A stretch of 61,999 nucleotides of DNA from Nemertoderma westbladi (taxonomy: Eukaryota > Animalia > Xenacoelomorpha). The stretch covers positions 1 through 61,999 of the forward strand of contig JAUCBJ010001495.1 of the NCBI GenBank assembly GCA_032718475.1, written 5' to 3'. The notes beneath the pieces were generated by a model, which did not search any database, was not told the DNA's origin, and was given only the letters and a program-made list of their open reading frames with translations. A program made the translations under genes and the position numbers. Of the stretch, positions 1 through 61,999 are shown one piece after another (positions within the stretch are counted from its first letter, which is position 1; every line of letters starts with the position of its first letter).

Positions 1-197
1 GTTTAGTGTATTATTATCTTTTGATCATTAAAATAATACGTAATAAAAGTATTAATACATATACGCGTCTTTCAGTACAAAGTGTAGTGATCTAGCTAGC
101 TATAAGAATCATTGTTTTGTTGTGTTGCCTAGCAACATATCCAGCATCCTTAGCTGGGAAAACTATCAGCTAACGTTCTAGTTCCAGGGTCGCTACA
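1..197 (-). repeat. 3' LTR (truncated by window start)
   Basis: Begins TGTAGCGACC on the minus strand at 197 and matches 4212-4408. Confidence 0.93.
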
Positions 198-3100
198 TGG
201 CTCCCCCCAGCGGAGGGCAGTGAACTGACTGAAGCGATGATGCCTGGAAACCATAATAGTTCGGGGGCTTTATTATACGGCCTGAATGTGAAACTTTTTC
301 CAATGTTGCTGGGGTTGGCTCCGGTGAGTGGTTTGTGGGTGTGGGTGTAGATTTTAGCGCGGGTGGATTTGGAGCTGTGGTTGACAACTGCGATTTATAT
401 GCTACTCTGAGTCTGTCAACAGAGATGGAGTCTTGTTTACCATTGATGTCGAGTAAGAAACATTTATCACCCGCCTTCAAGACTTTGAATGGACCTGAAT
501 AGGGCCGCTCCAGGGGTCCGTGGTGTTTTTCTACTCGGACATAAACGAATCCAGTTGATGATAAGTGGTTTGGAAAGTGTTCATGTCGTTGGCCATGATA
601 GTTGAAAGGCGGAGGGAGTGCGGAATGCATTGCAGTTTGAAGACGTAGCAGAAATTCATTATCCGGACAGTCAGTAGGAGATCTGCACTGTAGACATTCC
701 CCTGGGAGGTGTAGAGCTGTGCCGTAAACAAGGTCGGCAGATGAGCAGTCGCTGTCTTCACGCCAGGCAGTCCGCATTCCGAGGAGAACGAGGGGTAACT
801 CATCCATCCAGTTTGGGTTGTTGAGGCGAGCCTTTAGGGCAGCTTTAAGTTGACGGTGCATCCGCTCTACAATACCGTTAGCTTGAGGGTGGTAGGCTGT
901 AGTGGACGAGGCAGAGATGCCTAGTAGTTGATGTAGCTTCGACCACAAGTGCGAAGTGAATTGGGAGCCGCGATCTGAGACAATGTCGATGGGAACACCA
1001 AACTGAGCAATCCAGTGCCTAATGAGTGCACGGGCACAGGACTCAGTGGTGGCGTTCTGCAGAGGAATTGCCTCTGGCCAGCGAGTGAAGCGGTCTATTA
1101 TGGTAAACAGATACGAATTGCCTTCTGATTCAGGAAGGGGTCCCACAAGGTCAACATGGAGACTGGCAAACCGTTGGTCGGGTCGTGGCCGATGTGTAAG
1201 TGGGGCATGTACATGACGTTGCACTTTTGATACCTGGCACGGATGGCACTCTCGGCACCATCTTCTGACATCAGATTTTAATTTGTGCCAAACAAACCTG
1301 GATGATATGGCGCGTTGCGTTGGGCGGCAACCAGTATGTGCCAGATTGTGAATTGTGTTGAAAATGTGCTTAGTCCATGAAGCTGGCACTATGGGACGAT
1401 TGCTGCCTGTAGAGATGTCGCACAGGACGGTATAATCGCCGAAAGAAACATCTTTGAGGTTGAGTCCAGATATAGCTGTCCGATAGGAAGCGATTTCATT
1501 GGAAGAAACCTGGTCAGCTGCCAATTGGCGGTAATCGATAGTAGGAACATGAATCGCAGAGATTGTTGGACTGACTGCCCGAGAAAGTGCATCAGCAACC
1601 ACATTATCAGAACCATTGATATGGCGAACATCGGTGGTAAACTCTGATATGTATGAGAGTTGACGAGTTTGTCGTGGTGATCTGTCGGTGGATGTAGAAA
1701 GGGCGAAAGTCAAAGGCTTGTGGTCGGTTAGGATATGGAACTTCCGGCCTTCAATAAAGTGTTGGAAGTGTTTGACTGAGGTGAATATCGCCAACAGTTC
1801 ACGGTCGAAGGTACTGTATTTTGACTCAGCAGTGGTGAGTTTCCTGGAGAAAAACGCCAGGGGTAGCCATGTATCAGAAACAGAGTTTAGCTGTTCAATT
1901 TGGGCTCCGACTGCGATATCTGATGCATCGGTGCTGATCCTCATCTCACTCGCAGAACTAGGGTGTACGAGAAGAGTTGCAGATGCTAGCGTTGCCTTAG
2001 CAGCTTCAAAGGCGGACTGACATTCGGTGGTCCAAGTGATGTCTTTCCCCTTTCCCTTAGTGGCATCATGGAGAGCTGCGAGGGTGGCGGCAATACGTGG
2101 CATAAAACGGTGATAGTAGTTTATCATGCCAAGGAAACGTTGTAGGGCGAGTTTTGACTTGGGGGTTGGGTATTCGATGATAGCTGCAACTTTAGAGGGA
2201 AGCGGAGCGATACCAGAAGCACTGACGCTGTGGCCAAGGTATGTTAGTTCTGATACACCGAACACACATTTACCTCTGTTAACTACCATCCCATTGTCCA
2301 GGAGGAGGCGGAATACCTGCTGTAAGTGGTTGACATGTTCCTCTGAAGTGGCGCTAGCAACGAGGATGTCATCGAGATATACAAAAGCAAAGGGGACACC
2401 ATGAAGGATACCATCCATAAGACGCTGAAAGGCTTGCGCTGCATTCTTAAGACCGAATGGCATTCGTAGGAACTCGAATAGCCCAAATGGTGTTATAATG
2501 GCAGTTTTCGGTATATCACTGGCGTGTACAGGTATGTGGTGAAAACCTCGCACCAAGTCGATCTTTGAGAAAATCCTCATGTTCTCGAGGCTAGCATTAA
2601 AGTCATGGATGTGGGGTAGTGGATAACGATCATCTATGGTGACATCGTTGAGCCGGCGGAAGTCTCCACATGGGCGCCAGCCACCACCAGGTTTGGGGGC
2701 GATATGGAGGGGAGAGGACCAAGGTGAATTAGATCGGCGAATAATTCCGAGTTCCTCCATTTTGGCAAATTCTGCCTTGGCGATGGCTAACTTGTCTGCA
2801 TCGAGGCGTCGTGCACGAGCGTGGAGAGGTGGTCCATCCTTTGTGAGAATGTGGTGCTCCACGCCATGTTTATTGGAGGCTTCAGCAAAGAAACGAGGAA
2901 TAAGGAGATCAGGGTACTCGTCTATAATCTTGTCAAAGGCGCTCTCAGATGGGGCATGAATGCCGGAAATGGAGGCTTGAACAGTGGATTCCCGTGATGG
3001 GATCGTGGAAAGCAGCTCCATGTCTAGGAGGCGGCGCCCAGCCATGTCGATAGCTAAATGGTTATCTGCGAAAAAATCGGCACCGAGTATGGGTCGAGAA

Positions 3101-3450
3101 ACATCAGCGAGACGAAACTCGTGGGTGAATGATCGACGACCTAGGAGAAGAGGGATGTTTCGTGTACCCCAAGTGCGGATGATGGTGTCATTAGCGGCTA
3201 TGAGAGACTCAGTACACGAGTTGAACCGTTTGTCGTGGGCAGAGGCAGGGTAGACTGAGTAATCTGCACCGCAGTCGACTAGGAAGTTGCGACCAGAGCG
3301 GCGGTCACTGACCATCATTGTTTTTCTCATTGTCATTTGATCAAGGCCGACCGTGGAGACGTCTAGCGGCCGGCCTGGGAGTTTCCCGAGGTTAAAAACT
3401 TGGGCCGGATTGGGGTGGCTGCATTCGGTACAAGGTGACGGAGGATGCAA
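193..3450 (-). CDS. pol: Pol polyprotein (aspartic protease, reverse transcriptase, RNase H, integrase with GPY/F tail); probably entered by a -1 frameshift near 3381-3387
   Basis: 1085-aa ORF: FLVDCGADYS (PR), MPFGLKNA and VYLDDILV (RT), TDASD/ELLAI/TDHKPL (RH), HHCC zinc finger, HVDLVGPL..SDRG..GIVERMH (IN), RPYSGPFKV. The stop codon lies in the first bases of the 3' LTR. Confidence 0.95.
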   Translation of the reverse strand: MHPPSPCTECSHPNPAQVFNLGKLPGRPLDVSTVGLDQMTMRKTMMVSDRRSGRNFLVDCGADYSVYPASAHDKRFNSCTESLIAANDTIIRTWGTRNIPLLLGRRSFTHEFRLADVSRPILGADFFADNHLAIDMAGRRLLDMELLSTIPSRESTVQASISGIHAPSESAFDKIIDEYPDLLIPRFFAEASNKHGVEHHILTKDGPPLHARARRLDADKLAIAKAEFAKMEELGIIRRSNSPWSSPLHIAPKPGGGWRPCGDFRRLNDVTIDDRYPLPHIHDFNASLENMRIFSKIDLVRGFHHIPVHASDIPKTAIITPFGLFEFLRMPFGLKNAAQAFQRLMDGILHGVPFAFVYLDDILVASATSEEHVNHLQQVFRLLLDNGMVVNRGKCVFGVSELTYLGHSVSASGIAPLPSKVAAIIEYPTPKSKLALQRFLGMINYYHRFMPRIAATLAALHDATKGKGKDITWTTECQSAFEAAKATLASATLLVHPSSASEMRISTDASDIAVGAQIEQLNSVSDTWLPLAFFSRKLTTAESKYSTFDRELLAIFTSVKHFQHFIEGRKFHILTDHKPLTFALSTSTDRSPRQTRQLSYISEFTTDVRHINGSDNVVADALSRAVSPTISAIHVPTIDYRQLAADQVSSNEIASYRTAISGLNLKDVSFGDYTVLCDISTGSNRPIVPASWTKHIFNTIHNLAHTGCRPTQRAISSRFVWHKLKSDVRRWCRECHPCQVSKVQRHVHAPLTHRPRPDQRFASLHVDLVGPLPESEGNSYLFTIIDRFTRWPEAIPLQNATTESCARALIRHWIAQFGVPIDIVSDRGSQFTSHLWSKLHQLLGISASSTTAYHPQANGIVERMHRQLKAALKARLNNPNWMDELPLVLLGMRTAWREDSDCSSADLVYGTALHLPGECLQCRSPTDCPDNEFLLRLQTAMHSALPPPFNYHGQRHEHFPNHLSSTGFVYVRVEKHHGPLERPYSGPFKVLKAGDKCFLLDINGKQDSISVDRLRVAYKSQLSTTAPNPPALKSTPTPTNHSPEPTPATLEKVSHSGRIIKPPNYYGFQASSLQSVHCPPLGGAM
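198..210 (-). other. Polypurine tract
   Basis: Minus strand CTGGGGGGAGCCA lies immediately before the TGT start of the 3' LTR. Confidence 0.7.
3344..3387 (-). other. Putative programmed -1 ribosomal frameshift signal
   Basis: Slippery heptamer G GGA AAC in the gag frame (3387-3381), followed 4 nt later by a 10-bp stem AGGCCGGCCG/CGGTCGGCCT (3376-3367 with 3353-3344), all inside the gag/pol overlap. Confidence 0.75.
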
Positions 3451-4148
3451 CCATCATGGTTGCATTTACGGGCATTTTCTCCAAATCTATTGTGGAAATA
3501 ACAAAGTTCATTCCGGGCTTTTGTTCTTTGCTTTGAAGGAGGCGGCGCGGAATGTGTAGAGTTGATGCCTGGGTGGCCGAAATTATTGCCTGAAGCTTCA
3601 ATAATGTTATCTGCCTCTATTGCCAGTTGGTCAAGCTCCGACGTTTTGGAACCAGCCAGGATACGGCGCACTTCGATAGGCATTTGAGCCAGGAAAAGAG
3701 CACGGAATATTGTCTCAGGGTTGCCATTGAGAGAACGCATGTGTCGAAGCAGTCCCGATGGTGTACGATCCCCAAGACCAGATAATGACAGTAATTCATT
3801 GTCTTTGGCCGCTTGAGATTTACCAAAGGTTTTGATGAGGGCTGTCTTCAGAGTTTCATAGCGATCATCAATTGGAGGGCTGAGGATAATTGATCTAACT
3901 TCTTTAGCAGTGGCATTGTCCAGAGCTGCAACGATGTAATTAAACTTTGTCTTGTCGACAGTAATCGGGGGTGTTCTCGTGTCAAACTGCGCCTCCACTT
4001 GAGCAAACCAAACTTCTGGTTCGGCTGTCCAGAACACAGGGAGTTTGACAGAAACGGACGAAATTACTGGTGCAGGAGATGGATCAGTGACAGGCGTCGT
4101 TAGGTTTTTGATGGCCTGAGCTAGTAGCTGAATGTCGTTTTGATCCAT
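3363..4148 (-). CDS. gag: Gag protein with CHCC nucleocapsid motif
   Basis: The track ORF is 3363-4193; the first ATG is at 4148 (MDQNDIQ). Contains KLPVFWTAEPEVWFAQVEAQF and C-terminal CYFHNRFGENARKCNHDGC (C-x2-H-x9-C-x4-C). Confidence 0.9.
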   Translation of the reverse strand: MDQNDIQLLAQAIKNLTTPVTDPSPAPVISSVSVKLPVFWTAEPEVWFAQVEAQFDTRTPPITVDKTKFNYIVAALDNATAKEVRSIILSPPIDDRYETLKTALIKTFGKSQAAKDNELLSLSGLGDRTPSGLLRHMRSLNGNPETIFRALFLAQMPIEVRRILAGSKTSELDQLAIEADNIIEASGNNFGHPGINSTHSAPPPSKQRTKARNELCYFHNRFGENARKCNHDGCILRHLVPNAATPIRPKFLTSGNSQAGR

Positions 4149-4181
4149 CGCGTGTGTTTTTGCTTGGTAAAATGAGTTCGG

Positions 4182-4195
4182 CGTCCGGGTCACCA
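4182..4195 (-). other. Primer-binding site, tRNA-Trp-like
   Basis: Minus strand TGGTGACCCGGACG directly after the 5' LTR; one mismatch to the complement of the eukaryotic tRNA-Trp 3' end as I recall it (TGGTGACCCCGACG). Confidence 0.75.
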
Positions 4196-4408
4196 GTTTA
4201 GCGTGAGCTAAGTTTAGTGTATTATTATCTTTTGATCATTAAAATAATACGTAATAAAAGTATTAATACATATACGCGTCTTTCAGTACAAAGTGTAGTG
4301 ATCTAGCTAGCTATAAGAATCATTGTTTTGTTGTGTTGCCTAGCAACATATCCAGCATCCTTAGCTGGGAAACCTATCAGCTAACGTTCTAGTTCCAGGG
4401 TCGCTACA
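4196..4408 (-). repeat. 5' LTR (~213 bp)
   Basis: Matches 1-197. The inner boundary is set by the PBS and is uncertain by a few bases. Confidence 0.9.
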
Positions 4409-4578
4409 GGACTACACCCTGAGCACTAACTATATTCATTTGTTAATGACCAAGTTTATAGTACATCGAAAGGTATGATTTGAACAATTGTAAAAGAAGT
4501 GCATTTTTTACTTAACAAATTCCCTATGTAGCAAAACAAATTAATGCCATATATTAACAATATCCCAATACCTGTACT

Positions 4579-4905
4579 TGCGCTTATTTTGTTCCATTGG
4601 GTAACCATTGGCAAAAAGCCAATCAGCCTTCTCATGCAGTTAATGTTAAATTAACATTGAAGAATTAGTACTTAGAAGTATAAATATTACTGTAAATTGT
4701 GTTCTTAAATTTAGTTTATTGTTTTGGTTAGAAAAGCCTGCCATCATAACCTGCTACTATCGAAATTAAATATTCGCGAAATTAAGTTAATATGATAAAA
4801 TAGGCTGAAACGACACCACAATTGGTAATAAGCTAACCGTTGAATGGGATGAGGAAAGCACCACAAACTAACTGCACGTGCGCTTATTTTGTTCCATTGG
4901 GTAAC
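4579..4905. repeat. 27-bp exact direct repeat, two copies 300 bp apart
   Basis: TGCGCTTATTTTGTTCCATTGGGTAAC at 4579-4605 and 4879-4905. Confidence 0.85.
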
Positions 4906-5295
4906 GGTTGAATGGCTTAGATATACTGGAATGCAATCATAGAAAAACTTTTCTCAGTTCATAATTATGAAGACTACCTGTTTGTGCTATAATAAATTAT
5001 TGTACGTACAGATATAAGCAAAGTCTCTAATCTCTGGCTCTGGTCTCCGGTATTTTTAAAAATAATTCTCTGGGTAGGTCTCTGTTTCACCGGGATCAAG
5101 AAAAACAGGTCTCTGTTTCAACTCTAGTGTTTATATTTGTCTATTAATGTCGCTAGACAAACTTTGATGGCGGAACGTAGACCAGAACAATATTCTGATG
5201 TTTAGAATTTGGTTATCAACAGTTGATGAATACTGTTTAAAATTTTCTGGCTCTAAAATGTAAATCAAATAATGAAAATTATTTATTAACTGCAG

Positions 5296-5558
5296 TACAA
5301 TATTTCGTGTCATTTTGCTAATGTGTGTTTTAGTTTCTACAACAACAACAACGTACGTGGTCCCGCCATCCTGCGAAGACACCAAGGTTAAAGAGTGCCC
5401 CACCTGGGTGTCTATGGGAGGCTGCTTAGTCAATGGTCACGTCGCTCGCAAAAAGTGCAGAAAATCCTGCAAGACTTGTCTCGGTAAACCTCCAGCAGTA
5501 TACGAAAAAGGGATATGTGATGATCAGGTTACCTCCTGCAAAAGGTGGAAAAATATAG
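5296..5558 (+). CDS. ShKT-domain protein, upstream coding exon (signal-peptide-like segment, ShKT 1, first half of ShKT 2); 5' boundary uncertain
   Basis: Hydrophobic TIFRVILLMCVLVSTTT, then CEDTKVKECPTWVSMGGCLVNGHVARKKCRKSCKTC (6 Cys, Cx3Cx2C end), then CDDQVTSCKRWKNIG. Donor ATAG|GTAGGT after 5558 (phase 1). Candidate acceptor CTGCAG at 5295, or in-frame ATG at 5321. Confidence 0.85.
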
Positions 5559-8500
5559 GTAGGTGTGCAAATACAAAGTAACCCAGTAGGCCTAAGTTAA
5601 TTAGTGAGAAAAACAGTTTATATTTTATAACTAAAAGGGAGAATAAATGAACTATAAATCCAGTAATTTGAATTTAAACGGATCTGCGTTCTTACTGTAC
5701 CTTAGTTAACATTGTGTACACGGTTCGCCTTGACTGACCGTAATACGAAGTAAGCAAGGTTATCAATACGGGTGCTACTGTAATATTTGAACCCTTGTGG
5801 TGTCCCCCTTTGTGGCGAGAGACTCGAGAACAGCTGAGTTCCTCCACGCAAATTATATTTCAGACTTTTTAACAAGTTTTTTATAATTTTCATAAAATAT
5901 TGACTGAGTTATTAGCCTTCAAACATTATCCTCTAACAGACTGACAGACATACAGACCGTCCGACAGACTACGATTGAAACAGCGTTGCCGGTATGCTAA
6001 GCTTGCTCACATCGCCCCCTCAATGCTATGGCCCTTCTATAACTTACTTTTTGGTTAATGTGAAGAAGAGGCCACCATGTACATTATGTATTCCTTCTGT
6101 AACTATTACCTTTAAGTTATTGTGAAGAAGAGGCCACCATGTACTTTATGTATTCCTTCTGTAACTATTACTTAGGTTATTGTGAAGAAGAGGCCACCAT
6201 GTAGTTTATGTATTCCTTCTGTAACTATTACTTTTATGTTATTGTGAAGAAGAGGCCACCATGTACTTTATGTATTCCTTCTGTTACTATTACCTTTAGG
6301 TTATTGTGAAGAAGAGGCCACCATGTACTTTATGTATTCCTTCTGTAACTATTACCTTTATGTTATTGTGAAGAAGAGGCCACCGTGTACTTTATGTATT
6401 CCTTCTGTAACTATTACTTTTAGGTTATTGTGAAGAAGAGGCCACCATGTAATTTATGTATTCCTTCTGTAACTATTACCTTTATGTTATTGTGAAGAAG
6501 AGGCCACCATGTACTTTATGTATTCCTTCTGAAACTATTACCTTTAGGTTATTGTGAAGAAGAGGCCACCATGTACTTTATGTATTCCTTCTGTAACTAT
6601 TACTTTTAGGTTATTGTGAAGAAGAGTCCACCATGTACTTTATGTATTCCTTCTGTAACTATTACCTTTAGGTTATTGTGAAGAAGAGGCCACCATGTAC
6701 TTTATGTATTCCTTCTGTAACTATTACTTTTAGGTTATTGTGAAGAAGAGTCCACCATGTACTTTATGTATTCCTTCTGTAACTATTACCTTTAGGTTAT
6801 TGTGAAGAAGAGGCCACCATGTACTTTATGTATTCCTTCTGTAACTATTACTTTTAGGTTATTGTGAAGAAGAGTCCACCATGTACTTTATGTATTCCTT
6901 CTGTAACTATTACCTTTAGGTTATTGTGAAGAAGAGGCCACCATGTACTTTATGTATTCCTTCTGTAACTATTACCTTTATGTTATTGTGAAGAAGAGGC
7001 CACCATGTACTGTATGTATTCCTTCTGTAACAATTACCTTTCTAGATTATTGTGAAGAAGAGGCCACCATTTACTTTATTTATTCCTTCTGTAACTATTA
7101 CCTTTAGGTTATTGTGAAGAAGAGGCCACCATGTACTTTATGTATTCCTTCTGTAACTATTACCTTTAGGTTATTGTGAAGAAGAGGCCACCATGTACTT
7201 TATTTATTCCTTCTGTAACTATTACTTTTAGGTTATTGTGAAGAAGAGGCCACCATGTACTTTATGTATTCCTTCTGTAACTATTACCTTTAGGTTATTG
7301 TGAAGAAGAGGCCACCATGTAATTTATGTATTCCTTCTGTAACTATTACCTTTATGTTATTGTGAAGAAGAGGCCACCATGTACTTTATGTATTCCTTCT
7401 GAAACTATTACCTTTAGGTTATTGTGAAGAAGAGGCCACCATGTACTTTATGTATTCCTTCTGTAACTATTACTTTTAGGTTATTGTGAAGAAGAGTCCA
7501 CCATGTACTTTATGTATTCCTTCTGTAACTATTACCTTTAGGTTATTGTGAAGAAGAGGCCACCATGTACTTTATGTATTCCTTCTGTAACTATTACTTT
7601 TAGGTTATTGTGAAGAAGAGGCCACCATGTACTTTATGTATTCCTTCTGTAACTATTACCTTTAGGTTATTGTGAAGAAGAGGTCACCATGTACTTTATG
7701 TATTCCTTCTGTAACTATTACCTTTAGGTTATTGTGAAGAAGAGGCCACCATGTACTTTATGTATTCCTTCTGTAACTATTACCTTTAGGTTATTGTGAA
7801 GAAGAGGCCACCATGTACTTTATGTATTCCTTCTGTAACTATTACCTTTAGGTTATTGTGAAGAAGAGGCCACTATGTACTTTATGTATTCCTTCTGTAA
7901 CTATTACTTTTAGGTTATTGTGAAGAAGAGTCCACCATGTACTTTATGTATTCCTTCTGTAACTATTACCTTTAGGTTATTGTGAAGAAGAGGCCACCAT
8001 GTACTTTATGTATTCCTTCTGTAACTATTACTTTTAGGTTATTGTGAAGAAGAGGTCACCATGTACTTTATGTATTCCTTCTGTAACTATTACCTTTAGG
8101 TTATTGTGAAGAAGAGGCCACCATGTACTTTATGTATTCCTTTTGTAACTATTACCTTGAGGTTATTGTGAAGAAGAGGCCACCATGTCCTTTATGTATT
8201 CCTTCTGTAACTATTACCTTTAGGTTATTGTGAAGAAGAGGCCACCATGTACTTTATGTATTCCTTTTGTAACTATTACCTTGAGGTTATTGTGAAGAAG
8301 AGGCCACCATGTCCTTTATGTATTCCTTCTGTAACTATTACCTTTAGGTTATTGTGAAGAAGAGGCCACCATGTACTTTATGTATTCCTTCTGTAACTAT
8401 TACTTTTATGTTATTGTGAAGAAGAGGCCACCATGTACTTTATGTATTCCTTCTGTAACTAGTACCTTTAGGTTATTGTGAAGAAGAGGCCACCATGTCC

Positions 8501-11500
8501 TTTATGTATTCCTTCTGTAACTATTACCTTTAGGTTATTGTGAAGAAGAGGCCACCATGTCCTTTATGTATTCCTTCTGTAACTATTACCTTTAGGTTAT
8601 TGTGAAGAAGAGGCCACCATGTACTTTATGTATTCCTTCTGTAACTATTACCTTTAGGTTATTGTGAAGAAGAGGCCACCATGTACTTTATGTATTCCTT
8701 CTGTAACTATTACCTTTAGGTTATTGTGAAGAAGAGGCCACCATGTACTTTATGTATTCCTTCTGTAACTAGTACCTTTAGGTTATTGTGAAGAAGAGGC
8801 CACCATGTCCTTTATGTATTCCTTCTGTAACTATTACCTTTAGGTTATTGTGAAGAAGAGGCCACCATGTCCTTTATGTATTCCTTCTGTAACTATTACC
8901 TTTAGGTTATTGTGAAGAAGAGGCCACCATGTACTTTATGTATTCCTTCTGTAACTATTACCTTTATGTTATTGTGAAGAAGAGGCCACCATGTACTTTA
9001 TGTATTCCTTCTGTAACTATTACCTTTAGGTTATTGTGAAGAAGAGGCCACCATGTACTTTATGTATTCCTTCTGTAACTAGTACCTTTAGGTTATTGTG
9101 AAGAAGAGGCCACCATGTCCTTTATGTATTCCTTCTGTAACTATTACCTTTAGGTTATTGTGAAGAAGAGGCCACCATGTACTTTATGTATTCCTTCTGT
9201 AACTATTACCTTTATGTTATTGTGAAGAAGAGGCCACCATGTCCTTTATGTATTCCTTCTGTAACTATTACCTTTAGGTTATTGTGAAGAAGAGTCCACC
9301 ATGTACTTTATGTATTCCTTCTGTAACTAGTACCTTTAGGTTATTGTGAAGAAGAGGCCACCATGTCCTTTATGTATTCCTTCTGTAACTATTACCTTTA
9401 GGTTATTGTGAAGAAGAGGCCACCATGTACTTTATGTATTCCTTCTGTAACTATTACTTTTAGGTTATTGTGAAGAAGAGTCCACCATGTACTTTATGTA
9501 TTCCTTCTGTAACTATTACCTTTAAGTTATTGTGAAGAAGAGGCCACCATGTACTTTATGTATTCCTTCTGTAACTATTACTTTTAGGTTATTGTGAAGA
9601 AGAGGCCACCATGTACTTTATGTATTCCTTCTGTAACTAGTACCTTTAGGTTATTGTGAAGAAGAGGCCACCATGTACTTTATGTATTCCTTCTGTAACT
9701 ATTACCTTTAGGTTATTGTGAAGAAGAGTCCACCATGTACTTTATGTATTCCTTCTGTAACTAGTACCTTTAGGTTATTGTGAAGAAGAGGCCACCATGT
9801 CCTTTATGTATTCCTTCTGTAACTATTACCTTTAGGTTATTGTGAAGAAGAGGCCACCATGTCCTTTATGTATTCCTTCTGTAACTATTACCTTTAGGTT
9901 ATTGTGAAGAAGAGGCCACCATGTCCTTTATGTATTCCTTCTGTAACTATTACCTTTAGGTTATTGTGAAGAAGAGGCCACCATGTACTTTATGTATTCC
10001 TTCTGTAACTAGTACCTTTAGGTTATTGTGAAGAAGAGGCCACCATGTCCTTTATGTATTCCTTCTGTAACTATTACCTTTAGGTTATTGTGAAGAAGAG
10101 GCCACCATGTCCTTTATGTATTCCTTCTGTAACTATTACCTTTAAGTTATTGTGAAGAAGAGGCCACCATGTACTTTATGTATTCCTTCTGTAACTAGTA
10201 CCTTTAGGTTATTGTGAAGAAGAGGCCACCATGTCCTTTATGTATTCCTTCTGTAACTATTACCTTTAGGTTATTGTGAAGAAGAGGCCACCATGTACTT
10301 TATGTATTCCTTCTGTAACTATTACTTTTAGGTTATTGTGAAGAAGAGTCCACCATGTACTTTATGTATTCCTTCTGTAACTATTACCTTTAAGTTATTG
10401 TGAAGAAGAGGCCACCATGTACTTTATGTATTCCTTCTGTAACTATTACTTTTAGGTTATTGTGAAGAAGAGGCCACCATGTACTTTATGTATTCCTTCT
10501 GTAACTAGTACCTTTAGGTTATTGTGAAGAAGAGGCCACCATGTCCTTTATGTATTCCTTCTGTAACTATTACCTTTAGGTTATTGTGAAGAAGAGGCCA
10601 CCATGTACTTTATGTATTCCTTCAGTAACTATTACCTTTATGTTATTGTGAAGAAGAGGCCACCATGTACTTTATGTATTCCTTCTGTAACTAGTACCTT
10701 TAGGTTATTGTGAAGAAGAGGCCACCATGTCCTTTATGTATTCCTTCTGTAACTATTACCTTTAGGTTATTGTGAAGAAGAGGCCACCATGTACTTTATG
10801 TATTCCTTCTGTAACTATTACTTTTAGGTTATTGTGAAGAAGAGTCCACCATGTACTTTATGTATTCCTTCTGTAACTATTACCTTTAAGTTATTGTGAA
10901 GAAGAGGCCACCATGTACTTTATGTATTCCTTCTGTAACTATTACCTTTAGGTTATTGTGAAGAAGAGGCCACCATGTACTTTATGTATTCCTTCTGTAA
11001 CTATTACTTTTAGGTTATTGTGAAGAAGAGGCCACCATGTACTTTATGTATTCCTACTAACTATTACCTTTAGGTAATTGTGAAGAAGAGGCCAACATGT
11101 ACTTTATGTATTCCTTCTGTAACTATTACCTTTATGTTATTGTGAAGAAGAGGCCACCATGTACTTTATGTATTCCTTCTGTAACTATTACCTTTATGTT
11201 ATTGTGAAGAAGAGGCCACCATGTACTTTATGTATTCCTTCTGTAACTGGTACCTTTAGGTTATTGTGAAGAAGAGGCCACCATGTCCTTTATGTATTCC
11301 TTCTGTAACTATTACCTTTAGGTTATTGTGAAGAAGAGGCCACCATGTCCTTTATGTATTCCTTCTGTAACTATTACCTTTAGGTTATTGTGAAGAAGAG
11401 GCCACCATGTACTTTATGTATTCCTTCTGTAACTATTACCTTTATGTTATTGTGAAGAAGAGGCCACCATGTACTTTATGTATTCCTTCTGTAACTATTA

Positions 11501-14500
11501 GCTTTAGGTTATTGTGAAGAAGAGGCCACCATGTACTTTATGTATTCCTTCTGTAACTAGTACCTTTAGGTTATTGTGAAGAAGAGGCCACCATGTCCTT
11601 TATGTATTCCTTCTGTAACTATTACCTTTAGGTTATTGTGAAGAAGAGGCCACCATGTACTTTATGTATTCCTTCTGTAACTATTACCTTTATGTTATTG
11701 TGAAGAAGAGGCCACCATGTCCTTTATGTATTCCTTCTGTAACTATTACCTTTAGGTTATTGTGAAGAAGAGTCCACCATGTACTTTATGTATTCCTTCT
11801 GTAACTAGTACCTTTAGGTTATTGTGAAGAAGAGGCCACCATGTCCTTTATGTATTCCTTCTGTAACTATTACCTTTAGGTTATTGTGAAGAAGAGGCCA
11901 CCATGTCCTTTATGTATTCCTTCTGTAACTATTACCTTTAGGTTATTGTGAAGAAGAGGTCACCATGTACTTTATGTATTCCTTCTGTAACTATTACCTT
12001 TAGGTTATTGTGAAGAAGAGGCCACCATGTACTTTATGTATTCCTTCTGTAACTATTACCTTTAGGTTATTGTGAAGAAGAGGCCACCATGTACTTTATG
12101 TATTCCTTCTGTAACTATTACCTTTAGGTTATTGTGAAGAAGAGGCCACCATGTACTTTATGTATTCCTTCTGTAACTATTACTTTTAGGTTATTGTGAA
12201 GAAGAGTCCACCATGTACTTTATGTATTCCTTCTGTAACTATTACCTTTAGGTTATTGTGAAGAAGAGGCCACCATGTACTTTATGTATTCCTTCTGTAA
12301 CTATTACTTTTAGGTTATTGTGAAGAAGAGGTCACCATGTACTTTATGTATTCCTTCTGTAACTATTACCTTTAGGTTATTGTGAAGAAGAGGCCACCAT
12401 GTACTTTATGTATTCCTTTTGTAACTATTACCTTGAGGTTATTGTGAAGAAGAGGCCACCATGTCCTTTATGTATTCCTTCTGTAACTATTACCTTTAGG
12501 TTATTGTGAAGAAGAGGCCACCATGTACTTTATGTATTCCTTTTGTAACTATTACCTTGAGGTTATTGTGAAGAAGAGGCCACCATGTCCTTTATGTATT
12601 CCTTCTGTAACTATTACCTTTAGGTTATTGTGAAGAAGAGGCCACCATGTACTTTATGTATTCCTTCTGTAACTATTACTTTTATGTTATTGTGAAGAAG
12701 AGGCCACCATGTACTTTATGTATTCCTTCTGTAACTAGTACCTTTAGGTTATTGTGAAGAAGAGGCCACCATGTCCTTTATGTATTCCTTCTGTAACTAT
12801 TACCTTTAGGTTATTGTGAAGAAGAGGCCACCATGTCCTTTATGTATTCCTTCTGTAACTATTACCTTTAGGTTATTGTGAAGAAGAGGCCACCATGTAC
12901 TTTATGTATTCCTTCTGTAACTATTACCTTTAGGTTATTGTGAAGAAGAGGCCACCATGTACTTTATGTATTCCTTCTGTAACTATTACCTTTAGGTTAT
13001 TGTGAAGAAGAGGCCACCATGTACTTTATGTATTCCTTCTGTAACTAGTACCTTTAGGTTATTGTGAAGAAGAGGCCACCATGTCCTTTATGTATTCCTT
13101 CTGTAACTATTACCTTTAGGTTATTGTGAAGAAGAGGCCACCATGTCCTTTATGTATTCCTTCTGTAACTATTACCTTTAGGTTATTGTGAAGAAGAGGC
13201 CACCATGTACTTTATGTATTCCTTCTGTAACTATTACCTTTATGTTATTGTGAAGAAGAGGCCACCATGTACTTTATGTATTCCTTCTGTAACTATTACC
13301 TTTAGGTTATTGTGAAGAAGAGGCCACCATGTACTTTATGTATTCCTTCTGTAACTAGTACCTTTAGGTTATTGTGAAGAAGAGGCCACCATGTCCTTTA
13401 TGTATTCCTTCTGTAACTATTACCTTTAGGTTATTGTGAAGAAGAGGCCACCATGTACTTTATGTATTCCTTCTGTAACTATTACCTTTATGTTATTGTG
13501 AAGAAGAGGCCACCATGTCCTTTATGTATTCCTTCTGTAACTATTACCTTTAGGTTATTGTGAAGAAGAGTCCACCATGTACTTTATGTATTCCTTCTGT
13601 AACTAGTACCTTTAGGTTATTGTGAAGAAGAGGCCACCATGTCCTTTATGTATTCCTTCTGTAACTATTACCTTTAGGTTATTGTGAAGAAGAGGCCACC
13701 ATGTCCTTTATGTATTCCTTCTGTAACTATTACTTTTAGTTTATTGTGAAGAAGAGGCCACCATGTACTTTATGTATTCCTTCTGTAACTATTACCTTTA
13801 GGTTATTGTGAAGAAGAGGCCACCATGTCCTTTATGTATTCCTTCTGTAACTATTACCTTTAGGTTATTGTGAAGAAGAGGCCACCATGTACTTTATGTA
13901 TTCCTTCTGTAACTATTACCTTTATGTTATTGTGAAGAAGAGGCCACCATGTACTTTATGTATTCCTTCTGTAACTATTACCTTTAGGTTATTGTGAAGA
14001 AGAGGCCACCATGTACTTTATGTATTCCTTCTGTAACTAGTACCTTTAGGTTATTGTGAAGAAGAGGCCACCATGTACTTTATGTATTCCTTCTGTAACT
14101 ATTACCTTTAGGTTATTGTGAAGAAGAGGCCACCATGTACTTTATGTATTCCTTCTGTAACTAGTACCTTTAGGTTATTGTGAAGAAGAGGCCACCATGT
14201 CCTTTATGTATTCCTTCTGTAACTATTACCTTTAGGTTATTGTGAAGAAGAGGCCACCATGTACTTTATGTATTCCTTCTGTAACTATTACCTTTATGTT
14301 ATTGTGAAGAAGAGGCCACCATGTCCTTTATGTATTCCTTCTGTAACTATTACCTTTAGGTTATTGTGAAGAAGAGTCCACCATGTACTTTATGTATTCC
14401 TTCTGTAACTAGTACCTTTAGGTTATTGTGAAGAAGAGGCCACCATGTCCTTTATGTATTCCTTCTGTAACTATTACCTTTAGGTTATTGTGAAGAAGAG

Positions 14501-17500
14501 GTCACCATGTCCTTTATGTATTCCTTCTGTAACTATTACTTTTAGTTTATTGTGAAGAAGAGGCCACCATGTACTTTATGTATTCCTTCTGTAACTATTA
14601 CCTTTAGGTTATTGTGAAGAAGAGGCCACCATGTCCTTTATGTATTCCTTCTGTAACTATTACCTTTAGGTTATTGTGAAGAAGAGGCCACCATGTACTT
14701 TATGTATTCCTTCTGTAACTAGTACCTTTAGGTTATTGTGAAGAAGAGGCCACCATGTCCTTTATGTATTCCTTCTGTAACTATTACCTTTAGGTTATTG
14801 TGAAGAAGAGGCCACCATGTCCTTTATGTATTCCTTCTGTAACTATTACCTTTAAGTTATTGTGAAGAAGAGGCCACCATGTACTTTATGTATTCCTTCT
14901 GTAACTAGTACCTTTAGGTTATTGTGAAGAAGAGGCCACCATGTCCTTTATGTATTCCTTCTGTAACTATTACCTTTAGGTTATTGTGAAGAAGAGGCCA
15001 CCATGTACTTTATGTATTCCTTCTGTAACTATTACTTTTAGGTTATTGTGAAGAAGAGTCCACCATGTACTTTATGTATTCCTTCTGTAACTATTACCTT
15101 TAAGTTATTGTGAAGAAGAGGCCACCATGTACTTTATGTATTCCTTCTGTAACTATTACTTTTAGGTTATTGTGAAGAAGAGGCCACCATGTACTTTATG
15201 TATTCCTTCTGTAACTAGTACCTTTAGGTTATTGTGAAGAAGAGGCCACCATGTCCTTTATGTATTCCTTCTGTAACTATTACCTTTAGGTTATTGTGAA
15301 GAAGAGGCCACCATGTACTTTATGTATTCCTTCAGTAACTATTACCTTTATGTTATTGTGAAGAAGAGGCCACCATGTACTTTATGTATTCCTTCTGTAA
15401 CTAGTACCTTTAGGTTATTGTGAAGAAGAGGCCACCATGTCCTTTATGTATTCCTTCTGTAACTATTACCTTTAGGTTATTGTGAAGAAGAGGCCACCAT
15501 GTACTTTATGTATTCCTTCTGTAACTATTACTTTTAGGTTATTGTGAAGAAGAGTCCACCATGTACTTTATGTATTCCTTCTGTAACTATTACCTTTAAG
15601 TTATTGTGAAGAAGAGGCCACCATGTACTTTATGTATTCCTTCTGTAACTATTACCTTTAGGTTATTGTGAAGAAGAGTCCACCATGTACTTTATGTATT
15701 CCTTCTGTAACTAGTACCTTTAGGTTATTGTGAAGAAGAGGCCACCATGTCCTTTATGTATTCCTTCTGTAACTATTACCTTTAGGTTATTGTGAAGAAG
15801 AGGCCACCATGTCCTTTATGTATTCCTTCTGTAACTATTACCTTTAGGTTATTGTGAAGAAGAGGCCACCATGTCCTTTATGTATTCCTTCTGTAACTAT
15901 TACCTTTAGGTTATTGTGAAGAAGAGGCCACCATGTACTTTATGTATTCCTTCTGTAACTAGTACCTTTAGGTTATTGTGAAGAAGAGGCCACCATGTCC
16001 TTTATGTATTCCTTCTGTAACTATTACCTTTAGGTTATTGTGAAGAAGAGGCCACCATGTCCTTTATGTATTCCTTCTGTAACTATTACCTTTAAGTTAT
16101 TGTGAAGAAGAGGCCACCATGTACTTTATGTATTCCTTCTGTAACTAGTACCTTTAGGTTATTGTGAAGAAGAGGCCACCATGTCCTTTATGTATTCCTT
16201 CTGTAACTATTACCTTTAGGTTATTGTGAAGAAGAGGCCACCATGTACTTTATGTATTCCTTCTGTAACTATTACTTTTAGGTTATTGTGAAGAAGAGTC
16301 CACCATGTACTTTATGTATTCCTTCTGTAACTATTACCTTTAAGTTATTGTGAAGAAGAGGCCACCATGTACTTTATGTATTCCTTCTGTAACTATTACT
16401 TTTAGGTTATTGTGAAGAAGAGGCCACCATGTACTTTATGTATTCCTTCTGTAACTAGTACCTTTAGGTTATTGTGAAGAAGAGGCCACCATGTCCTTTA
16501 TGTATTCCTTCTGTAACTATTACCTTTAGGTTATTGTGAAGAAGAGGCCACCATGTACTTTATGTATTCCTTCAGTAACTATTACCTTTATGTTATTGTG
16601 AAGAAGAGGCCACCATGTACTTTATGTATTCCTTCTGTAACTAGTACCTTTAGGTTATTGTGAGGAAGAGGCCACCATGTCCTTTATGTATTCCTTCTGT
16701 AACTATTACCTTTAGGTTATTGTGAAGAAGAGGCCACCATGTACTTTATGTATTCCTTCTGTAACTATTACTTTTAGGTTATTGTGAAGAAGAGTCCACC
16801 ATGTACTTTATGTATTCCTTCTGTAACTATTACCTTTAAGTTATTGTGAAGAAGAGGCCACCATGTACTTTATGTATTCCTTCTGTAACTATTACCTTTA
16901 GGTTATTGTGAAGAAGAGGCCACCATGTACTTTATGTATTCCTTCTGTAACTATTACTTTTAGGTTATTGTGAAGAAGAGGCCACCATGTACTTTATGTA
17001 TTCCTTCTGTAACTATTACTTTTAGGTTATTGTGAAGAAGAGGCCACCATGTACTTTATGTATTCCTTCTAACTATTACCTTTAGGTAATTGTGAAGAAG
17101 AGGCCAACATGTACTTTATGTATTCCTTCTGTAACTATTACCTTTATGTTATTGTGAAGAAGAGGCCACCATGTACTTTATGTATTCCTTCTGTAACTAT
17201 TACCTTTATGTTATTGTGAAGAAGAGGCCACCATGTACTTTATGTATTCCTTCTGTACCTGGTACCTTTAGGTTATTGTGAAGAAGAGGCCACCATGTCC
17301 TTTATGTATTCCTTCTAACTATTACCTTTAGGTAATTGTGAAGAAGAGGCCAACATGTACTTTATGTATTCCTTCAGTAACTATTACCTTTATGTTATTG
17401 TGAAGAAGAGGCCACCATGTACTTTATGTATTCCTTCTGTAACTATTACCTTTATGTTATTGTGAAGAAGAGGCCACCATGTACTTTATGTATTCCTTCT

Positions 17501-20500
17501 GTAACTATTACCTTTATGTTATTGTGAAGAAGAGGCCACCATGTACTTTATGTATTCCTTCTGTAACTATTACCTTTAAGTTATTGTGAAGAAGAGGCCA
17601 CCATGTACTTTATGTATTCCTTCTGTAACTATTACCTTTAGGTTATTGTGAAGAAGAGGCCACCATGTACTTTATGTATTCCTTCTGTAACTATTACTTT
17701 TAGGTTATTGTGAAGAAGAGGCCACCATGTACTTTATTTATTCCTTCTGTAACTATTACTTTTATGTTATTGTGAAGAAGAGGCCACCATGTACTTTATG
17801 TATTCCTTCTAACTATTACCTTTAGGTAATTGTGAAGAAGAGGCCAACATGTACTTTATGTATTCCTTCTGTAACTATTACCTTTATGTTATTGTGAAGA
17901 AGAGGCCACCATGTACTTTATGTATTCCTTCTGTAACTATTACCTTTATGTTATTGTGAAGAAGAGGCCACCATGTACTTTATGTATTCCTTCTGTAACT
18001 GGTACCTTTAGGTTATTGTGAAGAAGAGGCCACCATGTACTTTATGTATTCCTTCTGTAACTATTACTTTTAGGTTATTGTGAAGAAGAGGCCACCATGT
18101 ACTTTATGTATTCCTTCTAACTATTACCTTTAGGTAATTGTGAAGAAGAGGCCAACATGTACTTTATGTATTCCTTCTGTAACTATTACCTTTATGTTAT
18201 TGTGAAGAAGAGGCCACCATGTACTTTATGTATTCCTTCTGTAACTATTACCTTTATGTTATTGTGAAGAAGAGGCCACCATGTACTTTATGTATTCCTT
18301 CTGTAACTGGTACCTTTAGGTTATTGTGAAGAAGAGGCCACCATGTCCTTTATGTATTCCTTCTGTAACTATTACCTTTATGTTATTGTGAAGAAGAGGC
18401 CACCATGTACTTTATGTATTCCTTCTGTAACTGGTACCTTTAGGTTATTGTGAAGAAGAGGCCACCATGTACTTTATGTATTCCTTCTGTAACTATTACC
18501 TTTATGTTATTGTGAAGAAGAGGCCACCATGTACTTTATGTATTCCTTCTGTAACTATTACCTTTATGTTATTGTGAAGAAGAGGCCACCATGTACTTTA
18601 TGTATTCCTTCTGTAACTATTAGCTTTAGGTTATTGTGAAGAAGAGGCCACCATGTACTTTATGTATTCCTTCTGTAACTAGTACCTTTAGGTTATTGTG
18701 AAGAAGAGGCCACCATGTCCTTTATGTATTCCTTCTGTAACTATTACCTTTAGGTTATTGTGAAAAAGAGGCCACCATGTACTTTATGTATTCCTTCTGT
18801 AACTATTACCTTTATGTTATTGTGAAGAAGAGGCCACCATGTCCTTTATGTATTCCTTCTGTAACTACTACCTTTAGGTTATTGTGAAGAAGAGTCCACC
18901 ATGTACTTTATGTATTCCTTCTGTAACTAGTACCTTTAGGTTATTGTGAAGAAGAGGCCACCATGTCCTTTATGTATTCCTTCTGTAACTATTACCTTTA
19001 GGTTATTGTGAAGAAGAGGCCACCATGTCCTTTATGTATTCCTTCTGTAACTAGTACCTTTAGGTTATTGTGAAGAAGAGGCCACCATGTCCTTTATGTA
19101 TTCCTTCTGTAACTATTACCTTTAGGTTATTGTGAAGAAGAGGCCACCATGTCCTTTATGTATTCCTTCTGTAACTATTACCTTTAAGTTATTGTGAAGA
19201 AGAGGCCACCATGTACTTTATGTATTCCTTCTGTAACTAGTACCTTTAGGTTATTGTGAAGAAGAGGCCACCATGTCCTTTATGTATTCCTTCTGTAACT
19301 ATTACCTTTAGGTTATTGTGAAGAAGAGGCCACCATGTACTTTATGTATTCCTTCTGTAACTATTACTTTTAGGTTATTGTGAAGAAGAGTCCACCATGT
19401 ACTTTATGTATTCCTTCTGTAACTATTACCTTTAAGTTATTGTGAAGAAGAGGCCACCATGTACTTTATGTATTCCTTCTGTAACTATTACTTTTAGGTT
19501 ATTGTGAAGAAGAGGCCACCATGTACTTTATGTATTCCTTCTGTAACTAGTACCTTTAGGTTATTGTGAAGAAGAGGCCACCATGTCCTTTATGTATTCC
19601 TTCTGTAACTATTACCTTTAGGTTATTGTGAAGAAGAGGCCACCATGTACTTTATGTATTCCTTCAGTAACTATTACCTTTATGTTATTGTGAAGAAGAG
19701 GCCACCATGTACTTTATGTATTCCTTCTGTAACTAGTACCTTTAGGTTATTGTGAAGAAGAGGCCACCATGTCCTTTATGTATTCCTTCTGTAACTATTA
19801 CCTTTAGGTTATTGTGAAGAAGAGGCCACCATGTACTTTATGTATTCCTTCTGTAACTATTACTTTTAGGTTATTGTGAAGAAGAGTCCACCATGTACTT
19901 TATGTATTCCTTCTGTAACTATTACCTTTAAGTTATTGTGAAGAAGAGGCCACCATGTACTTTGTGTATTCCTTCTGTAACTATTACCTTTAGGTTATTG
20001 TGAAGAAGAGGCCACCATGTACTTTATGTATTCCTTCTGTAACTATTACTTTTAGGTTATTGTGAAGAAGAGGCCACCATGTACTTTATGTATTCCTTCT
20101 AACTATTACCTTTAGGTAATTGTGAAGAAGAGGCCAACATGTACTTTATGTATTCCTTCTGTAACTATTACCTTTATGTTATTGTGAAGAAGAGGCCACC
20201 ATGTACTTTATGTATTCCTTCTGTAACTATTACCTTTATGTTATTGTGAAGAAGAGGCCACCATGTACTTTATGTATTCCTTCTGTAACTATTACCTTTA
20301 TGTTATTGTGAAGAAGAGGCCACCATGTACTTTATGTATTCCTTCAGTAACTATTACTTTTATGTTATTGTGAAGAAGAGGCCACCATGTACTTTATGTA
20401 TTCCTTCTGTAACTATTACCTTTATGTTATTGTGAAGAAGAGGCCACCATGTACTTTATGTATTCCTTCAGTAACTATTACTTTTATGTTATTGTGAAGA

Positions 20501-23500
20501 AGAGGCCACCATGTACTTTATGTATTCCTTCTGTAACTATTACCTTTATGTTATTGTGAAGAAGAGGCCACCATGTCCTTTATGTATTCCTTCTGTAACT
20601 ATTACTTTTATGTTATTGTGAAGAAGAGGCCACCATGTACTTTATGTATTCCTTCTGTAATTATTACCTTTAGGTTATTGTGAAGAAGAGGCCACCATGT
20701 ACTTTATGTATTCCTTCTGTAACTATTACTTTTATGTTATTGTGAAGAAGAGGCCACCATGTCCTTTATGTATTCCTTCTGTAACTATTACTTTTATGTT
20801 ATTGTGAAGAAGAGGCCACCATGTACTTTATGTATTCCTTCTGTAACTATTACCTTTATGTTATTGTGAAGAAGAGGCCACCATGTCCTTTATGTATTCC
20901 TTCTGTAACTATTACTTTTATGTTATTGTGAAGAAGAGGCCACCATGTACTTTATGTATTCCTTCTGTAATTATTACCTTTAGGTTATTGTGAAGAAGAG
21001 GCCACCATGTACTTTATGTATTCCTTCTGTAACTATTACTTTTAGGTTATTGTGAAGAAGAGGCCACCATGTACTTTATGTATTCCTTCTGTAACTATTA
21101 CCTTTATGTTATTGTGAAGAAGAGGCCACCATGTACTTTATGTATTCCTTCTGTAACTATTACTTTTATGTTATTGTGAAGAAGAGGCCACCATGTACTT
21201 TATGTATTCCTTCTGTAACTATTACTTTTAGGTTATTGTGAAGAAGAGGCCACCATGTACTTTATGTATTCCTTCTAACTATTACCTTTAGGTTATTGTG
21301 AAGAAGAGGCCACCATGTACTTTATGTATTCCTTCTGTAACTATTACTTTTAGGTTATTGTGAAGAAGAGGCCACCATGTACTTTATGTATTCCTTCTGT
21401 AACTATTACCTTTATGTTATTGTGAAGAAGAGGCCACCATGTACTTTATGTATTCCTTCTGTAACTATTACCTTTATGTTATTGTGAAGAAGAGGCCACC
21501 ATGTACTTTATGTATTCCTTCTGTAACTATTACTTTTATGTTATTGTGAAGAAGAGGCCACCATGTACTTTATGTATTCCTTCTGTAACTATTACCTTTA
21601 TGTTATTGTGAAGAAGAGGCCACCATGTACTTTATGTATTCCTTCTGTAACTATTACCTTTATGTTATTGTGAAGAAGAGGCCACCATGTACTTTATGTA
21701 TTCCTTCTGTAACTATTACTTTTATGTTATTGTGAAGAAGAGGCCACCATGTACTTTATGTATTCCTTCTGTAACTATTACCTTTATGTTATTGTGAAGA
21801 AGAGGCCACCATGTACTTTATGTATTCCTTCTGTAACTATTACTTTTATGTTATTGTGAAGAAGAGGCCACCATGTACTTTATGTATTCCTTCTGTAACT
21901 ATTACCTTTATGTTATTGTGAAGAAGAGGCCAACATGTACTTTATTTATTCCTTCAGTAACTATTACTTTTATGATATTGTGAAGAAGAGGCCACCATGT
22001 ACTTTATGTATTCCTTCTGTAACTATTACTTTTATGTTATTGTGAAGAAGAGGCCACCATGTACTTTATGTATTCCTTCAGTAACTATTACTTTTATGAT
22101 ATTGTGAAGAAGAGGCCACCATGTACTTTATGTATTCCTTCTGAAACTATTATCTTTATGAGTTATTGTGAAGAAGAGGCCACCATGTACTTTATGTATT
22201 CCTTCTGTAACTATTACTTTTATGTTATTGTGAAGAAGAGGCCACCATGTACTTTATGTATTCCTTCAGTAACTATTACTTTTAGGTTATTGTGAAGAAG
22301 AGGCCACCATGTACTTTATGTATTCCTTCTGTAACTATTACTTTTAGGTTATTGTGAAGAAGAGGCCACCATGTACTTTATGTATTCCTTCTGTAACTAT
22401 TACTTTTATGTTATTGTGAAGAAGAGGCCACCATGTACTTTATGTATTCCTTCTGTAACTATTACCTTTATGTTATTGTGAAGAAGAGGCCAACATGTAC
22501 TTTATTTATTCCTTCTGTAACTATTACTTTTATGATATTGTGAAGAAGAGGCCACCATGTACTTTATGTATTCCTTGTGTAATTATTACCTTTAGGTTAT
22601 TGTGAAGAAGAGGCCACCATGTACTTTATGTATTCCTTCTAACTATTACCTTTAGGTAATTGTGAAGAAGAGGCCAACATGTACTTTATGTATTCCTTCT
22701 GTAACTATTACCTTTATGTTATTGTGAAGAAGAGGCCACCATGTACTTTATGTATTCCTTCTGTAACTATTACTTTTATGTTATTGTGAAGAAGAGGCCA
22801 CCATGTACTTTATGTATCCCTTCTGTAATTATTACCTTTAGGTTATTGTGAAGAAGTGGCCACCATGTACTTTATGTATTCCTTCAGTAACTATTACTTT
22901 TATGATATTGTGAAGAAGAGGCCACCATGTACTTTATGTATTCCTTCTGTAACTATTACCTTTAGGTTATTGTGAAGAAGAGGCCACCATGTACTTTATG
23001 TATTCCTTCTGTAACTATTACCTTTATGTTATTGTGAAGAAGAGGCCACCATGTACTTTATGTATTCCTTCTGTAACTATTACTTTTATGATATTGTGAA
23101 GAAGAGGCCACCATGTACTTTATGTATTCCTTCTGTAACTATTACCTTTATGTTATTGTGAAGAAGAGGCCACCATGTACTTTATGTATTCCTTCAGTAA
23201 CTATTACTTTTAGGTTATTGTGAAGAAGAGGCCACCATGTACTTTATGTATTCCTTCTGTAACTATTACTTTTAGGTTATTGTGAAGAAGAGGCCACCAT
23301 GTACTTTATGTATTCCTTCTGTAACTATTACTTTTATGTTATTGTGAAGAAGAGGCCACCATGTACTTTATGTATTCCTTCTGTAACTATTACTTTTATG
23401 TTATTGTGAAGAAGAGGCCACCATGTACTTTATGTATTCCTTCTGTAACTATTACCTTTATGTTATTGTGAAGAAGAGGCCAACATGTACTTTATTTATT

Positions 23501-26500
23501 CCTTCTGTAACTATTACTTTTATGATATTGTAAAGAAGAGGCCACCATGTACTTTATGTATTCCTTCTGTAATTATTACCTTTAGGTTATTGTGAAGAAG
23601 TGGCCACCATGTACTTTATGTATTCCTTCAGTAACTATTACTTTTATGATATTGTGAAGAAGAGGCCACCATGTACTTTATGTATTCCTTCTGTAACTAT
23701 TACTTTTATGATATTGTGAAGAAGAGGCCACCATGTACTTTATGTATTCCTTCTGAAACTATTATCTTTATGAGTTATTGTGAAGAAGAGGCCACCATGT
23801 ACTTTATGTATTCCTTCTGTAACTATTACTTTTATGTTATTGTGAAGAAGAGGCCACCATGTACTTTATGTATTCCTTCTGTAATTATTACCTTTAGGTT
23901 ATTGTGAAGAAGTGGCCACCATGTACTTTATGTATTCCTTCAGTAACTATTACTTTTATGATATTGTGAAGAAGAGGCCACCATGTACTTTATGTATTCC
24001 TTCTGTAACTATTACTTTTATGATATTGTGAAGAAGAGGCCACCATGTACTTTATGTATTCCTTCTGAAACTATTATCTTTATGAGTTATTGTGAAGAAG
24101 AGGCCACCATGTACTTTATGTATTCCTTCTGTAACTATTACTTTTATGTTATTGTGAAGAAGAGGCCACCATGTACTTTATGTATTCCTTCTGTAATTAT
24201 TACCTTTAGGTTATTGTGAAGAAGAGGCCAACATGTACTTTATTTATTCCTTCTGTAACTATTACTTTTATGTTATTGTGAAGAAGAGGCCACCATGTAC
24301 TTTATGTATTCCTTGTGTAATTATTACCTTTAGGTTATTGTGAAGAAGAGGCCACCATGTACTTTATGTATTCCTTGTGTAATTATTACCTTTAGGTTAT
24401 TGTGAAGAAGAGGCCACCATGTACTTTATGTATTCCTTCTAACTATTACCTTTAGGTAATTGTGAAGAAGAGGCCAACATGTACTTTATGTATTCCTTCT
24501 GTAACTATTACCTTTATGTTATTGTGAAGAAGAGGCCACCATGTACTTTATGTATTCCTTCAGTAACTATTACCTTTATGTTATTGTGAATAAGAGGCCA
24601 CCATGTACTTTATGTATTCCTTCTGTAACTATTACCTTTAGGTTATTGTGAAGAAGAGACCACCATGTACTTTATGTATTCCTTCTGTAACTATTACTTT
24701 TATGTTATTGTGAAGAAGAGGCCACCATGTACTTTATGTATTCCTTCTGTAACTATTACCTTTAGGTTATTGTGAAGAAGAGGCCACCATGTACTTTATG
24801 TATTCCTTGTGTAATTATTACCTTTAGGTTATTGTGAAGAAGAGGCCACCATGTACTTTATGTATTCCTTCTAACTATTACCTTTAGGTAATTGTGAAGA
24901 AGAGGCCAACATGTACTTTATGTATTCCTTCTGTAACTATTACCTTTATGTTATTGTGAAGAAGAGGCCACCATGTACTTTATGTATTCCTTCTGTAATT
25001 ATTACCTTTAGGTTATTGTGAAGAAGTGGCCACCATGTACTTTATGTATTCCTTCAGTAACTATTACTTTTATGATATTGTGAAGAAGAGGCCACCATGT
25101 ACTTTATGTATTCCTTCTGTAACTATTACTTTTATGATATTGTGAAGAAGAGGCCACCATGTACTTTATGTATTCCTTCTGAAACTATTATCTTTATGAG
25201 TTATTGTGAAGAAGAGGCCACCATGTACTTTATGTATTCCTTCTGTAACTATTACTTTTATGTTATTGTGAAGAAGAGGCCACCATGTACTTTATGTATT
25301 CCTTCTGTAATTATTACCTTTAGGTTATTGTGAAGAAGAGGCCAACATGTACTTTATTTATTCCTTCTGTAACTATTACTTTTATGTTATTGTGAAGAAG
25401 AGGCCACCATGTACTTTATGTATTCCTTGTGTAATTATTACCTTTAGGTTATTGTGAAGAAGAGGCCACCATGTACTTTATGTATTCCTTGTGTAATTAT
25501 TACCTTTAGGTTATTGTGAAGAAGAGGCCACCATGTACTTTATGTATTCCTTCTAACTATTACCTTTAGGTAATTGTGAAGAAGAGGCCAACATGTACTT
25601 TATGTATTCCTTCTGTAACTATTACCTTTATGTTATTGTGAAGAAGAGGCCACCATGTACTTTATGTATTCCTTCAGTAACTATTACCTTTATGTTATTG
25701 TGAATAAGAGGCCACCATGTACTTTATGTATTCCTTCTGTAACTATTACCTTTAGGTTATTGTGAAGAAGAGACCACCATGTACTTTATGTATTCCTTCT
25801 GTAACTATTACTTTTATGTTATTGTGAAGAAGAGGCCACCATGTACTTTATGTATTCCTTCTGTAACTATTACCTTTAGGTTATTGTGAAGAAGAGGCCA
25901 CCATGTACTTTATGTATTCCTTGTGTAATTATTACCTTTAGGTTATTGTGAAGAAGAGGCCACCATGTACTTTATGTATTCCTTCTAACTATTACCTTTA
26001 GGTAATTGTGAAGAAGAGGCCAACATGTACTTTATGTATTCCTTCTGTAACTATTACCTTTATGTTATTGTGAAGAAGAGGCCACCATGTACTTTATGTA
26101 TTCCTTCAGTAACTATTACCTTTATGTTATTGTGAATAAGAGGCCACCATGTACTTTATGTATTCCTTCTGTAACTATTACCTTTAGGTTATTGTGAAGA
26201 AGAGACCACCATGTACTTTATGTATTCCTTCTGTAACTATTACTTTTATGTTATTGTGAAGAAGAGGCCACCATGTACTTTATGTATTCCTTCTGTAACT
26301 ATTACCTTTAGGTTATTGTGAAGAAGAGGCCACCATGTACTTTATGTATTCCTTCTGTAACTATTACTTTTATGTTATTGTGAAGAAGAGGCCACCATGT
26401 ACTTTATGTATTCCTTCTGTAACTATTACCTTTAGGTTATTGTGAAGAAGAGGCCACCATGTACTTTATGTATTCCTTCTGTAACTATTACCTTTAGGTT

Positions 26501-29500
26501 ATTGTGATGAAGAGGCCACCATGTACTTTATGTATTCCTTCTGTAACTATTACTTTTATGTTATTGTGAAGAAGAGGCCACCATGTACTTTATGTATTCC
26601 TTTTGTAACTATTACCTTTAGGTTATTGTGAAGAAGAGGCCACCATGTACTTTATGTATTCCTTCTGTAACTATTACTTTTATGTTATTGTGAAGAAGAG
26701 GCCACCATGTACTTTATGTATTCCTTCTGTAACTATTACCTTTATGTTACTGTAAAGAAGAGGCCACCATGTACTTTATGTATTCCTTCTGTAACTATTA
26801 CCTTTATGTTATTGTGAAGAAGAGGCCACCATGTACTTTATGTATTCCTTCTGTAACTATTACCTTTAGGTTATTGTGATGAAGAGGCCACCATGTACTT
26901 TATGTATTCCTTCTGTAACTATTACTTTTATGTTATTGTGAAGAAGAGGCCACCATGTACTTTATGTATTCCTTCTGTAACTATTACCTTTAGGTTATTG
27001 TGAAGAAGAGGCCACCATGTACTTTATGTATTCCTTCTGTAACTATTACCTTTATGATATTGTGAAGAAGAGGCCACCATGTACTTTATGTATTCCTTCT
27101 GTAACTATTACCTTTATGTTATTGTGAAGAAGAGGCCACCATGTACTTTATGTATTCCTTCTGTAACTATTACCTTTAGGTTATTGTGAAGAAGAGGCCA
27201 CCATGTACTTTATGTATTCCTTCTGTAACTATTACCTTTATGTTATTGTGAAGAAGAGGCCACCATGTACTTTATGTATTCCTTCTGTAACTATTACTTT
27301 TATGTTATTGTGAAGAAGAGGCCACCATGTACTTTATGTATTCCTTCTGTAACTATTACCTTTATGTTACTGTAAAGAAGAGGCCACCATGTACTTTATG
27401 TATTCCTTCTGTAACTATTACCTTTATGTTATTGTGAAGAAGAGGCCACCATGTACTTTATGTATTCCTTCTGTAACTATTACCTTTAGGTTATTGTGAT
27501 GAAGAGGCCACCATGTACTTTATGTATTCCTTCTGTAACTATTACTTTTATGTTATTGTGAAGAAGAGGCCACCATGTACTTTATGTATTCCTTCTGTAA
27601 CTATTACCTTTATGTTATTGTGAAGAAGAGGCCACCATGTACTTTATGTATTCCTTCTGTAACTATTACCTTTAGGTTATTGTGATGAAGAGGCCACCAT
27701 GTACTTTATGTATTCCTTCTGTAACTATTACTTTTATGTTATTGTGAAGAAGAGGCCACCATGTACTTTATGTATTCCTTCTGTAACTATTACTTTTATG
27801 TTATTGTGAAGAAGAGGCCACCATGTACTTTATGTATTCCTTCTGTAACTATTACCTTTATGTTACTGTAAAGAAGAGGCCACCATGTACTTTATGTATT
27901 CCTTCTGTAACTATTACCTTTATGTTATTGTGAAGAAGAGGCCACCATGTACTTTATGTATTCCTTCTGTAACTATTACCTTTAGGTTATTGTGATGAAG
28001 AGGCCACCATGTACTTTATGTATTCCTTCTGTAACTATTACTTTTATGTTATTGTGAAGAAGAGGCCACCATGTACTTTATGTATTCCTTCTGTAACTAT
28101 TACCTTTAGGTTATTGTGAAGAAGAGGCCACCATGTACTTTATGTATTCCTTCTGTAACTATTACCTTTATGATATTGTGAAGAAGAGGCCACCATGTAC
28201 TTTATGTATTCCTTCTGTAACTATTACCTTTATGTTATTGTGAAGAAGAGGCCACCATGTACTTTATGTATTCCTTCTGTAACTATTACCTTTAGGTTAT
28301 TGTGAAGAAGAGGCCACCATGTACTTTATGTATTCCTTCTGTAACTATTACCTTTATGTTATTGTGAAGAAGAGTCCACCATGTACTTTATGTATTCCTT
28401 CTGTAACTATTACCTTTATGTTATTGTGAAGAAGAGGCCACCATGTACTTTATGTATTCCTTCTGTAACTATTACCTTTAGGTTATTGTGAAGAAGAGGC
28501 CACCATGTACTTTATGTATTCCTTCTGTAACTATTACCTTTAGGTTATTGTGATGAAGAGGCCACCATGTACTTTATGTATTCCTTCTAACTATTACTTT
28601 TAGGTTATTGTGAAGAAGAGGCCACCATGTAATTTATGTATTCCTTCTGTAACTATTACCTTTAGGTTATTGTGATGAAGAGGCCACCATGTACTTTATG
28701 TATTCCTTCTGTAACTATTACCTTTAGGTTATTGTGATGAAGAGGCCACCATGTACTTTATGTATTCCTTCTGTAACTATTACCTTTAGGTTATTGTGAT
28801 GAAGAGGCCACCATGTACTTTATGTATTCCTTCTGTAACTATTACCTTTAGGTTATTGTAAAGAAGAGGCCACCATGTACTTTATGTATTCCTTCTGTAA
28901 CTATTACCTTTAGGTTATTGTGATGAAGAGGCCACCATGTACTTTATGTATTCCTTCTGTAACTATTAACTTTATGTTATTGTGAAGAAGAGGCCACCAT
29001 GTACTTTATGTATTCCTTCTGTAACTATTACCTTTAGGTTATTGTGATGAAGAGGCCACCATGTACTTTATGTATTCCTTCTGCAACTATTACCTTTATG
29101 TTACTGTAAAGAAGAGGCCACCATGTACTTTATGTATTCCTTTTGTAACTATTACCTTTAGGTTATTGTGAAGAAGAGACCACCATGTACTTTATGTATT
29201 CCTTCTGTAACTATTACCTTTAGGTTATTGTGATGAAGAGGCCACCATGTACTTGATGTATTCCTTCTGTAACTATTACCTTTATGTTATTGTGAAGAAG
29301 AGGCCACCATGTACTTTATGTATTCCTTCTGTAACTATTACCTTTAGGTTATTGTGAAGAAGAGGCCACCATGTACTTTATGTATTCCTTCTGTAACTAT
29401 TACCTTTAGGTTATTGTGAAGAAGAGGCCACCATGTACTTTATGTATTCCTTCTGTAACTATTACCTTTATGTTACTGTAAAGAAGAGGCCACCATGTAC

Positions 29501-32500
29501 TTTATGTATTCCTTCTGTAACTATTACCCTTAGGTTATTGTGATGAAGAGGCCACCATGTACTTTATGTATTCCTTCTGTAACTATTACCTTTATGTTAT
29601 TGTGAAGAAGAGGCCACCATGTACTTTATGTATTCCTTCTGTAACTATTACCTTTAGGTTATTGTGATGAAGAGGCCACCATGTACTTTATGTATTCCTT
29701 CTGTAACTATTACCTTTATGTTATTGTGAAGAAGAGGCCACCATGTACTTTATGTATTCCTTCTGTAACTATTACCTTTAGGTTATTGTGATGAAGAGGC
29801 CACCATGTACTTTATGTATTCCTTCTGTAACTATTACCTTTAGGTTATTGTGATGAAGAGGCCACCATGTACTTTATGTATTCCTTTTGTAACTATTACC
29901 TTTAGGTTATTGTGAAGAAGAGGCCACCATGTACTTTATGTATTCCTTCTGTAACTATTACCTTTATGTTATTGTGAAGAAGAGGCCACCATGTAATTTA
30001 TGTATTCCTTCTGTAACTATTACCTTTAGGTTATTGTGATGAAGAGGCCACCATGTACTTTAGGTATTCCTTCTGTAACTATTACCTTTAGGTTATTGTG
30101 AAGAAGAGGCCACCATGTACATTATGTATTCCTTCTGTAACTATTATCTTTATGTTATTGTGAAGAAGAGGCCACCATGTAATTTATGTATTCCTTCAGT
30201 AACTATTACTTTTAGGTTATTGTGAAGAAGAGGCCACCATGTACTTTATGTATTCCTTCTGTAACTATTACCTTTATGTTATTGTGAAGAAGAGGCCACC
30301 ATGTAATTTATGTATTCCTTCAGTAACTATTACTTTTAGGTTATTGTGAAGAAGAGGCCACCATGTACTTTATGTATTCCTTCTGTAACTATATTACTTT
30401 TAGGTTATTGTGAAGAAGAGGCCACCATGTACTTTATGTATTCCTTCTGTAACTATTACCTTTATGTTATTGTGAAGAAGAGGCCACCATGTACTTTATG
30501 TATTCCTTCTGTAACTATTACCCTTATGTTATTGTGAAGAAGAGGCCACCATGTAATTTATGTATTCCTTCAGTAACTATTACTTTTAGGTTATTGTGAA
30601 GAAGAGGCCACCATGTACTTTATGTATTCCTTCTGTAACTATTACCTTTATGTTATTGTGAAGAAGAGGCCACCATGTAATTTATGTATTCCTTCAGTAA
30701 CTATTACTTTTAGGTTATTGTGAAGAAGAGGCCACCATGTACTTTATGTATTCCTTCTGTAACTATTACCTTTAGGTTATTGTGAAGAAGAGGCCACCAT
30801 GTACTTTATGTATTCCTTCTGTAACTATTACCTTTAGGTTATTGTGAAGAAGAGGCCACCATGTACTTTATGTATTCCTTCTGTAACTATTACCTTTATG
30901 TTATTGTGAAGAAGAGGCCACCATGTAATTTATGTATTCCTTCAGTAACTATTACTTTTAGGTTATTGTGAAGAAGAGGCCACCATGTATTTTATGTATT
31001 CCTTCTGTAACTATTACCTTTATGTTATTGTGAAGAAGAGGCCACCATGTACTTTATGTATTCCTTCTGTAACTATTACCTTTATGTTATTGTGAAGAAG
31101 AGGCCACCATGTAATTTATGTATTCCTTCAGTAACTATTACTTTTAGGTTATTGTGAAGAAGAGGCCACCATGTACTTTATGTATTCCTTCTGTAACTAT
31201 TACCTTTAGGTTATTGTGAAGAAGAGGCCACCATGTACTTTATGTATTCCTTCTGTAACTATTACCTTTATGTTATTGTGAAGAAGAGGCCACCATGTAA
31301 TTTATGTATTCCTTCAGTAACTATTACTTTTAGGTTATTGTGAAGAAGAGGCCACCATGTACTTTATGTATTCCTTCTGTAACTATTACCTTTAGGTTAT
31401 TGTGAAGAAGAGGCCACCATGTACTTTATGTATTCCTTCTGTAACTATTACCTTTATCTTATTGTGAAGAAGAGGCCACCATGTAATTTATGTATTCCTT
31501 CAGTAACTATTACTTTTAGGTTATTGTGAAGAAGAGGCCACCATGTACTTTATGTATTCCTTCTGTAACTATTACCTTTAGGTTATTGTGAAGAAGAGGC
31601 CACCATGTACTTTATGTATTCCTTCTGTAACTATATTACCTTTAGGTTATTGTGAAGAAGAGGCCACCATGTACTTTATGTATTCCTTCTGTAACTATAT
31701 TACCTTTAGGTTATTGTGATGAAGAGGCCACCATGTACTTTATGGATTCCTTCTAACTATTACTTTTAGGTTATTGTGAAGAAGAGGCCACCATGTACTT
31801 TATGGATTCCTTCTAACTATTACTTTTAGGTTATTGTGAAGAAGAGGCCACCATGTACTTTATGTATTCCTTCTGTAACAATATTACCTTTAGGTTATTG
31901 TGAAGAAGAGGCCACCATGTACTTTATGTATTCCTTCTATAACTATTACCTTTAGGTTATTGTGAAGAAGAGGCCACCATGTACTTTATGTATTCCTTCT
32001 GTAACTATTACCTTTAGGTTATTGTGATGAAGAGGCCACCATGTACTTTATGTATTCCTTCGAACTATTACTTTTAGGTTATTGTGAAGAAGAGGCCACC
32101 ATGTACTTTATGTATTCCTTCTGTAACTATATTACCTTTAGGTTATTGTGAAGAAGAGGCCACCATGTACTTTATGTATTCCTTCTGTAACTATTACCTT
32201 TAGGTTATTGTGAAGAAGAGGCCACCATGTACTTTATGTATTCCTTCTGTAACTATTACCTTTATGTTATTGTGAAGAAGAGGCCACCATGTACTTTATG
32301 TATTCCTTCTGTAACTATTACTTTTAGGTTATTGTGAAGAAGAGGCCACCATGTACTTTATGTATTCCTTCTGTAACTATTGCTTTTAGGTTATTGTGAA
32401 GAAGAGGCCACCATGTACTTTATGTATTCCTTCTGTAACTATTACTTTTAGGTTATTGTTGTGAAGAAGAGGCCACCATGTACTTTATGTATTCCTTCTG

Positions 32501-35500
32501 TAACTATTACCTTTATGTTATTGTGAAGAAGAGGCCACCATGTACTTTATGTATTCCTTCTGTAACTATTACCTTTATGTTATTGTGAAGAAGAGGCCAC
32601 CATGTACTTTATGTATTCCTTCTGTAACTATTACCTTTAGGTTATTGTGATGAAGAGGCCACCATGTACTTTATGTATTCCTTCTGTAACTATTATCTTT
32701 AGGTTATTGTGAAGAAGAGGCCACCATGTACTTTATGTATTCCTTCTGTAACTATTACCTTTATGTTATTGTGAAGAAGAGGCCACCATGTAATTTATGT
32801 ATTCCTTCTGTAACTATTACCTTTAGGTTATTGTGATGAAGAGGCCACCATGTACTTTATGTATTCCTTCAGTAAATATTACCTTTATGTTATTGTGAAG
32901 AAGAGGCCACCATGTACTTTATGTATTCCTTCTGTAACTATTACCTTTATGTTACTGTAAAGAAGACGCCACCATGTACTTTATGTATTCCTTCTGTAAC
33001 TATTACCTTTATGTTATTGTGAAGAAGAGGCCACCATGTACTTTATGTATTCCTTCTGTAACTATTACCTTTAGGTTATTGTGATGAAGAGGCCACCATG
33101 TACTTTATGTATTCCTTCTAACTATTACTTTTAGGTTATTGTGAAGAAGAGGCCACCATGTACTTTATGTATTCCTTCTGTAACTATTACCTTTATGTTA
33201 TTGTGAAGAAGAGGCCACCATGTAATTTATGTATTCCTTCTGTAACTATTACCTTTAGGTTATTGTGAAGAAGAGGCCACCATGTACTTTATGTATTCCT
33301 TCTGTAACTATTACCTTTAGGTTATTGTGAAGAAGAGGCCACCATGTACTTTATATTTTCCTTCAGTAACTATTACCTTTATGTTATTGTGAAGAAGAGG
33401 CCACCATGTACTTTATGTATTCCTTCTGTAACTATTACCTTTAGGTTATTGTGAAGAAGAGGCCACCATGTACTTTATGTATTCCTTCTGTAAATATTAC
33501 CTTTAGGTTATTGTGAAGAAGAGGCCACCATCTACTTTATGTATTCCTTCTGTAAATATTACCTTTAGGTTATTGTGAAGAAGAGGCCACCATGTACTTT
33601 ATGTATTCCTTCTGTAAATATTACCTTTAGGTTATTGTGAAGAAGAGGCCACCATGTACTTTATGTATTCCTTCTGTAACTATTACCTTTAGGTTATTGT
33701 GATGAAGAGGCCACCATGTACTTTATGTATTCCTTCTGTAACTATTACCTTTAGGTTATTGTGATGAAGAGGCCACCATGTACTTTATGTATTCCTTCTA
33801 ACTATTACTTTTAGGTTATTGTGAAGAAGAGGCCACCATGTACTTTATGTATTCCTTCTGTAACTATATTACCTTTAGGTTATTGTGAAGAAGAGGCCAC
33901 CATGTACTTTATGTATTCCTTCTGTAACTATATTACCTTTAGGTTATTGTGATGAAGAGGCCACCATGTACTTTATGTATTCCTTCAGTAACTATTACTT
34001 TTAGGTTATTGTGAAGAAGAGGCCACCATGTACTTTATGTATTCCTTCTGTAACTATTACATTTAGGTTATTGTGAAGAAGAGGCCACCATGTACTTTAT
34101 GTATTCCTTCTGTAACTATTACCTTTAGGTTATTGTGATGAAGAGGCCACCATGTACTTTATGTATTCCTTCTGTAACTATTATCTTTAGGTTATTGTGA
34201 AGAAGAGGCCACCATGTACTTTATGTATTCCTTCTGTAACTATTACCTTTATGTTATTGTGAAGAAGAGGCCACCATGTAATTTATGTATTCCTTCTGTA
34301 ACTATTACCTTTAGGTTATTGTGATGAAGAGGCCACCATGTACTTTATGTATTCCTTCAGTAAATATTACCTTTATGTTATTGTGAAGAAGACGCCACCA
34401 TGTACTTTATGTATTCCTTCTGTAACTATTACCTTTATGTTATTGTGAAGAAGAGGCCACCATGTACTTTATGTATTCCTTCTGTAACTATTACCTTTAG
34501 GTTATTGTGATGAAGAGGCCACCATGTACTTTATGTATTCCTTCTAACTATTACTTTAAGGTTATTGTGAAGAAGAGGCCACCATGTACTTTATGTATTC
34601 CTTCTGTAACTATTACCTTTATGTTATTGTGAAGAAGAGGCCACCATGTAATTTATGTATTCCTTCAGTAACTATTACTTTTAGGTTATTGTGAAGAAGA
34701 GGCCACCATGTACTTTATGTATTCCTTCTGTAACTATTACCTTTAGGTTATTGTGAAGAAGAGGCCACCATGTACTTTATGTATTCCTTCTGTAACTATA
34801 TTACCTTTAGGTTATTGTGAAGAAGAGGCCACCATGTACTTTATGTATTCCTTCTGTAACTATTACCTTTATGTTATTGTGATGAAGAGGCCACCATGTA
34901 CTTTATGTATTCCTTCTGTAATTATTACCTTTAGGTTATTGTGAAGAAGAGGCCACCATGTACTTTATGTATTCCTTCTGTAACTATATTACCTTTATGT
35001 TATTGTGAAGAAGAGGCCACCATGTACTTTATGTATTCCTTCTGTAACTATTACCTTTATGTTATTGTGATGAAGAGGCCACCATGTACTTTATGTATTC
35101 CTTCTGTAATTATTACCTTTAGGTTATTGTGAAGAAGAGGCCACCATGTACTTTATGTATTCCTTCTGTAACTATTACCTTTAGGTTATTGTGAAGAAGA
35201 GGCCACCATGTACTTTATATTTTCCTTCAGTAACTATTACCTTTATGTTATTGTGAAGAAGAGGCCACCATGTACTTTATGGATTCCTTCTAACTATTAC
35301 TTTTAGGTTATTGTGAAGAAGAGGCCACCATGTACTTTATGTATTCCTTCTAACTATTACTTTTAGGTTATTGTGAAGAAGAGGCCACCATGTACTTTAT
35401 GTATTCCTTCTGTAACTATATTACCTTTAGGTTATTGTGAAGAAGAGGCCACCATGTACTTTATGTATTCCTTCTATAACTATTACCTTTAGGTTATTGT

Positions 35501-38500
35501 GAAGAAGAGGCCACCATGTACTTTATGTATTCCTTCTGTAACTATTACCTTTAGGTTATTGTGATGAAGAGGCCACCATGTACTTTATGTATTCCTTCGA
35601 ACTATTACTTTTAGGTTATTGTGAAGAAGAGGCCACCATGTACTTTATGTATTCCTTCTGTAACTATATTACCTTTAGGTTATTGTGAAGAAGAGGCCAC
35701 CATGTACTTTATGTATTCCTTCTGTAACTATTACTTTTAGGTTATTGTGAAGAAGAGGCCACCATGTACTTTATGTATTCCTTCTGTAACTATTACCTTT
35801 AGGTTATTGTGAAGAAGAGGCCACCATGTACTTTATGTATTCCTTCTGTAACTATTACCTTTATGTTATTGTGAAGAAGAGGCCACCATGTACTTTATGT
35901 ATTCCTTCTGTAACTATTACTTTTAGGTTATTGTGAAGAAGAGGCCACCATGTACTTTATGTATTCCTTCTGTAACTATTACTTTTAGGTTATTGTGAAG
36001 AAGAGGCCACCATGTACTTTATGTATTCCTTCTGTAACTATTACTTTTAGGTTATTGTTGTGAAGAAGAGGCCACCATGTACTTTATGTATTCCTTCTGT
36101 AACTATTACCTTTATGTTATTGTGAAGAAGAGGCCACCATGTACTTTATGTATTCCTTCTGTAACTATTACCTTTATGTTATTGTGAAGAAGAGGCCACC
36201 ATGTACTTTATGTATTCCTTCTGTAACTATTACCTTTAGGTTATTGTGATGAAGAGGCCACCATGTACTTTATGTATTCCTTCTGTAACTATTATCTTTA
36301 GGTTATTGTGAAGAAGAGGCCACCATGTACTTTATGTATTCCTTCTGTAACTATTACCTTTATGTTATTGTGAAGAAGAGGCCACCATGTAATTTATGTA
36401 TTCCTTCTGTAACTATTACCTTTAGGTTATTGTGATGAAGAGGCCACCATGTACTTTATGTATTCCTTCAGTAAATATTACCTTTATGTTATTGTGAAGA
36501 AGAGGCCACCATGTACTTTATGGATTCCTTCTAACTATTACTTTTAGGTTATTGTGAAGAAGAGGCCACCATGTACTTTATGTATTCCTTCTAACTATTA
36601 CTTTTAGGTTATTGTGAAGAAGAGGCCACCATGTACTTTATGTATTCCTTCTGTAACTATATTACCTTTAGGTTATTGTGAAGAAGAGGCCACCATGTAC
36701 TTTATGTATTCCTTCTATAACTATTACCTTTAGGTTATTGTGAAGAAGAGGCCACCATGTACTTTATGTATTCCTTCTGTAACTATTACCTTTAGGTTAT
36801 TGTGATGAAGAGGCCACCATGTACTTTATGTATTCCTTCGAACTATTACTTTTAGGTTATTGTGAAGAAGAGGCCACCATGTACTTTATGTATTCCTTCT
36901 GTAACTATATTACCTTTAGGTTATTGTGAAGAAGAGGCCACCATGTACTTTATGTATTCCTTCTGTAACTATTACTTTTAGGTTATTGTGAAGAAGAGGC
37001 CACCATGTACTTTATGTATTCCTTCTGTAACTATTACCTTTAGGTTATTGTGAAGAAGAGGCCACCATGTACTTTATGTATTCCTTCTGTAACTATTACC
37101 TTTATGTTATTGTGAAGAAGAGGCCACCATGTACTTTATGTATTCCTTCTGTAACTATTACTTTTAGATTATTGTGAAGAAGAGGCCACCATGTACTTTA
37201 TGTATTCCTTCTGTAACTATTACTTTTAGGTTATTGTGAAGAAGAGGCCACCATGTACTTTATGTATTCCTTCTGTAACTATTACTTTTAGGTTATTGTT
37301 GTGAAGAAGAGGCCACCATGTACTTTATGTATTCCTTCTGTAACTATTACCTTTATGTTATTGTGAAGAAGAGGCCACCATGTACTTTATGTATTCCTTC
37401 TGTAACTATTACCTTTATGTTATTGTGAAGAAGAGGCCACCATGTACTTTATGTATTCCTTCTGTAACTATTACCTTTAGGTTATTGTGATGAAGAGGCC
37501 ACCATGTACTTTATGTATTCCTTCTGTAACTATTATCTTTAGGTTATTGTGAAGAAGAGGCCACCATGTACTTTATGTATTCCTTCTGTAACTATTACCT
37601 TTATGTTATTGTGAAGAAGAGGCCACCATGTAATTTATGTATTCCTTCTGTAACTATTACCTTTAGGTTATTGTGATGAAGAGGCCACCATGTACTTTAT
37701 GTATTCCTTCAGTAAATATTACCTTTATGTTATTGTGAAGAAGACGCCACCATGTACTTTATGTATTCCTTCTGTAACTATTACCTTTATGTTATTGTGA
37801 AGAAGAGGCCACCATGTACTTTATGTATTCCTTCTGTAACTATTACCTTTAGGTTATTGTGATGAAGAGGCCACCATGTACTTTATGTATTCCTTCTAAC
37901 TATTACTTTAAGGTTATTGTGAAGAAGAGGCCACCGTGTACTTTATGTATTCCTTCTGTAACTATTACCTTTATGTTATTGTGAAGAAGAGGCCACCATG
38001 TAATTTATGTATTCCTTCAGTAACTATTACTTTTAGGTTATTGTGAAGAAGAGGCCACCATGTACTTTATGTATTCCTTCTGTAACTATTACCTTTAGGT
38101 TATTGTGAAGAAGAGGCCACCATGTACTTTATGTATTCCTTCTGTAACTATATTACCTTTAGGTTATTGTGAAGAAGAGGCCACCATGTACTTTATGTAT
38201 TCCTTCTGTAACTATTACCTTTATGTTATTGTGATGAAGAGGCCACCATGTACTTTATGTATTCCTTCTGTAATTATTACCTTTAGGTTATTGTGAAGAA
38301 GAGGCCACCATGTACTTTATGTATTCCTTCTGTAACTATTACCTTTAGGTTATTGTGAAGAAGAGGCCACCATGTACTTTATATTTTCCTTCAGTAACTA
38401 TTACCTTTATGTTATTGTGAAGAAGAGGCCACCATGTACTTTATGTATTCCTTCTGTAACTATTACCTTTAGGTTATTGTGAAGAAGAGGCCACCATGTA

Positions 38501-41500
38501 CTTTATGTATTCCTTCTGTAAATATTACCTTTAGGTTATTGTGAAGAAGAGGCCACCATGTACTTTATGTATTCCTTCTGTAAATATTACCTTTAGGTTA
38601 TTGTGAAGAAGAGGCCACCATGTACTTTATGTATTCCTTCTGTAAATATTACCTTTAGGTTATTGTGAAGAAGAGGCCACCATGTACTTTATGTATTCCT
38701 TCTGTAACTATTACCTTTAGGTTATTGTGATGAAGAGGCCACCATGTACTTTATGTATTCCTTCTGTAACTATTACCTTTAGGTTATTGTGATGAAGAGG
38801 CCACCATGTACTTTATGTATTCCTTCTAACTATTACTTTTAGGTTATTGTGAAGAAGAGGCCACCATGTACTTTATGTATTCCTTCTGTAACTATATTAC
38901 CTTTAGGTTATTGTGAAGAAGAGGCCACCATGTACTTTATGTATTCCTTCTGTAACTATATTACCTTTAGGTTATTGTGATGAAGAGGCCACCATGTACT
39001 TTATGTATTCCTTCAGTAACTATTACTTTTAGGTTATTGTGAAGAAGAGGCCACCATGTGCTTTATGTATTCCTTCTGTAACTAGTACCTTTAGGTTATT
39101 GTGAAGAAGAGGCCACCATGTGCTTTATGTATTCCTTCTGTAACTATATTACCTTTAGGTTATTGTGATGAAGAGGCCACCATGTACTTTATGTATTCCT
39201 TCAGTAACTATTACTTTTAGGTTATTGTGAAGAAGAGGCCACCATGTACTTTATGTATTCCTTCTGTAACTATATTACCTTTAGGTTATTGTGATGAAGA
39301 GGCCACCATGTACTTTATGTATTCCTTCAGTAACTATTACTTTTAGGTTATTGTGAAGAAGAGGCCACCATGTACTTTATGTATTCCTTCTGTAACTATT
39401 ACCTTTAGGTTATTGTGATGAAGAGGCCACCATGTACTTTATGTATTCCTTCTGTAACTATATTACCTTTAGGTTATTGTTAAGAAGAGGCCACCATGTA
39501 CTTTATGTATTCCTTCTGTAACTATTACCTTTATGTTATTGTGAAGAAGAGGCCACCATGTACTTTATGTATTCCTTCTGTAACTATTACCTTTAGGTTA
39601 TTGTGATGAAGAGGCCACCATGTACTTTATGTATTCCTTCTGTAACTATATTACCTTTAGGTTATTGTGAAGAAGAGGCCACCATGTACTTTATGTATTC
39701 CTTCTGTAAGTATTACTTTTAGGTTATTGTGAAGAAGAGGCCACCATGTACTTTATGTATTCCTTCAGTAAATATTACCTTTAGGTTATTGTGAAGAAGA
39801 GGCCACCGTGTACTTTATGTATTCCTTCTGTAACTATTACTTTTAGGTTATTGTGAAGAAGAGGCCACCATGTACTTTATGTATTCCTTCTGTAACTATT
39901 ACTTGTATGTTATTGTGAAGAAGAGGCCACCATGTACTTTATGTATTCCTTCTGTAACTATTACCTTTATGTTATTGTGAAGAAGAGGCCACCATGTACT
40001 TTATGTATTCCTTCTGTAACTATTACCTTTAGGTTATTGTGAAGAAGAGGCCACCATGTACTTTATGTATTCCTTCTGTAACTATTACATTTATGTTATT
40101 GTGAAGAAGAGGCCACCATGTACTTTATGTATTCCTTCTGTAACTATTACCTTTAGGTTATTGTGAAGAAGAGGCCACCATGTACTTTATGTATTCCTTC
40201 TGTAACTATTACTTGTATGTTATTGTGAAGAAGAGGCCACCATGTACTTTATGTATTCCTTCTGTAACTATTACCTTTATGTTATTGTGAAGAAGAGGCC
40301 ACCATGTACTTTATGTATTCCTTCTGTAACTATTACCTTTAGGTTATTGTGAAGAAGAGGCCACCATGTACTTTATGTATTCCTTCTGTAACTATTACAT
40401 TTATGTTATTGTGAAGAAGAGGCCACCATGTACTTTATGTATTCCTTCTGTAACTATTACCTTTAGGTTATTGTGAAGAAGAGGCCACCATGTACTTTAT
40501 GTATTCCTTCTGTAACTATTACCTTTCTGTTATTGTGAAGAAGAGGCCACCATGTACTTTATGTATTCCTTCAGTAAATATTACCTTTAGGTTATTGTGA
40601 AGAAGAGGCCACCATGTACTTTATGTATTCCTTCTGTAACTATTACTTTTAGGTTATTGTGAAGAAGAGGCCACCATGTACTTTATGTATTCCTTCTGTA
40701 ACTATTACCTTTATGTTATTGTGAAGAAGAGACCACCATGTACTTTATGTATTCCTTCTGTAACTATCACCTTTATGTTATTGTGAAGAAGAGGCCACCA
40801 TGTACTTTATGTATTCCTTCTGTTACTATTACCTTTAGGTTATTGTGAAGAAGAGGCCACAATGTACTTTATGTATTCCTTCTGTAACTATTACCTTTAT
40901 GTTATTGTGAAGAAGAGGCCACCATGTACTTTATGTATTCCTTCTGTAACTATTACCTTTATGTTATTGTGAAGAAGAGGCCACCATGTACTTTATGTAT
41001 TCCTTCTGTAACTATTACCTTTAGGTTATTGTGAAGAAGAGGCCACAATGTACTTTATGTATTCCTTCTGTAACTATTACCTTTATGTTATTGTGAAGAA
41101 GAGGCCACAATGTACTTTATGTATTCCTTCTGTAACTATTACCTTTATGTTATTGTGAAGAAGAGGCCACCATGTACTTTATGTATTCCTTCTGTAACTA
41201 TTACCTTTATGTTATTGTGAAGAAGAGGCCACCATGTACTTTATGTATTCCTTCTGTAACTATTACTTTTAGGTTATTGTAAAGAAGAGGCCACCATGTA
41301 CTTTATGTATTCCTTCTGTAACTATTACCTTTAGGTTATTGTGAAGAAGAGGCCACCATGTACTTTATGTATTCCTTCTGTAACTATTACCTTTATGTTA
41401 TTGTGAAGAAGAGGCCACCATGTACTTTATGTATTCCTTCTGTAACTATTACCTTTATGTTATTGTGAAGAAGAGGCCACCATGTACTTTATGTATTCCT

Positions 41501-44126
41501 TCTGTAACTATTACCTTTATGTTATTGTGAAGAAGAGGCCACCATGTACTTTATGTATTCCTTCTGTAACTATTACCTTTATGTTATTGTGAAGAAGAGG
41601 CCACCATGTACTTTATGTATTCCTTCTGTAACTATTACCTTTATGTTATTGTGAAGAAGAGGCCACCATGTACTTTATGTATTCCTTCTGTAACTATTAC
41701 TTTTAGGTTATTGTAAAGAAGAGGCCACCATGTACTTTATGTATTCCTTCTGTAACTATTACCTTTAGGTTATTGTGAAGAAGAGGCCACCATGTAGTTT
41801 ATGTATTCCTTCTGTAACTATTACCTTTATGTTATTGTGAAGAAGAGGCCACCATGTACTTTATGTATTCCTTCTGTAACTATTACCTTTATGTTATTGT
41901 GAAGAAGAGGCCACCATGTACTTTATGTATTCCTTCTGTAACTATTACCTTTATGTTATTGTGAAGAAGAGGCCACCATGTACTTTATGTATTCCTTCTG
42001 TAACTATTACCTTTATGTTATTGTGAAGAAGAGGCCACAATGTACTTTATGTATTCCTTCAGTAAATATTACCTTTAGGTTATTGTGAAGAAGAGGCCAC
42101 AATGTACTTTATGTATTCCTTCAGTAAATATTACCTTTAGGTTATTGTGAAGAAGAGGCCACCATGTACTTTATGTATTCCTTCTGTAACTATTACCTTT
42201 ATGTTATTGTGAAGAAGAGGCCACAATGTACTTTATGTATTGCTTCTGTAACTATTACCTTTAGGTTATTGTGAAGAAGAGGCCACCATGTACTTTATGT
42301 ATTCCTTCAGTAAATATTACCTTTAGGTTATTGTGAAGAAGAGGCCACCATGTACTTTATGTATTCCTTCTGTAACTATTACCTTTATGTTATTGTGAAG
42401 AAGAGGCCACCATGTACTTTATGTATTCCTTCTGTAACTATTACCTTTAGGTTATTGTGAAGAAGAGGCCACCATGTACTTTATGTATTCCTTCAGTAAA
42501 TATTACCTTTAGGTTATTGTGAAGAAGAGGCCACCATGTACTTTATGTATTCCTTCTGTAACTATTACCTTTAGGTTATTGTGAAGAAGAGTCCACCATG
42601 TACTTTATGTATTCCTTCAGTAAATATTACCTTTAGGTTATTGTGAAGAAGAGGCCACCATGTACTTTATGTATTCCTTCTGTAACTATTACCTTTAGGT
42701 TATTGTGAAGAAGAGGCCACAATGTACTTTATGTATTGCTTCTGTAACTATTACCTTTAGGTTATTGTGAAGAAGAGGCCACAATGTACTTTATGTATTC
42801 CTTCAGTAAATATTACCTTTAGGTTATTGTGAAGAAGAGGCCACCATGTACTTTATGTATTCCTTCTGTAACTATTACCTTTATGTTATTGTGAAGAAGA
42901 GGCCACCATGTACTTTATGTATTCCTTCTGTAACTATTACCTTTAGGTTATTGTGAAGAAGAGGCCACCATGTACTTTATGTATTCCTTCAGTAAATATT
43001 ACCTTTAGGTTATTGTGAAGAAGAGGCCACCATGTACTTTATGTATTCCTTCTGTAACTATTACCTTTAGGTTATTGTGAAGAAGAGTCCACCATGTACT
43101 TTATGTATTCCTTCTGTAACTATTACCTTTATGTTATTGTGAAGAAGAGGCCACCATGTACTTTATGTATTCCTTCTGTAACTATTACCTTTAGGTTATT
43201 GTGAAGAAGAGGCCGCCATGTACTTTATGTATTCCTTCTGTAACTATTACTTTTAGGTTATTGTGAAGAAGAGGCCACAATGTACTTTATGTATTCCTTC
43301 TGTAACTATTACCTTTAGGTTATTGTGAAGAAGAGGCCACCATGTACTTTATGTATTCCTTCTGTAACTATTACTTTTAGGTTATTGTGAAGAAGAGGCC
43401 ACCATGTACTTTATGTATTCCTTCTGTAACTATTACCTTTATGTTATTGTGAAGAAGAGGCCACCATGTACTGTATGTATTCCTTCTGTAACTATTACCT
43501 TTCTAGATTATTGTGAAGAAGAGGCCACCATGTACTTTATGTATTCCTTCTGTAACTATTACTTTTAGGTTATTGTGAAGAAGAGGCCTCCATGTACTTT
43601 ATGTATTCCTTCAGTAACTATTACTTTTAGGTTATTGTGAAGAAGAGGCCACCATGTACTTTATGTATTCCTTCTGTAACTATTACCTTTAGGTTATTGT
43701 GAAGAAGAGGCCACCATGTACTTTATGTATTCCTTCTGTAACTATTACCTTTAGGTTATTGTGAAGAAGAGGCCACCATGTACTTTATGTATTCCTTCTG
43801 TAACTATTACTTTTAGGTTATTGTGAAGAAGAGGCCACAATGTACTTTATGTATTCCTTCTGTAACTATTACCTTTAGGTTATTGTGAAGAAGAGGCCAC
43901 CATGTACTTTATGGATTCCTTCAGTAACTATTACCTTTATGTTATTGTGAAGAAGAGGCCACCATGTACTTTATGTATTCCTTCTGTAACTATTACCTTT
44001 AGGTTATTGTGAAGAAGAGGCCACCATTTACTTTATGTATTCCTTCTGTAACTATTACCTTTATGTTATTGTGAAGAAGAGGCCACCATTTACTTTATTT
44101 ATTCCTTCTGTAACTATTACTTTTAG
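5559..44126 (+). other. 38.6-kb GT-AG phase-1 intron of the ShKT gene
   Basis: GTAGGT at 5559 and TTTTAG ending at 44126. Joining gives G|GT TAT TGT and completes a six-Cys ShKT domain: CDDQVTSCKRWKNIGYCEEEATMYFMYSFCTETCNVC. Confidence 0.85.
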
Positions 44127-44172
44127 GTTATTGTGAAGAAGAGGCCACAATGTACTTCATGTATTCCTTCTG
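6033..44172 (+). repeat. 62-bp tandem repeat array (~615 copies by length/62) derived from the splice acceptor and start of the ShKT terminal exon
   Basis: Consensus GTTATTGTGAAGAAGAGGCCACCATGTACTTTATGTATTCCTTCTGTAACTATTACCTTTAG, head-to-tail with no spacers. The last unit runs directly into the unique exon sequence. Confidence 0.98.
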
Positions 44173-44344
44173 CACTGAGACTTGTAATGTTTGTGACTCA
44201 GCCAAAGCCTATATAGAAGCCAACGAGAGTTGCCATAACGACCACATTAAATGCAGTGATTGGTTGGCTATTAATCCGTCTATTTGCAGTAAAAATGCAT
44301 ACAGGAAGGTGTGCAGAGCAATGTGTGGTGCCTGCACTGTGTAG
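44127..44344 (+). CDS. ShKT-domain protein, terminal coding exon (second half of ShKT 2 and ShKT 3)
   Basis: (G)YCEEEATMYFMYSFCTETCNVC-DSAKAYIEANES-CHNDHIKCSDWLAINPSICSKNAYRKVCRAMCGAC-TV*; phase matches the donor at 5558. Confidence 0.88.
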
Positions 44345-44447
44345 TTGCAACAGAAACTTCAGACGTCATTGGAATAATTTATATTAAAATGTAGTGAAGA
44401 TTTTAAAGCTTTAAATACTATTGGCTAGTTAGGGTGTATTGGTATGT

Positions 44448-44453
44448 AATAAA
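44448..44453 (+). terminator. Candidate polyadenylation signal of the ShKT gene
   Basis: First AATAAA after the stop codon, about 100 nt downstream. Confidence 0.5.
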
Positions 44454-44633
44454 CAAGGTATTTATGATGGATGGGGTTATGAGTTATTATTTATTTACCT
44501 TACCTTATGAAACGTCATTATATATAATTTATTAAGAATTAGGCCCATATACCTACTTAGCTGTACCCATGTAATATGCTCTAATTATTTTAATTTTAAT
44601 CAAAACATAAATTTAATTTAATTTAATTTAACT

Positions 44634-45086
44634 AAATTTTGTAGTCGGACATTTGAATAGTTTCGAACACTAAATATCAATCTATGGAGCATTTCACCAA
44701 ATGTCCGTCTGTCCGTTTCAAGGTATCTTAAGAACAGCTCTACCGATTGCCACGTTTTTTTCTATGAGTAACCATGGGACCCCTCGAGATAAAAAACATG
44801 TTCATTGTTTATTCTCAGTCGCCATAGCAACGGGTTGCTATGCCTCCGGGTTTAGACAAAACCTATAGGCCTACAAAGAGCGGGTTTTCTTGAAAACCAG
44901 CGCGATCCGAGGTAAAAAATAAAATGAGTACTGCCTTGCACATTGTCAACATCATCAATAACCGATGGCGTTCTTCGTTCTTAAGATACCTTGAAACGGA
45001 CAAACAGACACACGTACATTTGGTGAATTGCTCCATAGCTTGTAATTTAGTGTTCAAAACTATTCAAAAGTCCGGCTACAAAATTT
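44634..45086. mobile_element. Non-autonomous foldback/MITE-like element with ~100-bp imperfect terminal inverted repeats
   Basis: 44634-44735 (AAATTTTGTAGTCGGAC...CAAGGTATCTTAAGAAC) is the reverse complement of 44977-45086 (GTTCTTAAGATACCTTG...GTCCGGCTACAAAATTT). No clear TSD. Confidence 0.75.
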
Positions 45087-47094
45087 CGAAACATTTTACA
45101 TGGGTAGGGCCTACATTTTTTTTTTGATCACCATGTCGTTATGATAGGGGGAGGATCGACTTTCAACGCAATCAAACTTCATCCCACAGTAAATTATGGA
45201 TTCCCACACACAAATGCAAACTAAAATATAAATCAATCATTATTTTTTAAATTTTCATATCTCTTGCAATCTTATTGTGTCAAACTACTGTACATACATA
45301 ATTACCACGAATTGAAACTTTTTCTGTAGTTCTGTAGGGCTAATTTCATTTATAAACTCATAAACTATATTGTAGTATGTTTTACTGGGGGAATCCTATT
45401 TTTATTTGCCAGTAATATGAGATATCGGTGTTTAACAGCCACCCATCAGTTCTGTTTTGTAAATCATTGAACCGTTCCAGCAGTAGACTGCTTTCATTCA
45501 CACAAGAACCAGACTAAATCCCCAATCCTACATCATGTCTAACAACATTGTTAACCGGCAAAGAACACCACTTATTAATCTGTGAGCTTCATTGGGTTCA
45601 CCAGCAGTTAAACAAAACTAAAAGTCAATTATAATATTGAATATTTCGAAGCACTGCAACGGAAATTATAAATGAGTTTATGAAAGTTTATAAACTTTGA
45701 TTCAATTTGATTTTTTTTTAATTTTAAATAATTTGATTTAAAAGATGTAAGATTTATATAGGCTTTGTAATTATTTTCATGTTTTAGCATCTTTTACCGA
45801 TAAGTTCAATACAATAATAGTTATACGGTAAGTGTGTTACGTTTAGCTACTGTAATAATTATTTATTGCATGGTAAATAAATTAGAACATTATTTTCATT
45901 ATGTTCGATGCGTTTTATTTACCGAGCCTAGTTGTTTTAATTAAGAATCGAGTACAGCAGAAATATTCTTTACGTTAATTAACATCCAATATGCCGTTTA
46001 TATTTTTAATTGGTATACATTACTGTAGGTGCTAGCAGAAGGGGGGGGGGGGGGCATCAAAATGGGAAAGTGGACACAAATAAATAAATAAAAAATTTGT
46101 CTAATGGTTTTGATTGATTGATTGATTGATTTTATTTGACTATCATCACATATTGACAAAACGACATAGTTATTGGGTATAGATTATATACATATGGGGT
46201 GATATGGATAGTCTGGGTGACAACCTAATAGCAGAGCTTTGGTTTTGGTTTGAATACTGTCAATGCATCCTGCTCCTTCCCAATAATATAAAACGGTTAT
46301 ATATATAAATACAACAAAACAAGTTTTATAAATTAAACGCCGCAATAAAACTTTATTTGTAACTACAGTATTTTATGAATTTATATTTAATTAAATATAC
46401 TTAGTAACTTTAGTGATAAATCTCAAAATATATATAAACCAGATAAATAAACCAGCATATCTGTAGGATGCACAATAATGTATTGAATATGTTATAATAA
46501 TATATTTATAATCTAAGTATATATACAGTGTTAAAAAGTATTAAATTTATTTTTTTTAATTTAATTAAAAAATTTCATTTCATCGTTAGTTAGGGATTCC
46601 TTGTCAGTGTGATTTACGGTCTGTGTAACCACGAAGTATGCAAGGAGGTGAACAAACACTGGAGTCGACATAGGCGAGATGTCTTAGCCAATCAACAGTT
46701 CCGACCAGAAACCGAAACCAAACAGAAAACCAACGCCTTACTAAACTAAACTCAATGAAATAGAAACTGGCTTATAAAGTAGAACTACAGTTTTCTTTTC
46801 ACTGTTAACCATTCCGGTCTTTTATAATGTGTCTTGTATTGTATTGCGCATAAGTAAGAACGTCATTTAAAAAATTATATTTAAAATTAAATACATTAAA
46901 AAATATTTAAATTGAATTTAAATATTAATTTCATATTTATAATAGAATAATTTGTATTACAGTACTGGTGTAATACAGTATTAATTGTATTTATCAATAA
47001 TTTCTAAAATAATACGGTAAACCTAGGCTCGATAATAAGTAGATATTACTAATACTGTATTTTTGTAATTCAGTTAATATATTTTTTATTAATA

Positions 47095-47541
47095 ATGGGT
47101 TGCTGCCCAAGTTCCTTCGACCGGAGCTGTATGAGACAACAGAATCAGCATCGAGCCAAACATGGGGCCACTCCGCTCAGTTGGAGTTCATCGTGCGCTT
47201 GTCACGCTCAATGTCACGCCTCCAAACTCGCTCGCAAAAACCAACTCAGTCACAGTTCCACCAAGAAATACGGCGAAAATCTAGCAATGAAATCAGGTCG
47301 TAATATCAAAGGCAAAGAAATCGCGGATATGTGGTATGCTGAGAACAGCAAGTACAGCTATGGAGGGGATACAGCCCAACCCGGTACCGGCCATTTTACT
47401 CAGGAAGTCTGGAAGTCGACTCGGCACTGCGGTATCGGCTCTTCTCGGACCAGAGATGGAAAGCTCATTGTGGTCGCGAATTATAAGTCACCTGGAAACG
47501 TTCAAGGGAAGTTCAGAGACAATGTCGGTAGACCCAAGTAG
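47095..47541 (+). CDS. CAP/SCP superfamily protein, GAPR-1/GLIPR2-like
   Basis: 148 aa with NQHRAKHG..PLSWS, LSHS..YGENLA, WYAE, GTGHFTQEVWKSTRHCGIG, VVANYKSPGNVQG. No signal peptide; N-terminal MGCCPS. Confidence 0.92.
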   Translation: MGCCPSSFDRSCMRQQNQHRAKHGATPLSWSSSCACHAQCHASKLARKNQLSHSSTKKYGENLAMKSGRNIKGKEIADMWYAENSKYSYGGDTAQPGTGHFTQEVWKSTRHCGIGSSRTRDGKLIVVANYKSPGNVQGKFRDNVGRPK

Positions 47542-48855
47542 TGAGAAATTATGAGAAAACTAATAATTGTTGACATTTAGAATACCTAAAAACATTGGAT
47601 TGTAGTTATTGCACAACAATAGTTAATACTGTAGTTGTCTTAGATTAATTGTAATTTAGAGGTAATTAGCAGATGCACGTTAAATCTAATATAGGTTGGC
47701 TTATAGTATTATTGGTGTACAGAAATTGTGTACCAGAGGATTGGTACCGCTTATGTACATATTATTCAAATAACTTTTTTGCATATCAATCCAATTTTAG
47801 ACTGAGCAATGTTTTTAGAAAATTCATTTGTTTATTGCGTATTCAATATTTCCACAGAAATATTATAACACATCAAAAAGTACCTCCTAACATGATTGGT
47901 CTCTCCGCAATGTGTACCATTAGTTTTACTGACATAAATAGTACAATTGCACGCTAATTCAATTGGAGGTCCGGCTCCAAGGAAATTACCAAGAAAAAGC
48001 CAGCCAACAATCTAAACAACAAACTAAAATAAAAAATAAAAGCACCTTGGGTAACATTGACCTCCTTTTGGTTTTCTTGTTGTTATTGAAAATATAGCGT
48101 CAGCCCTTATGCCGCTGCGCATCTAATTCAATTCAGAGTATGTTAATCTACTATAACGTATACAGTATATGAACTAAGGTCAACCATTTTCTTACAGGAG
48201 TTTTTATATAAACGAACATATGTGTACAACTCCGTTTACTTTTTAATAGATGATGGATACGAATAAGCGAATAATAACGAATCGCGATTATAATATCGAA
48301 TCCGAATAAGCACTGCACTCTAGTGAAAGTGACATTCATCGTCTATTCTATTTTTTTGTGCTTGTGTTCAACTATTTGATCTATAATTGTCTTTGCTGTC
48401 GCTTCTTACCGGTGTGCTAGTTTCTATTAAAACCCCCTGAAAAAAGACTCCTTGGTTGGGAATGAGGTCTAATCTAGGTTGAAATGAATGTCCTTCGAAG
48501 GTTTGTGGACTAGATTGAGGATACGTTACACACATCGCTCGTTCCTCATTGTACCCATGTTTCCATTCTTGCCGATCAGTGAAGTGGATACTTAGCTATT
48601 ACTTACTAACAAAGACATGAGTTCGATCCCGTATTTTTGTTTATTTATTTTTTACATTTATTTAATATTGTTTGGCCTACTTAGTAATCACTCACAAACA
48701 TCAATTACTTAAAAACAATAGTTTTATACAGAGATGTACTATAGAAGGGGCTACGTTTAATACAACAAGAAACGTCCTAGACTGTCCTAAACCATGTCAA
48801 ACCCATTCATAACCTAGGCAATCTAAGTTCCCGGTGAACTTAGATCCTAAGCCAT

Positions 48856-49187
48856 GGGGGTTTTCCTGGTCGCTGATTTTATTTTTGAGGTCAGTTTTCA
48901 CTTTTAATGAAATTTAGTTAGTCCCTATGTCTGTCTGTCGGTCTTTCTGACTATCCGACAATCTGTCCGTCAAGTATAAGAAAAGAGCACGACATCTAGC
49001 TAAAGGTACAGTTATACTAGGGGTTTTCGTGGCCGCAGAGTTCATTTCGAGTGTCAGTTTTAACATTCAACATTTTAACACTTCCCAATTGACTGACAAA
49101 TTAACTGACAGCCATGCAGACAGAAAAGACCTAATAATTTTAATACTGACATCAGAAATTAAGTTGCGGTCCAAGTCCAAGAAAACC
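48856..49187. repeat. Degenerate interspersed repeat with internal direct and inverted copies of a ~43-bp motif
   Basis: GGGGTTTTC(C/G)TGG.CGC.GA.TT.ATTT..AG.GTCAGTTTT near 48856 and 49020, a degenerate inverted copy near 49142-49187, and (CTGT)n-like tracts. Confidence 0.45.
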
Positions 49188-49794
49188 GATATGGAGGATT
49201 TTTAAGATAGATAGAACAGTAGTATGCTTTCTATTGTTTTGGAGACATACTGACAGTGACGGTCAGGCCGACAGTCAAACGGACAGACAGCCATATCTAG
49301 AGCAGTAGAGAAGCACGACGGATCTTGCTAAACGGTTTTCAAATTTGGAATCTTGGAAAAAAAAATCTGCTCTAGAAGAAATAGAAAAAAATTGATTGCC
49401 AGTACTCCCCACCCCCTCCCCACCTAACAATTCCACACCCACAAACATACAGGACAGGGAGACAGTTTACGCCGGGTTCGGTTCTGCTGCAGTGCTACAC
49501 CCACCACGCCAGCACAGACTACGCAATGTTGTTTACTGGTAATTCTACGGTAAGTCTGGTAAGTCTAATTTTGCACTGTGTCTAACCAACACCCACTTTC
49601 GTTGTTTCAAATACATTACCTCGGACAGTCAGACCTTGCACTTTTAATTCGATATCGTGCAAAATTACAGCGTAGGCCTACTTTTTACAAATCCGAACAC
49701 AAGGCTAGAAGACGTTGCTATTTCTCTTATCAAACTAGCTAAATGCTAACATTTAGGTTGTCTGGTACCAGTATTGCTGCAGTTAAGTGTTGTA

Positions 49795-49903
49795 CTGTGG
49801 GGCGAGCCACGAAGTGAGTGAGCCTTAGCGTAGGGGTACCATTAATCAACCTGTGGGGCGAGCCACGAAGTGAGTGAGCCTTAGCGTAGTGGTACCATTA
49901 ATC
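49795..49903. repeat. Two-copy ~56-bp tandem duplication
   Basis: CTGTGGGGCGAGCCACGAAGTGAGTGAGCCTTAGCGTAG(G/T)GGTACCATTAATC occurs twice. Confidence 0.85.
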
Positions 49904-50345
49904 CGCCAATCCTTGATGAAATCTATCCAAACTTGGTACACATGTTGTTTGGCAAAAGTTTGAAAATTTTCCATGTAGAATTTGCGTGGGGCCTTCGTGC
50001 AGCATCAGTGTAACTGTTATTGCAGTTATAATAAATTTATTTATCCAAATTTAAAATGCGTTAAATTATTATTACTGTAGGATAAATCAGCTGGGTTTCT
50101 GACAAATTTTGCAATTCTGCATGTACCATGTGTACCGGTACTGTCAGGCTGTACTCAATCCCTGAATCGAGAATCCTGCAATCAGTCAATACTGCAATAC
50201 ACGTCAGCCGGTACCATACACTGCAGACATGCATATCATGTAATCTAATTAAACATGGCCCCGGAACCCTTGCGGTGATTATAGTTTAGGCCTAATTAGC
50301 CCAGTACCGGCACCGGTAATAATAATATAATAGTTTAGATAGTTA

Positions 50346-50670
50346 TGTAATGAGGGCCTTCTCCCTCCAACCCGGCTCTAGCACGGCTGCTATATTTGAA
50401 CTGTCAACAAAACAATACAGCAATAATAAGCATGATATTTATTACCAAAGTATAATATTAATAAGCAGAGAATAAGAATATGTGATTCACTTAACTGTAT
50501 AACAACCTACCGGTCAGCGGTCAACCGCTACCGGTACAAGCAGTAACCTACTTCGTATGGTACTGCAGTACTGCCTTCCTAGTCTGCTAGTTTACAACAT
50601 AACTACATACAACATAACATAACTGCACTCTGCATTCTTGGTACCGATCATACAGTACATTTCTATTACA
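50346..50670 (-). repeat. 3' LTR (325 bp)
   Basis: TGTAATGAGG...CTATTACA; preceded on the minus strand by purine-rich ACGGGGCGGA. Confidence 0.95.
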
Positions 50671-50971
50671 TCCGCCCCGTTATAAAAAGATCGACCCGAT
50701 CTTTACAATAATAAAATAAATGAAATACATAATTAAATTAAATCATAAGTCACCAACAAATTTACTTTCAGTTTCGAAAATTCCAATGTTAACTATCAAC
50801 ACCTTAATTATTATAACCAAAGATAAAAAAAAATACACATATACCCAATTCAACAATTAATAATTGCATCATTATTTCGTTATTATTACATTTTGTTATA
50901 CACCAATTAATGAATTATTCTTACAAACAACAAAAAAAAACTAAAAATATTACTAATTTATTTATTATCCC

Positions 50972-52294
50972 TCAATCTTCACAAAACCATAATTCTGAAT
51001 CCGGTTCACCTTCTAACCCAACACAATGAAAATGGAACCATTCTAAACAACCATCGCACCCAACCATTGATGGTCCTTCGTCAAACCATGGAATACCGCA
51101 TATGGGGCACGGTAAAACATATGTTTCACCATCAAAAGGTGGATTTTCCGTGCTGCGTGCAGCGTCTACTTCACGTCCTAATACTGCGTCAGTCGGACGT
51201 GGAGTAATGGTTTCATTTGTGTGTAGTGATGGTAAGTAAGGACCTACTCGCAATCTGACGTCATCTCGACTTATCGTTTTCGTTTTAGAATCTCTCATTC
51301 CACCAATTTTAACATTCTTTGAGTCCAATTCTACAACTCTAAATGGTTCAGAAAACTTTGGAGCAAGTTTCCTATCTGTCCCGGTTAAATCACTGTGATG
51401 TCTACACCACACGAGATCACCAACTTTAATTAGTTCGTCACGTACATTCTTATTATAATTTCGTCTCTGTGTCAACTGTGCTCTGCCTATGCATTCCTTC
51501 GCCAATTTCCAAATCTCCGTCATCTGTTCACCTATTATCTGGGCTCGCTCATCAGGTTTAATATTATTTGATGTCCTTATAATCAAGTTACCTACGGGAC
51601 GTCTAGCTTCATAACCATGTAATGTATAAAAAGGTGTTTGGTTCGTCGACGTGTGAATTGTATTATTATATGCAAATTGCGTCATTAATAACAATTCGTC
51701 CCAATTCCTCGACTTGTGATCTGTCAATGTCCGTAAGAGTCTAATGACAGTCTGAATAGTCCGTTCAGCCAACCCATCAGCCTGTGGATGGTATGGGACT
51801 GTGAATGTCTTCAATGATCTACATCGTTTCGTAATTTCATCTATTAACGTCGACCTAAAATTCGGTCCTTGATCTGATAATAATAATTCTGGTGCACCAA
51901 ATCTCAACACAATTCGATTAATAAATGCACTAGCTGTTTCAGCAGCTGTTGAATTAAATAAAGGCACAAATTCACAATATTTACTTAAATAATCAACAAA
52001 AATACCAATGTACTGGTAATTATTAAATGTGGGTCTAAAAGGTCCAAGTAGATCTACACCAACTCGTTCAAATGGGCGATCTACTTGAATAGATTCCATC
52101 TCATATTTATTTCGAATATCTCTACACGTAGCACAAATATGACAACTCTTATAAAATTTATCAACATCGCTTACATGCCTCTCCAATAATAAAATCGAAG
52201 CATTGTATTGTACATCTTGGAGGTCGCAAAATGACCAGCTGAACAATTTTTGTGATATGCCTCTAGTAACACTGTCCGTAAACAACGTGGTCAC
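50972..52294 (-). pseudogene. pol: Integrase fragment (DDE core, GPY/F-like region, C-terminal PHD finger)
   Basis: VGVDLLGP, LLSDQGPNF, YHPQADGLAER, KLAPKFSEPFRV, then CPIC..MVGCDGCLEWFHFHCVGL..WFCED*. Out of frame with the upstream RT-RH piece. Confidence 0.9.
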
Positions 52295-53780
52295 TAACTG
52301 TAAGTAAATTAACTTTAAGTTGACCTTTTACATGTTGTTTATAATAAAGCACATCATCATGTAATTCGTAAAACTGTGCTTCAGCTGTGATACGATAACA
52401 TTCTTTCTTATTTTCAGGTAAAATACCGTCACTTAAATATATCATTAAAGGTTTGAGTTCAACATCTTGCAACTGTTTAATTCCTATATCTACCTTTAAT
52501 GGCACTGTTTCTAGAACATTGATTTCTACACTATCTACACACACCTCTGAATCTACTTCTCGTTGTATGGTCTCTATGGGACACTTGCCAAATTCTTTAT
52601 CTGGACAACACAATGGCGCCAATCTACTCATAGCATCAGCGTCTTTGTGTTTTGCACCTGGACGATATCTAATTTCACAATTAAATTGTGTTAACCACAT
52701 CGCCCATCGCGCTAATCTACCTTCTAAATGTTTTGCAGTTAATAAATAAGTTAATGCACTGTGATCAGTATAAACAATAAATCTGCGTCCATACAAATAA
52801 GGACGGAAATGTTTTACAGCCCAAATAACACCTAAACATTCCAAATGACTGATACCATAATTTACTTCGCTCCCATGCAACACTCGTGAAGCATATGCCA
52901 CTGGTTGCGGTTTATTATTACTGTTCAATTGAGCTAAAATTGCTCCTAGTCCTGTATGACATGCATCTGTGTGTAAATAAAAATCATTATCAAAATCGGG
53001 GTGAATCAAACAAGGAGTGTTCGTAAGTGCTTGTTTGATATCAATAAATGCACTCTGCTGTGCAGAACCCCACACAAAAGTAGTACTGTTTTTCATTAAT
53101 TCAGTCATCGGTCGTAATCTATGAGCACAATGTGGTATGTAAATACGGTAATATGAGGCTAAACCTGTATAACAACGCACATCCTTTTTACACTTAGGTT
53201 CGCTCAAATCTAACAATTTTTGCACAGTTTCAATATCTGGTTGCCTTCCATTAATATCTACAGTATGACCCAAATACGTAATTCGAGACATTATAAAATA
53301 GCATTTCTTTAACTTCAACTTAATACCAATACGACCTAGGGCTTGCAATACCTCATCTAATCGATGGTTATGCTCAGAAATCGTATAAGCCCATACTAAA
53401 ATGTCATCTAAATAAACTAAACAAGTAATAAATTGTAACCCTGTTAAAGCTGTGTCCATCACACGCTGCCATGTCGGGGGCGCGTTTATTAATCCAAACG
53501 GCATACGTTTGAATTGATATGACCCTTTGTGAGTTGCAAACGCCGTTTTACATCGATCTTGAGGTGCCATCTCTACTGTCCAATACGCCGAATATGCATC
53601 TAAAACCGTAAAATACATTCGTTTCGAATCATGCGGGGAAGAACCAATACAATCCATTAAATCGTTTATTGACGGAAGGGATAAACATCTTTCCGAGTTA
53701 CAGCATTTAATGGTCGATAATCGATGCAAAATCTGAGATTGCCATCCTTCTTTAACGCAAATACCGTTTGAAACTGCCAT
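52263..53780 (-). pseudogene. pol: Reverse transcriptase / RNase H fragment
   Basis: LDAYSAYW, RMPFGLINAP, LVYLDDILV, HTDAC, LECLGVIWA, TDHSAL. The N-terminus of this ORF is off-frame. Confidence 0.92.
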
Positions 53781-54690
53781 AGACTCACTGCCGGCTCGAT
53801 AACATCCTGCTCGAGCATTGCGTTTATGTGTTTTTCAACCATAGGCCATTGTGACCTTGGTGTCCGATTCCCCTTTATTTGTATGGGTTTACTATTACCA
53901 GTATCTATATGATGTTGGACTCTATGAATACGACCTAAATCAAGATCATCCTGAGCGAATATATTTGCGTTGCTATACAACAGCTTCTTCACATTTTCTT
54001 TCTCATCTTCAGTTGCTCCACTGTCTATCTGTAACTTTGAGTTAAATTCTTCTTCTGTCCATGGTTCTCTGTACTTATTATCTTCCTCGACTGGACATGA
54101 CATTACATTATAGTCATCTTCATCTTCATCAAGTAAAACTTCATCACCAGTATTTATGTAATTTACTTCCCCCAATTTTTTATGTTTATTTATTGACACT
54201 GGAACTGACAATGGATTTAATAATTGAATAGGAATTCGAAAGTGTTCATCTGGACTCGATATTGATCGTGCTGCAGCTATGGAGTGTCGTTTAGTAAGTT
54301 TGTTAGCCTGTTCAAATAAAACTGCATTATAATTATTTTCAGGCATTGTGTCAAGTTGCCCTGTAACCAACATTCGACTTCGAGCAGGAATCGTAACTAT
54401 TTCATTACACCAAACAGTAGCAATTTCGGACTCACCAATTGATCTAGTTATCATCTCTGCTGGTATTTGTTTACCATCTATGCTATATCATCAGGATTAG
54501 TCAAATCCATCATACACCTAAATCCTGCCATTAAATCTAATCCAATCAAAATGTCATATTTACAATATGAGTCAAGTAATAGATCAACTTCATGAGTTAT
54601 ATCACCTAATTTCAATGGAACTGTAACCACACCTGCAATGTCTAAAGGATGACCTGAAGCAGACTTTGGTGCAAAGGGTGGTTGCCCCAT
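53666..54690 (-). pseudogene. pol: Protease C-terminal half, PR-RT spacer and RT N-terminus (frameshifted pieces 54478-54690 and 53666-54454)
   Basis: YDILIGLDLM (protease C-terminal motif); DLGRIHRVQHHIDTG..KKDGNLRFCIDYRPLNAVTRKDVYP (RT start). Confidence 0.85.
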
Positions 54691-54749
54691 CTTAAATTTA
54701 CTCTTCTTTTTCTTCTGTAACTTATAAAGTTAATTAAGTTATTAAGTTA

Positions 54750-56189
54750 TTAAGTTGATTTCTGCATTAGTGAAATTTCACTTCCACTGTCTATGAGAGC
54801 TTTGAATGTATTTCCTTGTATTTCGATAGAAACTACAGCCCGTCTGAGATATTGCCCAGCGAATCTACTTCCATTAGCTTTACTGTTATCAACCGAAATT
54901 CTGGCAGAATCTGCCTCTGTTGCTTTGATTTGTTCTTCCTTAATTTCACGGAAATCATCTTTATGTATTTTCAAATCATCCTGACCAACTTGAACTAAAT
55001 TACATTTCACATGTTTATTATCCATACTATTAACATAACTAAATGAATTTCTATTTGTATCTCTCAGTTTAGTATCATCACTGCTACTATTTTTCCATTT
55101 TCCTTGTGTACAATCTTTAGCTTTATGGCCTGTTTTCTGGCATTTATAACATAATGTAGGTGCTCTACAATCTTTAATTTGGTGGTTAGTTCTTCCACAA
55201 TTATAGCAAGCATTATTATTTTGTTTAGTATTTAATGATTCGGGTTTATTTTCTGGAATTCTAGAATTATATGAATTGGTTCTATTTCCTTTCCAATTGG
55301 AATTAACTGATGAAACATTTACCATACTATTTTGTATTGAGGACACTGACTGCATTCTTGGGTATTGAACATCTAATTCATATGCCTGTTGTAATAAATC
55401 TTTCCAAGAAGATCCAACATTAATTCGTCGCCAACCTCTTAAACGCCCACTTATTTCATTTCGCACATTTCCAGCAAAGAAATCTTGGAAAATTTCTTGT
55501 TCACCATCACCACTATGATCCTCACGTCGCCGCCGAACTGCAATCATAAAACGCTCTACAAATTCTGGTAATGTTTCATTTAAACCTTGCTTACATTGTG
55601 CAATGTCTGCTACAACATTACGTTTATGATCTCCTAAAATTTGAATAATAGCCCTCTTCATACTTTCATAATCTATTCTATCTCTGGGTTCTAAAGTTTC
55701 ATCTAACATTGAATGTAATCTACCTATTTTAACTAGAAGTCTATTCTTTCTTTCTTCCATTGGTACTTGCGAATCTATCATTATTCGCTCATAATATTCA
55801 CTAAACCAATCCTGGATGCTCATCTTTTTAGGATCAAAAGGAGGTATTTGCTCTGTTAACTTCGTAGAACGACTTGCCAAAGAACCCGTTGGTGCCTCAT
55901 CTGATCCAGGACCACCATCATCTCGACGACTTCTCGACAAGTTTAGCATCTGCTTCTCTCTAGCATCAGCTCGTCTGCATCTATCCTCCTCTTGTTGATG
56001 AATTTCTGCCATCATTGTAGAAAACATTTGATTTTGTTGCGGCATCATAGAATTAAACATTCGTAACATCATGTTGGACTGCTTATCTTCACCTACTGCC
56101 ATCTCATCAGCTTCCCCGGACTGATATTCATCGTCGTCCTTGCCGGTTCCGCCAACTGCTCCACGCTCATTGTCCCTTCGTTTTGGCAT
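54750..56189 (-). CDS. gag: Gag with two CCHC zinc knuckles, in frame with the protease active site; prematurely terminated
   Basis: CYNCGRTNHQIKDC and CYKCQKTGHKAKDC, then ALIDSGSEIS. A short local TTATTAAG duplication coincides with the stop. Confidence 0.9.
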   Translation of the reverse strand: MPKRRDNERGAVGGTGKDDDEYQSGEADEMAVGEDKQSNMMLRMFNSMMPQQNQMFSTMMAEIHQQEEDRCRRADAREKQMLNLSRSRRDDGGPGSDEAPTGSLASRSTKLTEQIPPFDPKKMSIQDWFSEYYERIMIDSQVPMEERKNRLLVKIGRLHSMLDETLEPRDRIDYESMKRAIIQILGDHKRNVVADIAQCKQGLNETLPEFVERFMIAVRRRREDHSGDGEQEIFQDFFAGNVRNEISGRLRGWRRINVGSSWKDLLQQAYELDVQYPRMQSVSSIQNSMVNVSSVNSNWKGNRTNSYNSRIPENKPESLNTKQNNNACYNCGRTNHQIKDCRAPTLCYKCQKTGHKAKDCTQGKWKNSSSDDTKLRDTNRNSFSYVNSMDNKHVKCNLVQVGQDDLKIHKDDFREIKEEQIKATEADSARISVDNSKANGSRFAGQYLRRAVVSIEIQGNTFKALIDSGSEISLMQKST

Positions 56190-56391
56190 CTTTTTATTTT
56201 TTTTTAACAGATTCCTGATTTTTATTAGCTATCTCTACTTCTTTATGATAAACGTCCCTTACATGTTTAGGAGTCTGCCTAGTTATCCTACATTTCCAAT
56301 CCAGGTTTAAATTAGTGAATTTATCTGCAGTCGCTTTAGTGCTTACCTTCTTTTAACCTTCTAACTTCATACAGCAATTCGCCATACCTGT

Positions 56392-56404
56392 GGTGGGACC
56401 TCCA
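56392..56404 (-). other. Primer-binding site, tRNA-Gln-like
   Basis: Minus strand TGGAGGTCCCACC immediately after the 5' LTR, complementary to the tRNA-Gln 3' end as I recall it (GGTGGGACCTCCA). Confidence 0.75.
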
Positions 56405-56730
56405 TGTAATGAGGGCCTTCTCCCTCCAACCCGGCTCCTAGCACGGCTGCTATATTTGAACTGTCAACAAAACAATACAGCAATAATAAGCATGATATTT
56501 ATTACCAAAGTATAATATTAATAAGCAGAGAATAAGAATATGTGATTCACTTAACTGTATAACAACCTACCGGTCAGCGGTCAACCACTACCGGTACAAG
56601 CAGTAACCTACTTCGTATGGTACTACAGTACTGCCTTCCTAGTCTGCTAGTATACAACATAACTACATACAACATAACATAACTGCACTCTGTATTCTTG
56701 GTACCGATCATACAGTACATTTCTATTACA
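56405..56730 (-). repeat. 5' LTR (326 bp)
   Basis: Differs from 50346-50670 by four substitutions and one 1-bp indel (counted by eye). Confidence 0.95.
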
Positions 56731-56810
56731 GTTACCGCTAATCATTCAGTCATTGGCACGGTACACCGTATTGCTGTACTGCCGTTGTAGTGCGCACCGT
56801 AGGTACCACC

Positions 56811-58612
56811 CATGGCCTACTACACACAGGCCATGACAAGGACATTGCTGTGAAATTAGCGTAGGCTGACTGTGCTGATTATGGTACTGTCAGACTGTGG
56901 TACCTAAGCTATATACTGTTAGGTATATTGCTGTATTGCAGTATTGGGGTGGGGTTAGGAATAATCCATTTGTTTTAGCATTGAACTGTTGAATCCCCTT
57001 ATTTATTATAAAACCATTGGAAATATTCGCAAATGCCGCTCCATTACTGTCTGAAACGCTCCCGACAGTCCGATGTATCTGGACCCGAGCAGCCGAGTTG
57101 CTTCAAGAGGTGATTAACGGGGAAATACTACGGAATTGCTTGTTTGTCAGTACGATTCTATTTGGGTATTTACTACACTCAGACACTGGGAATACGGCGG
57201 TCGGTCAGATCGTAATGCGGGCCACTGCCAAGTTCCTCATGCCTCACTCCGGTCACCCACCTTGGAGTGCGGTGGGAAGAGTCCCACTTACTGACTTACG
57301 TCGACGACTGGACGAATCGACGAGGATTGCGATCTGGGTTTCGTGGCGGCCCGGATCCTGGGATCGCCTGGGGGAAATGGTTGAACGTTGGGCAGACGTT
57401 ATCGCACTGGATTACGTTCTCTGTGACGTGAAAGTGTGAAGCGAATTCGTTGTCGAATTGGGTCGGAAGCTGAGGGAATTCTACTGTTCTACGGGAGTAA
57501 ACCGCAGCGGTCCGGTGACTACAGATGGATACTACTGGGATAAGCAGGTATTTCGATCGAGTTTCTCGTATTCTCGATGCTCGAGGCGGATAGAGAGTTG
57601 GTTGTGTTGGGCGGTGTTGTTCACTTCTATCAAACATATTAAATAATTGGTAAAATAATAAAAACACACCAGATATAGATACTGAGCTTATGGTAAAGAG
57701 ATAGGCCGAACTTAGGTATTTGATTTCAAGATAGAACTGGACGCAATAAAAATTCATCCCTCTCCAGGGGAAATTGGACGCAAATAACAACAGCTGATTA
57801 CTCTCAAAAATAAAACTGTAACCTGTTCTATTGTGTTTACTTTATTGTTTTGGTTAAAATAACGTGCCACTTTAACCTGCTCCTTTCCCAAAATTGAGAA
57901 ATTAATATTGAGGCGTGATATTAATTCGCCAAGATGGGATTTGCGTCCAGTCCCACCCCCCTCCTATCTCTTGATTTCACTAAAAAATAGAATACATTGC
58001 ATTTTACTGTTATAATTGCTGTATTGAATAAAATAATTAATTTATTGTTTATTAAACCGTGCTAAGCACGTTGAACTGGAGCTCTAACAATTCCCCACTA
58101 GCGGCAGACAGGAACTGTAAAAGTCTCTGTAGAATTTCTATTTAAGCAATGCTCTTAGGTAACTACTACTAAATTTCAGATGAATCTGATCGTTGGTTCT
58201 ATAATTACAGCTATTTTTACGTTTCTGTTAATTCGCCCCGCCCCTAGCGGCAGACCGGGGAACTGTAGAAGTCTGTCTGTGTGTAGAATTTCTAAATTTT
58301 TTATAGACTACATGTGTACCAAGTTTGGTTCCATTTCATCCATGATTGACCGACTTATTAGCGTTCAAACATTCCTGCCACAAACACAGCCAGAGGCAGC
58401 CACAAACGAATAAAAGCTGCAGGAACTCGAGCGATAATTAATTTATTAATTATGAAATACTGTTTCAATTAAATTCTCTACGAAAATCTAGTCATCTTCT
58501 TTTAAATATGGACCCTGCATTCATGGAAAATATAATATTTGATAATTCATCAGTCAGCCTACGCTAATTTCACAGCAAAGTCCTTGTCATGGCCTGTGTG
58601 TAGTAGGCCATG
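56811..58612. mobile_element. Non-autonomous TIR DNA transposon (1802 bp), 8-bp TSD, P-superfamily-like termini
   Basis: ~62-bp TIRs CATGGCCTACTACACACAGGCCATGACAAGGAC...GGCTGACTG (56811-56872 and ~58551-58612); TSD GTACCACC (56803-56810, 58613-58620); empty site at 60176-60183. No transposase ORF. Confidence 0.9.
57017..57646 (+). pseudogene. GC-richer coding-like cargo inside the TIR element, product unknown
   Basis: ORFs 57017-57439 and 57458-57646 are in the same frame and separated by a single TGA. No ATG start; composition differs from the AT-rich flanks. Confidence 0.4.
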
Positions 58613-58853
58613 GTACCACCCTACTACCGGTACTGGCTGACCGCGTGACCGGTGGCAACTAGCACTTCAGCACTTGCACAGCAACAGCACTACCGGCGAT
58701 ACACAGGTTGAAATTTATGTAGAGTTTGCTCAACAGTACAGATATAAAATAGTTATCTAAATTATATATATTACTATTGACAAGTATTGAAATATATACC
58801 GTTATTCGTGTTATCAGTATTTGCAACATCTGACATTGAAGAGGTGAGAGAAG

Positions 58854-59312
58854 ATGAATACCGGCACTCAACAAAACCAACGCTTATCACAGGTCGGTAT
58901 GGTTACCTCGAAACCGGCGCGACTGTCCACTCGAATACAACTTCAAAACACAAACGCCAACAATAAACTGAAAGCGAATCGAACGTCTTCAGAAGAATCT
59001 GTCATTGGGACGAAGAAAAGGAAGCCGAAACCACGGGAATGGACCACAGCTAAGATTGAATGCTCCCATTGTCAGAGTTCCTGGACCGAAATTGAAACAC
59101 CAATTGCCGATGGGCTTGATCTCTCAAACCAAAACTTCCTCTGCGGGGTTTGCGCGGCAGTAAAGATTGAAAGTCTGGAAGCTGGCATCCCTAGGTATTA
59201 TTATTATAAAGAGCGTCAGCCTGCGTTTAATAAATATATTTTAATACAAAACAGGTGGAACGCAAAGAGGCTTATAATGAAGACGAGTACTGCATTGATT
59301 ATATTCCTATAA
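58854..59312 (+). CDS. Hypothetical CxxC...CxxC zinc-finger ORF, possibly a captured retroelement ORF1 N-terminus (copy 1)
   Basis: Basic stretch KKRKPKPR, CSHC-x23-CGVC, then AAVKIESLE. The tail runs into AT-rich non-coding-looking sequence. Confidence 0.45.
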   Translation: MNTGTQQNQRLSQVGMVTSKPARLSTRIQLQNTNANNKLKANRTSSEESVIGTKKRKPKPREWTTAKIECSHCQSSWTEIETPIADGLDLSNQNFLCGVCAAVKIESLEAGIPRYYYYKERQPAFNKYILIQNRWNAKRLIMKTSTALIIFL

Positions 59313-59629
59313 ACCACCTGGCTTTGCATATTGAACGTGCGTTTGGAAATAAGTTCGTGCTACCCTTCCGTGGGTGGTAGATGTCGCGGTTATGTATTGG
59401 TGGGTGGGGGAGGGGGGGGGGTGCAGATTAAAAGGGGTGAACACGTACTGTCCCCCTTTCTTTGATTAATTGGTGGTGTGGGTTAATCTCTCATAACCTG
59501 ATTTTGTGATACAGTCGCACAATTGTAATTTGTATCTCATAACTGGGCCTCGTGCTGCGCGAAGGCCCCACAAACGTGTCGTTCTGTCGTTTTTTTTTTC
59601 AGTATTTTATTTTAAACGTTAATAACTCG

Positions 59630-61140
59630 GCCAATCCTTGATGAAATCTATCCAAACTTGGTACACATGTTGTTTGGCAAAAGTTTGAAAATTTTCCAAG
59701 TAGAATTTGCGTGGGGCCTTCGTGCAGCATCAGTGTAACTGAACTGTTATTGCAGTTATAATAAATTTATTTATCCAAATTTAAAATGCGTTAAATTATT
59801 ATTACTGTAGGATAAATCAGCTGGGTTTCTGACAAATTTTGCAATACATACATTTCCAATCTGCATGTACCATGTGTACCGGTACTGCTGTACTATCAGG
59901 CTGTACTCAATCCCTGAATCGAGAATCCTGCAATCAGTCAATACTGCAATACTGGTCAGCCGGTACCATACACTGCAGACATGCCATATCATGTAATCTA
60001 ATTAAACATGGCCCCGGAAACCCTTGCGGTGATTATAGTTTAGGCCTAATTAGCCCAGTACCGGCACCGGTAATAATAATATAATAGTTTAGATAGTTAC
60101 CACTAATCATTCAGTCATTGCTGCATTGGCACGGTACACCGTATTGCTGTACTGCCGTTGTAGTGCGCACCGTAGGTACCACCCTACTACCGGTACCGGC
60201 TGACCGTTGGCAACTAGCACTTCAGCACTTTCACAGCAACAGCACTACCGGCGATATACAGGTTGGAATTTATGTAGAGTTTGCTCAACAGTACAGATAT
60301 AAAATAGTTATCTAAATTATATATATTACTATTGACAAGTATTGAAATATATACAGTTATTCGTGTTATCAGTATTTGCAACATCTGACATTGAAGAGGT
60401 GAGAGAAGATGAATACCGGCACTCAACAAAACCAACGCTTATCACAGGTCGGTATGGTTACCTCGAAACCGGCGCGACTGTCCACTCGAATACAACTTCA
60501 AAACACAAACGCCAACAATAAACTGAAAGCGAATCGAACGTCTTCAGAAGAATCTGTCATTGGGACGAAGAAAAGGAAGCCGAAACCACGGGAATGGATA
60601 ACAGCTAAGATTGAATGCTCCCATTGTCAGAGTTCTTGGACCGAAATTGAAACACCAATTGCCGGTGGGCTTGATCTCTCAAACCAAAACTTCCTCTGCG
60701 GGGTTTGCGCGGCAGTAAAGATTGAAAGTCTGGAAGCTGGCATCCCTAGGTATTATTATTATAAAGAGCGTCAGCCTGCGTTTAATAAATATATTTTAAT
60801 ACAAAACAGGCCGAACGCAATGAGGCTTATAATGAAGACGAGTACTGCATTGATTATATTCCTATAAACCACCTGGCTTTGCATATTGAACGTGCGTTTG
60901 GAAATAAGTTCGTGCTACCCTTCCGTGGATGGTAGATGTCGCGGTTATGTATTGGTGGGTGGGGGGAGGGGGGGGGGTGCATATTAAAAGGGGTGAACAC
61001 GTACTGTACTGTCCCCCTTTCTTTGATTAATTGGTGGTGTGGGTTAATCTCTCATAACCTGATTTTGTGATACAGTCGCACAATTTTAATTTGTATCTCA
61101 TAACTGGGCCTCGTGCTGCGCGAAGGCCCCACGAACGTGT
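59630..61140. repeat. ~1.55-kb tandem unit, copy 2 (uninterrupted)
   Basis: Near-identical to the reassembled copy 1; the duplicated ORFs are offset by 1555 bp. Confidence 0.9.
60409..60867 (+). CDS. Hypothetical CxxC...CxxC zinc-finger ORF (copy 2)
   Basis: 152 aa, four residue differences from 58854-59312. Confidence 0.45.
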   Translation: MNTGTQQNQRLSQVGMVTSKPARLSTRIQLQNTNANNKLKANRTSSEESVIGTKKRKPKPREWITAKIECSHCQSSWTEIETPIAGGLDLSNQNFLCGVCAAVKIESLEAGIPRYYYYKERQPAFNKYILIQNRPNAMRLIMKTSTALIIFL

Positions 61141-61272
61141 ACAGACTAGGCCTACATACAGGAATATTTTAAAATGGAAACATGGCACAATGAGGAACGT
61201 GCTATGTCTAATGTCACCTACTAGATTGTAATGAATCCCATAAAAAATGACTCCTAAATCATTTGAACCTAA

Positions 61273-61895
61273 GTAGGTTTAAATGAACCCCATTATCAAC
61301 GGGATTCAATACAACCTATGTACTGTAGGTTTAAATGAATCCCTTTATCAACGGGAATCAATATAACATATGTACTGTAGGTTTAAATGAACCCCTTTAT
61401 CAACGGGATTCAATACAACCTATGTACTGTAGGTTTAGATGAACCCCTTTATCAACGGGATTCAATATAACCTATGTACTGTAGGTTTAAATGAACCCCT
61501 TTATCAACGGGATTCAATACAACCTATGTACTGTAGGTTTAAATGAATCCCTTTATCAACGGGAATCAATATAACATATGTACTGTAGGTTTAAATGAAC
61601 CCCTTTATCAACGGGATTCAATACAACCTATGTACTGTAGGTTTAAATGAACCCCTTTATCAACGGGATTCAATATAACATATGTACTGTAGGTTTAGAT
61701 GAACCCCTTTATCAACGGGATTCAATATAACCTATGTACTGTAGGTTTAAATGAACCCCTTTATCAACGGGATTCAATACAACCTATGTACTGTAGGTTT
61801 AAATGAACCCCTTTATCAACGGGATTCAATATAACATATGTACTGTAGGTTTAAATGAACCCCTTTATCAAAGGGATTCAATACAACCTACAGTA
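61273..61895. repeat. 52-bp minisatellite, ~12 copies, internally palindromic unit
   Basis: Unit TACTGTAGGTTTAAATGAACCCCTTTATCAACGGGATTCAATACAACCTATG. Confidence 0.95.
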
Positions 61896-61999
61896 CAGGC
61901 CACCAGAAAACGCAGATTTGTACAATTGTGAACACATTTTTTCAAATGTGTACCAGTGTAATGTAATGTTGTTGAACGGGACAATTGAACATAATTGAA

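Follow-up and report, generated by a model that had tools for sequence, protein, structure and literature searches.

A 62-bp satellite repeating the last intron/exon boundary of a ShKT gene in Nemertoderma westbladi

The ShKT gene and its array

The window, i.e. the whole stretch of 61,999 nucleotides analysed here, contains on its forward strand a gene for a protein with three ShKT domains, whose last intron of 38,568 nt carries a 62-bp satellite (Table 1). Eight runs match the locus, five of them including the last exon, and none is recorded as RNA. Four of these, X1 to X4, were compared at both array ends as assembled contigs. X1 is recorded as "DNA?" but was judged from its own behaviour: it behaves as RNA because it has a poly(A) tail, uncovered intron stretches and an exon joint that is absent from X2–X4. 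Its cover is absent at 5134–5307, 5598–5771 and 44542–44637.

The X1 transcript contig enters the upstream exon at the acceptor 5332–5333, so that 5296–5333 belongs to an intron and the exon start given by the first-pass annotation, 5296, was wrong. The acceptor 5294–5295 assumed there, with the signal-peptide-like translation behind it, was rejected for the same reason. At least one further exon lies outside 4380–5333, as the X1 contig has about 100 more nucleotides that do not match there. Because of these nucleotides, the young LTR retrotransposon at the start of the window probably occupies part of an intron further upstream in the ShKT gene. The overlapping parts of its LTRs differ at 1 of 197 nt and a primer-site-like motif is found near 4177–4195. 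A rarer second version of the region 5145–5643 with substitutions and small indels occurs in X2 and X4 and represents another allele or gene copy.

ShKT domain 1 passes Pfam ShK (PF01549, cut-off 20.9 bits; E 1.4e-6, 29.1 bits), and domain 3 in the terminal exon falls just below the cut-off with 19.8 bits. Domain 2 is divided by the last intron. The proposal that splicing from 5558 to 44127 completes a six-cysteine ShKT domain was borne out with a profile of 379 ShK-like domains from 103 relatives: with X at the junction, all 35 profile positions were filled at 25.1 bits, whereas the two halves scored 10.6 and 13.4 bits, a translation running into the intron 12.7 and one passing through an internal unit 16.3. 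The cysteine spacing of domain 2 is 6-8-12-3-2. Among the 103 matches no close relative was found, the nearest having 30–49% identity. Full-length relatives were also sought for the last exon in a weak search, which gave two candidates, none of them scored. The stop codon is located at 44342–44344, and in X1 the poly(A) tail follows after 44536.

Tandem Repeats Finder reports 615.1 copies of the 62-bp unit with 95% matches, and segmentation of the array placed 615 exon starts between 6054 and 44127, the units falling into 137 distinct sequences. The unit anatomy and the copy number of the first-pass annotation are confirmed: each unit consists of 16 nt of intron end and the first 46 nt of the terminal exon, and the unique exon sequence continues from the last unit only. 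At the acceptor position, AG is present in 397 of the 615 units, AT in 197, AA in 15 and another dinucleotide in 6. Thus about a third of the acceptors (218/615) are dead, and no site within the unit varies more than the acceptor G (not G in 217/615). The exon part of the last unit is unique among all 615. The two letters that had been proposed as its tag are correct: A at +23 is shared by 11 of the 615 units, and C at +32 is found in the last unit alone. Units 1, 2 and 614 have no AG, and the boundary units are set apart from the cluster, the first being degenerate and the last unique.

Several further features of the repeats were recorded. Where the duplicates join, a donor-like GTAACT arises in 531 of the 615 units and in a single case, the unit at 39661, GTAAGT; a T>A variant gives rise to a pyrimidine-rich, acceptor-like CAG site in 50 places of the array. 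A coding role of the tandem array was rejected because the longest stop-free stretch comprises 90 codons and the frame shifts with every unit. The exon-start motif had no matches in metagenome contigs.

The remainder of the window holds an intronless open reading frame for a CAP/SCP protein, for which one match at 44% identity was found and whose clusters are mostly chordate. It is followed by a second LTR retrotransposon with gag- and pol-like frames in pieces and a PHD-finger-like C-terminus on the integrase frame (domain names assigned by eye), a duplicated open frame with CxxC pairs within dispersed repeats, and a minisatellite unrelated to the array.

Table 1. Features of the window with their coordinates
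Feature	Position	Strand	Support or remarks
Young LTR retrotransposon	1–4408	−	Reverse-transcriptase and integrase-like sequence, judged by eye
Coding internal exon of 225 nt (phase 1-1) with ShKT domain 1 and first part of domain 2	5334–5558	+	X1 contig; Pfam ShK
5' splice site GTAGGT of the last intron	5559–5564	+	Sequence; joint at 5557 in X1, 0 in X2–X4
Non-satellite 5' part of the last intron	5559–6032	+	Covered by DNA contigs of X2–X4; X1 depth 0 at 5598–5771
62-bp satellite, 615 units	6033–44172	+	Tandem Repeats Finder and segmentation
First two units	6037–6160	+	Both without AG at the acceptor position
Penultimate unit	44048–44109	+	AT in place of the acceptor AG (dead); two G>T changes
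Authentic 3' splice site AG	44125–44126	+	X1 contig path
Terminal exon: rest of ShKT domain 2, ShKT domain 3, stop, 3' UTR	44127–44536	+	Domain searches, X1 contigs
Intronless CAP/SCP (GAPR-1-like) open reading frame, 148 aa	47095–47541	+
Second LTR retrotransposon	50346–56730	−	LTRs ~97% identical
Duplicated 154-codon open frame	58848–59312 and 60403–60867		1555-bp spacing
52-bp minisatellite, 11.9 copies	61273–61890		Tandem Repeats Finder

Splicing across the array and its length

In X1, a contig of 355 nt (depth 23.6) matches 5333–5557 without a differing letter and continues directly into the exon start, with an exact match to 44124–44154. The 31-mer at this junction fits 8 of the 615 units. 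The contig that follows covers 44125–44247 without a break and includes the C at +32 of the last unit. In this one run and at the level of contigs, the mRNA is thus spliced at the last, genuine acceptor. This path bears out the joining of 5558 to 44127 that had been predicted from the sequence, and it also supports the final unit as the real exon start, the only one followed by unique sequence. The path continues into last-unit-specific sequence and a poly(A) tail and supports both exons as parts of one expressed gene. Among the X1 contigs on 44110–44800, none of six was of the array type, with a match threshold of 90% and common units that are ~95% identical to the last unit. These counts describe a single run from a different sample or individual than the DNA runs, in contigs that drop rare forms.

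A related transcript, about six times deeper, shares 44125–44247 (123 nt, one listed difference) in X1. It has a different upstream exon and a different 3' end, the latter form being present in the DNA runs X2 and X4 as well, and it may derive from a recent paralogue, gene conversion or chimeric alleles. Because the 123-nt contig is common to both transcripts, the upstream exon is phased to the 3' end of the array gene by depth ratios only; these pair the two at 23.6/139.5 (0.17) and 15.1/95.7 (0.16).

X2 and X3, which come from one sample, and X4, from another sample and study, each contain both array ends; one of these runs may be the source of the assembly. The contigs at the array start are about as deep as those of the upstream exon (37.6/30.9, 48.2/51.8 and 55.7/51.1 in X2, X3 and X4), and therefore most copies of the exon continue into the array. 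Array contigs reach depths of thousands to more than 15,000, compared with 18–56 for the flanks. With 615 units, each 31-mer of the commonest unit cycle should be counted 269 times on average. In X4 the depth of a circular unit contig divided by that of the array-start contig was 278; the best single array contig of X3 gave 93, with array sequence spread over further contigs. Since contig depth is no copy number and cannot separate array length from assembly effects, these values support hundreds of units rather than an exact figure. Depth-based counting of gene copies was dropped, as X2 and X3 disagreed despite coming from the same sample.

That the assembly inflated a short repeat to 38 kb could be argued from the exact duplications inside the array, the longest of which spans 24 units. 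However, the 137 distinct variants lie in regional blocks, and both the presence of the array ends in three DNA runs and the contrast in depth between array and flanks argue for a long array. Over-expansion is unlikely because the ratio in X4 roughly fits the expectation for 615 units, and we give it next to no credence. The read-depth check that had been suggested for the array came out in favour of its reality, and both array ends occur in two DNA samples.

Origin of the array and choice of the acceptor

We consider it most likely, with a probability of about 0.7, that the 615-unit satellite originated from the last intron/exon boundary of the ShKT gene, that all copies but the last are likely treated as intron, and that the array is most likely neutral, tolerated DNA. 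The motif CCTTCT is found at both array ends, one copy lying in the tail of the intron and the other in the exon, and this is a signature of microhomology-mediated duplication. A 62-bp tandem duplication between these two microhomologies would have given the gene a second acceptor. AG would subsequently have been lost from the copy behind the original intron; the first two units carry none, including the copy that follows the original upstream intron sequence. Slippage and unequal exchange may then have amplified the unit in nested blocks, in an expansion that was likely neutral. Such nested duplications comprise 24 identical units 4276 bp apart and others of 17, 17 and 16 units. Nearby units differ on average at 2.3 nt and distant ones at 2.6–2.7 nt, the variants being arranged in regional blocks. 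Rare variants common only to the array ends connect units 3 and 577 as well as 16 and 604. Because they occur only there, they suggest that the ends stem from one short ancestral block and that the middle expanded later.

The first-pass annotation had stated that the gene must select one acceptor from hundreds of near-identical ones. The number holds, as 396 AG acceptors lie upstream of the real one, but 218 of the 615 units are dead. The last 3' splice site of a transcript is coupled to 3'-end processing. Terminal-exon definition would favour the last acceptor, to which the upstream exon ending at 5558 is joined in the X1 contigs, because it alone precedes a complete terminal exon and a poly(A) site. 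Internal acceptors are followed only by the weak donor-like GTAACT and more satellite. The last acceptor may additionally benefit from the dead acceptor next to it and from a U-richer stretch upstream. In a post hoc comparison its 45 upstream nucleotides were the most U-rich among the 397 AG units (21 T versus 16–20), a context that results from the AT and the two G>T changes of the penultimate unit. Still, upstream context alone is insufficient because the unit at 7108, 37 kb closer to the donor, has a nearly equal context and the next unit upstream is also dead for 130 of the 397 AG units. As the comparison is post hoc and the copies are not independent, there are only hints of selection against AG or of a strengthening of the last acceptor. 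Nonsense-mediated decay could serve as a back-up: behind each of the 396 internal AG acceptors an in-frame stop is encountered within 2–61 codons, and transcripts entering there would likely be degraded and thereby hidden.

Since the terminal exon starts with GT, splicing to an internal unit would rebuild an AG/GT donor each time, and internal acceptors could be used in a self-correcting recursive ladder in which the product is re-spliced up to the last unit. The resulting mRNA would not differ from that of X1. AG/GT is present in 392 of 615 units, recursive splicing at such sites has been described (PMC10809524, in its available text), and by a crude count against the consensus, the regenerated donor has 7 of 11 U1-pairing matches compared with 8 of 11 in the real donor. 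However, GTTATT lacks a purine at +3 and G at +5, and AG/GT is inherited from the first codon of the exon, so that selection is not needed to explain it. The acceptor G as the most variable site of the unit (217/615 not G) also argues against an upkeep of these sites. No intermediates were seen in the contigs, which could hardly show them. We regard stepwise removal as unlikely, but if true, a 38-kb intron with about 390 decoy acceptors would be removed stepwise to yield one exact mRNA, and this would account for the satellite-size growth of acceptor mirages whose exon begins with GT.

The array could also be costly, with most transcripts mis-spliced or terminated early and destroyed, the gene being a weakened family member and AG-less variants spreading under selection. 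The contig depth in X1 of about one sixth of the related transcript would agree with this, although contig depth is a poor measure of expression, as would the loss of AG in 218 of 615 units including 1, 2 and 614. On the other hand, differences in depth between paralogues need no such cause, and an LTR element is also found upstream in the first visible intron of the gene. The AT units are accounted for by a single G>T change that gene conversion has spread, given that 14 of 122 unit backgrounds carry both states at the acceptor. Furthermore, the array start follows the upstream exon at equal depth in both DNA samples. A cost of this kind therefore appears quite improbable to us. Less probable again is the use of internal units as in-frame cassette micro-exons of 45 nt, which in some tissues would add cysteine modules of 15 residues to ShKT domain 2. 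In 359 of 615 units an AG does precede an open stretch of 45 nt in phase 1-1 that is followed by a GT, one unit has GTAAGT (39661), and stops are rarer in AG units (6/397) than in dead units (20/218). Among distinct variants this bias is small (6/90 versus 7/47) and the copies are not independent. Moreover, the donor-like site has no exonic match (TCT/GT) and mostly no G at +5, inclusion would break the six-cysteine spacing, and none of the six X1 contigs was of the array type.

On the preferred reading of a neutral array that is spliced out as intron, an expressed gene tolerates 396 near-identical upstream AG acceptors over 38 kb and still yields a correctly spliced transcript. Because variants tag single units and one unit alone precedes the real terminal exon, the array offers a natural experiment in which terminal-exon definition can be weighed against decay, recursive splicing and a first-come choice of acceptors. 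It also calls for caution in annotation, as mirage arrays translate into false exon fragments.

Relation to known splice-junction repeats

Repeats of this kind have been described in amphioxus as "mirages", tandem copies of an intron's 3' end together with the following exon's 5' part (PMC3087553). According to the available text, those of BflGb6 comprise 3 and 6 units, many but not all of which keep their splice signals, and the globin mirages show regular splicing, concerted evolution and divergent boundary units (PMC3087553). Mirages of PGBD5 have 2–7 units, and Adh and troponin C are cited as further cases (PMC3902484). Splicing is left undisturbed in both accounts as far as they are available (PMC3087553, PMC3902484). 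The N. westbladi array shares with the amphioxus mirages (BflGb6/BflGb9, Adh3, troponin C, PGBD5), as described there, a unit that spans the intron/exon boundary, the retention of the splice signal in many but not all units (here AG in 397/615), splicing at the authentic boundary (here in contigs of one run) as well as concerted evolution with boundary units set apart. Unlike them, it is located at a terminal exon and has 615 units in 38 kb as compared with 3 and 6 (BflGb6) or 2–7 (PGBD5).

Human genes provide partial analogues. In CBS, 844ins68 is a 68-bp duplication of an intron/exon junction whose distal site is strongly favoured, giving normal mRNA (PMC2630376). The duplicated junction and the use of the distal site are like those of the array, but in the available description there are two copies and the exon is internal. 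The 37-bp VNTR in IVS7 of F7 is a minisatellite that spans a splice junction and carries silent pseudo-sites of the same sequence as the real site (PMC1557585); judging by the accessible part of this report, the donor is repeated and the first copy is used, unlike in the array. UBC and VCX3A contain dual-specific AGGT tandem arrays with AG/GT in most units (PMC10809524). There, as far as the text is available, the unit length is divisible by three and units enter the mRNA in variable numbers, whereas the array has a 62-nt unit, frames closed by stops and no array-type contig in X1. Gigantic Y-linked genes of Drosophila are expressed although their introns are inflated by satellite DNA (PMC12965833). 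They differ from the array in their megabase scale, and the available account does not describe their satellites as copies of the genes' own splice junctions.

The first-pass annotation knew of no described satellite of this size made from an apparently working splice junction, which implied novelty of kind as well. The kind is known from the amphioxus mirages and the human analogues, while the statement on size was not contradicted: no splice-junction satellite of larger or comparable size was found in the literature searched, which covered few subscription journals. We class the array as a mirage because it shares the tested defining features described above. As to length instability between haplotypes or cells, the depth ratios of X3 (93) and X4 (278) differ, but contig depth does not separate length from assembly effects. 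At a scale about 100 times that of the published mirages of 2–7 units, as far as these are described in the available texts, it is a mirage-type minisatellite that is exceptional only in its size.
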